Part shown: positions 1 through 56,671 of the stretch, piece after piece
Layout of the letters: every line of letters starts with the position of its first letter
Position numbering within the stretch: position 1 is the stretch's first letter
Assembly: GCA_036803025.1 (NCBI GenBank)
Contig: DAIRVC010000002.1
Coordinates: 1-56,671 of the forward strand
Direction: 5' to 3'
Length of the DNA stretch: 56,671 nt
DNA from: Anaerolineales bacterium
GTDB lineage: Bacteria; Chloroflexota; Anaerolineae; Anaerolineales; E44-bin32
The notes under the pieces: generated by a model
Database searches by the model: none
Seen by the model: only the letters and a program-made list of their open reading frames with translations
Told to the model about the DNA's origin: nothing
Made by a program: the position numbers and the translations under genes

Positions 1-78
1 GCCACCGACGTCGAGGGTCTGGTCAAGTACATCACCGAGAAGAACCACCCCGCCCTGACGATGCCGCCTCTCTTCTAG
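1..78 (+). CDS. 3' end of an upstream CDS (…ATDVEGLVKYITEKNHPALTMPPLF*). The product cannot be identified from 25 codons. By position it may be the gene preceding acsD in the acs operon.
   Basis: The frame is open to the window edge, with stop TAG at 76-78. It is same-strand and 72 nt upstream of acsD. Confidence 0.35.
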   Translation, partial: ATDVEGLVKYITEKNHPALTMPPLF

Positions 79-87
79 CGCCGCAGC

Positions 88-128
88 GCGGTCGGCCGCG
101 GGCCGCCTGGCAGCCCGCGGCCGACCGC
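88..128 (+). other. Perfect 16-bp GC-rich stem-loop between the upstream CDS and acsD
   Basis: GCGGTCGGCCGCGGGC (88-103) is the exact reverse complement of GCCCGCGGCCGACCGC (113-128), with a 9-nt loop. No U-tract follows; the acsD RBS GGAGG (136-140) does. Confidence 0.6.
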
Positions 129-150
129 CTACCCCGGAGGTTGAAGGCCT

Positions 151-1125
151 ATGAACGTCGAGATTCCGAAGGAAAAGTGGCCCGGCAGCGTCCGTCTGGT
201 CACGCTGGGTGCCACTGCCGCCGATGGCGGCACCCGCAAGCGGACGGTCACCGTCGGCGGCGAGGCCTCGCTGCCCTTCATCACGGCCGACGGCCCGATC
301 CCGAATGCGCCGGTCCTGGCCGTGGATATCCGCGATCGCCAGCCCGAGGATTGGTCGCCGCTCCTGGTCAAGGCCTGGGGCGCGGCCATGCAGGACCCCG
401 GGGAGTGGGCCAAAGCAGCCGAGGCGGCCGGGGCCGACATGATCGTCCTGACCCTCGGCCTGGCCACGCCCGACGGCAAGCCCAACGACGCCGCCAACGT
501 GCGCGCCGTCGTTCGCAAGGTGCTCAACGCCACCGGCCTGCCGCTGGCGGTCTTCGGGCCGGGCCAGGCGGAGATCGATAACGAGCTGCTCGTCCCCGCC
601 GCCGAAGAGGCCAAGGGCGAACGCATCCTGCTCGGCACCTGCGAGGACAAGAACTACCGCACCATCGTGGCCACCGCGATGGCCAACGCCCACGCAGTCC
701 AATCCAAGACGCCCATGGACGTCAACCTGTCCAAGCAGCTGGTCATCCTGATCCACGACATGGGCATGCCGCTGGATCGGATCATCATGGACCCCACCAC
801 CGGCGCGCTGGGCTACGGGATCGAGTACGGGTACTCGGTCATGGAGCGGCTGCGCCTGGCCGCCCTGCAGGGCGACAGCATGACTCAGCAGCCGATCCTC
901 GTCACGCCGGGCGAGGAATGCTGGAAGGTCAAGGAAGCCAAAGTCGGCGAAGGCGTGCCTGAAACCTGGGGGGATTGGGAACGCCGGGCCATCAACTGGG
1001 AATCCACGACGGCGGCCAGCCTGATCCACGCCGGGGCCGACATCGTCGTCGTCCGTCATCCTGAGACTCTGCGCAAATTGCGGGCGATCATCACTGCGCT
1101 GACCGCCCCGGCGCAGGCTGCATAG
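151..1125 (+). CDS. acsD: Corrinoid iron-sulfur protein, small subunit (AcsD/CdhD type)
   Basis: 324-aa ORF with GGAGG 10 nt upstream of the ATG. It resembles the CFeSP small TIM-barrel subunit along its full length and is directly followed by acsC. Confidence 0.92.
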   Translation: MNVEIPKEKWPGSVRLVTLGATAADGGTRKRTVTVGGEASLPFITADGPIPNAPVLAVDIRDRQPEDWSPLLVKAWGAAMQDPGEWAKAAEAAGADMIVLTLGLATPDGKPNDAANVRAVVRKVLNATGLPLAVFGPGQAEIDNELLVPAAEEAKGERILLGTCEDKNYRTIVATAMANAHAVQSKTPMDVNLSKQLVILIHDMGMPLDRIIMDPTTGALGYGIEYGYSVMERLRLAALQGDSMTQQPILVTPGEECWKVKEAKVGEGVPETWGDWERRAINWESTTAASLIHAGADIVVVRHPETLRKLRAIITALTAPAQAA

Positions 1126-1143
1126 CGCAGGCGGAGGCACATC

Positions 1144-2487
1144 ATGCCGCTCACCGGTCTGGAGATCTACAAGCTTCTTCCGCAGACCAACTGCAAGGAA
1201 TGCGGTTTCCCCACCTGTCTGGCCTTCGCCATGAAGCTGGCCGCCAAACAGGCGGAGCTCAAGGCCTGCCCGTACGTCAGCGACGAGTCGAAGGCCAAGC
1301 TCGAGGCCGCCTCCGCCCCGCCCATCCGGCTGGTGGCCCTGAGCGGCGAAGCCGGCAAGATCGAGGTCGGGAACGAGGCGGTCATGTTCCGCCACGAGAA
1401 GACCTTCTACCACCTGCCGGGCGTGTTCTGGCACCTGCGCGACAGCGAAGGCCCCGAGGCGCTGAAGGCCAAGGTCGCTCCGGCCGATGCCTATCGGGTC
1501 GACTATGTCGGTATCAAACTCGGGCTGGACGGGTTCGCCGTGGAGGCCGCCTCCGGCGATCCGGCCGCGTTCAAAGCTGCGGTGCAGGCCGTTCGCTCAG
1601 TCAGCAAGAAGCCGCTCATCCTGATCGCTCCCACGCCCGACCTGGCCAAGGCCGGCCTGGAAGCTGCCGCCGGGACGACACCGCTTCTCTACGCGGCCAC
1701 GCCGGAGAACTGGCAGGCGATGGTTGAAGTGGCCAAGGCGGCCAAGGTGCCGCTGGCCGCTCGGGCCGCCGACCTGGGCCAACTGGCCGACCTGACCCAG
1801 TCGATTGTCGGCGCCGGGGTCGAGGACGTGATCCTCGATCCGGTCGTCACCGGCTACCGGGACTCGCTCGAGAAGCTGACCTCCATCCGGCGCCTGGCGC
1901 TGAAGAAGGCCTTCCGCCCGCTTGGCTACCCGGTCATTACCTTCCCCGGGCAGGCCAAGGAGGCCGACGAGACGCTCCTGGCGGCCGAGCACATCGCCAA
2001 GTACGGCGCGCTGGTCGTGCTCGAGAACTTCGACCCGGCCAGCCTGTACCCGCTGCTCGTTTTGCGCCAGAATATCTACACCGACCCGCAGAAGCCGATC
2101 CAGGTCCAACCCGGCCTGTACGAGATCAACTCCCCCAACGACAAGTCGCCGGTACTGGTGACGACCAACTTCTCGATCACCTACTTCGCCATCTCCAACG
2201 AGGTCGAGGGATCGGGATGGCCGGCATGGCTGATCGTCTGCGACGCCGAGGGCATGAGCGTCCTGACCGCCTGGGCGGCCGGCAAGTTCGACGCCGAGCG
2301 GATCACCAAGGCGGTCAAGCTCTCGGCCGTCAAGGACAAGGTCGGTCACCAGCGAGTGATCATCCCCGGGCACGTGGCCGTCCTATCCGGCGAGCTGGAA
2401 GAAGAGCTGCAGGGCTGGCAGATCATGGTCGGCCCGCGCGAAGCCGTCGATATCGGCGCGTATCTGAAGGCGATGTGGTCCAACTAG
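1144..2487 (+). CDS. acsC: Corrinoid iron-sulfur protein, large subunit (AcsC/CdhE type)
   Basis: The N-terminal CKECGFPTCLAFAMKLA…CPYV 4Fe-4S motif is typical of the CFeSP large subunit. 447 aa, RBS GGAGG. Confidence 0.95.
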   Translation: MPLTGLEIYKLLPQTNCKECGFPTCLAFAMKLAAKQAELKACPYVSDESKAKLEAASAPPIRLVALSGEAGKIEVGNEAVMFRHEKTFYHLPGVFWHLRDSEGPEALKAKVAPADAYRVDYVGIKLGLDGFAVEAASGDPAAFKAAVQAVRSVSKKPLILIAPTPDLAKAGLEAAAGTTPLLYAATPENWQAMVEVAKAAKVPLAARAADLGQLADLTQSIVGAGVEDVILDPVVTGYRDSLEKLTSIRRLALKKAFRPLGYPVITFPGQAKEADETLLAAEHIAKYGALVVLENFDPASLYPLLVLRQNIYTDPQKPIQVQPGLYEINSPNDKSPVLVTTNFSITYFAISNEVEGSGWPAWLIVCDAEGMSVLTAWAAGKFDAERITKAVKLSAVKDKVGHQRVIIPGHVAVLSGELEEELQGWQIMVGPREAVDIGAYLKAMWSN

Positions 2488-2512
2488 GTTCCCGGCACGC
2501 ATCGGCCGTCGC

Positions 2513-2550
2513 GGCGCCCAGGTTTCCAGAGCACCGGGGGCCTGGGCGCC
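2513..2550 (+). other. 10-bp perfect stem-loop downstream of acsC
   Basis: GGCGCCCAGG (2513-2522) pairs with CCTGGGCGCC (2541-2550), with an 18-nt loop and no U-tract. Confidence 0.45.
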
Positions 2551-2587
2551 TGGGTTCTCCCGGCGGCTGGAGAGGAGGCTTCACCCG

Positions 2588-2854
2588 ATGATCGTCCGTC
2601 TCTCAAACCGGCCGCGCGATCCTTATCTGGGCTACGACGCCGAACAGGCCGCCCACCTGGCTGCCGCCTGCTTGCAGTGTCTGCCGCCGGCTCCCTGTAC
2701 CCTGGCCTGCCCACGCGGCGCCGACCTGCCGCGCCTGGTGCGCCTGGTCGGCCAGGCCGCCTGCGAGGGCCTGTCCCTGCCGCGCTTGTTTCAGGACGAA
2801 GAGCAGGTCAATTCGGCCCGGATCTGCGACGCCATCACTGACGCCTACAGCTGA
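2588..2854 (+). CDS. Small (88 aa) putative 4Fe-4S protein resembling the GltD/DPD N-terminal cluster domain
   Basis: RBS GGAGAGGAGG lies about 10 nt upstream of the ATG. The motif CLQCLPPAPCTLACPRGADLP (Cx2Cx5Cx3CP) matches the Fer4_20-type pattern as I remember it. There is no other support. Confidence 0.55.
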   Translation: MIVRLSNRPRDPYLGYDAEQAAHLAAACLQCLPPAPCTLACPRGADLPRLVRLVGQAACEGLSLPRLFQDEEQVNSARICDAITDAYS

Positions 2855-2918
2855 CCGCACCCGACGACGGAACCCGCTCGCGTGTTTCCGTCGTCGGAGA
2901 TAGCACCTAGCCACATCC

Positions 2919-4841
2919 TTGGCGGACCACAAGCTCACCTTCCTGCCGAGCAATACTACCGTCGAGGTGCCCACCGGCGCCTTGGTCTCGGAGGCGATTC
3001 GCAAGGCCGGGTTGGAGGTCGCCCAGCCGTGCGGCGGGCAGGGGCGCTGCGGGCGCTGTGCGGTCATCCTGCACGGACCCGGCGCCCGGCGCCGGTCGAC
3101 CGTCCGACTCTCGCCGCAGGACATCGACGCCGGCTACGCGCTGGCCTGCCAGACCGTCGTCGAAGGCGACCTGAGCATCACCCTGCCCGAACAAGCGCGC
3201 ATCCAGCGGCGGATGGTGACCGACAAGACCGCCGCCCGGGTCGAGCTGCCGTTCGTTTACGACGCCGCCATGCAGGGCGTGCGCACCTTCCGTGTGTACA
3301 TGGAGGAGCCGTCGCTGCAGGACAACCGCGATGACCTGGCGCGCATCCAGCGCGCCTTGGCCGAAGCCGGCCACCCGAATTGCGAGGTCCCGCTTCCTTT
3401 GGTACGCCGTCTGAGCGCGGCCTTGCGCGAGTCGGACTGGGCGCCGTGGGTCGTGCTGGAGACCGACAACGGATCGCGCCCCAACGGCCCGGCCCGCCTG
3501 ATCGACATCGGCCCCGATCCGATCGAGCCGCTCGCCCTGGCCGTCGATATCGGCACCACCACGGTCTCAACCTATCTGGTGGATCTGACCACCGGCGCGG
3601 TGCTCGGCTCGGCGGCGGAGTACAACGGCCAGATCGCTTTCGGCGAGGATGTCATTTCGCGCATCATGTATGCCGGCAAGGAGGGCGGGCTGGCCGATCT
3701 GACCGCCCGCGTGCGCGCCACAATGACCGAGCTGCTGGAGCGCATCCGACTGCGGACCGGGGTGACCCCGGATCGGATTCACAAGGTCGCACTGGCGGGC
3801 AACACGACCATGGTCCATCTCTTCCTCGGCCTGCCGCCCGGCAGCATTCGCCTGGCGCCCTATATCCCCACACTCAATCAGCCGCCGGTGTACACGGCCG
3901 GCGAACTTGGATTGGATCTCAATCCGCTGGCCTCGGTCGACTGCCTGCCAGGCGTGGCCTCCTATGTCGGCGCCGATATCACTGCCGGCGTCTTGGCCTG
4001 TACCCTGGCCGACTCGGAGGAGCTGACACTGTTCATCGACGTCGGCACCAACGGGGAGATCGTGCTGGGGACGCGCGACTGGATGGTCACCTGCGCCTGC
4101 TCGGCTGGACCGGCCTTCGAGGGCGCCGGGGTGGTCAACGGCATGCGCGCCACCGAGGGCGCCATCGAAGAGGTCTGGATCAACTCGACCACCTATGAGC
4201 CGACCTTCCGAGTCATCGGCGACGTGGCGCCGCGCGGCCTGTGCGGGTCGGGGCTGATCTCCTTGCTGGCCGAACTCTTCGTCACCGGCGTGGTCGACCG
4301 GGGCGGCAGCGTCAAGCTCGACCTGAACACGCCGCGTGTCCGCCAGGGGGACCATGGCCCGGAATACGTGGTGGCCTGGGCGGCCGAGACGGCCTCCGGC
4401 CAGGATATCGTCCTGACCAAGGTCGATGTCGATAACCTGATGCGCGCCAAAGCCGCCATCTACGCCGGCTTCAGCGTGCTCGCCTCCAGCGTCGGCGTCG
4501 ACCTGGCGCACGTGCAGCGCATCCTGGTCGGCGGCTCCTTCGGCAAGTACATCAATGTCGAGAAGGCGGTCCAGATCGGCCTGCTGCCCGACGTGCCCTG
4601 GGATCGCTTCCAGTTCCTGGGCAATACGGCCATCCTGGGCACATACCGCGCCGTACTGTCGCGCGAGGAGCGCGAGCGCATCCGGCAGATCGCCGGGCAG
4701 ATGACCTACCTCGAGCTTTCGGCAGACAACTCCTTCTACGACGCTTTCACCGCGGCGCTGTTCCTTCCGCATACCGAGATCGTCCGCTTCCCCAGCGTGG
4801 CCGAGGTCTGGGAACGGAATACCTCCAGGGAGTCGGCGTGA
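2919..4841 (+). CDS. acsV: Reductive activator of corrinoid proteins (RACo/AcsV type): 2Fe-2S ferredoxin domain + ASKHA ATPase
   Basis: The TTG at 2919 is the first possible start after the in-frame stop at 2901, and it is needed to retain the ferredoxin fold. Motifs: CGGQGRCGRCAV 2Fe-2S; ASKHA phosphate motifs DIGTTTV, GNTTM and DVGTNGE. Confidence 0.9.
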   Translation: MADHKLTFLPSNTTVEVPTGALVSEAIRKAGLEVAQPCGGQGRCGRCAVILHGPGARRRSTVRLSPQDIDAGYALACQTVVEGDLSITLPEQARIQRRMVTDKTAARVELPFVYDAAMQGVRTFRVYMEEPSLQDNRDDLARIQRALAEAGHPNCEVPLPLVRRLSAALRESDWAPWVVLETDNGSRPNGPARLIDIGPDPIEPLALAVDIGTTTVSTYLVDLTTGAVLGSAAEYNGQIAFGEDVISRIMYAGKEGGLADLTARVRATMTELLERIRLRTGVTPDRIHKVALAGNTTMVHLFLGLPPGSIRLAPYIPTLNQPPVYTAGELGLDLNPLASVDCLPGVASYVGADITAGVLACTLADSEELTLFIDVGTNGEIVLGTRDWMVTCACSAGPAFEGAGVVNGMRATEGAIEEVWINSTTYEPTFRVIGDVAPRGLCGSGLISLLAELFVTGVVDRGGSVKLDLNTPRVRQGDHGPEYVVAWAAETASGQDIVLTKVDVDNLMRAKAAIYAGFSVLASSVGVDLAHVQRILVGGSFGKYINVEKAVQIGLLPDVPWDRFQFLGNTAILGTYRAVLSREERERIRQIAGQMTYLELSADNSFYDAFTAALFLPHTEIVRFPSVAEVWERNTSRESA

Positions 4842-5848
4842 AGCCCGGCCCGGTCCTCGATTGGCTGTTGGAGAAGAGCGACCCGGGCGTGCGCGCCTTT
4901 GCCCTGCGTGACCTTCTCGGCGCGCCGGAGGACGATCGCCAGCTGCTGGCCGCCCGCCGAGCGACCGTGCGCGCCTCGCCGGTGCGCGAGATCCTGGCCG
5001 CCCAGGAGGACGACGGCTACTGGGTCAAACCCGGGCCAGGCTACTCGCCCAAGTACACTGGGACGGTGTGGCAGGTGGCCTTCCTCGGGCAGTTCGGTGC
5101 GGACGGCTCGAATCGGCAGGTGCGGCGGGCGGGCGAGTATGTGTTGGATCACAGCCGCGCCCCGGCGGGCGGCTTCAGCGCCTCGGCCACCGCCGGTGGG
5201 CTGATTCACTGCCTGCAGGGCAACCTGGGGGCGGCGCTGCTCGAGCTCGGCTTCGGCGATGACCCGCGCCTGCGGCAGGCGCTCGAGTGGCTGGCGCGCA
5301 GCATCACCGGCGAAGGCATCGCGCCCAACACCGACACGAAGGCTGAAGTGCGCTACTTGAAGTCGGCCAACAGCGCGCCGGGTTTCGTGTGCAGCGCCAA
5401 CAACCACAGGCCCTGCGCCTGGGGCGCAGTGCCGGCCATGGACGCGCTGCGCCGCGTGCCGCCCCGGCGGCGGACGCCCGCCATGCGGCGCGCCATCGAC
5501 GCCGGCGTGGCCTTCCTGTTCAGCCGCGATCCGGCCGAGGCCGACTATCCGATGGGCTGGAGCGAGAAGCCGAATGGCAGTTGGTTCAAATTCGGCTACC
5601 CGATGGGCTACGTCTGTGACGTCCTGCGCACGGCCGAAGTGCTGGTCGGCCTGGGGTACGGCGGCGATGCGCGCCTGGCCAAGTTGCGCGACCTGATCCT
5701 GGCCAAACGCCGTCCGGACGGCCGCTGGAACCTGGAGTACAGCTACGCCGGCAAGACCTGGTTCGACCTCGGTCCGAAGCGACAGCCCAACAAGTGGATC
5801 ACGCTGCGGTGTCTGCGAGTCTTGGACGGTATGGGAGCGACGGTATGA
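4838..5848 (+). CDS. Uncharacterised protein, weakly prenyltransferase/squalene-cyclase-repeat (alpha/alpha-toroid) like
   Basis: The GTG start overlaps the RACo stop (GTGA) and the stop overlaps the cooC ATG (ATGA). RBS AGGGAG. Motifs QEDDGYW, GGFSAS and RPDGRW recall toroid repeats. I did not recognise a specific family. Confidence 0.75.
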   Translation: MKPGPVLDWLLEKSDPGVRAFALRDLLGAPEDDRQLLAARRATVRASPVREILAAQEDDGYWVKPGPGYSPKYTGTVWQVAFLGQFGADGSNRQVRRAGEYVLDHSRAPAGGFSASATAGGLIHCLQGNLGAALLELGFGDDPRLRQALEWLARSITGEGIAPNTDTKAEVRYLKSANSAPGFVCSANNHRPCAWGAVPAMDALRRVPPRRRTPAMRRAIDAGVAFLFSRDPAEADYPMGWSEKPNGSWFKFGYPMGYVCDVLRTAEVLVGLGYGGDARLAKLRDLILAKRRPDGRWNLEYSYAGKTWFDLGPKRQPNKWITLRCLRVLDGMGATV

Positions 5849-6612
5849 CGACAACGATTGCGCTGGCGGGTAAGGGTGGAACGGGCAAGACGACGGTCGC
5901 CGCTTTGCTGGTGCGTTCTCTCATCCTGCGGACCTCTGGGAGCATTCTGGCTATCGACGCCGACCCGGCCGCCAATCTGCATCTCGCCCTCGGCCTGACC
6001 GCTCCGGCGACGGTCGGCGACGTCCGCGAAGACATGATGGAGGTCAGCCGCGCCGGCCAACTGGGCGTCTCCATCAGCCGCCACGAGTACCTGACGCGCG
6101 AGGTGCGCATGGCGCTCGAGGAGGGCAACCGCGTCGACCTGCTGGCGATGGGCCGCCCCGAAGGACAGGGCTGCTACTGCGCCGTCAACCATCTCCTGCG
6201 CCAGGTGGTCGACGACCTGGGCAGCCAGTACGCCTATGTGATCGTCGACAACGAGGCCGGGATGGAGCACATCAGCCGGCGGACGACCCGCGACGTCGAC
6301 CTGCTCCTGATCGTCACCGACCCGACCGTGCGCGGGATGGAGGCGGCGCGCGCCATCGCCGAGATGGCCTCCGACATCGAGGTCAACGTACGCCGCACGG
6401 CGCTGATCATCAACCGCCTGGTGGGGCCGCCTCCTGCCCCCTTGCAGGCGGCCATCGACGGCCTGGGGGTTGAGGTCGGCGCCATGATCCCGGCCGACGA
6501 ACGCGTGAACGAGCTGGATGCCCTGGGCAGGCCGCTGATCGCTTTGAACGGTGACTCGCCGGCCGTGCAGGCCGTGGACGCTATGATCGATCGCATCCTG
6601 ATTGCGGAATAG
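5845..6612 (+). CDS. cooC: CooC/AcsF-type nickel-insertion ATPase for CODH/ACS
   Basis: P-loop GKGGTGKTT and CxC motif (GCYCAV). I chose the ATG at 5845 (ATGA overlap) over the track start at 5794. Confidence 0.92.
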   Translation: MTTTIALAGKGGTGKTTVAALLVRSLILRTSGSILAIDADPAANLHLALGLTAPATVGDVREDMMEVSRAGQLGVSISRHEYLTREVRMALEEGNRVDLLAMGRPEGQGCYCAVNHLLRQVVDDLGSQYAYVIVDNEAGMEHISRRTTRDVDLLLIVTDPTVRGMEAARAIAEMASDIEVNVRRTALIINRLVGPPPAPLQAAIDGLGVEVGAMIPADERVNELDALGRPLIALNGDSPAVQAVDAMIDRILIAE

Positions 6613-6629
6613 GATAGAGGAGCCCATCC

Positions 6630-7553
6630 ATGTACAAGATCGGGGAAAACATCCACATCATCTCGCCGAAGGTCAAGGAAGCGCTGGCTGCCCGCGAGGG
6701 TGGCTTCTTCGTCGACCTGGCCCGGCGGCAGCGCCAGGCCGGCGCCGACGCGCTCGACCTGAACATCGGTCCGCAGAAGAAGGCCGGGCCGGAGGTGATG
6801 GACTGGCTGGTCGACGTGGTCCAGGAAGCCGTGCCGGGCATGACCCTCTCGTTCGACACGACCAACCTGGCAGCGATCGAAGTCGGCCTGAAGAAGGTCG
6901 GCGCCAATGCCATCATCAACTCGACCTCGGCCGAGGAGGAGCGCCTGGCCAACGTCCCGCCGCTGGCGGCCAAGTACGGCTGCAAGCTGATCGCGCTGTG
7001 TATGGAGAAGAGCGGCATACCGGTCAGCGCCGACGCCCGTGTCAGCATCGCCATGGAGAAGCTCATGCCGCGCGCCCAGGAGGTCGGCCTGCCGATGGAG
7101 AACCTCCTGGTCGATCCGCTCATCCTGACCGTGTCCGGCTGTCAGGAGTACGTCCCCCAGGCGATCGAGACCGTGCGCATGCTGAAGATGGTCGCCGACC
7201 CGCCGCCCATGACGGTCGTCGGGCTGTCGAACGTCTCCAACCAGGTGCCGGCCGAGATGCGCCCGCTGCTCAACCGCGTCTACTTGGTCATGCTCATGGC
7301 CGTCGGCCTGGATGCGGCCATCGTCGATCCGCTGGACCAGAAGCTCATGGACGTCATCCGCATCGTCGAGACGCGTGACGCCAGCGCTCCGGTCGGCGCG
7401 CTGTACTTAAAGCTTCACGATGCGGTGGCCGCGGCGGAGGAGCTTCAGCCGGAGGCGGTCGAGATGTCGGACCCCGAGCAGGCCGAGATCTGGAAGACGA
7501 TCCGGGTCCTGCTCAACAAGGTCATCTACACCGACTCCTATCTGCGCCTGTAG
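6630..7553 (+). CDS. acsE: Methyltetrahydrofolate:corrinoid/iron-sulfur protein methyltransferase (MeTr)
   Basis: Strong similarity to Moorella MeTr as recalled (DLNIGP, DTTN..AIE.GLKK, INST, GLSNVS). RBS GAGGAG. Confidence 0.95.
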   Translation: MYKIGENIHIISPKVKEALAAREGGFFVDLARRQRQAGADALDLNIGPQKKAGPEVMDWLVDVVQEAVPGMTLSFDTTNLAAIEVGLKKVGANAIINSTSAEEERLANVPPLAAKYGCKLIALCMEKSGIPVSADARVSIAMEKLMPRAQEVGLPMENLLVDPLILTVSGCQEYVPQAIETVRMLKMVADPPPMTVVGLSNVSNQVPAEMRPLLNRVYLVMLMAVGLDAAIVDPLDQKLMDVIRIVETRDASAPVGALYLKLHDAVAAAEELQPEAVEMSDPEQAEIWKTIRVLLNKVIYTDSYLRL

Positions 7554-7615
7554 TCGCGCAGCCTGCGCCCAATCCGCCGGGGCGCGCCCATTCGGCGGGG
7601 AAGGAGAGCCCATCG

Positions 7616-8971
7616 ATGCCCGACAAGACCGGGCCGGTTAATGTCGACGAGCTGCTGGCCAAGGCCAGACAGCCGTCGGCCGACGCGCTCAGACTGCACC
7701 CCTTCTACCGGGGCAAGGTCGAGGTGGCCGTCAAGTGCCGCGTGCGCGATTTCAACGACTTCGCCATCTGGTACACGCCGGGGGTTGCCGCCTCTTGCCG
7801 GGCGATCGCCGAAAACCCGGCACTGGTTTATGAGCACACCCACAAATGGAACACGGTGGCGGTCGTCTCGGACGGCACGCGCGTCTTGGGCCTGGGGGAT
7901 ATCGGCCCCAAGGCCGGCCTGCCGGTCATGGAAGGCAAGGCACTGCTCTACAAGTACCTGGGCGGGGTAGACGCCTGGCCGATCATGCTGGGCACCAAGG
8001 ACCCGGACAAGATCATCGACATGGTCCTCAACCTCCAGGCCGGCTTCGGCGGCATCAACCTCGAGGACATCTCCCAGCCCAAGTGCTTCCGCATCCTGGA
8101 CACACTCAAGTCGCGAGCCGAGATCCCGGTCTGGCACGACGACCAGCAGGGGACGGCGACGGTCACCCTGGCCGGGCTGCTCAATGCCCTCAAGGTCGTC
8201 GGCAAGGACCTGGCCGACGCGCGCATCGCCTTCATCGGTGTCGGGGCGGCCAACGTCGCCTGCGCCCGGCTGATCTTCAGCGCCGGTGCCGACCCGGCCC
8301 GCTGCATCATGTCCGACATCGACGGGATCCTCAACCGCGAGCGGCGCGACTTCGAGATGCGCAAGGCCGAGTTCGCCGAGCACTGGAAGCTCTGCCAGAT
8401 CACCAATGCCGAAGGCCGGCGCGGCGGGACCGCCGAGGCGATGCAGGGCGCCGACGTGTGTATCGCCTACTCCAAGGCCGGCCCCGGGGCGATCCGCCCC
8501 GAGTGGATCCGCGGCATGGGCAAGGATCCGATCGTCTTCGCCTGCGCCAATCCGGTGCCCGAGATCTGGCCGTGGGAAGCCAAGCAGGCCGGCGCGGCGG
8601 TGGTGGCCACCGGCCGCTCCGATTTCCCCAACCAGGTCAACAACTCCCTGTGCTTCCCGGGGCTCTTCCGCGGCGCCCTCGACGTGCGCGCCTCGACCAT
8701 TACCGACCCGATGTGCTTCGCCGCCGCCCACGCTCTGGCGTCGACGGCCGAGGCCAGGGGCCTGTCGTCCGAGTACATCCTGCCGACCATGGACGAGTGG
8801 GAGGTCATGCCGCGCGAGGCAGCCGCGGTGGCGGTCAAGGCGGTCGAGGACGGCGTGGCCGGCAGGACGGTCACCTTCGACGAGGAGCTGAAGAACGCAG
8901 AGAAGATCATCCGGCGCTCCCGCGACCTGACAGAGATGATGATGGCCGACGGTTTCATAGCCGAGGCCTAG
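7616..8971 (+). CDS. NAD(P)-dependent malic enzyme (short form, no PTA domain)
   Basis: Motifs [26 protein letters not shown] and GINLEDI. RBS GGAGAG. Confidence 0.95.
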
Positions 8972-8995
8972 CCGGCAGCCAAAGGAGAACAGCCT

Positions 8996-9898
8996 ATGTA
9001 TGACCTGATCATCCTCGGCGGCGGCCCTGCGGGCCTGACGGCCACCGCCTACGCCCTGCGCAAGCGGCTCAACGTTCTCCTCATCACCCGCGACTTGGGC
9101 GGGAAGACCAACTATCGCCTGCAGCTGCCTTTCGTCGACAAACACCTGGTCATCAACGGCGAGGAGATCGTCGGGCGGTTCACCAACGAGATCGAGTATC
9201 TGGATTTCGCCCGCGTCTTCGACAAAGCCGAGAAGGTCGAGGCGCTGGAGGACGGTTTCGACGTCTCCACTCGCGAGGGCAAGCGCTATCAGGCCAGGGT
9301 GCTCATCATCGCCACCGGCGCACTCGGCCGGCTGCTGAAGGTGCCGGGGGAGAAGGAGTTTATGAACCGCGGGCTGTGCTACAGCGCCGTCTCCTATGCC
9401 CCGCTGTTCATCGAACGCCAGGCGGTGGTCATCGGCGACGGGACTCTGGCGCTGCGCTCGACCGCCGAACTGGCCAGCATCGCCCGCAAGGTCACCCTGG
9501 TCGCCGCCAGCCACGGGGAACTGGATTCGCCCATGGGGCGCAAGATCCTGGCCAGCCCTAATGTCGAAGTGCTGGAGGGCTTCCAGGTCGAGGCGGTGCT
9601 GGGCGACGAATACGCCCGCCGGCTGGTCATCGCCCGCGAGGATGAAAAGCGCGAGATCGAGGCGGATGCGTTCTTCGTTGAAGTGAGCCTGACCCCGCAG
9701 TCGCAGATCGTCGCCCATCTGGTCAAGGTCGACGATCAGGGGCGGATCGTCGTCGACTCGCGCAACCGCACCTCGCGCCAGGGGATCTTCGCCGCCGGCG
9801 ACGTCACGGACGTCGTTGCCGAGCAGGCCCTGATCGCCATTGGCGAGGGCGCCAAGGCGGCCTTGACCGCCTACGAGTACTTGCTGCAACAGCCGTGA
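8996..9898 (+). CDS. Thioredoxin-reductase-fold flavoprotein lacking the redox-active CxxC
   Basis: FAD motifs ILGGGPAGLTA and IFAAGDV. At the position of the TrxR motif SxCATCDG the sequence reads CYSAVSYA, so both Cys are replaced by Ser. RBS AAAGGAG. Confidence 0.85.
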   Translation: MYDLIILGGGPAGLTATAYALRKRLNVLLITRDLGGKTNYRLQLPFVDKHLVINGEEIVGRFTNEIEYLDFARVFDKAEKVEALEDGFDVSTREGKRYQARVLIIATGALGRLLKVPGEKEFMNRGLCYSAVSYAPLFIERQAVVIGDGTLALRSTAELASIARKVTLVAASHGELDSPMGRKILASPNVEVLEGFQVEAVLGDEYARRLVIAREDEKREIEADAFFVEVSLTPQSQIVAHLVKVDDQGRIVVDSRNRTSRQGIFAAGDVTDVVAEQALIAIGEGAKAALTAYEYLLQQP

Positions 9899-10038
9899 GT
9901 CCCAGCTTGGCGGCGCGCCGCCCGCCAGGACCCGCCCGCGCAGCCGCACCCGTCAGGCTGTGCACCTTGAACAAGCAAGGGATCCCCGCCGGTCAGTCGG
10001 TCGATGGCCGGACGGTTGAAGGCAAAGGAGTGCACTCG

Positions 10039-10605
10039 ATGTCAACTCAGCAGGATCTCAACTACCGACAGCTCATCACTCTGCGCGACGGCGTGCGCGT
10101 GCTGCTGCGCCTGCTGACCGTGGAAGATCGCCAGGCGCTGGTCGATCTCTACCGGCCGGTCGCCCCGGAAGACCTGCGCTACATGCGCCATGACGTCACC
10201 GACCATCGTGTCGTCGAGCCCTGGGTCGACGAGCTCGACTACGACAAGGTCCTGCCGCTCGTCGCCTTGGTCGGCGACCGCATCGTCGGCAACTGCACCC
10301 TGCACCTGGGGAGCGGACCGACGCGGCACGTGGGCGAAGTGCGCATCTACCTATCCAAGGAGTATCGCCGACGCGGCCTGGGGACGCGCATGCTCCAGAC
10401 GCTGGTCGACATGGGCAAGCGCCGCCACATTCACTATGTCCTGGCTCAGGTGGTCGTCGATCAGACCAACGAGGTCAAGGCTTTTCAGCAGATGGGCTTC
10501 GAACGCAAGTGCAACCTGGAGAACTTCTTCATGCTGCCCGACGGTGACCTGCGTGACGTGGTCCAGCTCGTCCTGCGGCTGCGGGCGGTGCACGACGAGT
10601 TCTGA
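10039..10605 (+). CDS. GNAT family N-acetyltransferase
   Basis: The ATG at 10039 is preceded by AAGGAG (10025-10030). The RRGLGTRML acetyl-CoA-binding motif is present. The track start at 9895 gives an implausible Pro/Ala/Arg-rich extension. Confidence 0.8.
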   Translation: MSTQQDLNYRQLITLRDGVRVLLRLLTVEDRQALVDLYRPVAPEDLRYMRHDVTDHRVVEPWVDELDYDKVLPLVALVGDRIVGNCTLHLGSGPTRHVGEVRIYLSKEYRRRGLGTRMLQTLVDMGKRRHIHYVLAQVVVDQTNEVKAFQQMGFERKCNLENFFMLPDGDLRDVVQLVLRLRAVHDEF

Positions 10606-10619
10606 CCGCCCAGCGAGGT

Positions 10620-11552
10620 TCAGCCGCGAGTGACCAACCAGACACCGAGCAGGATCGCCCCGCCCCCGAGCAGGATCGCGGCGGAGATCGGCTCGCCCAG
10701 CAGGGGCGCCGCCAGCGCGGTCGTGACCAGGGGCTCCAGGTAGAGGAATGAGCCGACCTGGGTGGCGTCGACAGCCTGCAGGCCGTCATACCAGAATAGG
10801 TACGCCAGTCCGGAACAAGCCACGCCGAGGAAGACCAGCGCTCCCCATGCGGCCGTGCTCATTTCGGCCAGACCCCGCCATCCCCCGTCCAGTACTGTCC
10901 AGCCTGCGCTGAAGACACACCCGGCCAGGAAGCCGTACAGCAGCAGGGTCACCGCCAGGATGGGTGACTCGTCCGGCGTCTGCCCAGGCAGCCGGTCGCC
11001 GAGGTACCGCTTGCTGACGATGGTGTAGACCGCCCAATTCACGGCGCTGAGCACGATCAGTCCATCGCCGGAGGTGAACGCGCGGCCGCCGGCCAGCGCT
11101 GCCAGACTGCCCCCGCTGATGACGGTCAGCACCCCAACGGCGGCCAGCCCGATCCCCGCCAGCCGCAGGATCCCCAGCCGCTCGTGCAAGAACAACCATC
11201 CCAATAGCGCGACAAACACCGGGATGCTGGCGATGATCCAGGAGGTCACCGTTGCGCTGGCGGTCAGCAGCCCCGTCATCTGCAGCCACTGATGAAACGC
11301 CGTCCCCAGGAAACCGAGCAGGACGACGCCCGGCACGGCCCGGCGCGGCAATCGGCGCAGGCCGCCCCGGCGCCAGACGACTGCCGCCAACACCAGCGTC
11401 CCGATCGAATTGCGCGCGACGGCGATGGCCGACGGGCTGAGCTCGCGCAGCGCGATCTTGATGGCGATGAACGAGGCACCCCAGAAGACGATGGCCAGCA
11501 GCAGCCCGATGAACGCCGTCCGACGCTTCACCGAGGCCGCCTGCGCCGTCAT
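10620..11552 (-). CDS. EamA/DMT-family transporter
   Basis: Ten hydrophobic segments and the duplicated EamA pattern. The ATG at 11552 overlaps the upstream stop (ATGA). The N-terminal 183 codons of the track ORF were rejected. Confidence 0.85.
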   Translation of the reverse strand: MTAQAASVKRRTAFIGLLLAIVFWGASFIAIKIALRELSPSAIAVARNSIGTLVLAAVVWRRGGLRRLPRRAVPGVVLLGFLGTAFHQWLQMTGLLTASATVTSWIIASIPVFVALLGWLFLHERLGILRLAGIGLAAVGVLTVISGGSLAALAGGRAFTSGDGLIVLSAVNWAVYTIVSKRYLGDRLPGQTPDESPILAVTLLLYGFLAGCVFSAGWTVLDGGWRGLAEMSTAAWGALVFLGVACSGLAYLFWYDGLQAVDATQVGSFLYLEPLVTTALAAPLLGEPISAAILLGGGAILLGVWLVTRG

Positions 11553-12583
11553 CCCGCACTGGTCCGCGAGATGGTCATCCGCGCGACATAGCGCGCCACG
11601 CCGCCCAGGCGGTACTTGTAGTCCTCGTCTCCCCGCATGAAGTCGAATTCTGTCCGGCCATTCTCGATCGCCCAGCGGATCAGATGGCCGACCAGGACCC
11701 AACCCAGCGAGAGATCGAGAAAAGCGGGATCCAACCCGGAGTTGTACACCCACACCCGTCCGCCGTAGTCGAGGTTGAGGTAGCCCGCAGCCGGCGTCCC
11801 GCCGACGGAGAGCAGAGCCAATTGCAGCCAGCCGGCCTGGTGCGCGGCGGGCAAGGCGGCGTGGAACTGCGCCCGCATCGCCTGCGTCAGGAAACCGGCC
11901 TTGTGCGGATCGAAGGCCATCAGGCGCATGAAGGTGTCGATGGCGGCGCCGACATCCTCCTGCGGACCGACGATGCGCCAGGAGAGCGGCTGGGGATACG
12001 CCTCCGCCCGGCGCATCTTCCGGCGCAGCTCGTGACGCTGCTTCTTGTCCAGCCCCGCCAGGTATCCTTCCCAGTCGGCAGGCAGACGGATGACCGGGCA
12101 CGGCGACAGCCGCTGGCGCTGTACTGCCCAGCCCTTCGCCCGGGCCGCCGCCTCGATTGCGTCCAGGCTGGGCGACGACTCGGGGATGTTGTAGAGGTCA
12201 AGCACTTGCCAACCGGCCGGTCCGTCCTGATCCAATGCGTCGAGCAGCTCGCCGGCGAACGTCGTCATGTGCTCCGCGGGGACGATCACATCCAGGTAGT
12301 CCGAAATCTCCACGCTACCCAGGAGCATCAGGCCCGCCTGCCCATCGCGCGTGCGAGCGGCGAACAGCGGCGCCAGCCCGGCCAGCGCGCCGCTCTGCTC
12401 ACGCCCAGCGGCGATCCACAGATCGCCGTCCGGCCATTCCCCTCCCCCGCGTGTGGACCACCAGGCCTTCAGGTACTCGTGCCTCAGGAAGGGGACATCG
12501 GTGATCGAGCGGGCCAGCAGGCCGTTCCACTCCCCGGCCAAGGCTTCGAATGCATCCGGGTGGCGATGAAAGGTGACGTGCAT
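11549..12583 (-). CDS. CelD/BioF2-like GNAT-fold acyltransferase
   Basis: 344 aa with the typical family ending …FDFMRGDEDYKYRLGG. RBS AGGAG. Translationally coupled to the EamA gene. Confidence 0.8.
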   Translation of the reverse strand: MHVTFHRHPDAFEALAGEWNGLLARSITDVPFLRHEYLKAWWSTRGGGEWPDGDLWIAAGREQSGALAGLAPLFAARTRDGQAGLMLLGSVEISDYLDVIVPAEHMTTFAGELLDALDQDGPAGWQVLDLYNIPESSPSLDAIEAAARAKGWAVQRQRLSPCPVIRLPADWEGYLAGLDKKQRHELRRKMRRAEAYPQPLSWRIVGPQEDVGAAIDTFMRLMAFDPHKAGFLTQAMRAQFHAALPAAHQAGWLQLALLSVGGTPAAGYLNLDYGGRVWVYNSGLDPAFLDLSLGWVLVGHLIRWAIENGRTEFDFMRGDEDYKYRLGGVARYVARMTISRTSAG

Positions 12584-12610
12584 GCGGCTCCTGCGCTGGC
12601 GGTTCGCCGG

Positions 12611-12619
12611 ATTCTACCA
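12611..12619 (-). promoter_or_regulatory. Extended -10 element TGGTAGAAT for the CelD-like/EamA operon
   Basis: The minus strand reads cTGgTAGAAT, followed by a 27-nt leader containing AGGAG, then the ATG at 12583. Confidence 0.4.
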
Positions 12620-12646
12620 GTCGTGGCAGGCTTCTTGCACACGTCG

Positions 12647-12675
12647 TTGCATGGCCTCCGCCCTTTCTGTACAAT
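12647..12675 (+). promoter_or_regulatory. Sigma70-like promoter TTGCAT-N17-TACAAT; the ATG lies 7 nt after the -10 (leaderless)
   Basis: TTGCAT 12647-12652, TACAAT 12670-12675, ATG 12683. No SD sequence. Confidence 0.5.
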
Positions 12676-12682
12676 TAGCACC

Positions 12683-14872
12683 ATGCCCGTAAACCTGGAC
12701 GCGGACGTCGCGCTGTTGCACGTCGCCGGCGGGGAGGCGCGCGTGACCGCGCCGCCGGGTACGCTGGCATCGACCCCGCCCCGGCGCGCCGGGCGCGGCC
12801 GCGCCGAGGATCTCCTCTTCCTGACCCTCAGTCTGGTCGGCCCGCGGCCGGTCTCCCCCGGTCTGGTCGACCATTTGGCGCAGTTGGCGGCCGATAGCTT
12901 CTACGGCACACCCGGATCCGTGACCGCCGCACTGCGCCAGGCGGCGGAGGAGATCAACGACAACCTGCTCGACGCCAACCAGGATCCGCGCGAGCCTCGC
13001 CAGCTCGAGGGGCGCCTGATGGCCGGCGTCCTGCGCGGGCACGACCTGTTTCTGGCGCAGTGCGGTGTCGGCCAGGCGATTCTCGTTCGGCCTGGTCAGG
13101 TCACCCGCCTGACCTCGGAGGAAGCCGCCGGCCGACCGCTCGGTCAGACAGCCAGTCCGTTCGTCCGCTATCACCATGTCGAAGCTCAAGCGGGGGACCT
13201 GGTCGTCCTGACCAGCGCCCCTCCTCCGGGTTGGTCGGATCCAACCCTCTCCGCCCTGAGCGGCCTGGAGCCGGCCCGCGCCCTCGATCGACTGGTCGCC
13301 GCCAGCAGCGCTGATCTGACCGGGGTTCTGCTGCGGGTGACCGAGCCAGGCACGGCAGCCACGCCGCTCGGTGCGCCGAGCGCAGCCGCCCGACCCTCGG
13401 CGCGTGAGGCAGCCTCCGGGCGCTCACAGCCTGCGCGACCGGTGCGGCCGGCCGCGGCCGGGCTCAGGCAGGCGCAGGCCCGTCCCGCGCGCGCGGCTCG
13501 CCCGGCTCCACGCCCCAAGGGCCCGTCGCGCCTGGCGGCGCTGCGGGTCCGCCTCGAGCCTGTGGCCGCACGCGCCGGCGCCCTGCTCACCGCGCTCGGG
13601 CAGCGGATTGTGAACCTGGTGACCCGACTGGCGCCCGGCCTGGCCGAGCCGCCTCGCCTGGGATCGTTCCGGCCGGGCGCGCTGGCGGCCACGGCCGTGG
13701 CCGTCCCGCTGATTGTGGTGGCCATCGCCAGCGTTGTCTACTTCAGGCAGGGCCGCGGGGAGCAGTTCCAGGAATACCTGGCCCAGGCCCAGGCGGCTAT
13801 CGTCGCCGCGCAGCTCAAGACCGACCCGCAGGAAGCGCTGGCCGATTGGCGGGCCGCACTGGGATGGATCGATCTGGCCGAGTCGTACCGCCGGACCGGC
13901 GATTCCCAAGAGCTGCGCCAGATCATTCAGGAAGCGCTGGACAGCGCCGAGCTCGTCTTACGTCTGGACTACCGTCCCGCGATCAGCGGCGGCTTTGGCG
14001 GCGGCGCCCGCCTGACGGCCATGGCCGCGACCACGACCGACCTGTATGTCTACGATGCCGAACGTCAGCGCATCTGGCGCGCCTGGTCGACCGGGCGCGG
14101 CTACGAGATCGACCGTGACTTCGATTGCCTCGACGGGCAGGGCAGCGTTCCGGGGATGGGCGAGCCGATCGATCTGGTGGCGCTGAACGAACCGGGCATT
14201 CTGGGCGTGGCCGGCGTGGTCGCCGTCGACCAGGACGGCACGCTGGTGTATTGCGGCCCCGAGACCCCCAAGGCCTACTCGGAGCTCACACCGCCGGCCA
14301 CCGGCCTGGGCCGTATCCAGGCCATCGAGGTCTTCTCCAACCGGCTGTACGTGCTCGATCCGGAGGCGAATTCGGTCTGGATCTACGACGCCACCGGCGG
14401 GCTGTTCGCCGGGAATGCCGGGCTGTACTTCGTCGAGGAGACCCCCGACTTGCGCGAGGCGATCGATCTGGCATTGGCGCAGGATCAGCTTCTGCTGCTG
14501 TTTGCCGACGGCCACATGGAGAGCTGCCGGCGCTCGGTCGAGACCGACACCGGGGGCGGGACGCGCATCAGCGTCGAGTGTGAACGCGATCTGCGCTTCC
14601 AGGATGAGCGCGCCGGCTTCGAACCGTCCGACCACATTCTGGGCGCCACGCCGAGGGCGATGGTCTACTCGCCGCCGCCAGAGCCGTCGCTGTACTTCCT
14701 CGATTCAGAGAGCGGGGACGTCTACCTGTACAGCATGCGCCTGGTTTACCAGGGCCGCTTCCTGCCCGCCGAGCCGTTCGAGGCCGTCCCCAATGCCATC
14801 GCCGTCGGGCCGCCCAACGAGTTGTTCGTCGCCGTCGAAGACCAGATCTACTTCGCCCAGCCGCTGCGCTAG
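12683..14872 (+). CDS. Membrane protein: degenerate PP2C/SpoIIE-like N-domain, Ala/Pro/Arg-rich linker, one TM helix, C-terminal beta-propeller-like repeats
   Basis: The in-frame ATG at 12683 removes the antisense-derived first 333 codons of the 1062-aa track ORF. TM helix: ALAATAVAVPLIVVAIASVVYF. Repeats of the type LYVYDAERQRIW, LYVLDPEANSVWIYD and LYFLDSESGDVYLY. Confidence 0.75.
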   Translation: MPVNLDADVALLHVAGGEARVTAPPGTLASTPPRRAGRGRAEDLLFLTLSLVGPRPVSPGLVDHLAQLAADSFYGTPGSVTAALRQAAEEINDNLLDANQDPREPRQLEGRLMAGVLRGHDLFLAQCGVGQAILVRPGQVTRLTSEEAAGRPLGQTASPFVRYHHVEAQAGDLVVLTSAPPPGWSDPTLSALSGLEPARALDRLVAASSADLTGVLLRVTEPGTAATPLGAPSAAARPSAREAASGRSQPARPVRPAAAGLRQAQARPARAARPAPRPKGPSRLAALRVRLEPVAARAGALLTALGQRIVNLVTRLAPGLAEPPRLGSFRPGALAATAVAVPLIVVAIASVVYFRQGRGEQFQEYLAQAQAAIVAAQLKTDPQEALADWRAALGWIDLAESYRRTGDSQELRQIIQEALDSAELVLRLDYRPAISGGFGGGARLTAMAATTTDLYVYDAERQRIWRAWSTGRGYEIDRDFDCLDGQGSVPGMGEPIDLVALNEPGILGVAGVVAVDQDGTLVYCGPETPKAYSELTPPATGLGRIQAIEVFSNRLYVLDPEANSVWIYDATGGLFAGNAGLYFVEETPDLREAIDLALAQDQLLLLFADGHMESCRRSVETDTGGGTRISVECERDLRFQDERAGFEPSDHILGATPRAMVYSPPPEPSLYFLDSESGDVYLYSMRLVYQGRFLPAEPFEAVPNAIAVGPPNELFVAVEDQIYFAQPLR

Positions 14873-14891
14873 GCGGGCTTGCGGCCGGGCT

Positions 14892-14920
14892 TTGACTTTC
14901 ATGCACTGCCCCGTTAGAAT
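14892..14920 (+). promoter_or_regulatory. Sigma70-like promoter TTGACT-N17-TAGAAT upstream of coaE
   Basis: TTGACT 14892-14897, TAGAAT 14915-14920, then RBS GGGAGGAG and GTG at 14954. Confidence 0.55.
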
Positions 14921-14953
14921 CCTCGGCGCGGAACGCCTGCGGGAGGAGTTCGA

Positions 14954-16087
14954 GTGAGCCGCTGGGCTGGCAAGTACGTCATCGGGCTGACCGGGAATAT
15001 CGCCACGGGCAAGAGCGTGGTGCGCAAGATGCTCGAGCATCTGGGGGCCTACGGCATCGATGCCGACGCGCTCTCGCACCGGGCCATGGCCAAGGACGCG
15101 CCCGGCTACCCGGCGGTCGTCAAGGCCTTCGGCGAGTGGATCTGCGACGAAGAGGGCCAGATCGACCGGGGCCGCCTGGCCAAACTGGCCTTCGCCGACC
15201 CGACCGCCCTCGACCGGCTGGAAGCCATCATCCACCCCCTGGTCGGGCATGCCGTCGATCTGCTCATCCGCCGCGCCAAACAGAGCGTCGTGGTCATCGA
15301 GGCCATCAAGATCCTCGAGTCCGACCTGGCCGCCGGCTGTGACACGATCTGGGTGGTCGACGCCCCCGAGATGCTGCAGATCGCCCGCCTGATGCACAAG
15401 CGCAGTCTGTCCGAAGCTGCCGCGCGGCAGCGCATCGCCGCGCAGGCTCCGCAGGCCCTCAAGTTGCGCGCCGCCAAGCTGATCATCCACAATGATGGGT
15501 CGTTCGAGACCGCCTGGGAGCAGGTCCAGGAGGCGTGGGCCAAACTGCCGCGGCCGGAGGAGCCCCTGCTCCACCGTCCGCCGCCGACGCGCCCCGGGCA
15601 GTTCGTCGTTCGCCGCGGGCGTCCGCAAGACGCCGACGAGATCGCCCGCTTCATTACGCGCGTCACGCAGGGGAAGCGCCGCATGACGCGCGGTGATGTG
15701 ATGGCCGCCTTCGGTGAGAAGGCCTACCTGATGATCGAACGCGACGCCAAGCTGGCCGGAGTGGCCGGGTGGCAGGTGGAGAACCTGGTCACGCGCATCG
15801 ACGAACTGTATTTCGAGGCCGGACTGCCCCTCGACCAGGCGATCCCGGCGCTGATGGAGACCGTCGAGACCGCCTCATCGGAGCTGCAAAGCGAGGCCTC
15901 CCTGCTCTTCCTCCCGCCGCATCTCGCCCAACACGCCGGCGCCTGGCGCACGGTCGGCTACCGTCCGCAGACCATTCAGGGGCTGGGCGTGCGCGCCTGG
16001 CAGGAAGCGGCCATCGAGTCGATGCCGCGCGGCGCCTCACTCTGGTTCAAGCGGCTGCGGGAGGATCGGGTTCTCCGACCGGTCTGA
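14954..16087 (+). CDS. coaE: Dephospho-CoA kinase fused to a C-terminal GNAT-like domain
   Basis: GLTGNIATGKS P-loop and a CoaE-like first ~200 aa. The extra ~170 aa (VVRRGRPQDADEIARF…AYLMIERDAKLAGVAGW…) look GNAT-like. GTG start with a strong RBS. Confidence 0.88.
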   Translation: MSRWAGKYVIGLTGNIATGKSVVRKMLEHLGAYGIDADALSHRAMAKDAPGYPAVVKAFGEWICDEEGQIDRGRLAKLAFADPTALDRLEAIIHPLVGHAVDLLIRRAKQSVVVIEAIKILESDLAAGCDTIWVVDAPEMLQIARLMHKRSLSEAAARQRIAAQAPQALKLRAAKLIIHNDGSFETAWEQVQEAWAKLPRPEEPLLHRPPPTRPGQFVVRRGRPQDADEIARFITRVTQGKRRMTRGDVMAAFGEKAYLMIERDAKLAGVAGWQVENLVTRIDELYFEAGLPLDQAIPALMETVETASSELQSEASLLFLPPHLAQHAGAWRTVGYRPQTIQGLGVRAWQEAAIESMPRGASLWFKRLREDRVLRPV

Positions 16088-16184
16088 CCCTCGGCCCGCC
16101 CCGCGCACCTTGCCCTGCCTCCAGCCCCGCCGACCCCGGCGGGGCGGTTGCTCCCCAGGGGTCGCGCCGGCCTCCGAATCAGAA

Positions 16185-16208
16185 GGGGCTGCCTGGGTAG
16201 GCAGCCCC
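16185..16208. terminator. 9-bp stem-loop between convergent genes (likely bidirectional terminator)
   Basis: GGGGCTGCC-TGGGTA-GGCAGCCCC. On the minus strand it is followed by UUCUGAUUC. Confidence 0.5.
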
Positions 16209-16232
16209 GCGTAGGCCGATGCTTTTCGGGAC

Positions 16233-17180
16233 CTACCACCACACCCGGAACGAGTCCCTCGTCGTCGCCCTCAGATCGCCGTAGTTGACGACGAACTCCA
16301 GCTCGACGCTGCTGCCGGGCGGGACGCCATCATAGGCCAGGGTCAGGCGGCTCAGGCCGTCCGCGTCGGTCAGCGGCATGATCACGGTCTGATCCAACCC
16401 GGGGAAGTGAGCGATCAGGACGACCGATGCGCCGACGATCGGGTTGGCCGTCTGGTCGCGCACCAGGACATACAGTTCCTGGGTGTCGTCGGTGAGCGTC
16501 ACCGGCCGCCACACCGAAGCCTGGGCGTTCAACTCGACAACGCGATAGAAGATCGGGTCGCTGGGAAGGTGCGGGCGGAGGAGCGCCGGGTCATAGCCCT
16601 GGCGGTCGAAGTGCAGTCGCCCGAGGGATCCTACCTGCACGCGCCCGCCGCCGGGCGCATCCGGGCGCCAATCGAGACGAAAGCCTTGGAAGTACTGGAC
16701 GATCTGGTCGCCCTGCAACGTGAACTCCGAGATCGGGTAGCCGAAGACCGCCGGTCCGCCGTGGGCCTCGAAGTACGCCAGGAAGGCATGGCAGACGTTG
16801 TGGCCCGACTCTGCGAAGTAACGGCAGCCGCGATCCCCGCTGGCGGGTGACTGCGGCTCACCCAGATCGAGCGCTTCCCCCAGGCTGCTCAGGCGGGCAA
16901 CTGCGCCGGCCCCATACAGATCCGGGACCAGCTCCAGCCGGGCGGCCTGGGTGTATTGGATGAGCATCGCGGACTGGGGATCAATGAAGGCGTCGGTGAT
17001 CGGGTAGCCGAGGATCTCCAGCCCGCCGCGGCTGTCGTAGTAGTCCACGAACTCAGATGCCAGCGTGTGCCCGGACTCAGGGTAGTAGCGGCCGCCGGAT
17101 CCGAGAGCAAGGGACGGCATAGCCGTAGCCGTCAAGGCTCCAAATGCGACCACCACCGCCAGGGCTGTCCGCCTAGTCAT
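16233..17180 (-). CDS. Secreted protein with two tandem ~70-aa repeats and a C-terminal Ig-like region
   Basis: Signal peptide MTRRTALAVVVAFGALTATAMPSLA. Repeats: YYPESGHTLASEFVDYYDSRGGLEILGYPIT and YFAESGHNVCHAFLAYFEAHGGPAVFGYPIS. Confidence 0.8.
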   Translation of the reverse strand: MTRRTALAVVVAFGALTATAMPSLALGSGGRYYPESGHTLASEFVDYYDSRGGLEILGYPITDAFIDPQSAMLIQYTQAARLELVPDLYGAGAVARLSSLGEALDLGEPQSPASGDRGCRYFAESGHNVCHAFLAYFEAHGGPAVFGYPISEFTLQGDQIVQYFQGFRLDWRPDAPGGGRVQVGSLGRLHFDRQGYDPALLRPHLPSDPIFYRVVELNAQASVWRPVTLTDDTQELYVLVRDQTANPIVGASVVLIAHFPGLDQTVIMPLTDADGLSRLTLAYDGVPPGSSVELEFVVNYGDLRATTRDSFRVWW

Positions 17181-17189
17181 GACATAACG

Positions 17190-17217
17190 AGTATAGCCCG
17201 CTTCGCAAGGGGCGCAA
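17190..17217 (-). promoter_or_regulatory. Promoter-like TTGCGC-N16-TATACT, with the ATG 9 nt after the -10 (near-leaderless)
   Basis: Minus strand: TTGCGCcccttgcgaagcgggcTATACTcgttatgtcATG(17180). Confidence 0.4.
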
Positions 17218-17230
17218 GCGCCACGGCTGG

Positions 17231-18157
17231 CTAGGTCCTGCCCAGCCGTATCCGGCAGTAGGAGTCGTAGCGTTCGGGGCTGATCCGTCCCGCCTCGACG
17301 GCCGCCAGCACGGCGCAGCCCGGCTCATGCAGGTGACTGCAGTCGCTGTAGGCACAATCGGCCACCAGCTGGCGCATCTCGGGGAAGTACGCGTCCACCT
17401 CGGCCGGCTCGATGTCCCAGAGGTCCAGGGACTTGAGCCCGGGGGTATCGGCCACGTAGCCGCCGCCTTCCAGGGGGATAAGTTCCGGTACGACCGTCAT
17501 GTGTTTGCCCTTGCCGGTCGCCTGCTGCACCTCGCGCGTCGCCAGCCCCAGGCCAGGCTGCACGCGATTGAGCAAGCTGGACTTGCCCACACCGGAAGGG
17601 CCGGCCAGGACCGATAGCTTCCCGGTCAGCACCTGGCGCAGGTCCTCCACCCCCTTGCCGCTCTTGGCTGAGGTGAAGATGACCGGGTAGCCGAGCGCGG
17701 CGTACTCTCCGAACTCGCGTCGGGCGTCGCGCGCCACGACCAGGTCGAGCTTGTTGGCGCAGATGACCGCCGGGAGATTCTGAGACTCGGCCACGACCAG
17801 GAAGCGGTCGAGCATGCGGAAGTTGGGATCCGGGTCGGCGCAGGCGAAGACGAACACCGCCTGGTCCGGGTTGGCGATGATGACCTGCTCGATCTCGCGC
17901 CGGGATCCCCGCCAGGGCAGCGAGGCCTTGCGCGACAACACGCGGCTGCGCGCCTCGATCGACTCGATTGCGCCCGATCCATCCTCCAGCCGGCTGACGC
18001 GCACGCGGTCGCCCAGCGCGGCAACATCCGTCACCCGCCTCGGCTGTTTGAGCCGGCCGCGCAGCTGCGCCACGATCTCGCCATCGGCGGTCATGACCGT
18101 GAAGAAGCCCGATTGGGCGCGGACGATGATGCCGGGCTGGTCGACGCTGGCGGTCAT
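17231..18157 (-). CDS. rsgA: Ribosome small-subunit-dependent GTPase A
   Basis: Circularly permuted GTPase motifs (NKLDL, GPSGVGKSSLLN) and the C-terminal zinc motif CAYSDCSHLHEPGC. Confidence 0.93.
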   Translation of the reverse strand: MTASVDQPGIIVRAQSGFFTVMTADGEIVAQLRGRLKQPRRVTDVAALGDRVRVSRLEDGSGAIESIEARSRVLSRKASLPWRGSRREIEQVIIANPDQAVFVFACADPDPNFRMLDRFLVVAESQNLPAVICANKLDLVVARDARREFGEYAALGYPVIFTSAKSGKGVEDLRQVLTGKLSVLAGPSGVGKSSLLNRVQPGLGLATREVQQATGKGKHMTVVPELIPLEGGGYVADTPGLKSLDLWDIEPAEVDAYFPEMRQLVADCAYSDCSHLHEPGCAVLAAVEAGRISPERYDSYCRIRLGRT

Positions 18158-18163
18158 GCGCGC

Positions 18164-20395
18164 TCAGGGCGAGGGGGTTTCTGCCGGGGCGCCGTCCGGC
18201 CCGGGCGTGGGGGTCTCGGTCCGTCGGACGCCGATCTGCGACTCCCACGGGTAGAGCGCCACCGGCCGGCCGAAGAAGTAAGCCTCGACCACGCGGCGGA
18301 AGATGGGCGCGGCCACCTCTGAACCCTCTCCGCCGTTCTCGACCACCACGGCGACGGCGATATCCGGCAGGTCCTCGCGCCCCTCGAACGTGTAGCCGGC
18401 GAACCAGGCGTGCGGCTCGGCGCCTTCGAAGGTCGTCGCCGTACCGGTCTTGCCGGCAACGTTGATGCGCAACCCCAGAAAGCGGCGCCGGGCCGTGCCG
18501 CGCTCTGCGCGAGCCACCTGGACCATCGCCTCCTGGATGGAGGCCAGATTCTCCGCGCTGACCGGCAGCGTGCCGATCGCCAGCGGCGCACCCTGATAGG
18601 TGACCAGGCCTTCGGCCGTCTGGATGTGATCCACCATGAACGGGCGATAGAGAGTGCCGCCGTTGCCGACCGCCGCCACGAAGCGCGCCACCTGCAGCGG
18701 GGTGACATTGAGTGAAGCCTGGCCGATGGCCAACTGGACCGAATCGCCCGGCGCCCACTCCTCGCCGGTATTCTCCAACTTCCACTCCGGATTGGGCACC
18801 AGGCCGGCCTGGTCGCCGATCTCGATGCCGGTCGACTCCCCCAGCCCGAAGGCGACCATCATGTCGGGCACGGCCGTCGTCAGGCCGCGGTTGTAGAGAT
18901 CCAGCCCGATATGCCAGAAGAAGGGATTGCAGGATCGCTCCAGGCCCTGCATCAATGTCAGCTCGCCGTGATCGGGGAGCTCCTTCTCGACCGTCCAGTC
19001 ATACAGCGTCAAGCCGGGCAGCTCGGTGAACTCCCCATTGCAGACGTAGGTCGTGCTGGGCGTGAAGAAACCCGACTCCAGGGCCGCAGCCATAGTAATG
19101 ATCTTCGACACCGAGCCCAGGGGATACAGGCCATCGGTCGCCCGATTGAGGTACGGCTGGAAGGGGTTCTGACCGGCGGCGGTGATCTCGGAAGACGAGT
19201 TCGGATTCTCGGCGTCGAACATATTCGGGTTGAGATCGGGCGAGGAGACCATCGCCAGAACGGCGCCTGTGTCGCGCTCCAGGACGACGATGGCGCCGGT
19301 GAATTCCGAGATGGCCTGCTCGGCGTAGCGCTGCAGATCGCGGATCAGCGTGGTGTAGACCGCCTGCGGCGGCGAGGGATCGCGCGTGGCCAGTGTGCTC
19401 AGCACTGCGTCGTTCGCGTCGAGGACGTACAACGAGCCGCCCGGCTGACCGCGCAGCTCGTCCTCGTAGACCGCCTCCACGCCGGTGCGCCCGATGAACT
19501 CGTCGCCGGCATAACCGCGTCCCTGATACTCCGTCAGCTCGTCGGCCTGGATCTGGGAGACGTAGCCGACGGCGTGCGCCGCCAGACCGCCGAAGGGGTA
19601 GTAGCGACTCGCGTAGGGTGGATTCCACCAAACGCCACCGGCGGCGGCCAGCGTGTTCTGATAGCGCTGGAACTCCTCCAGCGAGGCCTCCCCCAACGCG
19701 GTGAAGTAATCGGTGAAGCGGAACGGCTCGTAAAGGGCCTGGATGGCTTCCGGCCGCATATCCATCAGGTTCGAGAGCGCCGAGAGCATGTTGGTCTCGG
19801 CCTCCGGGCTGACGATCTGGTTTGGCACCAGGTAGAAGCCGACGACGTCCGTCTGAGCGGCGAAGGCCAGTCCGTCGCGGTCGTAGATGTTGGCCCGCGT
19901 CGGGGTGACGTAGGCCAGGGAGAGCCGGCTGCCGCCGCCCAACTCGGGCAAGATGGCAGCCTCGGTCCACGCCACCCGCCATTGGCCCCCGACCAATGTC
20001 AGTTCGACGGTCGTGTCGCGCGTGATATCGCCCACGACCGTGCTGGTCAGGACGACCCGGTAGGCGACCTGCGCCGCCCGTGGGTTCAGGATGAGCGACG
20101 AGAGGATCTCGTAGTCCACGCCCGAGAGCGCTGCAGCCCGGCGGACCCCTTCGTAGCGCTCGGCGAAGTCCGGCTCGGGGATGCCGTCCTGCGAGAGAGG
20201 GCTGAGCAGGTCGTACATCTGCGCGTAATCCCACGCCTTCCAGGCGTCCAGGAATGCGGCAACCGTCGCTTCGGGATCGGGTGCGGCCACCGAGGTGACA
20301 GCCGGTTCGGGCAGCGTCGCCGGGGTCTGTTCGCCGCTCGACAGTGTGCAGCCGGCCAGGATTACGCTCAGGAGCAGGACGGCGATTCGCTTCAC
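18164..20395 (-). CDS. Class B penicillin-binding protein (transpeptidase) with an NTF2-like N-terminal domain; lipoprotein-type signal
   Basis: Motifs SVSK, SCN and KTGT. The GTG at 20395 is preceded by GGAGGAAG and overlaps the maf stop (GTGA). Signal: LLLSVILAGC. Confidence 0.9.
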   Translation of the reverse strand: MKRIAVLLLSVILAGCTLSSGEQTPATLPEPAVTSVAAPDPEATVAAFLDAWKAWDYAQMYDLLSPLSQDGIPEPDFAERYEGVRRAAALSGVDYEILSSLILNPRAAQVAYRVVLTSTVVGDITRDTTVELTLVGGQWRVAWTEAAILPELGGGSRLSLAYVTPTRANIYDRDGLAFAAQTDVVGFYLVPNQIVSPEAETNMLSALSNLMDMRPEAIQALYEPFRFTDYFTALGEASLEEFQRYQNTLAAAGGVWWNPPYASRYYPFGGLAAHAVGYVSQIQADELTEYQGRGYAGDEFIGRTGVEAVYEDELRGQPGGSLYVLDANDAVLSTLATRDPSPPQAVYTTLIRDLQRYAEQAISEFTGAIVVLERDTGAVLAMVSSPDLNPNMFDAENPNSSSEITAAGQNPFQPYLNRATDGLYPLGSVSKIITMAAALESGFFTPSTTYVCNGEFTELPGLTLYDWTVEKELPDHGELTLMQGLERSCNPFFWHIGLDLYNRGLTTAVPDMMVAFGLGESTGIEIGDQAGLVPNPEWKLENTGEEWAPGDSVQLAIGQASLNVTPLQVARFVAAVGNGGTLYRPFMVDHIQTAEGLVTYQGAPLAIGTLPVSAENLASIQEAMVQVARAERGTARRRFLGLRINVAGKTGTATTFEGAEPHAWFAGYTFEGREDLPDIAVAVVVENGGEGSEVAAPIFRRVVEAYFFGRPVALYPWESQIGVRRTETPTPGPDGAPAETPSP

Positions 20396-21117
20396 ACTTC
20401 CTCCGAGAGGATCTGCGGGTAGACCGGGCAATCGTACCCGGTCTCAGCCCGGCACGCCGCCGGAACATCGACCGGTGGAACATGCCCCAGGCGCCCCATC
20501 GTTCGAACCAGGTGGCAGAGCGGCAAACCCATCACGTTGGCGTAGCAGCCCTTCAACTCGTCGACGGCCACCGGCTGCAGGGGCCGGTCCTGGATGCCGT
20601 AGGCGCCGGCCTTGTCCAGCGGGAAGCCGCCGGCCACGTAGGCGCCGATCTCACGGTCGTCGTAGGCCCGCATCGGCACGTCGGTCGTGCACACATCGAT
20701 CAAGTCGGCACGCGCCCGCGGATCGATCAGCGCCACCGCCGTCACGACGCGATGCGTGCGACCGCGTAGGCGCTCGAGCATGGCTGCGGCTTCGCCGGCG
20801 TCGGCCGGCTTGCCCAGCAACTGGCCGTCGGCGGCGACGATCGTGTCGGCCGCCAGCACCAGCGCCGAGTCGCCGTGCCGCTCGAGGGCGTGGCGGGCCT
20901 TGGTGAGCGCCAGTCGGCGGGCGAGCTCTTCGGGCGACTCGCCGGCTCGGGCCGTCTCGTCGATCGCGATCGGGCGCACCCGAGCCGCCCATCCAGTGAG
21001 GGCCAGCAGCTGCTTGCGCCGAGGCGAGCCTGAGGCCAGCGTGATCAGCGGCACATCTGCCGAGCGGGTGGCTGCCCCGATGTTGTGCGACACATGCTGT
21101 CTTCCAGCCGGCGGCAT
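20392..21117 (-). CDS. maf: Maf-like nucleoside triphosphate pyrophosphatase / septum formation protein
   Basis: Motifs LASGSPRRKQLL and DKAGAYGIQ. The ATG at 21117 sits 6 nt after a TGTTAGAAT -10 (leaderless). An alternative GTG at 21054 would give a canonical N-terminus. Confidence 0.86.
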   Translation of the reverse strand: MPPAGRQHVSHNIGAATRSADVPLITLASGSPRRKQLLALTGWAARVRPIAIDETARAGESPEELARRLALTKARHALERHGDSALVLAADTIVAADGQLLGKPADAGEAAAMLERLRGRTHRVVTAVALIDPRARADLIDVCTTDVPMRAYDDREIGAYVAGGFPLDKAGAYGIQDRPLQPVAVDELKGCYANVMGLPLCHLVRTMGRLGHVPPVDVPAACRAETGYDCPVYPQILSEEV

Positions 21118-21123
21118 GTGCGG

Positions 21124-21170
21124 ATTCTAACATACCGACCCGCGAGGTCCTGCGTCCGGCATGTTAGAAT
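21124..21170. promoter_or_regulatory. Back-to-back divergent extended -10 promoters forming a perfect 10-bp inverted repeat
   Basis: ATTCTAACAT (21124-21133) and ATGTTAGAAT (21161-21170). Each strand reads TGTTAGAAT. Confidence 0.5.
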
Positions 21171-21253
21171 CGCCCGATCTCCAGAGGGGCGGCGCTCGAT
21201 TGCCCTCGGCGCGCATCAATCCCTCGGTGGTCCGAGACGATCGAGGCCCAGGC

Positions 21254-22195
21254 ATGCGCGTTGCCGACCCCATCGATGAGAGGCTGAGAAGCGAAGCCGC
21301 CCCGGCCGGGGCCGGCCTGCTGCCGTACGCTGCGCTGGTCGTGGGCGTCCTCGCCCTGGGCTGCTCGGCTCTGTTCGTCCGCTGGGCAGCTGCCCCGGGC
21401 CCGGTGACGGGCCTGTACCGGATCGCCATCGCCACCCTGGTGCTGACCCCGGCGGCACTGGCCGAGCGCCGTCGGACCGCACGTCCATGGTCCGCGGCGG
21501 GGATGCGCCTGGCCCTCCTGGGCGGCCTGATGTTGGCGCTGGACCTCTCCCTGTGGAACACGTCGGTCAACATGACGACGGCGGCCAACGCGACCCTGTT
21601 CGCCAACACCGCACCGCTGTGGGTGGCCCTCGCCTCCTGGCTCCTCTTCCACGAGAGGCTCAGCGGCCGATTCTGGTTCGCCCTGCTGGTGACCCTCAGC
21701 GGCGCGGCCGCCGTCCTGGGCTCGGACTTTCTGCGTCATCCGACGTTGACCTGGGGGGATGCCCTGGCCCTTGGCGCCGGGGTCTTCTATGGCGGCTACT
21801 ACCTGAGCACCGAGCACGCCCGGCGTACGTTGGGGGCCCTCCCTTACGTCTGGATCATGGGCGCGGCCTGCTCGGTGATCCTGCTGGGGCTCAGCCTGGC
21901 ATTGAGCCTGCCCCTGTTCGGGTATCCCACCCAGACGTACCTGGCCTTCGTCGGCCTGGCCTTGGTGACGCAAGTAACTGGATACCTGGCGGTCGGCTAC
22001 GCGCTCGGCCATCTTCCGGCGGCGTTCGTCTCGCCCACGATGGTCGGGCAACCCGTCGTGACGGCGGTGCTGGCGATCCCGCTGCTGAATGAGCTCCCCA
22101 CCCCGGTCCAGGTTGTCGGCGGCCTGGCGGTCCTGGCCGGGATCATCCTCGTGCACCGCTCGCGCAGCACTGCCTCACGCCCGCCCGGCGCCTGA
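21254..22195 (+). CDS. EamA/DMT-family transporter
   Basis: Polytopic hydrophobic protein with EamA repeats. I chose the ATG at 21254 because the track start at 21161 lies inside the -10 element. Confidence 0.8.
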   Translation: MRVADPIDERLRSEAAPAGAGLLPYAALVVGVLALGCSALFVRWAAAPGPVTGLYRIAIATLVLTPAALAERRRTARPWSAAGMRLALLGGLMLALDLSLWNTSVNMTTAANATLFANTAPLWVALASWLLFHERLSGRFWFALLVTLSGAAAVLGSDFLRHPTLTWGDALALGAGVFYGGYYLSTEHARRTLGALPYVWIMGAACSVILLGLSLALSLPLFGYPTQTYLAFVGLALVTQVTGYLAVGYALGHLPAAFVSPTMVGQPVVTAVLAIPLLNELPTPVQVVGGLAVLAGIILVHRSRSTASRPPGA

Positions 22196-22210
22196 CCGGA
22201 CGCGGCCGAT

Positions 22211-22840
22211 TCATCCATCCGTCGTTCCCAAGTCCATGGACTGTAGCAACCGCTCGAGGTCGGCCCGCGCCTGTTCCGCGGTCCGGAAGTGGATCGCCTG
22301 CATGCCGACCTCCCGGGCGCCGAGCACGTTGACCTCGAAATCATCCACGAAGATCGACTGGGAGGCGTCGACCTGCAGGCGATCGAGGGCCAGCTTGTAG
22401 ATGGCCGGGTCGGGCTTGGCCAGACCGACCTCGGCCGAGATGACCAGCGTATCGAATGCATCGGCGACCCGCCACACCTGCTCGAGGTAGTGACGGATTC
22501 CCGGCCACGCGTTCGAGATCACCCCGGTCTTCAGCCGCGGTCGCAGCGAGCGGATGAACGCGACCAACTCCTGATCGATGCGATCCCCGGCGAAGAAGTC
22601 GGCCGCCAGCTGGTCGCGCTCGCTCTCGTTCAGGCCGAACGACCGCGCCAGATCCCCCCAGATCTGGGCCTCGTCTGCCAGGCCGACCGTCGCCCGCCGC
22701 GCGGGCTCACCCTCGAACACCCTTCGCTCAAGCTCCCCGGCCGGAAGCTGCAGGCGGCGCCGCCACTGCTCGCGCCCGCTCTGATCCTGCGTGCGCAGCA
22801 GCACACCCCCCATATCCCAGAACACGGCACGAATCGTCAT
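22211..22840 (-). CDS. HAD-superfamily hydrolase (subfamily IA)
   Basis: Motifs FWDMGGVL (DxG/DxD type motif I), SNA and VDD. Confidence 0.88.
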   Translation of the reverse strand: MTIRAVFWDMGGVLLRTQDQSGREQWRRRLQLPAGELERRVFEGEPARRATVGLADEAQIWGDLARSFGLNESERDQLAADFFAGDRIDQELVAFIRSLRPRLKTGVISNAWPGIRHYLEQVWRVADAFDTLVISAEVGLAKPDPAIYKLALDRLQVDASQSIFVDDFEVNVLGAREVGMQAIHFRTAEQARADLERLLQSMDLGTTDG

Positions 22841-22848
22841 GGTCGTTC

Positions 22849-23916
22849 TCAGCCCTGGCTGTCCGCCGGAAAGGGAGCGCCGTCAGCCGGATCGAGCGGC
22901 CTGCGCATCAAGAAGAAACGATTGATCGGGCGGAAGCCCAGGCTCTCGTAGAGCCGCAGCGCGCCGCTGGTGTTCTCGCTATCCACGCCTAACGCGGCTT
23001 CCGTCATCCCGCGCGCCCGCAATCCGCGCAGGCTACGCGCCAGCAGGGCGCGGGCAATCCCGCGGCGGCGCCACGGCCGCCGCACGCAGATGTCCTCGGT
23101 GTAGCCGCGCAGTCGATTGTACTCGGCGTTCTCCGTGGCGTTGACAAACGCCAGCACCATCCCGACCACCTGGTCACCCTCCCAGGCCACGCGCCACAGG
23201 CTGGGATCGAACGTCGCTTCGGACCTCCAGCGTTCGTAGTCCTGGTCGCCCATCGGGGTGTACCCCCAATGGTCGCGGAAAGCCTCGTTGTCGGCCTCCC
23301 AGATCCGCCGGTAGTCGGCGGCGATCGCCGGGCGGACCTCGATCCCGTCCGGCAGCGGAAGCTCCGGGATGTCGTCCAGCGTCGGCCGGAGCATCGTGTA
23401 GTCGTAGCGGGCCGGCTGGTACCCATGCCGCATCAGCAAGTCGACGGTGGCGGTCTGTGTCTCGGCGATCATCACCTGGAAGTACTTCTGGATCGACGCC
23501 GGATGCTCCGAAGCGACCTGGCGGAGACGCGCTTCGGTGCGAGCCAGCAGCGCTGCCTCGATACTGTCGCCGCACCATTCCGGCGGCAGCACAATCCGGT
23601 GCGTGTACACGCGCAGCCCGCTCACCGGCTCCTCGCGCCACTCACAGCGCGAGTAGCCAATCACGCCCTCGAGGCCCTCGACCACGGCGACGTCCCGCGC
23701 CAGGTCGCTGTTCTCGAGGTGTTCGTACTGTGTCGCCAGCTCATGGGCGGTCAAGGCGCGCTCGATCCCACCGGCCGCCGCCCAGCGGTTGTAGGCCGCG
23801 GCCATACCGGTGAAGTCCCGCGCCGAGTTCAGGCCGCGCAGCACAACGCCGGGCGCGAGCTCCGTCCGCGGGACGAGGGATGAGGGGATCGTCGCGGGGT
23901 TCATCAGATTGACCAT
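22849..23916 (-). CDS. Two-domain GNAT acetyltransferase (mycothiol-synthase/MshD-like architecture)
   Basis: 355 aa. The C-terminal GNAT domain carries VRRPWRRRGIARALL. RBS GAGAGG. Confidence 0.85.
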   Translation of the reverse strand: MVNLMNPATIPSSLVPRTELAPGVVLRGLNSARDFTGMAAAYNRWAAAGGIERALTAHELATQYEHLENSDLARDVAVVEGLEGVIGYSRCEWREEPVSGLRVYTHRIVLPPEWCGDSIEAALLARTEARLRQVASEHPASIQKYFQVMIAETQTATVDLLMRHGYQPARYDYTMLRPTLDDIPELPLPDGIEVRPAIAADYRRIWEADNEAFRDHWGYTPMGDQDYERWRSEATFDPSLWRVAWEGDQVVGMVLAFVNATENAEYNRLRGYTEDICVRRPWRRRGIARALLARSLRGLRARGMTEAALGVDSENTSGALRLYESLGFRPINRFFLMRRPLDPADGAPFPADSQG

Positions 23917-23943
23917 CGTACACCTCTCACAGCGTCACCGCCG

Positions 23944-23983
23944 GGGCACCCTGCGCACACGCTTCGACGTGCGCAGGGTGCCC
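23944..23983 (-). other. Perfect 15-bp stem-loop between the two GNAT paralogues
   Basis: GGGCACCCTGCGCAC (23944-23958) pairs with GTGCGCAGGGTGCCC (23969-23983), with a 10-nt loop and no U-tract. Confidence 0.6.
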
Positions 23984-24012
23984 GGCGATGGGTCGAACAA
24001 TGCGCGCCGCGA

Positions 24013-25044
24013 TCAAGTGCCATGCAGCGGCCGGCGATAGATCGTTGTCCGGCGGACCGGACGAAAACCCATCCCGGCGAAGAGGCGCATCGTGCCGAAT
24101 GCGTCCTCGACATCGACTTGGCTGGCGGCCTCGTTCATGCCCAGATCGTGCAGAGATGCCAGGCTGCGGGCCAACAGCGCCCTGGCCAGCCCGCGCCGCC
24201 GCCAGGGCCGGCAGACCGTCAACGAATGCAGTCCGCCGCGCCGCCGGCGAAGAGCGGCGTTCTCCTCGGCCGGGATCCAGGGCATGGCCAGGCCGACCAC
24301 CCGATCACCTTCCCAGGCCACCTGCCACAGCTCGGGCTGGCTGGCGGGGTTCTCCAGCCACTCACCGAAGCCGTCCTGGCGGCAGACGACGTGACCCCAT
24401 CGCTCGCGGGCCGCCTGCTCATGCGCCTCCCAGATGGCGCGGTAGTGGTCCGGCTGCGCCCGACGCACCTCGATACCCGCCGGCAGGGCGGCGGCCGGCA
24501 CCTCGTTCAGATCCGGGCGGACCATACCGTATCGGTGCCGCACTGCGGCGTAGCCGTGGCGCAGCAGCAGAACCACCAGGCCGGGTTGCGTCTCGGCGGC
24601 CGTGGCCTGCAGGTAAGCCGATCTCCCGGCGCCCACACGTCCGGCGAGCTCCCGCTGACGGCGATGAGCGCGGTCGAGCATCACGGCGCCCACTCCTCTT
24701 CGACGCGATTCAGGGACCAACGCCCCGAAGTGACGGAAGATCAGGCTCCCGGAGGACTCCCGGCATGCGCGCGTCTGGACGTACCCGACCACTTCTCCAC
24801 GGGCTTCGACGATCTGGAGATCGAAGGTGGGATCGTAGTCGGCCACCGGCCGCAAGGCCTGTTCCCAATCCGCCCGCCCGGCGATGCGATCGATCCGGTC
24901 GGCCGCCAGGCTGCGGCGGAAGACGTCGGCCAGCGCCGGCAGGTCGGCGCGGCCTCGGCAGCCGCGCACCTGCAACCAGGGCGTGGCCGGATGGGCCTGG
25001 CCTGCCAGGGTATCCAACTGTGGGCTGTCGAGTTGAGCATTCAT
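24013..25044 (-). CDS. Two-domain GNAT acetyltransferase, paralogue of 22849-23916
   Basis: ATG at 25044 (MNAQLDS…) with GAGGGAGC upstream. Contains VCRPWRRRGLARALL. Roughly 40-50% identical by eye to the neighbouring gene over the C-terminal half. Confidence 0.82.
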   Translation of the reverse strand: MNAQLDSPQLDTLAGQAHPATPWLQVRGCRGRADLPALADVFRRSLAADRIDRIAGRADWEQALRPVADYDPTFDLQIVEARGEVVGYVQTRACRESSGSLIFRHFGALVPESRRRGVGAVMLDRAHRRQRELAGRVGAGRSAYLQATAAETQPGLVVLLLRHGYAAVRHRYGMVRPDLNEVPAAALPAGIEVRRAQPDHYRAIWEAHEQAARERWGHVVCRQDGFGEWLENPASQPELWQVAWEGDRVVGLAMPWIPAEENAALRRRRGGLHSLTVCRPWRRRGLARALLARSLASLHDLGMNEAASQVDVEDAFGTMRLFAGMGFRPVRRTTIYRRPLHGT

Positions 25045-25094
25045 CGACCTGCTCCCTCGAGCCACGCGACGTCCCCCAGCCCGACCGCAAACGC

Positions 25095-25120
25095 ATCGGC
25101 CGCAGGATCCTGCGGCCGAT
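25095..25120. promoter_or_regulatory. Perfect 26-nt palindrome (operator or second hairpin)
   Basis: ATCGGCCGCAGGATCCTGCGGCCGAT is its own reverse complement. It lies between the terminator and the GNAT start. Confidence 0.4.
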
Positions 25121-25162
25121 GGGGAAAACAAAGGCCGCGGGCGCTGGAGGGCGCCCGCGGCC
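25121..25162 (-). terminator. Rho-independent terminator
   Basis: Minus strand: GGCCGCGGGCGC-CCUCCA-GCGCCCGCGGCC (12-bp perfect stem), followed by UUUGUUUUCC. Confidence 0.7.
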
Positions 25163-25183
25163 GGTACGTCAAGCGACGACTGT

Positions 25184-25282
25184 CTAACGGCCTTTTGGCG
25201 CACTCCGAGAAGGCACAGCACCGCCGATCCCCATCGGGGGCCGGCTGCGAAGCGCCTTCAAGCTAGTCAGGGCGAAGACCAT
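25184..25282 (-). CDS. Candidate 32-codon sORF (MVFALTSLKALRSRPPMGIGGAVPSRSAPKGR). It may instead be a structured non-coding leader or sRNA.
   Basis: AAGGGAGG lies 8 nt upstream of the ATG, with its own promoter upstream and a terminator downstream. No homology recognised. Third-position GC is lower than in neighbouring genes. Confidence 0.3.
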   Translation of the reverse strand: MVFALTSLKALRSRPPMGIGGAVPSRSAPKGR

Positions 25283-25312
25283 TAGACACACCTCCCTTGA
25301 GATGACAGAGAC

Positions 25313-25341
25313 ACTCTACAAGAACCGTCGGCGTGAGTCAA
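25313..25341 (-). promoter_or_regulatory. Sigma70-like promoter TTGACT-N17-TAGAGT
   Basis: On the minus strand: -35 at 25341-25336 and -10 at 25318-25313. It lies 44 nt downstream of the hom stop. Confidence 0.55.
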
Positions 25342-25384
25342 GAGGCAATTTGCTGAGAACGGGCCGGGAGCACTGGATGGGTTC

Positions 25385-26401
25385 TCAAGCCTCGTCACGG
25401 GCGATGCGCAGCACATCCGCCAACAGTCCGTAGGCGGTCGTCTCCGGTCCCGGTCCATGCTCGAAGATCGACAAGCCCGGAAGCACATCCGTAACGAAGT
25501 GAATGGCCGAGGAGGTGCCGTCCACTGAAGCCAGAGGGTCGGTCAGCGGAATCTGCTCGGGCGCAACGCGCGCCACCACCCCCGTCGCAGTGCGCTCGGC
25601 GCGGCAGATCAGCTTGTAGGGGCGGCCGGACTTGCGAGCGGCGCGTATCACCTCGCTGGAAAGCCCACGGATCCCGGTCCGGTCGACTCCGGCCGGTTCG
25701 AGGGGTGAGTCCATCAGGACCGTTGCCAGCGCACAGACCTTCACGGCCGCGTCCCAGCCGTCGATGTCGGCGCTTGGATCGGTCTCGGCGATCCCGATCG
25801 CCTGGGCTTTCCGGACGGCCTCGTCGAAGCTCCGGCCGGCTTCGATCTCGGTCAGGACGAAGTTGGTGGTCGAGTTGAGGATGCCGCGGAAGCGCAGCAG
25901 CCGAGCTGCAGGCAGGGCCTCCCGGAAGAGCGAGAAGATCGGGGTTCCATCCATGACCGTCGACTCGAACAGGAAGCGCCGTCCGGCCCGCGCGGCCAGA
26001 TCGCGCAGCTCACGATAGCCGTAGACAACGGGTCCTTTGTTAGCTGTGACCACATGCAGCCCTTGCCTGAGCGCCTGACGGACGAAATCGAGCGCCGGTT
26101 GCCCGGACTGCGGATCGAGGGAGGTCATCTCCACGAGGATCCCCGCCCGGCAGGCCCCGAGCCAGTCGCCCAGGCAGGAAGGCGCCGAACCGTCCCCAGC
26201 CTGCGGGGCGGTCCCCACCGGGATATCCAGGTCGAGGCCGTCGGGATTGGCGATCCAGCCCAGCTTGCGGCTGGCGACGCCGGTCACCCGCAAGGCCAGC
26301 CCTGCCCCTTCGGCCAGATCGTCAGCCTTGCGACGCAGCAGCGCAGCCAGTGCCCGCCCGACGTTCCCATAACCGAGAAAGGCCAGTGCATAGGAGCGCA
26401 T
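25385..26401 (-). CDS. hom: Homoserine dehydrogenase (no ACT domain)
   Basis: NAD-binding motif FLGYGNVGRAL plus the catalytic domain (NSTTNFVLTE…DGWDAAVK). The ATG at 26401 has GGGAGG upstream. Confidence 0.9.
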   Translation of the reverse strand: MRSYALAFLGYGNVGRALAALLRRKADDLAEGAGLALRVTGVASRKLGWIANPDGLDLDIPVGTAPQAGDGSAPSCLGDWLGACRAGILVEMTSLDPQSGQPALDFVRQALRQGLHVVTANKGPVVYGYRELRDLAARAGRRFLFESTVMDGTPIFSLFREALPAARLLRFRGILNSTTNFVLTEIEAGRSFDEAVRKAQAIGIAETDPSADIDGWDAAVKVCALATVLMDSPLEPAGVDRTGIRGLSSEVIRAARKSGRPYKLICRAERTATGVVARVAPEQIPLTDPLASVDGTSSAIHFVTDVLPGLSIFEHGPGPETTAYGLLADVLRIARDEA

Positions 26402-26432
26402 GGCTCGCCAACCTCCCAGGGTCACTGGATGG

Positions 26433-26461
26433 AGGCTACAAGAGGCGCGGGTCGCCGTCAA
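26433..26461 (-). promoter_or_regulatory. Promoter-like TTGACG-N17-TAGCCT for hom
   Basis: On the minus strand: -35 at 26461-26456 and -10 at 26438-26433. Confidence 0.4.
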
Positions 26462-26517
26462 GCCCCGCCAGGAGTGCCCCCCTGATTGTCGTTTTCGGCA
26501 GACCGATGGCAGACTCG

Positions 26518-26546
26518 TTGCCGTTCCGAACAAGGTGTGCTAGATT
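26518..26546 (+). promoter_or_regulatory. Promoter TTGCCG-N17-TAGATT with an extended TG, upstream of the Lrp gene
   Basis: TTGCCG 26518-26523, TGcTAGATT 26538-26546, then AGGAG and ATG at 26577. Confidence 0.5.
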
Positions 26547-26576
26547 CTGGTTGCCCCCGCACGTAGGAGCGAATCC

Positions 26577-27086
26577 ATGCCCCTGATCGAGTCGATCGAC
26601 CGGCAGATCGTCGACCTCCTGATGGAAGACGGACGCATGCCCTGCGCGCAGATCGCCCGCCGCATCGGTTTTGTGTCCGAGCGGACGGTCCGATACCGCC
26701 TGGACCGGCTGCGTCAGCGCGGGATCATGCGCGTGGTCGCCATCCCCGATCCCAAGGCCCTCGGCTTCAACGTGGTCGCCGATGTCTTCCTCCAAGTCGA
26801 GCCGACCGAGATCAATGCGGTCGCACACCGCATGACCGAATTCGAGTGCGTGAGCTACGTCAGCTGCTCGATGGGCGAGCGCGACGTCAGCATTCAAGTC
26901 GTCGGGCGGGACAACAACGAAGTGTATTCCTTCGTCACCGACACGGTGGCCAAGGTCCCCGGGGTGCGCAAGACCACGACGCTGATCGTCCCCGTCGTGC
27001 TGAAAGATGTCTACCAGTGGCGCATCCCGGCCGGCATTTGCCGGGAAGGCCCGCCCGCCGTCGGCCCCGGAGCGGGGCAGGCCTAG
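26577..27086 (+). CDS. Lrp/AsnC-family transcriptional regulator
   Basis: N-terminal HTH (IDRQIVDLLMEDGRMPCAQIARRIGFVSERTVRYRLDRL) plus a RAM/ASNC effector domain. Confidence 0.9.
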   Translation: MPLIESIDRQIVDLLMEDGRMPCAQIARRIGFVSERTVRYRLDRLRQRGIMRVVAIPDPKALGFNVVADVFLQVEPTEINAVAHRMTEFECVSYVSCSMGERDVSIQVVGRDNNEVYSFVTDTVAKVPGVRKTTTLIVPVVLKDVYQWRIPAGICREGPPAVGPGAGQA

Positions 27087-27227
27087 AGGCCGCCGACTCG
27101 AATAGATACTGTTGCACGCCCGACCCCCGGAGAGGATGCACCCCGTAGGAGGTGGGCCCGGACCGCCTGACCCCGAGAAGAAGGCGCAGCCGCTGACGAC
27201 CCTACGACCTGAGTGAGGAGGATCCAC

Positions 27228-28817
27228 ATGGCAATTGAGGACGCAGGATTGATTATCGGCGGGATCGTCGTGATCCTGATCGTCCGCCTGATCATCGGCT
27301 ACTGGGCCTCAACGAAAGTGCAGACGACCGTCGACTACGTCGTCGCCGGCCGCCGGCTGCCCTGGTGGATGGCCGCGCCGTCGATCATGGCCACCTGGTT
27401 CGCAGCCGAGACGTTGATGGGCTCAAGTTCGGAGGCTTACCAGTACGGTTTCGCCGGCGTGGTCTTCGATCCGTTCGGCGCCACGCTCTGCCTGATCATC
27501 GCCGGCCTGTTGATTGTGAAGATCTCACGCCGCGCCCAGTATCTGACCATCATGGACTTCTTCGAACGGCGCTTCGGGAAGACCATGTCCGTCATCGGCA
27601 CGATCACCCAGATCATCACCTACTTCGGCTGGACGGCGGCGCAAATCGTCGCCGGCGGGGCCATCCTGCAGGCGCTGCTGGGTTGGCCGATCCAGGCCGG
27701 GATGATCCTGGTCGCCACCGTGGTCACGCTGTACACGATCGCCGGGGGCCTGTGGGCCGATACGGCTCTGGACTTCATGCAAATGTTCCTCACCTGCGCC
27801 GGGTTGGTGATGATCATGGCGGGCATCATCGCCAGCGTCGGTGGTTTGAATGAGATGCTCAGCCTGGCCGGCGCGCAGGAAGTGACCCATTCTCACCCGT
27901 TCGCCATCTGGCCGACCTCGGAGGACGGCTACTACGGTTACTTCGGCATCAACGGCTGGTTCTACTACATCGCCGCCTGGCTGTCGCTCGGCCTGGGCGC
28001 CATCCCGGCCCAGGACTACCTGCAGCGCACCAATGCCGCCAAGGACGAATCGACGGCGGTCAAGTCGACCTTCATCGCCGCGGCGCTGTACATCTCCTTC
28101 GGTGTCCTATCTCCCCTCATTGGTGTGGTCGCATACGGCGCCCTCGGCCCGGCGCTCGAAGGAGCCGAGACCGAGTTCGTCTTGATCTCTATGGCGCATA
28201 AGTTCCTGCCGCCGATTCTGGTGGCGGTCTTTGTGGCGGTCCTGGCCTCGGCCCTGATGAGCACTTCGGACAGTTCGATGCTGGCCGGGGCGACCATGTT
28301 CACCGAGAACCTGGTCAAGCCCTTCAAGCCGGACATCTCCGACAAGGACCAGCTGAAGCTGACGCGCCTCGCCCTGCTGGTCAGCGGAGTGCTCAGTCTG
28401 GGGATCGCCATGTTCGCCTCGACCGTGTATGAACTGGCGGTCCTGGCCAACACGTCGATCCTGGTCGGTATGGCCGCGCCCTACGTTATCGGTATGTACT
28501 GGAAGAAGGCCAACCACACGGGCGCGCTGGCCTCCTTCTTGACCGGTGTGATTTCATGGGTCGTGCTCGGCGTTTACTACTACCGGACATTCGTCCTGCC
28601 GGTCGGTTACGACGGCGATGTTGGCGATGCGATCTGGGACGCCTTCTTCGACTCGACCATGGTCTCGGCCACTCCGGCTTTCATCCTGTCGGTGGTGGTC
28701 CTGATCGTGGTGTCCTTGCTGACGCAGAAGCAGGACCCGCCCAAGATCCTGACCGACATCAACGGCCAACCGGTGGACATGTCCAACCCGATTGGGAATC
28801 CGTTCGCAAAGAGCTAG
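27228..28817 (+). CDS. Sodium:solute symporter (SSS) family transporter
   Basis: Polytopic protein with SSS-like sequence throughout. The ATG at 27228 is preceded by GAGGAGG; the track start at 27213 lies within that RBS. Confidence 0.9.
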   Translation: MAIEDAGLIIGGIVVILIVRLIIGYWASTKVQTTVDYVVAGRRLPWWMAAPSIMATWFAAETLMGSSSEAYQYGFAGVVFDPFGATLCLIIAGLLIVKISRRAQYLTIMDFFERRFGKTMSVIGTITQIITYFGWTAAQIVAGGAILQALLGWPIQAGMILVATVVTLYTIAGGLWADTALDFMQMFLTCAGLVMIMAGIIASVGGLNEMLSLAGAQEVTHSHPFAIWPTSEDGYYGYFGINGWFYYIAAWLSLGLGAIPAQDYLQRTNAAKDESTAVKSTFIAAALYISFGVLSPLIGVVAYGALGPALEGAETEFVLISMAHKFLPPILVAVFVAVLASALMSTSDSSMLAGATMFTENLVKPFKPDISDKDQLKLTRLALLVSGVLSLGIAMFASTVYELAVLANTSILVGMAAPYVIGMYWKKANHTGALASFLTGVISWVVLGVYYYRTFVLPVGYDGDVGDAIWDAFFDSTMVSATPAFILSVVVLIVVSLLTQKQDPPKILTDINGQPVDMSNPIGNPFAKS

Positions 28818-28974
28818 CCGGCAAGGTCCTGGAAGACAACCTGCCGGGATTGCGACCCGACAAGCGGCTGGTCCGGCTGGGAGGCTCCCGCAGGCTTCCC
28901 CGCCGGCGAATTCGGCCGCCCGACCTGCCAATCCCAGCCGGTTGGCCGACCGCTGAGTCGGCAAGGAGTTACCG

Positions 28975-30183
28975 ATGAAGGTCTTGCTCGTCGGCACGGG
29001 CGGCGTCGGCGAATCCATCGCCGTCCTCGCCCAGGATCTGCCCTGGATCCAGAAGATGGTGTTGACCGACATCAACCCCAAGCGCCTGCGGGAAGTGAAA
29101 GCCAAGCTGCGCAACCCGGCCAAGTACCCGACCGCCCGCCTGGATGCCAGCAAGAAGACCGAGATCGTCGACCTGGCGGCCAAGTACAAGGTCGACCTGA
29201 TCATGAACGCCGTCGAACCGCTCTTCAATGAGAAGATCTTCGACGCCGCCTTCCAGTACGGCTGTGCCTATATGGACATGGCCATGACGCTCTCCTCCCC
29301 CCACCCCAAAGATCCATATCACCAATGCGGGGTGAAGCTGGGCGACTATCAATTCGAGCGGGCCGAGAAATGGCTGAAGAGGGGCCGTTTCGCTCTGCTG
29401 GGAATGGGCGTCGAGCCCGGCATGGCCGATGTCTTCGCCAAATACGCTGAGAAGCACCTGTTCGACGAGATTGACGAGATCAACATCCGCGACGGCGCCA
29501 ACCTGGAAGTGCGCGGTTATGAGTTCGCCCCCAACTTCTCCATCTGGACGACGATCGAGGAGTGCCTGAACCCTCCCATCATCTGGGAGAAGGAACGCGG
29601 CTGGTATACGACCGAACCGTTCTCCGAGCCGGAGACGTTCGAGTTCCCGGAGGGCATCGGCCGGCAGGGCTGCGTCAACGTTGAACACGAAGAAGTCCTG
29701 CTGGTGCCGCGCTGGGTGAAATGCATGCGTGTAACCTTCAAGTACGGCCTGGGCGACGAGTTCATCCGCATCTTGAAGACCATCAAGCTGCTGGGGATGG
29801 ACAACAAGGAGCCCATCAACGTCGGCGGCGTAAAGGTCGCCCCGCGCGACGTCGTGGCCGCCTGCCTGCCCGATCCGGCACATCTGGGCGACAAGATGTT
29901 TGGCAAGACCTGCGCCGGCACGTGGGTCAAGGGCAAGAAGGGCGGCCGGCCGCGCCAGGTGTACCTGTACCAGGTGGCCGACAATGAGACCTGCATGAAG
30001 AAGTACGGCGTGCAGGCCGTGGTCTGGCAGACCGCCGTCAATCCGGTCATCGCCATGGAGTTGATCGAGCGGGGGATCTGGAAGGGACCGGGCGTTTTCG
30101 GCCCGGAGGCATTCGACCCCGATCCGTTTATCGAGCGCATGGCCGGCTACGATTTCCCTTACAAGTTGAAGGAGATGTCCTGA
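28975..30183 (+). CDS. Saccharopine-dehydrogenase-fold NAD(P) oxidoreductase (relatives: lysine 6-DH, carboxynorspermidine DH, homospermidine synthase)
   Basis: Rossmann motif MKVLLVGTGGVGESIA and a C-terminal Sacchrp_dh-like domain. RBS AAGGAG. Confidence 0.88.
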   Translation: MKVLLVGTGGVGESIAVLAQDLPWIQKMVLTDINPKRLREVKAKLRNPAKYPTARLDASKKTEIVDLAAKYKVDLIMNAVEPLFNEKIFDAAFQYGCAYMDMAMTLSSPHPKDPYHQCGVKLGDYQFERAEKWLKRGRFALLGMGVEPGMADVFAKYAEKHLFDEIDEINIRDGANLEVRGYEFAPNFSIWTTIEECLNPPIIWEKERGWYTTEPFSEPETFEFPEGIGRQGCVNVEHEEVLLVPRWVKCMRVTFKYGLGDEFIRILKTIKLLGMDNKEPINVGGVKVAPRDVVAACLPDPAHLGDKMFGKTCAGTWVKGKKGGRPRQVYLYQVADNETCMKKYGVQAVVWQTAVNPVIAMELIERGIWKGPGVFGPEAFDPDPFIERMAGYDFPYKLKEMS

Positions 30184-30210
30184 GCGACGTCCGCCACACG
30201 GGAGTCACTG

Positions 30211-31569
30211 ATGCCACCATCCTTCGACGACGCGCAGCGCTATTGCGAGCGCTGGCTGGATATCATCCAGCGGCCGCAGCTCTCGGATGAAGAAGGCCGG
30301 GAGATCATCGAGGAGGCCAAGGCCAACTTCGGCGAGCACTTCAACCGGGGCTGGCTCGACTACCGCAAATCGGTGACCGAAGCCGGCGACTGGGCGGCGA
30401 CCGAATGGACCGGCCGGGGAGCCGTTTTCCAGGACGTCCTCGGACGCGAGTACATCGACTGCCTGGGCGCGTTCGGGATGATGTCCCACGGCTGGGCGCA
30501 TCCCGAGATCGTCGCCGCGGTTCAGGCGCAGCTGCGGCGGACGCCCATGCCGACGCAGGAGCTGATCGATCCGCTGCGCGGCGCCCTGGCGCGGCTGATG
30601 GCCCAGATCACGCCCGGCGACCTGCAGTACAGCTTCTTCTGCGCCAGCGGCACCGAGGCCGTCGAAGGCGCCATCAAGCTGGCCAAGATGTACACCGGCC
30701 GGCCGGGGTTCATCGCCGCCCTCAACGGTTTCCACGGCAAGACGATGGGCTCGCTGAGCATGATCGGAAAGTCCGATTACCGCGAGCCGGTCGGGCTGCT
30801 GTACGGCGGCCCGGTCTACCACGTGCCCTTCGGGGATGCTGAAGCCGTCGAACGGCAGCTGGAAGGCTGCCGCCACACCGGGGTCGGCATCGCCGGGGTG
30901 CTGATGGAGCCCATCCAGGGCGAGGCCGGCGCGATCGTGCCGCCGGATGACTTCTGGCCGCGGCTGCGTCTGGCGACCCGCCGTCACGGCGCGCTGCTCA
31001 TCGCCGACGAGGTCCAGACCGGCTTGGGCCGCACCGGCAGGATGTGGGGCGTCGACCACTGGGAGACGGTGCCGGACATCCTGGCGGTGGCCAAGTCGCT
31101 GGGCGGCGGCGTGATGCCCGTCAGCGCCTTCTGCTCGACGGCCGAAATCTGGCAGTGTATGATGGCTCCCAACCCGTTCATCCATACCACCACCACCGGT
31201 GGTGGACCGCTGGCCTGCAGCGCGGCGATCGCCTCGATCCACGTGACGCTGCGCGATCGGCTCTGGGAGCAGGCCGCCCAGAAGGGGGAGTACCTGATCC
31301 CCCGCCTGCAGAAGCTGGCCGAACGCTTCCCGCAGATCTACCGGCAGATTACCGGCCGCGGGCTGCTGATCGGCCAGCACTTCCACACGCCGGAGATCGG
31401 CTACCGGGTGGCGGCCGGTCTGTTCAAGCGCGGCGTGCTCGTTTCTGGGACGCTGACCAACGCGCACACCGTCCGCATCGAACCGCCGCTGGTCATCAGC
31501 TATGAGCAGCTCGACGCGGTCCTGAATCGACTGGAGGACACGCTGGTCGAGGTCGGCCGCGCGCTGTAA
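30211..31569 (+). CDS. Class-III PLP aminotransferase, putrescine/diamine aminotransferase-like
   Basis: Motifs DEVQTGLGRTG and AKSLGGG (PLP Lys). The N-terminal region resembles PatA/YgjG. Confidence 0.9.
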   Translation: MPPSFDDAQRYCERWLDIIQRPQLSDEEGREIIEEAKANFGEHFNRGWLDYRKSVTEAGDWAATEWTGRGAVFQDVLGREYIDCLGAFGMMSHGWAHPEIVAAVQAQLRRTPMPTQELIDPLRGALARLMAQITPGDLQYSFFCASGTEAVEGAIKLAKMYTGRPGFIAALNGFHGKTMGSLSMIGKSDYREPVGLLYGGPVYHVPFGDAEAVERQLEGCRHTGVGIAGVLMEPIQGEAGAIVPPDDFWPRLRLATRRHGALLIADEVQTGLGRTGRMWGVDHWETVPDILAVAKSLGGGVMPVSAFCSTAEIWQCMMAPNPFIHTTTTGGGPLACSAAIASIHVTLRDRLWEQAAQKGEYLIPRLQKLAERFPQIYRQITGRGLLIGQHFHTPEIGYRVAAGLFKRGVLVSGTLTNAHTVRIEPPLVISYEQLDAVLNRLEDTLVEVGRAL

Positions 31570-31598
31570 GCGCGCCTCTCGCCGCACAGGAGGACTCG

Positions 31599-32921
31599 GT
31601 GCCAGACAAGCCGCCCAGATCGCAGCGCAGCCCAGAGGAGATCGTCCGCCTCAACCGCAAGCACACCTTCTTCTCCTGGTCGGTCCAGAAGTCGGTCGAT
31701 CCGATCCCGGTGGCCGGCGGCCGGGGGGTCTACTACTGGGACGCCGATGACCGACGCTACCTGGACTTCTCCTCGCAGCTGATGAGCCTGAACATCGGCT
31801 ACCAGCACCCCAAGGTCGTGGCTGCGATCCAGGAGCAGGCCGCCCGCCTGTGCGCCGCGCACCCGGCCGCGGCCCACGAACCGAAGGGCGTCCTGGCCGA
31901 GCGTATTGCCGAGGTCACCCCCGGGGACCTGAACAAGGTCTTCTTCACCCTGGGCGGCGCCGACGCGAACGAGAACGCCGTCAAGTTCGCCCGGCAGTAC
32001 ACCGGCCGGCACAAGATCCTGGCTCGCTACGTTTCCTACCACGGCGCCACGTATGGGGCTGTCACCCTGAGCGGCGACTACCGCCGTCCGCCGGTCGAGC
32101 CCGGCATCCCCGGTGTGATCCACTGCTTCGACCCCTACTGCTACCGCTGCGTGTTCGGCCATACGCCGGACACGTGCCATCGCGAGTGCATCAGTCACAT
32201 CGAGCAGATGATCGAATACGAGAACCCCGACACGATCGCGGCCCTGATCATGGAGGGCGTGACCGGCTCGAACGGCATCCTCGTTCCCCCGGACGACTAC
32301 TGGCCGCGCCTGCGCGAGATCACGCGCAAGCACGGCATCCTGCTCATCTCCGACGAGGTCATGACCGGCTTCGGCCGCACCGGCGAGTGGTTCGCCGTCG
32401 ATCACTGGAAAGTCGTGCCCGACATCATGACCATCGCCAAAGGGCTGACCTCGGGCTACCTGCCGCTGGGGGCGGTAGTGGTCTCCGACGCCATCGCCCG
32501 GCACTTCGAGGACAAGATGCTCTACATGGGGCTGACCTACTACGGCCATCCCCTTTCGTGCGCGGCCGGCATCGCCACGCTGCAGGTGTACAAGGACGAA
32601 GATCTGATCGGCAACAGCCGGCGCCTGGGCGCCGTCCTGGCCGACGAGCTATCCCGCATGCAAGCCCGGCTGCCGCTGATCGGGGACGTACGCGCACTGG
32701 GACTGTTCTCGGCCGTCGAGCTGGTGCGTGATCGCGGCACGCGCCAGCCGCTCGAGGCCGCCAGCATGGCCCGCATCAAGGGCCGGCTGCTGGCCGAAGG
32801 TCTGACGACCTTCGTCAACAAGAACATGGTCTTCGCCTGCCCCCCGCTGGTCATCTCCCGCGAGGAACTGCTGACCGGGTTGGGGATCATCGAGCGGGCC
32901 ATTGCCGCCGAGGCTGGGTAG
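31599..32921 (+). CDS. Class-III PLP aminotransferase, omega-amino acid:pyruvate type
   Basis: GTG start with AGGAGG 6 nt upstream. Motifs DEVMTGFGRTG and AKGLTSGYLPLG. Confidence 0.9.
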   Translation: MPDKPPRSQRSPEEIVRLNRKHTFFSWSVQKSVDPIPVAGGRGVYYWDADDRRYLDFSSQLMSLNIGYQHPKVVAAIQEQAARLCAAHPAAAHEPKGVLAERIAEVTPGDLNKVFFTLGGADANENAVKFARQYTGRHKILARYVSYHGATYGAVTLSGDYRRPPVEPGIPGVIHCFDPYCYRCVFGHTPDTCHRECISHIEQMIEYENPDTIAALIMEGVTGSNGILVPPDDYWPRLREITRKHGILLISDEVMTGFGRTGEWFAVDHWKVVPDIMTIAKGLTSGYLPLGAVVVSDAIARHFEDKMLYMGLTYYGHPLSCAAGIATLQVYKDEDLIGNSRRLGAVLADELSRMQARLPLIGDVRALGLFSAVELVRDRGTRQPLEAASMARIKGRLLAEGLTTFVNKNMVFACPPLVISREELLTGLGIIERAIAAEAG

Positions 32922-33002
32922 AGCCTTCCTCCAACTTCCGAAGTGGCCGCGGCTTCGGAAGTCGGAGGGGATAGGGGACTTCAAACCGGAGAGCCTGTTC
33001 CC

Positions 33003-34325
33003 ATGAACCGAGATCCCGATCTGACCCGGACACGCGCCCTGTTCTCGCGCGCCCAGGCCGTGATGCCCTGGGGTGTGAGCTCGAACTTCCGCTACAGCGG
33101 CGAGGACACGCCCGTCATCTCGCGCGGCCAGGGGGCCCACGTATGGGACGCCGACGGGAACCGCTACATCGACTACCGCCTGGCCTTCGGGCCGATCATC
33201 CTGGGCCACGCCGACCCGCGCGTCAACCGGCGGGTGCACGAAGCCATCGACGGTGGGACGCTCTTCGCCCACACCCATGTTCAGGAGATCGAGCTGGCCG
33301 AGCGGATCGTGCGCATGTGCCCGGGCGTCGAGATGGTGCGCTTCGCCAACTCGGGCACAGAAGCGACGATGCACGCCCTGCGCATCGCCCGTGCCTATAC
33401 CGGCCGCGAAGCGGTCGTCAAGTTCGAAGGCGGCTACCACGGTTTCCACGACTACCTGCTCTGGTCGACGGCCTACACAGCCTACGGCTCCATTGGCTCG
33501 CGCCGCAGCCCGATCCCGGTCTGCAATTCCTCCGGCATCCCGGCCCGCCTGCGCGATCTGATCCTGGTCCTGCCCTTCAACGATTTTGAGATGCTCGATC
33601 AGACCGTCCGCGCGCGCTGGGGCGAGATCGCCGCCATCATCGTCGAGCCGATCGCCGCCAACATGACCAGCATCCTGCCGCGCCCCGGCTGGCTGGAGCT
33701 GATCCGGCGCCTGTGCGACGAGCACGGGATCGTCATGATCATGGACGAGGTCAAGACCGGCTTCCGCATCGCGCGCGGCGGCGCGGCCGAGTACTTCGGC
33801 GTCAAGGGCGACCTGATGACCTACGCCAAATCACTGGCCAACGGCTACCCGCTGGCGGCCATCGGCGGCTCGCGCCGCGTCATGAGCGTCATCGAGCCCG
33901 GGCGAATGGCCCACGGCGGAACCTACTGCGCCAACGGCCCGGGCGTTGCTGCCGGCCTGGCAACGCTGGAGGTCCTCGAGACCACGGATGCACTCGAAAC
34001 GGTTTCAGCCCGCGGGCGGCGCCTGATGCAGGGCATCGACGACGTCCTCACGGAGGCCGGATTCGAACACGCCATGACCGGCGTCCCGTCGATGTTCTCG
34101 TTCGTGCTCGGCCTGGCCAGCGCCCCGGGCGAGTATCGCGACCTGATCCCGATGGATGTCCGCCTGTATGAGCACCTCCAGGAAGCCATGCGCCGGCGGG
34201 GCGTGGCTTACGAACACGACGCCAAGGAGCCGCTCTTCCTGTGCGAGGCGCATTCCGAAGCCGATATCGACGAGACCCTCACGGCGCTGGCCGAATCGGT
34301 CAAGGAGGCCAAGAGGCAGGCATGA
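33003..34325 (+). CDS. Class-III PLP enzyme, glutamate-1-semialdehyde 2,1-aminomutase-like
   Basis: Motifs [28 protein letters not shown] and [13 protein letters not shown] at 33003. Confidence 0.9.
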
Positions 34326-35800
34326 GCCCGACAGCGGAGGTCCTCAACTACATCAACGGGGAATGGCGCCCGCCGTCGGCCGCCGAGTGCCTGGACGTCC
34401 TCAACCCGGCGACGGCCGAGGTTCTCGGGCATGTGCCGCTCGGGGCGACGGCCGAGGTGGCCCAGGCGGCCGCGGCGGCTGCCCAGGCCTTCCCTGATTG
34501 GCGCCGCACGCCGGCCGTCGAGCGCGTGCAGTACCTCTTCCGCCTGAAGCAGCTGCTCGAGGCGTCGTTCGAGGACCTCTCCCGCAGCATCACGCTCGAG
34601 TGCGGCAAGACGTTGGATGAGTCGCGGGCCGAGATGCGACGGGCGATCGAGAACGTCGAGATCGCCTGCGGAATCCCGCAGCTGATGCAGGGCTACAACT
34701 CGGAGGATATCGCTTCGGGCATCGACGAGACGATGATCCGCCAGCCGGTCGGCGTCAGCGCCATCATCTGCCCGTTCAACTTCCCGGGCATGATCCCCTT
34801 CTGGTTCATGCCCTACGCGCTGGCTTGCGGCAACCCGGTCATCGTCAAGCCGTCGGAAAGGGTGCCGCTGACGATGCAGGCGGTCTTCCGGCAGTTGGAG
34901 CAGTGCCGCTTCCCGCCGGGCGTCGTCAACCTGGTCAACGGCGCCCGCCAGGCGGTCGACGCTCTTCTCGATCACCCAGCGGTGCGGGCGGTCAGCTTCG
35001 TCGGATCGACCCCGGTCGCCCGGCACGTCTACGCCCGCGCCGCAGCGAGCGGCAAGCGCGCCCAATGCCAGGGCGGGGCCAAGAACGCGGTCGTGGTCAT
35101 GCCCGACGCCGAGATGGACATGGCCACCCGGATCATTGCCGACAGCGCCTTCGGCTGCGCCGGGCAGCGCTGCCTGGCTGTCTCGCTGGTGATCACGGTG
35201 GCCGATGCCCGGCCGATCTTCAACGAGTTGATCTGTGACGCGGCCGCCACCCGCGTGGTTGGCAGCGGACTGGAGGCCGGGGTCCAGATGGGGCCGCTGA
35301 TCAGCGCCGCCAGCAAGGCCCGCACCGAGTCGTTGATCGGCCGCGGCCTGGAAGAAGGCGCCCAATTGGCGGTCGACGGCCGCGCGGCGCGCATCTCCGG
35401 CTACGAGAACGGCTTCTTCGTCCGGCCGACGGTCCTGCTCGACCTGCCGCCGCAGGGCGAGGTCGCTCAGACCGAGATCTTTGGTCCCGTGCTTGGCATG
35501 ATCCACGTCGATACGCTCGACGAGGCGCTGGCCTTGATCAACGCTGCCCAGGTCGGCAATCAAGCCAGCCTCTTCACCGCCAGCGGGACGGCAGCGCGCC
35601 GCTTCCGCTACGAAGCCCAGGCCGGCAACATCGGCATCAATATCGGCGTGGCGGCGCCAATGGCCTTCTTCCCCTTCAGCGGCTGGAAGGAGAGCTTCTT
35701 CGGCGACCTGCACGGCCAGGGCCTGGATGCGGTCGAGTTCTTCACGCAGAAGAAAGTCGTCATCGAGCGTTGGCCGAAGGAGTGGGCGCGCAAGTTCTGA
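34322..35800 (+). CDS. mmsA: CoA-acylating (methyl)malonate-semialdehyde dehydrogenase
   Basis: The ATG overlaps the preceding stop (ATGA). Catalytic motif [10 protein letters not shown]. The C-terminal …[16 protein letters not shown]… is typical of MMSDH. Confidence 0.92.
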
Positions 35801-35830
35801 CCGCCGGGCCAGCGGCGGGCGGGGAAAGGA

Positions 35831-37102
35831 ATGGGGATGCCTGCAGCCGATCTCTCGCACCTCTCGCCGGTCTGGAACCGCAGCTGGACGCTCTTGGTCG
35901 AGCGCGGTGAAGGTCCGTACCTGATCGACGCCGACGGCCGGCGCTACCTGGATTTCACCTGCGGCATCGGCGTGACCAACACCGGGCATGCGCATCCGCG
36001 CGTGGTCAAAGCCATTCAGGAGCAGGCCGCCCGGCTGCTGCACGGGCAGGCCAACATCGTCGTCCATACGCCGATGCTGGATCTGGCCGGCGAGCTGCTC
36101 GGCGTCGTTCCCGCGCCGCTGGACACATTCTTCTTCACCAACTCGGGCGCCGAGGCGGTCGAGGGCGCGGTCAAGCTGGCCCGGCACGCCACGCGCCGGC
36201 CGAACGTGGTCGTCTTTCAGGGCTCCTTTCACGGCCGCACGAACCTGACCATGGCCATGACCACATCGAAGACGAACTACAGGGCCGGGTACCAACCGCT
36301 GGCGGCCGGGGTATTCGTCGCCCCCTACCCCTACGCCTACCGCTACGGATGGGATGAAAGCAGCACGCTGGCCTTCTGTTTGCGCGAGCTGAAGCACCTG
36401 TTCAAGTCCCAGACCGCCCCGCAGGAGACGGCCGCCATCGTGGTCGAGCCGGTCCTGGGGGAAGGCGGGTATGTGGTCCCGCCGGATGGGTTTTTGCCGG
36501 CGCTGCGCGAGTTGTGCGATGATATGGGTATTCTGCTCATCGCCGACGAAGTCCAGTCCGGCTTCGGGCGCACGGGCAGATGGTTCGCGGTCGACCACCT
36601 TGGCGTGGTGCCCGACCTGCTCATCATGGCCAAGGGCATCGCCTCCGGGCTGCCGCTGGCGGGTCTGGCCGCCCGGCGCGAGTTGATGGAGGAATGGACA
36701 CCCGGATCACACGGCGGCACTTACGGCGGGAACGTCATTGCCTGCGCCGCGGCGGCAGAGACGATCAGGGTCATGCGCGATGAGCGGCTGATCGAGAACG
36801 CGCACGCGATGGGACAAGTGTTGATGGCCGGCCTGCGGCAGCTGCAGAAGGCTCATCCCGAGATCGGAGAGGTGCGCGGCCGCGGCCTGATGATCGCCAG
36901 CGAGTTCACCGATCCGGACGGCGCAGCGGGGACGCAGCGGGCGAAGGCCGTCGTCCAGGCCGCCTTCCAGCGCGGCCTGATGCTGCTGACCTGCGGCTCC
37001 TACGACAACGTCGTCCGTTGGATCCCGCCGCTGATTGTGAACGCCGCCCAGATCGAAGAGGGACTGGAGACGTTCGAACAGGCGCTCGTCCAGTCCCGCT
37101 GA
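35831..37102 (+). CDS. gabT: Class-III PLP aminotransferase, 4-aminobutyrate aminotransferase-like
   Basis: Motifs DEVQSGFGRTG, AKGIASGLPL and SHGGTYGGN. The alternative ATG at 35837 has better RBS spacing. Confidence 0.9.
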   Translation: MGMPAADLSHLSPVWNRSWTLLVERGEGPYLIDADGRRYLDFTCGIGVTNTGHAHPRVVKAIQEQAARLLHGQANIVVHTPMLDLAGELLGVVPAPLDTFFFTNSGAEAVEGAVKLARHATRRPNVVVFQGSFHGRTNLTMAMTTSKTNYRAGYQPLAAGVFVAPYPYAYRYGWDESSTLAFCLRELKHLFKSQTAPQETAAIVVEPVLGEGGYVVPPDGFLPALRELCDDMGILLIADEVQSGFGRTGRWFAVDHLGVVPDLLIMAKGIASGLPLAGLAARRELMEEWTPGSHGGTYGGNVIACAAAAETIRVMRDERLIENAHAMGQVLMAGLRQLQKAHPEIGEVRGRGLMIASEFTDPDGAAGTQRAKAVVQAAFQRGLMLLTCGSYDNVVRWIPPLIVNAAQIEEGLETFEQALVQSR

Positions 37103-37121
37103 GAGGGGCGAGGAGGCAGCC

Positions 37122-39017
37122 ATGACGGAAGGGCTCACCCGGCGCATTCTGCATTTCGACCTGGAAGCCGGATCGCTCAGCATCGAGACGCCATCCGAGT
37201 CGTTCTACCGCCGCTACATGGGCGGCTCGGCCATGGGCCTGTACTACATCCTCAAAGACATGAAGCCCGGCACCGACGCGTTCTCCCCGGGCAATGTGTT
37301 GACCCTGATGGTCAGCCTCCTGACCGGGGCGCCGATATCCGGTCAAAGCCGACTGTGCGCCAACGCGCGTTCGCCGCTGACCGACGGAATCGGCGATGCC
37401 CAGGCCGGCGGCTTCTTCCCGGCCGAGATGCGCTTTGCCGGTTTCGACGGCCTGGTCGTGCGCGGGCGCGCCGCGCGGCCGGTCTACCTCTGGCTGCACA
37501 ACGGGCAGGCGGAGATGCGCCCGGCCGAACACCTGTGGGGAAAGACCACCTCGCAAGTGGATGATCTGATCAAGGCGGAACTCAAGGATGACAAGGTCGA
37601 GATCGCCCAGTGCGGGCCGGCCGGGGAGAAGCTCGTGCGCCTGGCGGCGATCATCAACATGGCCAACCGCGCCAACGGACGCACCGGCCTGGGCGCGGTC
37701 ATGGGATCCAAGAATCTGAAGGCGGTCGTCGTGCGCGGCGAGAGCAAGCGCCTGCCGTGGGCCGACCCCCGCCGCATCAACGAGATGGCGCGCCAGGGCG
37801 CCTCCGAGATCGAGACGAATGCCGACATGCTCGGCCTGCAGAAGCTGGGCACCGCCGGCGTGGTCGCCTTCCAGCACACCATCGGCAGCCTGCCGACGTT
37901 CAACTATGCCCAGGGCCAGTTCGAGGCCTTCGAGGCCATCTCCGGCGAGCGCATGAGCGACACGATCCTGAAGGACAACGACACCTGCTATGCCTGCAGC
38001 GTGCGCTGCAAGCGGGTGGTGGAGACTCAATTCGGCGATCGCCCGGTGGCGCGCCGGCACGGCGGGCCTGAGTACGAGACGATCGCCACCTTCGGATCGT
38101 ACTGCGGCGTCGGTGATCTGGACGCCATCGCGCTGGCCAACCAGCTGTGCAACGAATACGGGCTCGACACGATCGGAACCGGCGCCACCGTCGCCTGGGC
38201 AATGGAGTGCTTCGCACAAGGGATCCTTTCGGAGCAGGAAATCGGGTTCCCGGCCGCGTTCGGCGACGCCTCCGCCATGATTCGCCTGACCGAGATGCTG
38301 GCGCGCCGCGAGGGCTTCGGCGACACACTGGCCGAAGGCTCGCGCCGCGCTGCCCAGAGACTGGGCAAGGGACACGAACTGCTCATCACCGCCAAAGGCG
38401 CAGAAGCCCCGGCGCACATGCCGCAGGCCAAGCGCTCCCTGGGCTTGATCTACGCCGTGAATCCCTTCGGCGCCGACCACCAGTCCTCCGAACATGACCC
38501 GATGATCGAAGACGGCGCCGGGGAGCTGTACATGAAGCGCCTGGCCCGTCTCGGATTCGACCACACGCTCCCGCAGAATTCATTGGCGGCCGACAAGGTG
38601 CGATACGCCTTGAAGACCCAGCAGTTCTACTCTTTCCTGGACACCGCCGCGCTGTGCCAGTTCGTGTGGGGGCCGGCGTGGACCCTCTACGGACCGGATG
38701 AGACCGTCGCCTTCGTGCGGGCGGCGACAGGCTGGGAAGACTTCAGCCTGGAAGAGCTGCTCGAGGTGGGCGAACGACGTCTGAACATGCTGCGCTTGTT
38801 CAACGCCCGCGAGGGTCTCGACCGCAAGGCCGACGGTCTGCCGAAGAAGTTCTTCCGGCCGCTCGGCGGCGGCGGCCCGACAGCCGGGGTCAGTCTGGTC
38901 GAGGCGGAGATCGAATCGGCCAAGGACGAGTACTACCGACTGGCGGGCTGGGACACCCGGACCGGCAACCCCACCAGCGACACCCTGGAGCGGCTGGGAT
39001 TGGGGTGGGCCGTCTGA
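37122..39017 (+). CDS. aor: Aldehyde:ferredoxin oxidoreductase (tungsten/pterin AOR family)
   Basis: AOR N-domain plus the 4Fe-4S ligand motif DTCYACSVRCKR. RBS GAGGAGG. Confidence 0.93.
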   Translation: MTEGLTRRILHFDLEAGSLSIETPSESFYRRYMGGSAMGLYYILKDMKPGTDAFSPGNVLTLMVSLLTGAPISGQSRLCANARSPLTDGIGDAQAGGFFPAEMRFAGFDGLVVRGRAARPVYLWLHNGQAEMRPAEHLWGKTTSQVDDLIKAELKDDKVEIAQCGPAGEKLVRLAAIINMANRANGRTGLGAVMGSKNLKAVVVRGESKRLPWADPRRINEMARQGASEIETNADMLGLQKLGTAGVVAFQHTIGSLPTFNYAQGQFEAFEAISGERMSDTILKDNDTCYACSVRCKRVVETQFGDRPVARRHGGPEYETIATFGSYCGVGDLDAIALANQLCNEYGLDTIGTGATVAWAMECFAQGILSEQEIGFPAAFGDASAMIRLTEMLARREGFGDTLAEGSRRAAQRLGKGHELLITAKGAEAPAHMPQAKRSLGLIYAVNPFGADHQSSEHDPMIEDGAGELYMKRLARLGFDHTLPQNSLAADKVRYALKTQQFYSFLDTAALCQFVWGPAWTLYGPDETVAFVRAATGWEDFSLEELLEVGERRLNMLRLFNAREGLDRKADGLPKKFFRPLGGGGPTAGVSLVEAEIESAKDEYYRLAGWDTRTGNPTSDTLERLGLGWAV

Positions 39018-39058
39018 GCTCGACGGGAAACCCTTGGTCGGCGGAGGCCACAAACGGG

Positions 39059-40483
39059 ATGGAGCACCGACTCTTCATCAATGGGCAGTGGGTGGGTGAA
39101 GGGCCCTTGCTGCAAGTCACCAACAAGTACACCGGTGAGACGTTCGCGGCGCTGCCGCAGGCTCGGCGCGAAGACGTCGACGCGGCACTGGCGGCCGCGG
39201 CCGAGGCTGCGCCGGTCATGGCCGAGCTTCCCGCCCATCGCCGCTACGAGATCCTCTCCCGGGCCGCAGCGCTGATCGCCGAGCGGCGCGACCTGTTCGC
39301 CAGGACCATCGCCACGGAAGCCGGCAAGGCCCTGAAGTTCGCTCGCATCGAGGTTGACCGCGCGATCGGGACCTTCACCTTCGCGGCGGAGGAAGCCAAG
39401 CGCCTGCACGGCGAGACCATACCCCTCGACGCCATCCCCTCGGGTGAGGGCTACTTCGGCTACTATGTGCGCCGCCCGGTCGGTGTCATTGTCGGCATCT
39501 CGCCGTTCAACTTCCCGCTCAACCTGGTGGCTCACAAGGTCGCCCCGGCACTGGCCGCCGGCAATACGATGGTGCTCAAACCAGCCAGTTGGACTCCGGT
39601 CACCGCGGTCCTGCTCTGCCAGGTCCTGGACGAGGCCGGCCTGCCCCCGGGAGCCCTGAACCTGATCGTCGGCCCGGGCGGGACCGTCGGTGAATGGCTG
39701 GTCACCGACGCACGCGTGGCCAAGGTCACCCTCACCGGCAGCGTCCCGGTCGGCCGTCAGATACTGGCGATGGCCGGCATCAAGAAGGTCACTCTGGAGC
39801 TGGGCAACACCGGGCCGGTGATCGTCGCCCCGGACGCTGATCTGGAGTACGCCGCCCGGCGCTGTGCTGTGGGCGCCTACTACAACTCCGGGCAGGTGTG
39901 CATCTCCGTCCAGCGCATCTACATCGAACGGCCGGCCTACGCGGCCTTCACCGACGAGTTCGTCAAAGCCAGTCGGGCGATGGTCGTCGGCGACCCGCTC
40001 GACGAGCGCGTCGATGTCGGCCCGATGATCGACGAGAAGGAGGCCCGCCGTATCGAGGGCTGGGTGGGCGAGGCGCGTGACGCCGGCGCGCGGGTGCTCA
40101 CCGGCGGCTCGCGCCAGGGCTCCGTCTACTCGCCGACCGTCCTGGCGGAGGTCACTTCGGCGATGAAGGTCGTCGCCGAGGAAGCCTTCGCACCCGTCGC
40201 CTCGGTCATCGCGTGCGAAGACTTCGACGAGGCGCTGCGCCTGGCCGATGACACGACCTACGGGCTCCAGGTGTCTGTGTTCACCCGCGACCTGCAGCGC
40301 GTCTTCAGCGCTGTCCGGCGCCTGAATTTCGGCGGCGTCATTGTCAACGACTCACCCGCCTTCCGCGCCGACCACATGCCGTATGGCGGCAACCGACAGA
40401 GCGGCCTGGGTCGCGAGGGTGTGCGCTTCGCCATGGAGGATATGACCAACATCCAGATGGTGGCCATCCGCACCGCCTGGTAG
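39059..40483 (+). CDS. NAD(P)+-dependent aldehyde dehydrogenase
   Basis: Motifs VTLELGNTGP and YYNSGQVCISVQR (catalytic Cys). The ATG at 39059 has GGAGG upstream. Confidence 0.92.
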   Translation: MEHRLFINGQWVGEGPLLQVTNKYTGETFAALPQARREDVDAALAAAAEAAPVMAELPAHRRYEILSRAAALIAERRDLFARTIATEAGKALKFARIEVDRAIGTFTFAAEEAKRLHGETIPLDAIPSGEGYFGYYVRRPVGVIVGISPFNFPLNLVAHKVAPALAAGNTMVLKPASWTPVTAVLLCQVLDEAGLPPGALNLIVGPGGTVGEWLVTDARVAKVTLTGSVPVGRQILAMAGIKKVTLELGNTGPVIVAPDADLEYAARRCAVGAYYNSGQVCISVQRIYIERPAYAAFTDEFVKASRAMVVGDPLDERVDVGPMIDEKEARRIEGWVGEARDAGARVLTGGSRQGSVYSPTVLAEVTSAMKVVAEEAFAPVASVIACEDFDEALRLADDTTYGLQVSVFTRDLQRVFSAVRRLNFGGVIVNDSPAFRADHMPYGGNRQSGLGREGVRFAMEDMTNIQMVAIRTAW

Positions 40484-40499
40484 GCGCGCCGCGATCGCC

Positions 40500-40739
40500 A
40501 TGATCGTTCACGTCCGACTCCATACCACGCTGCGCAGGGCCACGCCCGAGGGCCTCCTCGACCGCCTCGACCTGGAGCTCGATCCGGGTGCCACGGTGGC
40601 CGAGGCGCTGGCGCGCCTCGAAATCCTGCCCCGCGGCGGTTTCGTGGTGATGGCGGTCAACGGGAAGCTGGCCAAGGCGGAGCAGGTCCTGAACGACGGC
40701 GACGAGCTCCGGCTTGTGCCGTCCGTGTCGGGGGGCTAG
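40500..40739 (+). CDS. MoaD/ThiS-family ubiquitin-fold protein (C-terminal GG)
   Basis: 79 aa ending …LVPSVSGG. Adjacent to AOR-type genes, an association known from other organisms. Confidence 0.8.
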   Translation: MIVHVRLHTTLRRATPEGLLDRLDLELDPGATVAEALARLEILPRGGFVVMAVNGKLAKAEQVLNDGDELRLVPSVSGG

Positions 40740-40842
40740 TCCCATCGGGCTTCATTGCGAGGAGCGGCCAAGCTCCCCCTCTCGCGAGGAGACGGTCTCG
40801 CTCCGGCCTGAAGGCCGGGGCGCGCAATGACATTGGGGGGAA

Positions 40843-41571
40843 TCAAACCAACGGCCAGGGATACGGACGGCCGGGGCCGGGCAGCGGGAAGCGTTTGTGC
40901 TCGAGGAGTGCCTCGGCCCGCCCGCGCAGCGCCTCGATCTCCTCTAGCGTGAGAAGCGCCTCCAACCGACCGAGCAGCGGGCTCTTCGGCGCGAGCCGCT
41001 CTCGGAAGCGGCGCAACACCGCGATCAGCTCAGCCGGCACAGGCTGCCCGGCGAAATCCCAGACGACCGTCCGCAGTTTGGGCTCGACGTGGAAGCACAC
41101 CCCATGGTCGATTAACCATAGGTGCCCCTGCGCGTCCAGCAGCACGTGCCCGCTCTTGCGATCGGCGTTGTTGACCAGGGCGTCGAACAGGGCCACCGGG
41201 CGCAGCCGGTCTTTCTCATCATCCGTGAAGGTGAAGTAGTGACGCTCCGGGTCGGCGGCCACATACAGCTGCAGCGACCCCGGCCCCAACGGGCCATCGG
41301 CGCGCAGCACCGTCGGCGGGACAAGGTCCCACCCCAGTGCCTGGCTGGTCAGGTAGGCGGCCACCTCACGCTGAGCCAGCGTCCCTTCGGGGAAATCCCA
41401 CAGCGGCCTCTCGCCTCGGGCCGGCTTGTACACTGCAGAAAGCTCCCCGTCCGGGACTTGCAGCCGGGCAAGGAAGGTGTAGTTCGAGCCCCACAGGAAT
41501 TGCCCCTCGACCTGCAGGGGGGCCGTCGCCAGGAGGTCCTCGATCTCATCGGGGTCGGAAATGGGGATCAC
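40843..41571 (-). CDS. SCO1664-family PI3/PI4-kinase-like protein
   Basis: Catalytic-loop-like NNADRKSGHVLL and DFG-like LIDHG. I chose the GTG at 41571 because the track ATG at 41697 would overlap DUF3090 by 95 nt. The start remains uncertain. Confidence 0.8.
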   Translation of the reverse strand: MIPISDPDEIEDLLATAPLQVEGQFLWGSNYTFLARLQVPDGELSAVYKPARGERPLWDFPEGTLAQREVAAYLTSQALGWDLVPPTVLRADGPLGPGSLQLYVAADPERHYFTFTDDEKDRLRPVALFDALVNNADRKSGHVLLDAQGHLWLIDHGVCFHVEPKLRTVVWDFAGQPVPAELIAVLRRFRERLAPKSPLLGRLEALLTLEEIEALRGRAEALLEHKRFPLPGPGRPYPWPLV

Positions 41572-41602
41572 CGCTCTGAGGGCCGACCGGAGGCGAGTCT
41601 GG

Positions 41603-42130
41603 TCAGCGTTTGTGCCCGTTGCGCTTCGGGCAGAAGTGGCCGTCCGGGTCGATGGGCTGACCGCAGTTGCCGCAGATCGGCCGACCGCGGCTGACAACGT
41701 CGAGTCCCCAGCGGCTCATCGCCCGCAGTTGATCGCGCGTCCCCCAGAAGCGCGCCACTCGCGCCTGCTCCGGGTCGGCGCCCTCTTCCTGGACCTCGCG
41801 GGCCACCAGGATCATGCGATCGGTCTCCTCGTCGTAGCCCAGGCCGAGCTGTCCGACCCGGAAGGCGGCTTCGACCGGTTCCTGCAACTCCATGGAGGCG
41901 GGATCGAACTGGGTCGAGGCCTCGGCCAACTCAGGAAACCGCCGCTGCAGGTCATCCAGGAACTGCTCCACGCCGATCGCCAGCGCCTGCACTTGCTCCT
42001 TCTCCACGATCAGCGACACGAGCTGCTCATCCTGGCGCGCCTGAAGGTAGAAGACGCGCTCGCCCGGCCGGCCGGTAGCCCCGGCCGTGAGGTGCGTCAC
42101 CGGATTCAGTTCGTACCGTTCAGCAGGCAT
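41603..42130 (-). CDS. DUF3090-family protein with a C-terminal zinc ribbon
   Basis: MPAERYELNPVTHLTAGATGRPGERVFYLQA… and CGNCGQPIDPDGHFCPKRNGH. RBS GGAG. Confidence 0.88.
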   Translation of the reverse strand: MPAERYELNPVTHLTAGATGRPGERVFYLQARQDEQLVSLIVEKEQVQALAIGVEQFLDDLQRRFPELAEASTQFDPASMELQEPVEAAFRVGQLGLGYDEETDRMILVAREVQEEGADPEQARVARFWGTRDQLRAMSRWGLDVVSRGRPICGNCGQPIDPDGHFCPKRNGHKR

Positions 42131-42184
42131 GCTGTACTCCGCGATCGGCTGCCACAGACGGTCAGGCAGTTTCGCCAGGGACGG

Positions 42185-42193
42185 ATTCTATCA
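42185..42193 (-). promoter_or_regulatory. Possible internal extended -10 TGATAGAAT overlapping the phosphatase stop codon
   Basis: On the minus strand, the TGA stop (42193-42191) is immediately followed by TAGAAT (42190-42185). It lies 54 nt upstream of the DUF3090 ATG. Confidence 0.3.
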
Positions 42194-42805
42194 CCCCGCG
42201 CCCGGCGGCTCGGCCGCGCGGGTATCGTTCAGCCCCAACAGCCGGGCATGACCGTCGCTGATCGACAGCAGGCTGATCGAGGCCGGCGCCACCGAGAGCC
42301 GCTGGAAGAGATCGAGCGGAAGACCGAGGTAGTGCGCCACGGCCAGCTTGATGACATCTGCGTGTGAGACACAGGCCACGCTCGCCTTCGGATGCGCCCG
42401 GTGTATGGCCTCCAGCTCGGCCACCACGCGGGCCTGCACCTCGAGGAACGACTCGCCTTCCGGGAAGCGCGCCAGCGAGGGCGCGAACTGAATCACCGGC
42501 CAGAGCTTGCGCCGCCGCAGCGACTTGAGCGACTGACCCTGCCAGCGGCCGGGGCGCACCTCTCCCAATCCCGGCCGGATGACGATCTTGAGCGCCTTGA
42601 GATCGGCCAGCGGAGCGGCCGTCTCCATGGTCCTCACCAGCGGGCTGGCGTAGATCGCCCGAATGGGGGCATCGGCCAGCGCGCGCGCCAGCGCCTGCGC
42701 TTGCGCCCGGCCGCGCTCGTTCAGATGCACGCCGGGCATCCAGCCCGCCAGCCGCTTGCCGATCATGTCGTTCTCACCGTGGCGGATCAGATAGACGAGG
42801 GTCAT
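42191..42805 (-). CDS. Histidine phosphatase (phosphoglycerate-mutase superfamily; MSMEG_4193-like)
   Basis: LIRHGEN catalytic motif and the second His in CVSHADVIK. Confidence 0.9.
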   Translation of the reverse strand: MTLVYLIRHGENDMIGKRLAGWMPGVHLNERGRAQAQALARALADAPIRAIYASPLVRTMETAAPLADLKALKIVIRPGLGEVRPGRWQGQSLKSLRRRKLWPVIQFAPSLARFPEGESFLEVQARVVAELEAIHRAHPKASVACVSHADVIKLAVAHYLGLPLDLFQRLSVAPASISLLSISDGHARLLGLNDTRAAEPPGAG

Positions 42806-42812
42806 GGGGCAC

Positions 42813-44234
<1,422 letters not shown>

Positions 44235-44242
44235 CAGCGCGG

Positions 44243-44251
44243 ATTCTACCA
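44243..44251 (-). promoter_or_regulatory. Extended -10 TGGTAGAAT, 8 nt upstream of the rarA ATG (leaderless)
   Basis: Minus strand: aTGgTAGAATccgcgctgATG(44234). Confidence 0.5.
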
Positions 44252-44281
44252 TCGGGCGATGCCGCGCCCGTCACGGCGCCC

Positions 44282-44310
44282 TTGCCGCCCCACCCCGGGC
44301 GTGGCACAAT
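44282..44310 (+). promoter_or_regulatory. Promoter-like TTGCCG-N17-CACAAT (with TG) for the MFS gene
   Basis: TTGCCG 44282-44287 and TGgCACAAT 44302-44310. Confidence 0.4.
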
Positions 44311-44410
44311 TGCCGGGCTTCCACGAAGCGGGTCACGCGTGGGGCTCCCAGGGGGTGTTGTGGAGAAATCCCCACCCAGACGGCCGGCGTTTCCCCTGAT
44401 CTCGAAGACA

Positions 44411-45616
44411 ATGCTGCTGTTCCTGGTCGCCATGGCCTTGACCGAGGCCACGCGCGCCATGACCACGGTGCAGGTCCCCGTCTACCTGCGCTGGCTCGGC
44501 GCCGACGTCCCTCAGGTCGGCCTGTTCTTCACCCTCTCGGCGATCATCCCCCTGGCGCTGCTCGCCCTGGGGGGCTGGCTCTCGGACTCCTTGGGGCGGC
44601 TGAAGGCGATTGCCTGGGGGAGCGTGGCCGGCGTGCTGGCCTACCTGTCCTACGCCGTCGCCCGCAACTGGGGTGCAGCACTGATCGGGCCGGCCTTTGT
44701 AGCCGTGGCGCACGCGTTGATCCGCCCTTCGTACCGCGCCTACATCGCCGACCACACCCGGCCCGAGATACGCGGCCGGGTCTTTGCCCTGGCCGAGACC
44801 GCCGCCAACCTGACCTGGATCTTCGGCCCGCCTCTGGGCGGCTGGCTGGCCCAGAACCTCGGTTTCGCCGCGCTCTTCGGCGCGGCGGCTTCGGCATACG
44901 CCGTCGCCGGCGTGTTGACCCTGCAGCTCAGCCGCGGCCGCCACGAAGCCACACAACCCGGGGCCGAGAGGCCTACGCTCCAATCGCTGCGCAGCGCCAT
45001 CGTGCAGATGGGCGCGCTGATCCTCTCCGGCGGTTTGATCACCTGGCTGCTCATCACCGACGGCATCCGCGATATTGCCTTCCGCATGTCCTTTGACCTG
45101 ATGCCTGTCTACCTGACCGATGTCTGGGGCTTGACCCGCCAACAAATCGGCATGCTGGACGGGATCTTCGGCGCGGTGCTGGTCCTGTGCGGATATCCGG
45201 CCGGTTGGTTGACGGACAAGACCAGCGAGCGGGTCAGCATGGTCTCGGGGTTGGCGGCGGTGATCGCTTCGCGCCTGGCCTTCATCCTGGTGAGCGGTTT
45301 CTGGGGTTTCGCTTTCTCGTGGTCACTGCTGGCGGTGGGCGTGGCGCTCATGGACCCGGCCATTCAGTCTCTGATCTCGAAGGCGGTCCCGCAGCGGCTG
45401 CGCGGCCTGGCCTACGGGTTGTTGGCGACGAGTTGGGGAATAGTCAGCCTGCCCTCGCCCTGGATCGGCGGCCTGCTCTGGGATCGCTTCGGCCCTCAGG
45501 CTCCGTTTATCGCCACGGTCGTCTTGGGCTGCCTGACGCTGCTGCCGGCCTGGATGCGACTCAAGGTCCCGCGCTCCTCGCCCGAGACCGCGCCCGGGGC
45601 AGACTCGCCCGGCTAG
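44411..45616 (+). CDS. MFS transporter
   Basis: About 12 TM helices and the MFS loop motif GWLSDSLGRLK. The start is uncertain: an alternative GTG at 44360 would add VEKSPPRRPAFPLISKT. Confidence 0.85.
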   Translation: MLLFLVAMALTEATRAMTTVQVPVYLRWLGADVPQVGLFFTLSAIIPLALLALGGWLSDSLGRLKAIAWGSVAGVLAYLSYAVARNWGAALIGPAFVAVAHALIRPSYRAYIADHTRPEIRGRVFALAETAANLTWIFGPPLGGWLAQNLGFAALFGAAASAYAVAGVLTLQLSRGRHEATQPGAERPTLQSLRSAIVQMGALILSGGLITWLLITDGIRDIAFRMSFDLMPVYLTDVWGLTRQQIGMLDGIFGAVLVLCGYPAGWLTDKTSERVSMVSGLAAVIASRLAFILVSGFWGFAFSWSLLAVGVALMDPAIQSLISKAVPQRLRGLAYGLLATSWGIVSLPSPWIGGLLWDRFGPQAPFIATVVLGCLTLLPAWMRLKVPRSSPETAPGADSPG

Positions 45617-45683
45617 AGTCCAGCAGCGACCCGGCACGCGCCGGCTGCGCGCCCGCGCCCCCTTGGCCCGGGTGCGGCCTGGC

Positions 45684-46337
45684 TCAGGCGGGCTTCATCG
45701 TGCGCGAGTCGACCAGCCGCAGCACCAGCGGGGTGACCACTTTGCGCAAGGTCGCTTCGTCGACGCCCTCGACCTTGAGGATGGCATGACGGTTCTCGGT
45801 GCTCTCGCCCAGGAACTGGCTCAGGGCGACGATGTTGCCTCCGGCGTCGAAGATCGCGCGAGTAATACGGGAGTACTCGCCCGGGATGTTGCGCACCAGA
45901 ATGGTCATGCGCACACCCGGCTCGCGTGCGCCGAGCAATTCCAGGAAGAGGCGGAAGATGTCGTTGGCGGTGATCATCCCCACGACCTCGTTCTTCTTCA
46001 TCACCGGCAGGCCGTGGATGCCGTTGTCGCTCATGACCCGGGCGGCTTCCTCGATGGGCGTATCACCGGAGATGGTGATCACCTGGCGAGTCATGACTTC
46101 CTCGACGGTCACCTTGCTGAGCAGGTAGCTGAGCTCCCACACGCTCAAGCTGGTGGCGCTGGAGGGAGCGGCGTGAAGCAGGTCTTTTTCGGAGATGATG
46201 CCCACCAGCCGTCCGCGCCGATCGACCACCGGCAGGCGCGAGATCTTCTCCTTGCGCATCAGGCCGAGCGCGTCCTGGATCGGCAGCGTCGGAGGCACGG
46301 TGATGACCGGCTGCGACATACGATTGGCGACGAACAT
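45684..46337 (-). CDS. CBS-pair + ACT domain protein (AcuB-like)
   Basis: Two CBS motifs followed by a C-terminal ACT-like region (VRMTILVRNIPGEY…). RBS GGGAGGAG. Confidence 0.88.
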   Translation of the reverse strand: MFVANRMSQPVITVPPTLPIQDALGLMRKEKISRLPVVDRRGRLVGIISEKDLLHAAPSSATSLSVWELSYLLSKVTVEEVMTRQVITISGDTPIEEAARVMSDNGIHGLPVMKKNEVVGMITANDIFRLFLELLGAREPGVRMTILVRNIPGEYSRITRAIFDAGGNIVALSQFLGESTENRHAILKVEGVDEATLRKVVTPLVLRLVDSRTMKPA

Positions 46338-46381
46338 GGGGCTCCTCCCTGGCGTGGCAGCGGTCAGCCGCGCCGCCGGCG

Positions 46382-46387
46382 ATTATA
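46382..46387 (-). promoter_or_regulatory. Consensus -10 TATAAT upstream of the CBS-ACT gene
   Basis: The minus strand reads gcgtTATAATcgcc, followed by a 44-nt leader with GGGAGGAG. Confidence 0.4.
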
Positions 46388-46436
46388 ACGCCCTCCACGC
46401 GGCCAGCCGCGACCCGCGATTCGAGCCCTGCAGAGC

Positions 46437-46465
46437 TTGACTCACGCGTACCAGGATGCTACACT
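46437..46465 (+). promoter_or_regulatory. Sigma70-like promoter TTGACT-N17-TACACT for the ATP-grasp/GNAT operon
   Basis: TTGACT 46437-46442 and TACACT 46460-46465. It shares the 11-mer TTGACTCACGC with the promoter at 25341. Confidence 0.55.
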
Positions 46466-46546
46466 GCACAAGACTCAAGCGCCCTCTCAGGGGAGGGCTG
46501 CGGGCCGGAGGACGGCACGCATGAGTCCCGGGAGTTAACCGGAACG

Positions 46547-47839
46547 ATGGACCAGACCGCCAAGTCCGCACTCGGGCCGCAGGCCAACCCGAGAATGCCC
46601 GCCGAGGCCGAAGCCGAGTCGGAGGAGCCTCCGAGTACGAGGGCCGCCCCGCGTCGGCGCAGCCGCGCCGGCAGCCCGGGGCAGACCATCCCCCAGCAGA
46701 CACTAGCTCAAGGCAAAACGGCCGTCCGCAGCCGCCCGGCTCGCGGCCAGAGCGGCGCGCCCGCCCGGCGCTCGGCCCGCCCCCCTATCCAGACGCTGGA
46801 GGACGTGCGCCAGGCGACCTGGCGTGTCCCCGACGTCCGCGATCTGGAGGTCGTCGTCCTGTACAGCCTGGCCCTCGGCCTGGAGCGCGGCCGCAGCGAG
46901 GACCGTTTGGCCGACCAGGAGACGGCGGCCGTGGCGGCCGATATCGCCACGGCACTCGAAGGTCATGTGCGCGGCACGCACCGCGTACCGGTGTGGGACG
47001 ATCTGCCGATGGTCTTGCGCCAGTTCGACCCCCGGCGGCATGTCATCTTCAACCTGGTCGAGAGCCTGGGTGGGCGCGCCTTCACCGAGCCGGAGGCGGC
47101 GCGCATCTTCGAATCGATGCAGTTCCTCCACACCGGAACCGACTTCCGCTCCCTGACACGCGCCTCCAACAAGCTGACGACCAAGAAGCTGCTCGAGGCG
47201 GCCGGCTTGCCCACCCCGCGCTATCAGGTCGTGCGGACGCCGACCCAGCGGCGATTCACCGTCCCGCTGCCGGCGATCGTCAAGCCCGTCGCCGAAGGCG
47301 GCTCGTTCGGCGTGACCCTCGACTCGCTCGCCCGCGACGAACATGAGCTGGTCGAGCGGGTGCGCGCCTGCCTGGAGATCTACCGTCAGCCGGCCCTGGT
47401 CGAGGAGTATATCGCCGGGCGCGAGATCAACGTCGCCCTGTGGGGCAACGCCCAGCCGACCGTCCTGCCGATCTCGGAGATCCTGTTCAACTGGACCAGC
47501 GACCCGCTCAAGCAGTTTGTGACCTTCGACAGCAAGTGGGTCTCCGACTCGGTCGAGTACGTCGGGACGCCCGGCATCTGCCCGGCCAAGCTCTCCGCGC
47601 AGGAGCAGGCTCGCGTCGAGACGGCTGCGGTGATGGCCTATCAGACGCTGGGTTTCTCCGGCTTCGGGCGAGTCGATATGCGCCTCAAGGATGGTCAACC
47701 ATACATCCTGGAGGTCAACGCCAATCCGGACCTGGCCGCCGACGCCGGCTTCTTCCGCTCGGCCGCGTGCGCCGGATACAGCTACCGCGAGATGGTCCTG
47801 CACATTCTGCAGCTGGCCCTCGACGCCCACAACGCATGA
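46547..47839 (+). CDS. D-Ala-D-Ala-ligase-like ATP-grasp enzyme with a ~95-aa disordered basic N-terminal extension
   Basis: Motifs IVKPVAEGGSFGV, EEYIAGREINVALWG and GFGRVDMRL…ILEVNANPDL. The N-terminus is rich in P/A/R/S, and the true start could be internal. Confidence 0.85.
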   Translation: MDQTAKSALGPQANPRMPAEAEAESEEPPSTRAAPRRRSRAGSPGQTIPQQTLAQGKTAVRSRPARGQSGAPARRSARPPIQTLEDVRQATWRVPDVRDLEVVVLYSLALGLERGRSEDRLADQETAAVAADIATALEGHVRGTHRVPVWDDLPMVLRQFDPRRHVIFNLVESLGGRAFTEPEAARIFESMQFLHTGTDFRSLTRASNKLTTKKLLEAAGLPTPRYQVVRTPTQRRFTVPLPAIVKPVAEGGSFGVTLDSLARDEHELVERVRACLEIYRQPALVEEYIAGREINVALWGNAQPTVLPISEILFNWTSDPLKQFVTFDSKWVSDSVEYVGTPGICPAKLSAQEQARVETAAVMAYQTLGFSGFGRVDMRLKDGQPYILEVNANPDLAADAGFFRSAACAGYSYREMVLHILQLALDAHNA

Positions 47840-48309
47840 TCGAAATCCGCCCCACCCTTCCGCAGGACGCGGACGAGATCACGCGCCTGGCCGCCGCCGA
47901 GCGCTTGTTCGACGCCGGCGAGGCTGCCTGCGTGGTCGAGCTGCTGCGTGACTACCTGGACAAGCCCGACCACAACGGCTACTTCTTTCTCAGCGCCTGC
48001 AACGACGAGCGGGTCGTCGGCTTCGCCTGCTACGGCCCCACCTCGCTCACACAAGGCACTTTCGATCTGTACTGGATCCTGGTCGACCGCTCCGCCGGCC
48101 GGCGCGGGATCGGCCGGGCGCTGATGGCCCGGGTCGAGGATGAAGTCCGCCGGGAGAAAGGGCGCCTGCTGGTCGTCGACACCTCGGGACGCGAGGACTA
48201 CGCCGGCACGCGCGCTTTCTACGAGTCGCTCGGCTACGTCAAGACGGCCGTGATCCCCGAGTTCTACGCGCCCGGCGACGATCTGGTCGTCTACACTCGC
48301 CGGTTCTAG
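47836..48309 (+). CDS. GNAT family N-acetyltransferase
   Basis: The ATG overlaps the ATP-grasp stop (ATGA). Contains RRGIGRALM. Confidence 0.88.
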   Translation: MIEIRPTLPQDADEITRLAAAERLFDAGEAACVVELLRDYLDKPDHNGYFFLSACNDERVVGFACYGPTSLTQGTFDLYWILVDRSAGRRGIGRALMARVEDEVRREKGRLLVVDTSGREDYAGTRAFYESLGYVKTAVIPEFYAPGDDLVVYTRRF

Positions 48310-48324
48310 GCGCCGGCCGGTGTC

Positions 48325-48604
48325 CCGAATCACAAACCGGCCGCTCGGCGGCCGGTTGCGATTCCACACACCGGGGTCCTTCACTGGGTGATTAAACCAA
48401 GAGCCTCCTGCCATCCTGGGGACAGCCGGCACTGCCGCTCTTGCCGGTAGGCCCACCACGTCGGGAGACCGTATGGAAGGGCGCTCTTCGGCCAGGTCGG
48501 CGCTTTCTAACCCAAGGACCGCTCCTGAAGAGCAGCTTGGACGCTATGGCCGAAGAAAGCCACGGTCGACGGGGGCGAGCAGTCCCACGGTGGCCTGAGG
48601 CTCC
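48325..48604 (-). ncRNA. Candidate ~280-nt structured RNA of unknown class. Strand and ends are inferred from promoter-like and terminator elements.
   Basis: A minus-strand TTGACT-N18-CATAAA (48640-48611) lies upstream and a terminator (48357-48335) downstream. The region is densely self-complementary, e.g. TCTTCGGCCA (48485-48494) with TGGCCGAAGA (48547-48556). No credible ORF. Confidence 0.35.
48335..48357. terminator. 10-bp stem-loop, probable bidirectional terminator
   Basis: AACCGGCCGC-TCG-GCGGCCGGTT. On the plus strand it is followed by UUGCGAUUCC; on the minus strand by UUUGUGAUUC. Confidence 0.6.
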
Positions 48605-48839
48605 ACTCTCTTTATGCATCATCCCGGCCATCGAAGTCAATCGCCGTGCGGCTTAATAAAGGTACTAAGAGACTCCCGTTTCGGGCATGCCCATCGCTGC
48701 GCTATACGCTCGGCTATAATCCTCCATACGCGCCTCCCTGGTGATCGTCCAATCCCATAGGCCGAAGGCGTGCCCGGGGTGGAGGCGAGCGCTGTGCCGG
48801 CAATACCTGGGTGTCTTTCGAGGCAGGCGGGCCGCCCTC

Positions 48840-50525
48840 ATGCGCTCCTTGGTTCGGACTCTCCAGGACTACGATGCGGGCTTCCTGCGTATCATCGCCG
48901 AGCTGTGGGGCGTTGATCTACCCTCGCTGCCTCCCGCCCAGGCGGCCGAGGCGCTGGCGGCGGCCATGCTCCGCCCGGGATTGGCCGGCGAGATGCATGC
49001 CAGCCTTCCGCTCGCGGCACAGGAGACCCTGGCCGCGCTCGTCGCCCAGGGCCAGCGCATGCCGATGCCCGACCTGTTGCGGCGATTCGGTCCGCTGAGG
49101 GAGATGGGACCCGGGCGGCGCGACCGCGAACGGCCGTGGCACGTGCCGGCCTCACCAGTCGAGGTCCTCTGGTATCGCGGTTGGATCGGCCGCGCCTTCG
49201 CCGATACCCCGGCGGGCCCCCAGGAATTCGCCTACATCCCCTCGGACCTGGCCGATCGCATTCCGTCGCCGGCGACGGTCGCTGGCGCGCCTCCTGGCCG
49301 TCCGGCCGCGCAGCCGACATGGTCGAGCAACGCCAGCGGCGCGGCCGTCGACGACGGGACGACCCTGCTGGCCGCCCTACGGCGGCACGGCGCCAGGAGC
49401 CTGCCGCTCCCCGAACCGCGCCTGCGCCGATTGGCTCTCTTCCTCCTCCAGCCGGATTCAGCCGAGTTGCTGCTCGTCCTGCTGCGAGACGCCGGGCTGC
49501 TCAGCGGCGCAGCGCTGCAGCCGCCGCCCGAAGCGGCACGTGCCTTCCTGGAAGCCTCGCGGGCCCAGGCGCTCCTCCGCCTGCAGCGCGCCTGGCTGGA
49601 GTCGATCGCCTGGAACGATCTCGCGCATGTTGCCGGTCTGGCCGCTCCCGGCGAGCGCTGGCCGAATGACCCGCGTCTGGCCCGTCAGACCGTGCTCCGG
49701 CACCTGGCCTCCATTCCCGCCGAAACGTGGTGGGACCTTTCTTCGCTCATCGAGGCAATCCAGGTGGAGGAGCCGGCCTTCCAGCGGCCCGGTGGGGATT
49801 TCGACTCCTGGTATGTGACCGACCGCCAAACGGGGAAGTACCTTCAGGGATTCGGGGCCTGGCCGGCAGTCGAAGGAGCGCTGCTGCGCGCACTGATCAG
49901 CGGGCCGATGCACTGGCTCGGCATGGTCGATCTCGGGGCCGCCTCGCCGGACAGGCCACCTGACTGCTTCCGCCGCTCGGCTTGGGGCGCTGCACTTCTC
50001 GAGGCGGCGGGCGCCGAACCAGCCGATGGTCCACCCGACCTGGTCGCACTGCGCCCGGACCGACAGCTACTCGTCTCGGCAGACGTCCCGCGTGGACTGC
50101 GCTACCAGATCGCCCGCTGCTGCGCCTGGCAGGGCCTCGACGCCCAGGGCTATCACTACCGCTTGACGCCCGTCGCCCTGCTGGCGGCGCACGACCAGGG
50201 GCTGCAGGTCGGACACATCCGTGCCGTTCTCGAGGCGGCCACGCGCCGCAAGCTCCCGGCCACGCTGCTCCGCGCCGTCGAGCGGGTGGGCTCGGCCAGC
50301 GTGGAGGCCAGACTGGAACGGCCCCTGGTTCTGAGGGTCAAGTCCGCCGCCATCCTGCGCGAGCTGCAGTCCCTGCCGGCGACGGCCCGCTACCTCAAGG
50401 AACCTGTCGGGCCGACTGCTGTGCGGGTGGACGAGCGCGACTGGGAGCGACTGTGCAGCGCGGCGCTGCGGGCGGGACTGCTGATCGAGCCCCCGGAGGA
50501 GAGGTCGGGCTCCCACTCGTCCTGA
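48840..50525 (+). CDS. Hypothetical Leu/Ala/Arg-rich helical protein. It faintly recalls helicase-associated (XPB-N-terminal-type) domains, with no helicase motifs.
   Basis: Protein-like sequence begins at MRSLVRTLQDYDAGFLRIIAELWG. The upstream 33 codons of the track ORF are Arg-rich and unlike protein. No clear RBS. Confidence 0.7.
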   Translation: MRSLVRTLQDYDAGFLRIIAELWGVDLPSLPPAQAAEALAAAMLRPGLAGEMHASLPLAAQETLAALVAQGQRMPMPDLLRRFGPLREMGPGRRDRERPWHVPASPVEVLWYRGWIGRAFADTPAGPQEFAYIPSDLADRIPSPATVAGAPPGRPAAQPTWSSNASGAAVDDGTTLLAALRRHGARSLPLPEPRLRRLALFLLQPDSAELLLVLLRDAGLLSGAALQPPPEAARAFLEASRAQALLRLQRAWLESIAWNDLAHVAGLAAPGERWPNDPRLARQTVLRHLASIPAETWWDLSSLIEAIQVEEPAFQRPGGDFDSWYVTDRQTGKYLQGFGAWPAVEGALLRALISGPMHWLGMVDLGAASPDRPPDCFRRSAWGAALLEAAGAEPADGPPDLVALRPDRQLLVSADVPRGLRYQIARCCAWQGLDAQGYHYRLTPVALLAAHDQGLQVGHIRAVLEAATRRKLPATLLRAVERVGSASVEARLERPLVLRVKSAAILRELQSLPATARYLKEPVGPTAVRVDERDWERLCSAALRAGLLIEPPEERSGSHSS

Positions 50526-50603
50526 GGGGGGGCGGCCTTCGGCGAAGACTGTCAGGGCTCCTGGAGAGGCGCGCGCAGGCCTCGCGCAGGCAAGACCCGG
50601 GAC

Positions 50604-50987
50604 TCAGCGGAATGCGGTATGTGATCGCATCGACCGTGCCAGCGCCCCCTCCAACTCCTCGACGGTCACCGGCTTGAAGACGAACGCGTCGGCGCCCTTG
50701 GCCATCGCCTCATCCACCTGCACGTCGGTGGTCTCGGAGGAGAGCATCACGATCGGCAGCGCCTTGAGCTCGGGGCGCATGCGCACGAACTCGAGCATGT
50801 CGATGCCGGACACCTCGGGCATATTGATATCCAAGATGAGTACGTCCGGCTTCTGCCCGCTCAACAGCGCCCGGGCGGCGCTGGGTGCATCCCGGAAGCG
50901 TTCGACCTTGAAGTCGAGAAGCTTGAGCATCAGCTGAACGGCACGGCTCATCTCATCATCGTCGTCCACGATCCAGGAAAGCGGCAT
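50604..50987 (-). CDS. Single-domain response regulator (CheY-like receiver)
   Basis: Motifs DDDDEM, LILDINMP and FKP (Lys). AGGAGG lies 4 nt upstream of the ATG, and the gene starts 8 nt after the uvrC stop. Confidence 0.9.
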   Translation of the reverse strand: MPLSWIVDDDDEMSRAVQLMLKLLDFKVERFRDAPSAARALLSGQKPDVLILDINMPEVSGIDMLEFVRMRPELKALPIVMLSSETTDVQVDEAMAKGADAFVFKPVTVEELEGALARSMRSHTAFR

Positions 50988-50995
50988 CTCGCCTC

Positions 50996-52858
50996 CTACA
51001 ACTCGCTCTTCAGCCGTTCGGCCAGCTCGCGGGTGATCCCGCGCACCGCCATCAATTCGTCGGCCGAGGCGCCGCGAATACGCTCAAGGTCGCCGAAGGC
51101 GCGCAGCAGGGCCTTGCGGCGCGAGGGGCCAATGCCAGGAATGCCGTCCAGCCGCGAGACCAGCGTCTCATTCCGCCGCTGGGTGCGATGCTGGCTGAGC
51201 GCCACACGGTGGGCCTCATCCCGAATGCGCTGTACCAGGTAGAGCGCGTCGGAACGTCGCTCCAAGATGACCGGATCGGCCCGGCCCGGCAGATAGATCT
51301 CCTCGTGGCCCTTTGCCAACCCGGCCACCGGGATGGTCGGCGCCAGCCCGAAGCCCTGCAGCACCTGCGCCGCCCGACCGAGCTGCCCCTTCCCGCCGTC
51401 GACGATCAGCAGATCCGGAAGCATCCCGAAGGCGGGGTCAAGCTTTCCCCCTGGTCGGGCAGCCTCTTCTTGAGCGGACTGCCAGCGACGGAAACGGCGC
51501 AGCAGCACTTCCTCCATGCTGGCAAAATCGTCCTGCCCGGCGACGGTCTGGATGTTGAACTTGCGGTACAGCTTGCGCGCTGGCGTCCCCTGTTCGAAGA
51601 CGACCATGCTGCCCGAGGCGGCCGTGCCCTGAATGTTGGAGATATCGTAGCACTCGATCCGGTTCGGCGGGCGGGGAAGCCCGAGCGCGGCCTGCAGCTC
51701 GGCCATCGCCTGGACGTGTTTGCTGCGATCCGCCTGCCACTGCGCCCGCAGGCCGGCCAGCGTCTCGACGGCGTTCTCGGTCGCCATCCGGATCAGGTCC
51801 TTGTGCGGGCCGCGCCGCGGCACCTGCAGCATGACCTTGCCCTCCCCGCGCCGGCGATGCAGCCACTCCTCGATCACTTCGGCTTCTTCGATCTCGTTCG
51901 GCAGCAGGACCCGCTCGGGGATGTAGGCCGCTTCCGTGTAGAATTGGGTCAGGAACGCCTCGACCACATCCGCATCGCTCGCCTGTGCCGCCCCTTCCAG
52001 GACGAAGTACTCCCGCCCGATGAGCTTGCCCTCGCGAATGAAGAAGACCTGCACGCAGGTGTCGTTTTCGTCGCGGGCGAAGGCGATCACATCCGAATCG
52101 ACTCGATCGCTCGATACGATCTTCTGCTGTTCGACGACGCGCTCGATGGCCAAAAGCTGATCACGCAAGGCGCCGGCACGCTCGAATTCCAGCGACCCGG
52201 AGGCGCGGGCCATTTCCCCGCGCAGGCGCTCCACCACCGGTTCCGACCGCCCCTGCAGGAAGCGGCAAAGGTCGGCGATCATCGCCCGGTAGTCGGCCTG
52301 GTCGACCGCGCCGATGCAGGGCGCCAGGCAGAGCTTGATATCGTGATACAGGCAGGCACGCGCATCCGACCCGGTGATCACCCGGTCGCAGGTCAGATAG
52401 GGGAAGATCCTGCGCAGGGCGTCGAGCGTCTCGTGCACCGCCCAGGCGCTGGTGTACGGCCCGAAGTAGCGACTGCCGTCGTCGGCCATGCGGCGGGTCA
52501 CGGTCACCTTGGGGAACTCATCCGCCCAATGCACCTTGATATAGGGGTAGCGCTTGTCGTCTTTGAAGCGGATGTTGTACTTGGGGGAGTGGCGCTTGAT
52601 CAGGTTGAGCTCGAGGATCAACGCCTCCAGCTCCGACCCGACGACAATCCACTCGATGTCGGAGATGTGAGCCACCAGCTCGACCGTGCGCGGCTGCAGC
52701 CCGGCAGGCGAGTGGAAATACGAGCGCACCCGGCTGCGCAGGTTGATCGCCTTGCCAACGTAGATCACCCGCCCGGCGGCATCCTTCATCAGGTAGCAGC
52801 CGGGCTTGGTGGGCAGTCCTTCAAGCACTGGTTGAAGGTGATCCGTGGCCGACATCAT
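50996..52858 (-). CDS. uvrC: Excinuclease ABC subunit C
   Basis: GIY-YIG domain (GCYLMKDAAGRVIYVGKAINLRSRV), UVR domain, RNase H-like domain and a C-terminal (HhH)2. Confidence 0.95.
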   Translation of the reverse strand: MMSATDHLQPVLEGLPTKPGCYLMKDAAGRVIYVGKAINLRSRVRSYFHSPAGLQPRTVELVAHISDIEWIVVGSELEALILELNLIKRHSPKYNIRFKDDKRYPYIKVHWADEFPKVTVTRRMADDGSRYFGPYTSAWAVHETLDALRRIFPYLTCDRVITGSDARACLYHDIKLCLAPCIGAVDQADYRAMIADLCRFLQGRSEPVVERLRGEMARASGSLEFERAGALRDQLLAIERVVEQQKIVSSDRVDSDVIAFARDENDTCVQVFFIREGKLIGREYFVLEGAAQASDADVVEAFLTQFYTEAAYIPERVLLPNEIEEAEVIEEWLHRRRGEGKVMLQVPRRGPHKDLIRMATENAVETLAGLRAQWQADRSKHVQAMAELQAALGLPRPPNRIECYDISNIQGTAASGSMVVFEQGTPARKLYRKFNIQTVAGQDDFASMEEVLLRRFRRWQSAQEEAARPGGKLDPAFGMLPDLLIVDGGKGQLGRAAQVLQGFGLAPTIPVAGLAKGHEEIYLPGRADPVILERRSDALYLVQRIRDEAHRVALSQHRTQRRNETLVSRLDGIPGIGPSRRKALLRAFGDLERIRGASADELMAVRGITRELAERLKSEL

Positions 52859-52864
52859 CGGGCG

Positions 52865-52873
52865 ATTCTAGCA
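52865..52873 (-). promoter_or_regulatory. Extended -10 TGCTAGAAT, 6 nt upstream of the uvrC ATG (leaderless)
   Basis: Minus strand: gTGcTAGAATcgcccgATG(52858). Confidence 0.55.
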
Positions 52874-52930
52874 CAGCCATTTGCCACACCTGCCGGCAAG
52901 GCGCGTTGAGGGGTCCGGAAGCCGGCGGAG

Positions 52931-52936
52931 TATAAT
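52931..52936 (+). promoter_or_regulatory. Consensus -10 TATAAT, 8 nt upstream of the solute-binding-protein ATG (leaderless)
   Basis: TATAATccgctccaATG(52945). No SD sequence. Confidence 0.5.
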
Positions 52937-52944
52937 CCGCTCCA

Positions 52945-54219
52945 ATGCGCGGCTTCCTCGCTGCTTTGGCAACGCTGGCGATCCTCGGCCTGGCCGCCTG
53001 TTCCCCGACCAGCGCGACCCGCACTCCCGACGGCACACTTGTGCCAACGGCCGGGCCCACCCGCGCGGCGTCGACGGGCGGCGAAGGGCCTTCTCCCTCT
53101 CAGCTGATCCTGTGGCTCACACCGGCCTTCTCGCCCACAGCCGGCACGCCTGCGGGCGATCTGCTGGCGGCGCGCCTGGACGGATTCGAGCGGGCCAATC
53201 CGGGATTGACGATCGAGGTGCGCGTCAAAGACGAACGCGGCCCCGGCGGGCTGCTCGAGTCCCTGGCCTCCGCCTCGCAGGCGGCCCCGGACTCCCTGCC
53301 CGATCTGGCGGCACTCGATAGCGTCGCTCTCCACGACGCCGCACTCAAGGAGTTGATCGTCTCGCTCGGCGAGGCGGTCGACACCCCTTCAGTCCTAGCC
53401 TGGTACCCGTTCGCGGCGGAAGCGGCCCGGACCGAGGGATCGCTGATCGGCATGCCCTTCGCGGCGGACGCGCAGGCGCTTGCCTACCGCAGCGACGCCT
53501 ATCCACGGCCGCCGGCCAATTGGACTGACGTTCTCGACGGGCCGTCGCCGTTTCTGTTCCCCGCCGGGGATCCCTACGCGGCCTTCACCTTGGCCCAATA
53601 CCTTTCCTTGGGAGGCCGACTGATCGGCGAGAATGGCCGACCGCGGTTGCAGGCGGAAATCCTCTCGCAGGTGCTCGAGTTCTACGACTCCGCTCACCGC
53701 TCCGGCGTCCTGCCGCTATCGGCCCGCCAGTATCACGATAGCGCCGCGACCTGGGCCGCAGTGCGCGACGGCCGGGCTCAGGCGGCCACTGCTTTCTTCA
53801 GCACCTTCTTGGCCGAGTACGATCCGACCACCGATTCGCTCCAGCCGCTGCCAACCAGCGACGGAGCCGGCACGTGTATCGCTGAGGTCTGGTCGTGGGC
53901 CCTGGTCACCCGAGAACCGGTTCGTCAGGATCTCAGCCTGCGACTGCTGACCTGGCTGAGCGACCCCGAGTTCCTGGGCGAGTGGACGCAAGCGCTCGGT
54001 CTGCTTCCATCTTCGACCGCTGCGCTGGCAGTCTGGCCTGACGGAACGCAGACCGCGGTCGCCAGCCGATTGGTGACGGCTGCCCATGTACGCCCGACGG
54101 CCGAGATCCTGGCGACCTTCGGACCGGCTGTGCACGCCGCGGTTGATTCCGTTCTGTCGGGTGAGGCCTCGCCGGAGGTCGCTGCCCAAGCAGCTGCACT
54201 CGCCATTCAGGCACCCTGA
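52945..54219 (+). CDS. ABC-transporter extracellular solute-binding lipoprotein (family 1-like)
   Basis: Lipobox LAILGLAAC, with SBP_bac_1-like sequence throughout. Confidence 0.85.
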   Translation: MRGFLAALATLAILGLAACSPTSATRTPDGTLVPTAGPTRAASTGGEGPSPSQLILWLTPAFSPTAGTPAGDLLAARLDGFERANPGLTIEVRVKDERGPGGLLESLASASQAAPDSLPDLAALDSVALHDAALKELIVSLGEAVDTPSVLAWYPFAAEAARTEGSLIGMPFAADAQALAYRSDAYPRPPANWTDVLDGPSPFLFPAGDPYAAFTLAQYLSLGGRLIGENGRPRLQAEILSQVLEFYDSAHRSGVLPLSARQYHDSAATWAAVRDGRAQAATAFFSTFLAEYDPTTDSLQPLPTSDGAGTCIAEVWSWALVTREPVRQDLSLRLLTWLSDPEFLGEWTQALGLLPSSTAALAVWPDGTQTAVASRLVTAAHVRPTAEILATFGPAVHAAVDSVLSGEASPEVAAQAAALAIQAP

Positions 54220-54247
54220 CCGGTCACAGCCCGCGGTCCGCCGACCC

Positions 54248-55543
54248 ATGCGCATGCCCATCTACTCGGAGCGGCACCAGCATCTGAACTCGATCCGCCG
54301 CGCAGCCACCTCCGCGGCGAGCGTCGAGCGGATTGTGGGCGGTGCGCTGCACCTGCATTCCACCGATCTGGCCGTCGGTGGCCGGCGCTTCGCCCTGGGC
54401 CATTCATCGCACCTATTCATCATCGGCCTCGGGAAGGCGGCCCCCGGCATGTGCCATGCAGCCGCAGCCATCCTCGGGGAGCGGCTGACTGGGGGGATTG
54501 CCGCGGTCCCACGGGCCTTCAGCGAGTCCGCCCCGCCCCGGTTGACTTACATCCAGGCCGGCCATCCCTTACCGGACAGGGGGAGCCTGGCAGCCGCCCG
54601 TTCGGCGGTGAGCCTGTTGAGCGCCGCCCAGCCGGGCGATCTCGTCCTGGCCCTGATCTCCGGCGGTGGGTCGGCGATGTTCGAGCTTCCGGCTGCCGGC
54701 GTCAGCCTCAAGGACCTGCAGGTGACGACCCGGCTCCTGCTCCATTCCGGAGCTCCCATCGCCGAAGTCAACACGGTGCGCGCTGCGCTATCGCAGGTGA
54801 AGGGCGGAGGCCTCGCTAGGATGGCCGCGCCGGCCCGCTGCCTCGGACTGATCATCTCGGATGTGGTCGGCGACCGCCTCTCGGCCGTGGCCTCCGGCCC
54901 GACGGTCCTGCGGCGCGCTGCACGCGAGCGTGCCCGCCAGATCTTGCGGACTCACCGGCTAAGGGAGCGCACGCCCGCCTCGGTGCGGGCCGCGCTGCGG
55001 CGTGCCTCGGTCGTCCGATCCTGCCCGCGGCCCTTCAACTGGCTGCTGGCCAGCAATCGAACGATGGTCGACGGCGCGAGGCGGCAGGCAGAGGCGCTCG
55101 GGTTCTCCACGCGGGTCGTTACCTGCTCCCTGCATGGCGAAGCCCGACAGGTCGGTCAGTCGGTCGCGCGCAAGCTGCGCGGCGCCCGCCCGGGCGAGTG
55201 CCTGCTGCTGAGCGGTGAAACGACGGTCCTGGTCCAGGGGCCGGGACGTGGCGGCCGGAACCAGGAGCTGGCGCTATCGGCGGCACTGGCACTGGCCGGG
55301 GAACGCGGCCTGGCCCTGATGTCGTTCGCCAGCGACGGCGTCGATGGTCCGACCGATGCGGCGGGCGCGATCGTCGATGGCGAGAGCGCTGCCATCTGGC
55401 GCCAGGCTGGAATCGACGCCGGGGCCGCCCTCGACCGCAACGACTCCTACCCGCTGTTGGACTCGGTCGGGGCGCTGATCCGCTGTGGGCCGACCGGGAC
55501 CAACCTGGCCGACCTGGTGGTAGGATTGAAGTACGCCGAATAA
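54248..55543 (+). CDS. Glycerate 2-kinase / hydroxypyruvate-reductase-like protein (DUF4147 + MOFRL)
   Basis: Motifs GLGKAAPGM, LISGGGSA, SQVKGGGL and GETTV…GRGGRNQE. I chose the ATG at 54248; the track start at 54086 overlaps the SBP gene. Confidence 0.88.
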   Translation: MRMPIYSERHQHLNSIRRAATSAASVERIVGGALHLHSTDLAVGGRRFALGHSSHLFIIGLGKAAPGMCHAAAAILGERLTGGIAAVPRAFSESAPPRLTYIQAGHPLPDRGSLAAARSAVSLLSAAQPGDLVLALISGGGSAMFELPAAGVSLKDLQVTTRLLLHSGAPIAEVNTVRAALSQVKGGGLARMAAPARCLGLIISDVVGDRLSAVASGPTVLRRAARERARQILRTHRLRERTPASVRAALRRASVVRSCPRPFNWLLASNRTMVDGARRQAEALGFSTRVVTCSLHGEARQVGQSVARKLRGARPGECLLLSGETTVLVQGPGRGGRNQELALSAALALAGERGLALMSFASDGVDGPTDAAGAIVDGESAAIWRQAGIDAGAALDRNDSYPLLDSVGALIRCGPTGTNLADLVVGLKYAE

Positions 55544-55623
55544 GGGGCCGGCGGCAGCTTCGGCCCCCAGGCCCTGACAGACAGACCCAGACCCGCTGAC
55601 CACCCGGCACATCGAGGAAACGC

Positions 55624-56671
55624 ATGCCCATTCACTTCGGCACCGACGGCTGGCGCGCCGTGATCTCCGACACCTTCACTTTCCACAACTTGCGGCTGGT
55701 GGCCCAAGCCATCGCCGACGCGGTCGCCTCAGCCGAGTGGCTGAACGGCACCGCCACCGATTTCCATCCCGACCCGCGCAAGATGGTTGTCGGGTTCGAC
55801 ACCCGATTTCTATCCGACCGCTATGCCGGCGAGGCGGCGCGCGTCCTGGCGGCCAACGGCTACCGGGTCCTCCTGGCCAGCGCCGACGCCCCCACCCCGG
55901 CGATTTCCTTCGCCGTCCGCCAGAAGGGAGCCATCGGCGGGGTGATGATCACCGCTTCGCACAACGCCCCCCGCTACAACGGGGTCAAACTCAAGGCGGC
56001 CTACGGCGGATCAGCCCTGACCGAACAATGCCGGCGCGTCGAGGTCTACCTGAACGATAATGAGGTGCGCGGGCGCGGCCCGAACCTGATGGACTACGAC
56101 GCCGCCCGGTCGGCCGGATTGATCGAACGCTTCAATCCGACCCCGGCCTACTACGACCACTTGCGCACGCTGATCAACTTCGACATCATCGCCGACAACC
56201 CGCAGCGGCTGGTGGTCGACTCGATGTACGGGGCGGGCCGCGGCCAGATCAAGGGCATCCTGCAGGGCACGGGTTGCGAGGTGTTCGAGGTGCGCAGCGA
56301 AATGAATCCCGGCTTCGGCGGGATTCATCCGGAGCCGATCGCGCGCAACCTGGGCGCGCTGGCGGGCGCCATCGCCGCCGGGAACGGCCAGCTCGGTCTG
56401 GCCACCGACGGTGACGCCGACCGAATCGCAGCCATGGACGGGCGCGGCCAATTCGTCGACCCGCACCGCATTCTGGCCTTGTCGCTCAAGTACCTGGTCG
56501 AGCAGCGCGGCTGGCGAGGCAAGGTGGTCAAGACGGTTTCGACCACTCGCATGATCCGCCGCTTGGGCCAGAAGTACGGGCTGGAGGTCATCGAGACCCC
56601 GGTCGGCTTCAATCACATTGCCGAATGGATGCTCAAGGACGACGTACTGATCGGCGGCGAGGAGTCCGGCG
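55624..56671 (+). CDS. Phosphoglucomutase/phosphomannomutase family protein (5' partial; runs off the window)
   Basis: My own translation gives MPIHFGTDGWRA…, the active-site motif TASHNAPRYNG and the Mg site DGDADR. RBS GAGGAA. It is absent from the ORF track because no stop lies within the window. Confidence 0.92.
   Translation, partial: MPIHFGTDGWRAVISDTFTFHNLRLVAQAIADAVASAEWLNGTATDFHPDPRKMVVGFDTRFLSDRYAGEAARVLAANGYRVLLASADAPTPAISFAVRQKGAIGGVMITASHNAPRYNGVKLKAAYGGSALTEQCRRVEVYLNDNEVRGRGPNLMDYDAARSAGLIERFNPTPAYYDHLRTLINFDIIADNPQRLVVDSMYGAGRGQIKGILQGTGCEVFEVRSEMNPGFGGIHPEPIARNLGALAGAIAAGNGQLGLATDGDADRIAAMDGRGQFVDPHRILALSLKYLVEQRGWRGKVVKTVSTTRMIRRLGQKYGLEVIETPVGFNHIAEWMLKDDVLIGGEESG

Follow-up and report, generated by a model that had tools for sequence, protein, structure and literature searches.

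In the trp, his and leu attenuators, a leader peptide and an intrinsic terminator are joined in a four-segment scheme of alternative pairings (1:2, 2:3 and 3:4), with the stop codon placed so that the terminating ribosome covers segment 2. The vmlR, hflX and toiL leaders are, to our knowledge, each tied to one particular gene; toiL reportedly acts through Rho and is said to precede a GNAT gene (yjhQ). In vmlR of B. subtilis (PMC9226507), hflX uORFC-6-1 (PMC8632094) and toiL before topAI-yjhQ in E. coli (PMC12121999), a ribosome stalled on the leader ORF permits transcription or expression of the gene behind it, which serves resistance or ribosome rescue. The whiB7 leader of mycobacteria and other actinobacteria, as described in PMC10274678, combines a short, sequence-variable uORF of 25-40% alanine with a rho-independent terminator and an alternative antiterminator, senses translation stress and ribosome-targeting antibiotics, and precedes a WhiB-family transcription factor. 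The antibiotic-induced WhiB7 regulon of M. abscessus comprises GNATs, ABC ATP-binding proteins, MFS transporters, a phosphotransferase and HflX (PMC10727445).

Here we analyze a 250-nt cassette on the minus strand of a 56,671-nt stretch of Anaerolineales DNA (contig DAIRVC010000002.1, positions 1 to 56,671; hereafter the window). This cassette belongs to a large family of Chloroflexota leader RNAs that has apparently not been described before. Sequence comparison and predicted folding indicate that it is probably the 5′ leader of the GNAT1-GNAT2-HAD operon and acts as a ribosome-dependent (upstream-ORF) transcription attenuator, within a family conserved across efflux, drug-modification and ribosome-maintenance genes of the phylum. 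Genes preceded by the leader are most likely switched on when translation is disturbed.

The family resembles the trp, his and leu attenuators in its segment scheme, but its leader ORF (sORF) has no regulatory codon run, its targets are not amino-acid biosynthetic bar one AsnA, its segment 1 overlaps the Shine-Dalgarno sequence (SD) and start codon rather than control codons, and it has an extra segment pair (T2). It differs from vmlR, hflX and toiL in combining an ORF of about 30 codons, a putative antiterminator strand formed by the 3′ end of that ORF, a candidate anti-antiterminator adjoining the Shine-Dalgarno sequence and a further terminator that shares its arms with the first. Whereas whiB7 has one leader before one transcription factor, the Chloroflexota leader is copied before each target gene; the sORF peptides contain 12.3% alanine, the RNA is highly conserved and the targets are enzymes and transporters. 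The two leaders lack sequence similarity and belong to different phyla, and tandem terminators with a shared arm go unmentioned in the excerpted text of PMC10274678.

Organization of the cassette

The elements proposed in the initial annotation were verified at their positions on the minus strand (Table 1). The promoter is the only sigma-70-like site in 23500-27000 (mean of 0.3 in shuffles), and both of its hexamers are identical in four relatives (L032, L033, L034 and L035); more distant family members carry extended -10 boxes of the TGnTAnACT type. The SD, start codon and stop codon of the 32-codon ORF are all in place, and the terminator that had been located at 25162-25121 (T1) has a fully G-C stem followed by a U tract. 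T1 thus separates the leader ORF from GNAT1. The start codon of GNAT1 coincides with that of independent gene calls on six public contigs. The gene is co-oriented and adjacent to the leader and, in agreement with the initial annotation, our scan of the window locus found no promoter-like site between T1 and its ATG.

The perfect 26-nt palindrome (T2) occurs once in the window and in 0 of 100 shuffles. Left uninterpreted in the initial annotation, it is no stand-alone operator but the counterpart of a second, T1-like hairpin carried by the majority of family members. The leader (25312-25040) has a predicted folding energy of -150.9 kcal/mol, versus -121.9 +/- 5.3 kcal/mol for shuffles (z = -5.45). 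Its minimum-free-energy (MFE) fold contains the helix GUCUAAUGGUC : GGCCGUUAGAC, through which the segment holding the AUG had been suggested to pair with the segment holding the stop. The four closest relatives retain this closing helix, and a few of their substitutions are compensatory. Jointly, the parts of the cassette exceed chance.

Table 1 Features of the cassette and the downstream operon in the window
Feature	Position	Strand	Details
Promoter	25341-25313	-	-35 TTGACT 25341-25336, 17-nt spacer, -10 TAGAGT 25318-25313
Predicted transcription start	near 25306	-	downstream of the -10 hexamer
SD AAGGGAGG	25298-25291	-	8 nt before sORF ATG 25282-25280
SD and SD-proximal/start-codon segment (S1 equivalent)	25298..25277	-	5′ strand of helix closing the sORF domain
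Leader sORF	25282..25184	-	32 codons and stop TAG 25186-25184; peptide MVFALTSLKALRSRPPMGIGGAVPSRSAPKGR
sORF apical hairpin GCCGGCCCC-GAUG-GGGGAUCGGC	25244..25221	-	counterpart of family mid hairpin ending CGGYGG
S2 motif CCUUCUCGGAGUGCGCC	25213..25197	-	core GGAGUGCGCC 25206-25197; putative switch segment, complementary to S1 and S3
Terminator T1	25163..25125	-	12/12 G-C stem 25162-25151 / 25144-25133; loop CCUCCA 25150-25145; tail UUUGUUUU 25132-25125
S3 GGCGCCCUCC	25155-25146	-	upper 5′ arm and loop of T1
T2, 26-nt perfect palindrome	25120..25095	-	stem CGGCCGCAGG / CCUGCGGCCG; weak U-rich tail GCGUUUG
GNAT1 SD and ATG	SD 25058-25052, ATG 25044-25042	-	SD GAGGGAG; putative first regulated gene
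Putative regulated operon	25044..22211	-	GNAT1 24013-25044, GNAT2 22849-23916, HAD hydrolase 22211-22840; Pfam and NCBIfam

Distribution and gene context of the family

About 100 distinct copies of the cassette were recovered from Chloroflexota genomes and metagenomes of 35-68% GC. A pattern scan of metagenome DNA matched at least 120 stretches, with about 95 true members among the matches listed. The common layout consists of a promoter, an SD, an sORF of some 20-35 codons, the S2 motif CGGAGUGCGCCU, T1 with a large conserved loop, T2 and a co-oriented gene. In this large set, the search pattern itself accounts in part for the invariance of AGUGCGCC and the T1 stem, so that double-sided covariation is scarce (none for S1:S2 and few instances for S2:S3). 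Five loci carrying the unit (L005, L009, L013, L014 and L017) were reached through the GNAT protein and not through the RNA pattern, and L007 and L010 were added by profile search. Lineages reached independently of the pattern keep the S2 codons AGU for Ser and GCG for Ala. As had been proposed, the unit was sought upstream of GNAT orthologues: relatives with the gene order hom, cassette, GNAT-GNAT-HAD keep promoter, SD, sORF, T1 and T2 at a GNAT1 identity of only 48-72%; the GNAT-GNAT-HAD gene order is retained in L026-L034. The 56-kb window holds a single copy of the cassette.

The covariance models of Rfam 15 gave no match at gathering threshold in the window, consistent with the initial remark that no riboswitch class was recognizable, and no relevant match in 22 member loci; at permissive E-values, no matching family was found in 18 member loci. 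No description matching this leader RNA was found in the literature searched. The sub-threshold matches in the window, nrdJ and asX1, are weak and cover just the two hairpins. The nrdJ RNA (RF03034) likewise has two consecutive GC-rich hairpins with a nearly identical first stem (CCGCGGGCGCC), but T1 and T2 match it at 27.6 bits (E = 0.004), the highest of the sub-threshold scores yet under the threshold of 40.3, the sORF and S2 are uncovered, and no family member reaches the threshold. The weak asX1 match raised the possibility of a REP-like repeat or an sRNA of the Xanthomonad type, which was rejected on the grounds that palindrome and cassette are single in the window and that the organism belongs to Chloroflexota. 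Identity with 6S RNA, SRP RNA or another housekeeping RNA, suggested by the length of ~180 nt and the strong promoter, was dismissed given the absence of an Rfam match, the occurrence in multiple copies by gene class and the presence of SD and ATG. Plasmid or mobile origin was also discarded, as a blastn search of PLSDB returned no match.

For the family as a whole, RNAalifold recovers T1 alone and a column-wise helix scan of the alignment gave nothing, so that no conserved multi-helix junction was detected in the interior. A local mid hairpin is predicted in most members, though its mean z-score of -0.92 is modest. Either pairing in the interior differs from clade to clade, as it appears to, or the alignment is too noisy to show it.

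A co-oriented gene lies downstream in at least 79 of 88 loci, mostly starting within 200 nt and separated by gaps of tens of nucleotides; at least two of the seven loci with a non-co-oriented gene are antisense-ORF artefacts in high-GC DNA. The downstream classes among the matches listed comprise ABC exporters (34 loci), tandem GNATs (20), Acetyltransf_3 GNATs (4), the GTPase RsgA (4), RIO/APH-like kinases (3), MFS transporters (2) and a 200-aa protein (9 loci), and AsnA, found at one locus, is the sole amino-acid biosynthetic case. Leader subfamilies track the class of the downstream gene. The gene set resembles the WhiB7 regulon, whose GNATs (including a tandem GNAT), ABC ATP-binding proteins, MFS transporters, phosphotransferase and ribosome GTPase parallel the leader targets (PMC10727445).

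The leader ORF

Of 99 members, 93 have a start codon at the aligned column (89 ATG, 4 GTG), with an SD also present. The sORFs, of 20-35 codons, remain open through S2 and terminate 11-21 nt past the first nucleotide of its AGU. Translation of S2 yields RSAP in about 65 loci and, in the +1 frame, SECA (…SECAC*) in about 21; whichever the frame, the stop always lies just 3′ of S2. Taken together, SD, start codon and a stop at fixed distance past S2 are found in ~95% of members, across two frames. The codons of S2 are frozen, with AGU always used for Ser and GCG for Ala. The use of two reading frames for S2 indicates that selection acts on the RNA and on its being translated rather than on the C-terminal peptide sequence, and weakens the view of the sORF as a small-protein gene that had been put forward in the initial annotation.

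The most frequent residues of the sORF peptides are A (12%), S (12%), V (9%) and R (8%); the peptides listed show no run of regulatory codons. Searches against Pfam and NCBIfam found no family match. A peptide-profile search of 5.8 billion proteins returned only 3 gene calls, making sORF gene calls unusable for mapping the family. At residue 10 or 12, 39% of sORFs have the motif [RK]x[RK], versus 14% of shuffled peptides, with all four CGN codons in use. We take it to resemble the +x+ macrolide arrest motif. The window sORF has R12-S13-R14 followed by P15-P16. A comparable motif, Arg-Leu-Arg, is present in the hflX uORF (PMC8632094).

Alternative pairings and tandem terminators

The family S1 segment, AGGAGGCGCAC (GGCGCAC), adjoins the SD and ends 1-6 nt before the ATG. 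A Watson-Crick complement of at least 6 nt between S1 and S2 is present in 45 of 99 members versus 3.2% of shuffles; in register, 75.5% of cells pair, and the mean energy is -15.4 versus -10.2 kcal/mol. The window clade is an exception: its S1:S2 pairing does not improve on shuffles (-9.3 vs -10.3 kcal/mol) and the closing helix is shifted, with the AUG region pairing with the stop region.

For S2:S3, 88.2% of cells pair in register versus 26-64% in shifted registers, variation in S3 is restricted to changes that preserve pairing, and L010 shows a compensatory G:C to C:G change. The duplex has a mean energy of -19.2 kcal/mol versus -12.8 kcal/mol with shuffled loops; in the window it reaches -18.5 kcal/mol versus -14.3 +/- 2.5 kcal/mol with a shuffled loop, and a constrained fold additionally pairs GGCCG (25192-25188) with CGGCC (25163-25159). 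Since S2 is a conserved sORF segment complementary to the 5′ arm and loop of T1, the arrangement is that expected of an antiterminator: in silico, the terminator 5′ arm and a segment that would be gated by the ribosome form a pairing mutually exclusive with T1. Folding without the 5′ part, under a constraint that the T1 3′ arm pair downstream, costs a median of 2.6 kcal/mol relative to the MFE, and in several inspected members (e.g. L043, L150) S2 is then paired with S3. The cost rises to 11.7 kcal/mol in the window, where the conformer with T1 and T2 is the more stable by that amount, and any switch there would therefore have to be kinetic.

T1 pairs in 99.7% of cells, and its basal pair covaries (AU 41, GC 29, GU 19, CG 5). 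Of 102 distinct members, at least 63 have a second, T1-like hairpin, which is followed by a U tract in 57 of these 63. T1 and T2 use the same arm sequence in five sequence variants, and the T1 3′ arm can pair with the T2 5′ arm; among relatives, variation in T2 is confined to the central loop (GAUC, AGUC, AUUC, ACCC). The concordance of T1 and T2 (Fisher p = 5.5e-4) rests on one clade, and as a covariation statistic it is suggestive only. In equilibrium folds, T2 often still forms alongside S2:S3.

Proposed mechanism

From the anatomy, conservation, complementarities and gene context of the leader we infer the direction of the switch, its signal (translation stress, e.g. ribosome-targeting antibiotics) and a relay from T1 to T2. 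The scheme would involve four segments: S1 beside the SD, S2 (GGAGUGCGCC in the window) where the sORF ends, S3 spanning the loop of T1 and the upper part of its 5′ arm, and T2 built on the arm sequence of T1. The promoter would fire constitutively. With no ribosome on the leader, S2 would be held in a closed sORF hairpin, through S1:S2 in most members and, in the window, through the helix between start and stop regions together with GAAGGCG:UGCCUUC; T1 would then form and transcription stop. Under normal translation, the ribosome would reach the stop codon just 3′ of S2 and cover S2, again allowing T1 to form and stop transcription. A ribosome arrested at or near the sORF start or inside the sORF (e.g. 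at R-S-R/PP) would instead melt the closing helix and leave S2 uncovered to pair with S3. This pairing would block T1, and the freed 3′ arm of T1 could pair with the 5′ arm of T2, letting the polymerase pass both terminators into the operon. The stall position that would produce read-through is uncertain, because a ribosome stalled in mid-ORF would not mask S1.

Alternative explanations

The initial annotation had considered the cassette either as an independent small-protein or sRNA gene or as a leader controlling read-through into the GNAT operon. A co-oriented gene directly downstream, subfamilies that track gene class and antiterminator-type complementarity all favor the leader, leaving the independent gene as the less favored option. 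A leader could nonetheless respond to something other than a ribosome, with the conserved core (S1, S2, T1 loop and mid hairpin) serving as a riboswitch or protein-binding site at which a toxic compound, an antibiotic or an RNA-binding protein sets S2:S3 against T1, the sORF being accessory. Such a mechanism would fit the very high conservation across 35-68% GC, which extends to the predicted unpaired CCUUCUCGG, GUUGAYCG and the 11-nt T1 loop, as well as the downstream exporters and modifying enzymes, which recall several toxin-responsive riboswitches; the contact of S2 with the T1 loop could then be a pseudoknot. However, a pure aptamer needs no SD, start codon and fixed-distance stop, kept in ~95% of members in two frames, much of the conservation is explained by SD-anchored three-way complementarity, no conserved multi-helix junction was detected in the interior, and the permissive Rfam searches of 18 member loci found no match. 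We regard a riboswitch or protein-binding leader as unlikely. Somewhat less probable again is an independent, abundant sRNA of ~180 nt, possibly dual-function with the 32-aa peptide, that ends at T1/T2 and acts in trans (e.g. via its C-rich, anti-SD-like CUCC loop), its adjacency to genes reflecting co-inheritance. A strong promoter of its own and two consecutive terminators with U tracts would suit a stand-alone, highly expressed sRNA, CUCC in the T1 loop and GGAG in S2 resemble anti-SD and SD seeds, and terminated attenuator RNAs and leader peptides reportedly act in trans, as in rnTrpL/peTrpL. Yet in at least 79 of 88 loci the next gene is co-oriented, only tens of nucleotides away, its class varies together with the leader subfamily, the window has no promoter-like site between T1 and GNAT1, and its single copy of the cassette stands directly before a typical target gene. 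A secondary trans role of the terminated leader could exist alongside cis attenuation.

The C-terminal peptide motif, apparently conserved in the first ten sequences, led to a first reading of the sORF as a functional small protein or RiPP precursor with core G-G-x-V-P-S-R-S-A-P, for which the neighbouring GNATs would be the modifying enzymes and ABC transporters the exporters, and the succession of precursor, leaky terminator and enzymes or transporter does resemble RiPP clusters. This reading was dropped on account of the subfamily of about 21 members that read the same nucleotides in the +1 frame (SECAC*) and of the frozen Ser AGU and Ala GCG codons, which point to selection at the RNA level. 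The genes downstream (RsgA, a kinase, MFS or AsnA) include no common maturase, and the searches for the peptide gave no Pfam or NCBIfam match and only 3 gene calls among 5.8 billion proteins, making a peptide product of this kind highly improbable.

Implications

If the cassette is a ribosome-dependent attenuator as proposed, it defines a new, large cis-regulatory RNA family of more than 100 members in a phylum for which almost nothing is known on RNA regulation. The leader would flag genes responsive to translation stress or antibiotics in uncultured Chloroflexota, including an uncharacterized 200-aa family and tandem GNATs of unknown substrate. It would also constitute a compact natural design, in which one sensor acting over two serial terminators affords tight, low-leak gene control. 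The apparent peptide conservation would really be RNA conservation in two frames, calling for caution in small-protein and RiPP mining. More tentatively, Chloroflexota might wire a phylum-wide regulon of translation stress and intrinsic resistance wholly in cis. One ribosome-sensing module, composed of an SD-linked anti-antiterminator, an sORF 3′ end serving as antiterminator and two shared-arm terminators relayed by one switch, would have been copied before dozens of unrelated genes for efflux, drug modification and ribosome maintenance, doing the job that WhiB7 does in actinobacteria.

In erm/cat translation attenuation, leader structure hides the SD of the resistance gene until a stalled ribosome frees it. 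The interval between T2 and the GNAT1 ATG (50 nt, 25094-25045) is also conserved, and it could pair with the GNAT1 SD in a comparable way.

Methods

Leaders related to the cassette that precedes the GNAT1-GNAT2-HAD operon of the window were collected from metagenomes with the pattern AGTGCGCC-N30-46-GCCRCGGG-N8-14-CCCGYGGC, which returned at least 120 matching stretches; among the matches listed, about 95 are true members, on source contigs of 35-68% GC. Alignment A3 comprises 99 distinct leaders. In the large set, the search pattern itself forces AGUGCGCC and the stem core of the terminator (T1) to be invariant, and double-sided covariation therefore cannot be expected there.

Results

The initial annotation had described a promoter, a small ORF (sORF), a terminator and a palindrome as either a small-protein or sRNA gene or a leader gating the GNAT operon. 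All its elements lie where it had placed them: the promoter, the Shine-Dalgarno (SD) sequence, start codon, 32 codons and stop of the sORF, the terminator, the palindrome, and the SD and ATG of the GNAT gene (table below). A consensus scan of 23500-27000 returned the promoter as the sole sigma-70-like site, in agreement with the reported lack of promoter-like hexamers between terminator and GNAT start codon, and T1 as the only terminator-like site. The palindrome occurs once in the window and in none of 100 shuffles, and the helix proposed between the AUG and stop regions is present in the predicted leader fold (-150.9 kcal/mol versus -121.9 +/- 5.3 for shuffles, z = -5.45). Rfam 15 gave no match at gathering thresholds in the window. 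In permissive matches (nrdJ, asX1) the aligned part consists of the two hairpins only; the sub-threshold nrdJ RNA match (RF03034, 27.6 versus 40.3 bits) places T1 and the second hairpin (T2) on its two hairpins, the first stems being nearly identical; the nrdJ motif, too, may be a unit of two tandem terminators built on a similar plan.

Features of the cassette and its surroundings in the window
Feature	Position	Strand	Description
AsnC/Lrp-family regulator gene	26577-27086	plus	divergent from homoserine dehydrogenase gene
Homoserine dehydrogenase gene	25385-26401	minus	upstream of cassette
Promoter, -35	25341-25336	minus	TTGACT, then 17 nt; sequence reading
Promoter, -10	25318-25313	minus	TAGAGT; sequence reading
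SD of sORF	25298-25291	minus	AAGGGAGG, 8 nt before ATG 25282; sequence reading
sORF	25282-25184	minus	32 codons, MVFALTSLKALRSRPPMGIGGAVPSRSAPKGR; stop TAG 25186-25184; sequence reading
T1	25162-25133	minus	12-bp all-GC hairpin, then UUUGUUUU; sequence reading
T2	25120-25095	minus	perfect 26-nt palindrome; sequence reading
nrdJ RNA match	25090-25165	minus	sub-threshold
T2-GNAT1 spacer	25045-25094	minus	about 50 nt, contains GCUGGGGGACGUCGCGUGGCUCGAGGGAGCAGG
GNAT1	24013-25044	minus	downstream of cassette; SD, then ATG 25044 (sequence reading)
Open upstream frame of GNAT1	24013-25221	minus	59 codons 5′ of the ATG, through T2 and T1, to GTG 25221
GNAT2	22849-23916	minus	downstream of cassette
HAD hydrolase	22211-22840	minus	downstream of cassette

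Within the window the leader occurs once. An identical GNAT1 is encoded on six public contigs, where gene calls begin at the same ATG and leaders are 99.6-100% identical to that of the window; given the open upstream frame, automatic gene calling could place the GNAT1 start too far 5′ and so take in the leader. The organism is an uncultured member of the Chloroflexota; searched against GTDB species representatives, GNAT1 has its best relatives in Chloroflexia and Anaerolineae MAGs, with identities of at most 42%. The solved structure nearest to GNAT1, 7q3a ('Putative acetyltransferase, GNAT', 352 aa, E = 6e-19), shares its name with the annotation of M. abscessus MAB_4324c, a tandem GNAT of the antibiotic-induced WhiB7 regulon, and we take it to be that protein. 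The regulator and homoserine dehydrogenase gene pair, directly 5′ of the cassette, is kept at four related loci (L026, L030, L032, L034). The T2-GNAT1 spacer is almost invariant in L032-L034, the flanking protein being only about 70% identical, and it could sequester the GNAT1 SD, which would bring in translational control as a further layer.

The initial annotation had proposed looking for the unit upstream of GNAT orthologues, and it is found at GNAT loci. Searching 25 GNAT loci with the cassette (blastn) gave weak, co-located matches; reading them revealed homologous units in L013, L017, L009, L005 and later L014, each with promoter, SD, terminator and an ATG-initiated ORF of about 30 codons whose last residues read ...G-G-x-V-P-S-R-S-A-P-x-x-x*. 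Closer relatives, reached through GNAT1 homologues (P0002-P0005, 48-72% identity), keep the complete cassette and its synteny, with variation in the second hairpin confined to the central loop (GAUC, AGUC, AUUC, ACCC). The anchored view and A3 give a consensus of an extended -10 box (TGnTAnACT), a start region AAAGGAG(G)-GCGCAC-N3-8-AUG, a mid hairpin ending in CGGYGG, an sORF 3′ end CCUUCUCGG-AGUGCGCCU-GUUGAYCGNUAR, and T1 as GCCACGGG-[UGCRCUCCA]-CCCGUGGC followed by U6-8. One pattern-derived locus (L131) is assigned to Chloroflexota by its RsgA relatives. No Rfam model matches the family in the window or the member loci searched, and no Chloroflexota leader of this type was found in the published literature searched; the family appears undescribed. 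An unrelated T-box leader lies on the same short contig as one member (L147:111-381, minus strand, 95.6 bits, above gathering score).

Conservation of the sORF resides in its RNA and its boundaries. In early members the Ser codon is always AGU and the Ala codon always GCG, high-GC genomes included; the start codon occupies the aligned column in 93 of the 99 leaders, lengths range from 20 to 35 codons, and the distance from the first base of AGU to the end of the ORF is 11-21 nt. Because the motif is read in two frames (...RSAPxxx* in about 65 members; ...SECA[CY]* in the +1 frame in about 21, with the stop UGA within CCUGUUGA), what is conserved is a translated ORF with a fixed end overlying a conserved RNA motif, not a peptide. 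No Pfam or NCBIfam model matches the sORF peptides, only three of which have been called as genes in a collection of 5.8 billion proteins. An [RK]x[RK] motif at residue 10 or 12 (45-49 nt before the 3′-end motif, S2) occurs in 39% of sORFs versus 14 +/- 3% after residue shuffling; since its basic residues are encoded by all four CGN codons as well as AAA and AAG, this suggests amino-acid-level selection in that part of the ORF. The window peptide carries R12-S13-R14 followed by P15-P16. In a near-identical strain (L026:2730-2876), the comparison with window 25390-25040 shows a single SNP, in sORF codon 12 (about 25249-25247), which converts R12 to C (...LKALCSRPP...) and removes the first basic residue. 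[RK]x[RK] has the form of the +x+ motif of macrolide-dependent ribosome arrest and is a possible stall motif. Arg-Leu-Arg is known both from antibiotic-resistance leader peptides and from the hflX uORF motif (PMC8632094).

S2 (GGAGUGCGCCU) is complementary both to S1 (AGGCGCAC[U]), directly 3′ of the SD, and to S3 (GG[Y]GC[R]CUCC), which covers the upper T1 5′ arm together with the T1 loop, itself unusually large. S1:S2 duplexes average -15.4 kcal/mol versus -10.2 in shuffled leaders, with 75.5% of cells paired in register versus 20-60% in shifted registers; at least six contiguous Watson-Crick pairs form in 45/99 members versus 3.2% of shuffles, and the pairing stretch ends 1-6 nt 5′ of the AUG. 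S2:S3 duplexes average -19.2 kcal/mol versus -12.8 for shuffled loops (95% of members more than 1 sd better), with 88.2% of cells paired versus 26-64% in shifted registers. Variable S3 positions show only R or Y alternatives that still pair with invariant S2 (UA 45/UG 33, GU 48/GC 30, GC 61/GU 21), and in L010, recovered by profile search instead of the DNA pattern, an S2 variant (CCGGUG) is matched by a loop change (CACUG), which turns G:C into C:G. T1 is a true hairpin: 99.7% of its cells pair, position 4 swaps A:U for G:C in eight sequences, and the basal pair, outside the search pattern, covaries (AU 41, GC 29, GU 19, CG 5).

The window clade (the window and L032-L035) departs from this scheme. 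Its S1 has drifted to GGAGGUGUGUC, with an S1:S2 duplex energy no better than chance; the sORF domain is closed instead by two helices, start-codon region with stop-codon region and GAAGGCG:UGCCUUC, backed by a few compensatory changes, and S2 falls within an internal loop that is only weakly paired. The window antiterminator would pair 25206-25188 with 25163-25146, combining S2:S3 with GGCCG:CGGCC.

The palindrome is a second, T1-like terminator. Most members carry a second hairpin, a median of 30 nt 3′ of T1, with T1-like arms (GCCACGG...CCGUGGC) and a separate U tract, beyond which lie the downstream gene's SD and ATG; a strict regular expression detects it in 63/102 distinct members, 57 of these 63 with at least five U in the next 10 nt. 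T2 arms follow T1 arms through five variants: GCCACGGG in the majority, GGCCGCGG (T1) and GGCCGCAG (T2) in the window clade, GGCCGUGG in L007, GGCCGGGG in L005 and CCACGGGC in L010. With arms thus shared, the T1 3′ arm is complementary to the T2 5′ arm (8/9 positions in the window, by eye). This would permit a relay: with the T1 5′ arm bound to S2, the T1 3′ arm would be released and could take the T2 5′ arm ahead of transcription of the T2 3′ arm. When leaders lacking their 5′ part were folded under a constraint that makes the T1 3′ arm pair downstream, the resulting conformer lay a median of 2.6 kcal/mol above the MFE. Among inspected members, L043 and L150 favour, or nearly favour, a fold that joins S2 to the 5′ arm and loop of T1; L150 also shows pairing between the T1 3′ arm and the T2 5′ arm. 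The window has a 12-bp GC T1, and its constrained conformer is less stable by 11.7 kcal/mol, so a switch there would have to be kinetic.

A co-oriented gene follows the leader in at least 79 of the 88 distinct members for which 700 nt or more of downstream sequence is available, mostly starting less than 200 nt from T1; 2/7 apparent exceptions, including the window, are artefacts of antisense ORFs in high-GC DNA. Protein clustering assigns the downstream genes, among the matches listed, to single-domain ABC ATPases and fused ABC exporters (34 loci), tandem GNATs like GNAT1 (20), a 200-aa family (9), Acetyltransf_3 (RimJ/RimL-like) GNATs (4), RsgA (4), RIO1/APH-like kinases (3), MFS pumps (2) and AsnA (1). 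The L042 leader precedes an ABC-F-like protein (classed by eye from two ABC domains). Leader subfamilies track downstream gene class.

Discussion

The initial observation is confirmed, and its leader reading is supported and extended by a palindrome acting as second terminator and an sORF 3′ end serving as antiterminator strand. We regard an attenuator as the probable function. The layout of the leader, its conservation, the S1:S2, S2:S3 and T1/T2 complementarities, the fixed stop position and the gene context are established here from sequence, and the switching steps below are proposed on that basis. Without a ribosome, S2 would be locked in the closed sORF domain and T1 would terminate; in normal translation the terminating ribosome would cover S2, with the same outcome. 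Were a ribosome to stall within the sORF, or at its start or close to it, the closing helix would be melted and S2 left free; S2:S3 would then form, T1 would fail, its 3′ arm would pair with the T2 5′ arm, T2 would fail and the operon would be transcribed.

A riboswitch or protein-binding leader seems rather unlikely, as it leaves the strict start and stop geometry unexplained. The strong promoter and double terminator would suit a stand-alone sRNA, possibly dual-function, but neither the orientation of downstream genes nor their co-variation with leader subfamilies fits, and we consider this quite improbable; a trans role of the terminated leader could nonetheless coexist with cis control. 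The small-protein half of the original proposal, or a RiPP precursor, is contradicted by the two reading frames and is very doubtful.

Attenuation of transcription dependent on a uORF is well known from trp and his leaders and from whiB7, and the attenuator proposed here would add a sizeable new RNA family of that kind. Further examples include vmlR (PMC9226507), toiL (PMC12121999) and uORF candidates from the Breaker laboratory (PMC8632094, PMC11109978). Unlike these systems, the Chloroflexota leader reuses one highly conserved RNA core before many unrelated genes, has that core translated in two frames, fuses an anti-antiterminator to the SD and carries two terminators on shared arms.

Translation stress, for example from ribosome-targeting antibiotics, is the probable signal, because the downstream gene set parallels the WhiB7 regulon of M. 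abscessus, which includes GNATs (among them the tandem GNAT MAB_4324c), ABC ATP-binding proteins, MFS pumps, a phosphotransferase and HflX (PMC10727445); how the whiB7 uORF attenuator works is set out in PMC10274678. The family of about 200 aa directly 3′ of the leader (L100:7791-8429, minus strand; L037:364-990, plus strand; L060, L096, L101, L106, L124, L134, L146) has no Pfam domain or PDB sequence relative and is a candidate new translation-stress or resistance factor.

Follow-up and report, generated by a model that had tools for sequence, protein, structure and literature searches.

A candidate operon for anaerobic polyamine catabolism in an Anaerolineales bacterium

Gene content and organization of the cluster

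The DNA analysed here (the window) is a 56,671-nt stretch of the genome of an Anaerolineales bacterium (contig DAIRVC010000002.1). Between positions 26577 and 40739 it carries eleven co-directional genes on the + strand, which we assigned to families with Pfam and NCBIfam models (Table 1). The original prediction had described eleven such genes separated by gaps of 16 to 157 nt, with one ATGA overlap, and we confirmed all of the open reading frames and upheld the family assignments of all eleven genes. Gene starts were refined by Shine-Dalgarno context and by independent JGI calls on identical contigs. The mechanical open reading frame of the SSS symporter begins at 27213, and we placed its start at the ATG at 27228, which is preceded by GAGGAGG and agrees with the JGI call; that of AT3 opens at 32943 and was refined to 33003.

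Table 1. Genes of the cluster and the model matches on which their assignments rest
Gene product	Position	Strand	Basis of assignment
Lrp/AsnC regulator	26577-27086	+	HTH_AsnC-type and AsnC_trans_reg matches
SSS-family sodium:solute symporter	27228-28817	+	PF00474, 183 bits; TIGR00813, 200 bits (cutoff 184)
CASDH-family SDH-like dehydrogenase	28975-30183	+	Sacchrp_dh_NADP and Sacchrp_dh_C
AT1, PatA/YgjG-like diamine (putrescine) aminotransferase	30211-31569	+	Aminotran_3; NF008570, 573 bits (cutoff 612)
AT2, omega-amine/omega-amino-acid aminotransferase, PRK06062 subfamily	31599-32921	+	Aminotran_3; NF004718, 541 bits (cutoff 472)
AT3, GSAM-fold amine aminotransferase	33003-34325	+	Aminotran_3; NF041362 (GntE), 571 bits (cutoff 525)
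CoA-acylating (methyl)malonate-semialdehyde dehydrogenase (MmsA)	34322-35800	+	TIGR01722, 510 bits (cutoff 448.5)
AT4, GabT/PuuE-like 4-aminobutyrate aminotransferase	35831-37102	+	Aminotran_3; TIGR00700, 427 bits (cutoff 507)
Aldehyde:ferredoxin oxidoreductase, AOR subfamily	37122-39017	+	AFOR_N and AFOR_C
NAD(P)-dependent ALDH	39059-40483	+	PF00171 (Aldedh), 524 bits
ThiS/MoaD-like small protein, C-terminal Gly-Gly	40500-40739	+	PF02597, 44 bits

The intergenic gaps are, in order, 141, 157, 27, 29, 81, -4, 30, 19, 41 and 16 nt. The overlap lies between AT3 and MmsA, where the MmsA ATG at 34322 runs into the AT3 TGA at 34323-34325, and not between AOR and ALDH. Terminator-like sites were absent from every intergenic gap of the cluster, and no Rfam match was obtained. 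As far as sequence can tell, the eleven genes most likely form one Lrp-regulated operon.

A divergently oriented homoserine dehydrogenase gene (25385-26533) lies upstream and is kept in three related loci. The label "island", under which the cluster was originally described, is not borne out: the flanks consist of housekeeping genes and the set looks to have been vertically inherited within the lineage. Elsewhere in the window, genes for two CdhD-family proteins, RACo, a CooC-like ATPase and a pterin-binding methyltransferase lie at 151-7553, in agreement with the claim that the organism also carries CODH/ACS components.

A diverged CASDH-family dehydrogenase and its partner enzymes

Judged by its relatives and signature residues, the "saccharopine dehydrogenase" of the cluster is a diverged, previously uncharacterized member of the polyamine-specific carboxyspermidine dehydrogenase (CASDH) family. 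Its PDB relatives belong exclusively to that family (4INA and 4RL6, 206 bits; 8DEB, 168 bits; 8H4Z, 126 bits) and its His-Glu-Glu triad is kept, and on both counts we rejected a saccharopine or lysine dehydrogenase identity. Residue roles in CASDH, including an NADP-binding Ser34-Arg35-Thr36 motif, have been described (PMC10413350). The triad and an equivalent of Glu188 are present in all 81 members of the clade to which the SDH-like protein belongs. Asp32 takes the place of Ser34 in 79 of the 81, the window protein having Asp-Ile-Asn at the three motif positions, and Arg187 is changed to Glu in 78. On the single Asp rule, the enzyme is predicted to use NAD+. It scored 204 bits against the NCBIfam CANSDH equivalog, versus a cutoff of 800; no carboxyspermidine decarboxylase was found in the window, and when 140 neighbours were surveyed, Orn_DAP_Arg_deC was absent from the families that recurred. 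We propose that the enzyme cleaves a polyamine C-N bond; evolution would then seem to have taken a relative of an enzyme that builds polyamines and put it to work in the cleaving direction. The retention of Glu188 and Glu229, which presumably position aspartate semialdehyde (ASA), would also be compatible with a carboxylated (ASA-derived) substrate or the synthetic direction.

The four class III aminotransferases share 26 to 39% pairwise identity, and each has its own DEVxxG and PLP-lysine motifs; as originally claimed, they are therefore four different enzymes and not recent duplicates. In sequence, AT1 has E. coli PatA as its unambiguous nearest relative (best PDB match, E. coli YgjG at 430 bits, versus 240 bits for the next family) and AT4 clearly stands closest to GabT/PuuE (E. 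coli GabT, 342 bits; PuuE, 337 bits), and both of the expected resemblances were thus borne out. AT1, AT4 and the ALDH all score under their equivalog cutoffs. AT2, which had been predicted to be of the omega-amino acid:pyruvate type, does fall in an omega-amino-acid aminotransferase subfamily, but its best PDB match is a taurine:2-oxoglutarate aminotransferase (6JIX, 358 bits) and not a beta-alanine:pyruvate enzyme; we propose that it carries out the beta-alanine step. The description of AT3 as GSA-aminomutase-like was correct as to fold, its PDB relatives being GSAMs (~299 bits) together with beta-amino-acid and amine transaminases. We rejected its identification as HemL, since it fails the hemL equivalog TIGR00713 (391 bits, cutoff 527) and passes the GntE model, and we propose that its substrate is a terminal amine, either of the 1,3-diaminopropane type or another.

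Among the aldehyde-handling enzymes, MmsA has the catalytic-Cys motif GQRC. The AOR has P. furiosus AOR as its best PDB match (1AOR, 388 bits), with a CxxCxxxC motif at residues 289-296 and an additional Cys at 512. The ALDH contains a GQVC motif and finds its best NCBIfam model in lactaldehyde dehydrogenase (519 bits, cutoff 650); we regard it as a candidate for the oxidation of succinate semialdehyde or of an amino-aldehyde. The ThiS/MoaD-like protein, which ends in SGG, is probably linked to the pterin cofactor of AOR, and a homolog with 33% identity lies directly 3' of AOR in the Firmicutes locus L031.

Conservation of the gene set and its transporters

The operon is conserved in anaerobic Chloroflexota. 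Four separate JGI metagenomes have the genes in identical order, their SDH-like protein being 100% identical to that of the window, and a core set (Lrp, transporter, SDH-like dehydrogenase, PatA-like AT1, AT2, AT3, MmsA, GabT-like AT4 and AOR) recurred in shuffled order in ~15 other Chloroflexota MAGs, so that chance does not account for the arrangement. Neither the ALDH nor the MoaD-like gene is a conserved member of the set. No ALDH ortholog above 46% identity was present in 80 related loci, and this gene is specific to the present genome's version of the cluster.

We counted partner genes within 10 kb in 31 close loci, defined by an SDH-like protein at least 67% identical to that of the window. 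An Lrp ortholog (49 to 74% identity) stood at the head of the cluster in 17, making the Lrp/AsnC protein a likely pathway-specific regulator; AT1 was also found in 17, AT2 in 15, AT3 and AT4 in 12 each, and AOR in 11. MmsA, with 5 in this count, was detected in only 5 to 7 of the 31, and orthologs with 66 to 81% identity were identified in six loci. Gene order varied among the 31 loci. AT1 was directly 3' of the SDH-like gene in eight loci and AOR in five, AOR and AT4 were adjacent in nine, AT2 and AT3 in eleven, and AT2 and MmsA in four; these adjacent-pair sub-modules are consistent with the logic of the C4 and C3 branches proposed below. Farther afield, the neighbours of SDH-like genes are Pot-type ABC systems in Desulfobacterales, Clostridia and Thermoanaerobacteraceae and ferredoxin-AOR-SSS genes in Syntrophomonadaceae and other Bacillota MAGs, and four Firmicutes loci link them with AOR. 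Three loci are minimal modules in which the SDH-like gene is accompanied by a Pot transporter alone, and many distant homologs (Microbacteriaceae) are solitary, lacking both aminotransferase and AOR genes in their vicinity.

Three alternative systems occupy the transporter slot that separates Lrp from the SDH-like gene: the SSS symporter in the window and three other loci (75 to 85% identity), an APC permease in seven loci and a PotABCD-type ABC system in five. The window's SSS symporter is presumed to be the substrate importer, and we know of no established polyamine substrate for bacterial SSS symporters. The evidence from binding proteins comes from the sister loci. Their PotA passes the polyamine-ABC model TIGR01187 (384 bits, cutoff 356), and all 22 PDB relatives of the binding protein in L004 are polyamine-binding proteins. 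Seven Chloroflexota PotD-like proteins keep 12 of the 13 spermidine-contact positions of E. coli PotD, including the acidic residues Glu36, Glu171 and Asp257 (PMC4096761), and by these residues they look spermidine specific.

A proposed route for polyamine use and its alternatives

Taken together, these results make it reasonably probable that the operon serves the oxygen-independent use of an imported polyamine, the likeliest being spermidine or an analogue (norspermidine, homospermidine). The computations establish which families the genes belong to, that the set is conserved and has sub-modules, that sister loci have polyamine-type importers and that the SDH-like protein bears CASDH-family signatures; all substrates, and the direction in which the SDH-like enzyme works, are inferred. 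The original prediction, anaerobic (poly)amine and omega-amino-acid catabolism to acetyl-CoA and a dicarboxylate with the aldehyde steps feeding ferredoxin via AOR, gains support from the conserved set, the PotABCD systems, the CASDH family and the closeness to PatA and GabT. It had allowed a triamine, a diamine or a lysine-derived substrate; a triamine or other polyamine is now favoured, and we found nothing that speaks specifically for a lysine-derived one.

In the proposed route, the amine would enter through the SSS symporter and the SDH-like enzyme would run the CASDH reaction in reverse on a decarboxylated substrate (spermidine + NAD+ + H2O to putrescine + 3-aminopropanal + NADH) or, with the other regiochemistry, convert spermidine to 1,3-diaminopropane and 4-aminobutanal. 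In the C4 branch, for which free putrescine could be an additional entry point, AT1 would make 4-aminobutanal from putrescine, oxidation of this product to GABA would fall to AOR, with ferredoxin as acceptor, or to the NAD(P) ALDH, AT4 would yield succinate semialdehyde, and ALDH or AOR would produce succinate. In the C3 branch, 3-aminopropanal would be oxidized to beta-alanine by AOR or ALDH, transaminated to malonate semialdehyde by AT2 and converted to acetyl-CoA and CO2 by MmsA, with AT3 taking another terminal amine, for example 1,3-diaminopropane. Oxidation of a secondary amine by NAD+ is thermodynamically uphill; the strongly exergonic oxidation of aldehydes by AOR would pull it forward and would also clear reactive amino-aldehydes.

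An alternative that we regard as unlikely confines the pathway to diamines and omega-amino acids (putrescine or cadaverine, GABA or 5-aminovalerate, beta-alanine), used by transamination, with the SDH-like protein acting as a lysine-6-dehydrogenase-type primary-amine dehydrogenase or another imine/amine enzyme. The PatA-like and GabT-like enzymes, MmsA and the aldehyde-oxidizing enzymes would suffice for this, and many loci have an SSS or APC transporter, both typical carriers of amino acids. Yet no other member of the set is as constant as the SDH-like gene, which is tied to the transporter, AT1 and AOR; its PDB relatives are CASDHs only, it has the His-Glu-Glu triad that saccharopine reductase and lysine 6-dehydrogenase reportedly lack (PMC10413350), and the PotD-like proteins retain all three acidic residues that touch the three nitrogens of spermidine.

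We consider it very improbable that the locus serves biosynthesis or salvage, a divergent CASDH/CANSDH condensing an imported diamine with ASA to a carboxy-polyamine while the decarboxylase is encoded elsewhere and the aminotransferases are unrelated or supply diamines. Family membership, the kept catalytic and ASA-positioning residues, the conserved homoserine dehydrogenase (ASA metabolism) and the minimal Pot modules all fit such a role, but the CANSDH equivalog failed by a wide margin, Asp stands where the NADP-binding Ser-Arg-Thr is expected, the decarboxylase is neither in the window nor recurrent among neighbours, and the linkage to degradative AOR, MmsA and GabT is repeated. Another amine class, be it organosulfonates (taurine, homotaurine), aminophosphonates or guanidino amines, is very improbable. 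It is suggested by the taurine enzyme nearest to AT2, the guanidino-amine transaminase model that AT3 passes, sub-threshold matches of the ALDH to phosphonoacetaldehyde and sulfoacetaldehyde dehydrogenases and a SauS-like acylating aldehyde dehydrogenase after AT4 in two loci; however, all of these matches except GntE are under cutoff, the cluster has no desulfonating enzyme (Xsc, IslA), phosphonatase or guanidino-hydrolase, and no such substrate accounts jointly for PatA, GabT, MmsA, the CASDH-like enzyme and the PotD-type importers. Least credible of all is a chance gathering of independent amine-metabolism genes in several transcription units, for although the 141- and 157-nt gaps may hold internal promoters and the last two genes are not conserved, eight families recur together, shuffled, in many genomes, four metagenomes share the identical arrangement, and the co-directional genes have terminator-free gaps of at most 81 nt after the SDH-like gene.

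Cleavage of an imported polyamine remains the preferred reading. NADP-specific CASDHs carry Ser-Arg-Thr, whereas the SDH-like clade has Asp instead and no adjacent carboxyspermidine decarboxylase. Every downstream step has a characterized aerobic counterpart in the aminotransferase and SpdH pathways of E. coli or P. aeruginosa, including conversion of 3-aminopropanal through beta-alanine to acetyl-CoA (PMC9397018), and formation of beta-alanine from 1,3-diaminopropane via 3-aminopropanal has been demonstrated (PMC9213253).

The gene run and its relatives in other genomes

GC3-guided ORF calling in the window (68% G+C) placed 11 genes on the + strand in an uninterrupted run from 26577 to 40739, flanked by housekeeping genes, and every family name offered in the original prediction was borne out by Pfam and NCBIfam (see the table of features). 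Start codons were refined from their Shine-Dalgarno context, and the refined starts match the JGI gene calls on contigs carrying a 100% identical gene for the SDH-like protein, the product annotated as a saccharopine dehydrogenase. The gaps between the genes, in order, are 141, 157, 27, 29, 81, −4, 30, 19, 41, and 16 nt, so that the expected spacing of 16 to 157 nt with a single ATGA overlap held, the overlap lying between AT3 and MmsA. No terminator-like sites were found in the intergenic gaps, where promoter-like matches stood at background level, and an Rfam E-value scan of positions 25000 to 42000 was negative for riboswitches and other RNA elements, the 141- and 157-nt gaps included. The aminotransferases AT1 (PatA-like), AT2 (PRK06062 type), AT3 (GSAM fold), and AT4 (GabT/PuuE-like) are mutually 26 to 39% identical and have separate DEVxxG and PLP-lysine motifs, as had been claimed for four different enzymes.

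Features of the cluster and of other parts of the window
Feature	Coordinates	Strand	Basis or remark
CdhD-family corrinoid Fe-S protein subunit	151-1125
CdhD-family corrinoid Fe-S protein subunit	1144-2487
RACo reductive activator	2919-4841
Unannotated ORF	4838-5848		336 aa
CooC/CbiA-like ATPase	5794-6612
Pterin-binding methyltransferase	6630-7553
ORF with no Pfam match	11684-14872	+	1062 aa
GNAT-domain protein	22849-23916	-	355 aa
GNAT-domain protein	24013-25221	-	402 aa
Homoserine dehydrogenase	25385-26533	-	Divergent from Lrp gene; 338 aa by JGI call
Lrp/AsnC regulator		+	Gene 1 of cluster; Pfam/NCBIfam
SSF (SSS) symporter	27228 (refined start)	+	Pfam/NCBIfam
SDH-like protein	28975-30183	+	Sacchrp_dh_NADP + Sacchrp_dh_C; Pfam/NCBIfam
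AT1		+	Aminotran_3; Pfam/NCBIfam
AT2		+	Aminotran_3; Pfam/NCBIfam
AT3	33003-34325 (refined start)	+	Aminotran_3; Pfam/NCBIfam
MmsA	34322 (refined start)	+	CoA-acylating MMSDH; TIGR01722
AT4		+	Aminotran_3; Pfam/NCBIfam
AOR		+	AFOR_N + AFOR_C; Pfam
ALDH	39059 (refined start)	+	Aldedh; Pfam
ThiS/MoaD-like protein		+	Last gene of cluster; C-terminal Gly-Gly; Pfam

In the region of window positions 26001 to 30000, the SSS and SDH-like genes have a G+C content of 0.62 to 0.65, versus ~0.68 in the rest of the window, and a first-codon-position GC of 0.56 to 0.59, versus 0.65 to 0.69 in the other cluster genes. Conservation of the SDH-like protein between phyla is unusually high as well (74 to 77% identity in Actinomycetota MAGs), and it is possible that the pair was acquired by lateral transfer. 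Elsewhere in the window, the tandem GNAT proteins each carry the acetyltransferase domain at the C terminus, have N-terminal regions of ~200 aa with no Pfam match, and are adjoined by genes for a HAD hydrolase and an EamA transporter. The 1062-aa ORF has a very high GC1 (0.78) and is overlapped on the opposite strand by a 344-aa ORF with an equally good GC3, such that either strand may be coding.

When the SDH-like protein was used to scan 185,579 species genomes, 80 loci were obtained, and the window proteins were placed on these by tblastn. For the 31 loci at which the SDH-like protein has an identity of 67% or more, partners were counted within 10 kb; these loci lie mostly in MAGs of Anaerolineae and other Chloroflexota and in some Actinomycetota. 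The Lrp ortholog and AT1 were each found at 17 of the 31 loci, AT2 at 15, AT3 and AT4 at 12 each, AOR at 11, and MmsA at only a minority of 5. Gene order varies among these loci, which argues for selection for clustering rather than inherited synteny, and three sub-modules recur: SDH-like with AT1 (adjacent in 8 loci) or AOR (5), AOR with AT4 (9), and AT2 with AT3 (11) or MmsA (4). The NAD(P) ALDH and MoaD-like genes had no orthologs in the related loci by tblastn and thus appear to be local additions.

Some more distant relatives keep parts of this association; those in Microbacteriaceae are mostly solitary. In a Bacillota variant (L060, L068, and L070, from Syntrophomonadaceae and other MAGs), a divergent sigma-54 activator gene is followed in order by genes for a 4Fe-4S ferredoxin, AOR, SSS symporter, and SDH-like protein, with identities to the window proteins of 32 to 33% for AOR, 33% for SSS, and 54 to 55% for SDH-like; this arrangement again ties the SDH-like enzyme, as judged from gene order, to an AOR predicted to consume aldehydes. 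At locus L031 the order is PatA-like, ferredoxin, AOR, a MoaD-like gene directly after AOR, SDH-like, and lastly a Pot-type ABC system. The SDH-like clade is abundant in public metagenomes, with at least 120 protein clusters, each at least 76% identical to the window protein.

Some loci depart from the window's gene content. L021 and L026, from low-GC Anaerolineaceae, have no AOR; at ~12.7 to 14.2 kb, AT4 is followed by a SauS/EutE-like CoA-acylating aldehyde dehydrogenase (546 bits; cutoff, 600), which would convert succinate semialdehyde to succinyl-CoA, not succinate. The two closest sister loci with PotABCD-type importers carry four extra genes after the cluster (L004, 15852 to 20616; L007, from 14588), encoding an MtgC-like corrinoid protein, a second SDH-like paralog (58 to 59% identical), and two MttB-superfamily methyltransferases below the trimethylamine cutoff (324 to 327 bits versus 525), and these neighbors hint at a link between the SDH-like family and methylated-amine demethylation. 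A 54 to 55% identical SDH-like gene also lies on a 3.5-kb contig of an Anaerovoracaceae MAG (L066); the Anaerovoracaceae include the putrescine-fermenting Anaerovorax odorimutans.

A CASDH-family protein with an altered cofactor site

The SDH-like protein matches PF03435 and PF16653, and its only PDB matches, in an alignment covering residues 2 to 401, are 4INA, 4RL6, 8DEB, and 8H4Z, of which 4INA and 4RL6 have been argued to be mis-annotated carboxyspermidine dehydrogenases (CASDHs) (PMC10413350). A His228-Glu229-Glu230 triad sets CASDHs apart from saccharopine reductase and lysine 6-dehydrogenase, which lack it (PMC10413350). We found this triad and the equivalent of Glu188 (BfCASDH numbering) in all 81 aligned members of the SDH-like clade, the window protein having VEHEEV and IEE. 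The protein resembles CASDH and carboxynorspermidine dehydrogenase (CANSDH) in fold, Pfam domains, full-length alignment, and triad plus Glu188, and would share their chemistry, an imine joining an aldehyde and a polyamine nitrogen. Its scores against the solved CASDHs 8DEB, 4INA, and 4RL6 are only 168 to 206 bits, and the 203.7 bits obtained with the CANSDH equivalog NF043000 (cutoff, 800) place it outside the orthologs of the biosynthetic enzyme.

The main departure from CASDHs is at the cofactor site. BfCASDH is strictly NADPH dependent, with the 2′-phosphate of the cofactor enclosed by Ser34, Arg35 (adenine), and Thr36 (PMC10413350). These positions are occupied by Asp32-Ile33-Asn34 in the window protein, and in 79 of the 81 clade members Asp stands in place of Ser34 with a hydrophobic residue after it, whereas 4INA, 8DEB, and 8H4Z have Ser-Arg-Thr/Ser; the window protein thus lacks the CASDH-type NADP(H) specificity motif at the aligned positions. 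In Rossmann folds, Asp at this site goes with the use of NAD+, the cofactor typical of catabolic dehydrogenases, and the SDH-like enzyme is therefore predicted to use NAD+. Beside the putative aspartate semialdehyde (ASA)-positioning Glu188, Arg187 is changed to Glu in 78 of the 81 members and Glu183 to Trp in 77, and Ser144 of CASDH is Ala or Ser in the clade. One might speculate that reversing the charge beside the site of the aldehyde substrate would accommodate a substrate lacking the ASA carboxylate. Paralogs less than 45% identical to the window protein (L061, L070, and L077; n = 3) have mostly the clade's own motifs and not those of CASDHs.

Gene neighborhood differs from that of CASDH and CANSDH as well. 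No carboxy(nor)spermidine decarboxylase was present among the annotated window genes, and in a Pfam census covering 140 immediate neighbors of clade members, Orn_DAP_Arg_deC did not rank within the top 25 families; transport components dominated this set, followed by class III aminotransferases and AOR. A regular-expression scan for decarboxylase signatures near SDH-like genes, a weak search with approximate PROSITE-type patterns, likewise gave no match. Thus, the SDH-like gene has no adjacent decarboxylase gene and is accompanied instead by importers, aminotransferases, and AOR.

The enzyme may nevertheless act on a carboxylated substrate or in synthesis, given that the ASA-positioning glutamates are kept and that the divergent gene upstream encodes a homoserine dehydrogenase, a pairing with the Lrp gene that L004, L005, and L007 also have; ASA, the substrate of homoserine dehydrogenase, is the co-substrate of CASDH. 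This adjacency could be meaningful or merely inherited synteny, and the predicted NAD+ site and decarboxylase-free neighborhood fit a catabolic dehydrogenase better. The original prediction had allowed the saccharopine dehydrogenase fold to act on lysine or on (nor)spermidine-type C-N bonds: CASDH kinship favors the second option, and the lysine/saccharopine reading was rejected because the PDB relatives include no such dehydrogenase and the CASDH-specific triad is present.

A candidate route for spermidine breakdown

Three independent lines of sequence evidence point to a polyamine substrate, namely, the importer slot, the kinship of AT1 and AT4, and the membership of the SDH-like protein in the CASDH family. 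The slot between the Lrp and SDH-like genes holds interchangeable transporter types: an SSS symporter in the window, L005, L013, and L023; an APC permease in L001, L002, L003, L020, L021, L026, and L067; and a four-gene PotABCD-type ABC system in L004, L007, L022, L025, and L057. Pot-type systems are direct neighbors of SDH-like genes in Desulfobacterales, Clostridia, and Thermoanaerobacteraceae as well. PotA of the sister loci exceeds the cutoff of the polyamine ABC model (384 bits versus 356), and the L004 binding protein has 22 PDB relatives, every one of them a polyamine-binding protein (PotD, PotF, or SpuD/E); the PotD equivalog score for the sister-locus binding protein is 222 bits, below the cutoff of 582. 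At what we take to be the full set of 13 Escherichia coli PotD contact positions of Sugiyama et al. (1996), 12 are kept in L004, L007, L008, L022, L025, and L057 and 11 in L011. PotD contacts the three spermidine nitrogens through Glu36, Glu171, and Asp257 (PMC4096761), and the equivalents of these residues are all kept in the binding proteins of the first six of these loci. This PotD-type evidence belongs to the sister loci, the window's own importer being the SSS protein.

AT1 fell below both PatA equivalogs, as a near miss for NF008570 (573 bits; cutoff, 612) and with 462 bits against 659 for TIGR03372, the next NCBIfam family being ArgD (286 bits). Its closest solved relative is the E. coli putrescine aminotransferase YgjG (4UOX; 430 bits, next family 240), and it has DEVQTG at residue 266 and AKSLGGG, with the PLP lysine, at about residue 294. 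AT4 is below the cutoff both of the GABA aminotransferase equivalog TIGR00700 (427 bits; cutoff, 506.65) and of its best model, the PRK08117 subfamily (537 versus 574), and its nine top PDB matches are all GABA aminotransferases, GabT and PuuE being nearest. MmsA passed TIGR01722 (509.9 bits; cutoff, 448.5) and has the catalytic-Cys motif GQRC, and the NAD(P) ALDH scores below its equivalog cutoff.

The two remaining aminotransferases raised other readings. AT3 passed the model for the guanitoxin biosynthesis transaminase GntE (NF041362; 571 bits versus 525), and its ten neighboring genes include no hydroxylase, cyclase, kinase, or methyltransferase family such as a gnt cluster would supply; we therefore treat the name as that of an over-broad model and a mis-annotation here, although automated pipelines would probably apply it. 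The nearest solved relative of AT2 is the taurine-using aminotransferase 6JIX, and a taurine or sulfonate substrate, suggested also by the SauS-like neighbors in L021 and L026, was rejected because no desulfonation genes are present in the cluster. A specificity for glutamate-1-semialdehyde in heme synthesis, which would have told against the proposed catabolic role, was rejected for AT3 on the basis of its hemL equivalog score (TIGR00713; 390.8 bits), which is under the cutoff of 527.3, and of the lack of a heme biosynthesis context. Relatives of AT3 act on non-alpha amines.

In the proposed pathway, the SDH-like enzyme would run the CASDH reaction in reverse on the decarboxylated analogue, converting spermidine, NAD+, and H2O to putrescine and 3-aminopropanal. 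This regiochemistry is suggested by homology, since CASDH bonds the ASA aldehyde carbon to a putrescine nitrogen, and would account for the tight adjacency of the SDH-like gene to AT1 and AOR; the alternative, cleavage to 1,3-diaminopropane and 4-aminobutanal, would follow SpdH. With putrescine and 3-aminopropanal as products, AT1 would convert putrescine to 4-aminobutanal, AOR or ALDH would oxidize this to GABA, and GABA would pass through AT4 to succinate semialdehyde and through ALDH or AOR to succinate. The 3-aminopropanal would be oxidized by AOR or ALDH to β-alanine, transaminated by AT2 to malonate semialdehyde, and converted by MmsA to acetyl-CoA and CO2, and AT3, always beside AT2, would act on diaminopropane or another terminal amine. 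Every downstream step has a characterized aerobic counterpart (PMC9397018, PMC9213253).

The AOR matches PF02730 and PF01314, with Fe-S cysteines C289xxC292xxxC296 and C512, and its top PDB match is Pyrococcus furiosus AOR (1AOR, 388 bits; Aromatoleum AorABC, 8C0Z, 329 bits). We know of no AOR for which amino-aldehydes, the substrates proposed here, are established. The strongly exergonic AOR oxidation would draw the uphill amine dehydrogenation forward, would clear reactive amino-aldehydes, and would yield reduced ferredoxin suited to an organism with CODH/ACS genes; the CODH/ACS components mentioned in the original prediction were confirmed by an accessory cluster at window positions 151 to 7553.

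We tentatively propose that the SDH-like clade represents an NAD+-dependent polyamine (spermidine) dehydrogenase drawn from the biosynthetic CASDH family, with homology neither to polyamine oxidases nor to SpdH, that, with a tungsten AOR, would allow O2-independent conversion of spermidine to acetyl-CoA, succinate, and 3 NH3 with ferredoxin reduction in strict anaerobes, the Anaerolineae, with variants in Clostridia, Syntrophomonadaceae, and Desulfobacterales, a joint proposal that we judge somewhat more apt to fail than to hold. There is a real chance, at about the same odds, that the cluster holds a new enzyme activity. All support for the polyamine breakdown model is computational.

Significance and comparison with known systems

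Polyamines are abundant throughout biomass and necromass. The characterized bacterial catabolic routes are those of aerobes and facultative organisms (gamma-glutamylation, transamination, oxidases, SpdH, and acetylation), and the triamine routes among them rely on oxidase-type enzymes (PMC9397018). In the literature searched, we found no route by which strict anaerobes would cleave spermidine at its secondary amine and no description of a catabolic CASDH-like enzyme, of this cluster, or of anaerobic spermidine degradation in Anaerolineae. The cluster thus offers a testable candidate, a CASDH-family enzyme with a cofactor-site switch and a full downstream enzyme set, in which AOR, if the model is true, would couple amino-aldehyde oxidation to ferredoxin. 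Anaerolineae are dominant and poorly understood in digesters and sediments, and since the clade is common and present in them, it could account for part of their niche. The names “saccharopine dehydrogenase,” “glutamate-1-semialdehyde aminomutase,” and “GntE” would be annotation traps in this cluster.

Saccharopine dehydrogenase (L-glutamate forming) has the same Pfam fold (PF03435 and PF16653) and provides a precedent for this fold running catabolically with NAD+, with an aldehyde and an amine as the products of secondary-amine cleavage. It differs from the window system in that no PDB saccharopine reductase or dehydrogenase matched the SDH-like protein at an E value of ≤1e-5 and that the cluster has no lysine-ketoglutarate reductase partner of the kind found in lysine catabolism. 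The AOR resembles the tungsten AORs 1AOR and 8C0Z in its Fe-S cysteine motif and in the MoaD-like gene nearby. Unlike Aromatoleum AorABC, the cluster encodes no AorA/AorC-type electron-transfer subunits, and unlike its Firmicutes relatives, it has no 4Fe-4S ferredoxin gene beside AOR.

The E. coli putrescine aminotransferase pathway (PatA/YgjG, PatD, GabT, and GabD), which runs from putrescine through 4-aminobutanal, GABA, and succinate semialdehyde to succinate (PMC9397018), is matched by the PatA-like and GabT/PuuE-like enzymes and the aldehyde-oxidizing steps. In the window, however, a ferredoxin-dependent AOR is predicted to stand in for the amino-aldehyde dehydrogenase or to work alongside it, the regulator is of the Lrp type, and a single operon adds the CASDH-like enzyme, two more aminotransferases, and MmsA. 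The Pseudomonas aeruginosa SpdH pathway, with KauB and the β-alanine route, shares the proposed splitting of a triamine at its secondary amine into C4 and C3 parts; there the amino-aldehydes are oxidized and β-alanine passes through malonate semialdehyde to acetyl-CoA (PMC9397018). SpdH itself is described as a heme-containing polyamine oxidase-type enzyme in the title of a study listed in that review (PMC9397018, reference 216). We found no enzyme of this type in the cluster, none of whose 11 proteins has an amine oxidase or FAD domain by Pfam or NCBIfam; the candidate cleaving enzyme is instead a nonhomologous NAD(P)-dependent CASDH-family protein, and the aldehyde step is proposed to be able to reduce ferredoxin. 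In its working, the window system would correspond to a combination of two known routes, the aminotransferase pathway of E. coli and the SpdH/β-alanine route of P. aeruginosa. New with respect to both would be a non-SpdH candidate for the cleavage, an AOR replacing or joining the dehydrogenase, and the assembly of these activities in one putatively Lrp-controlled operon in anaerobic Chloroflexota.
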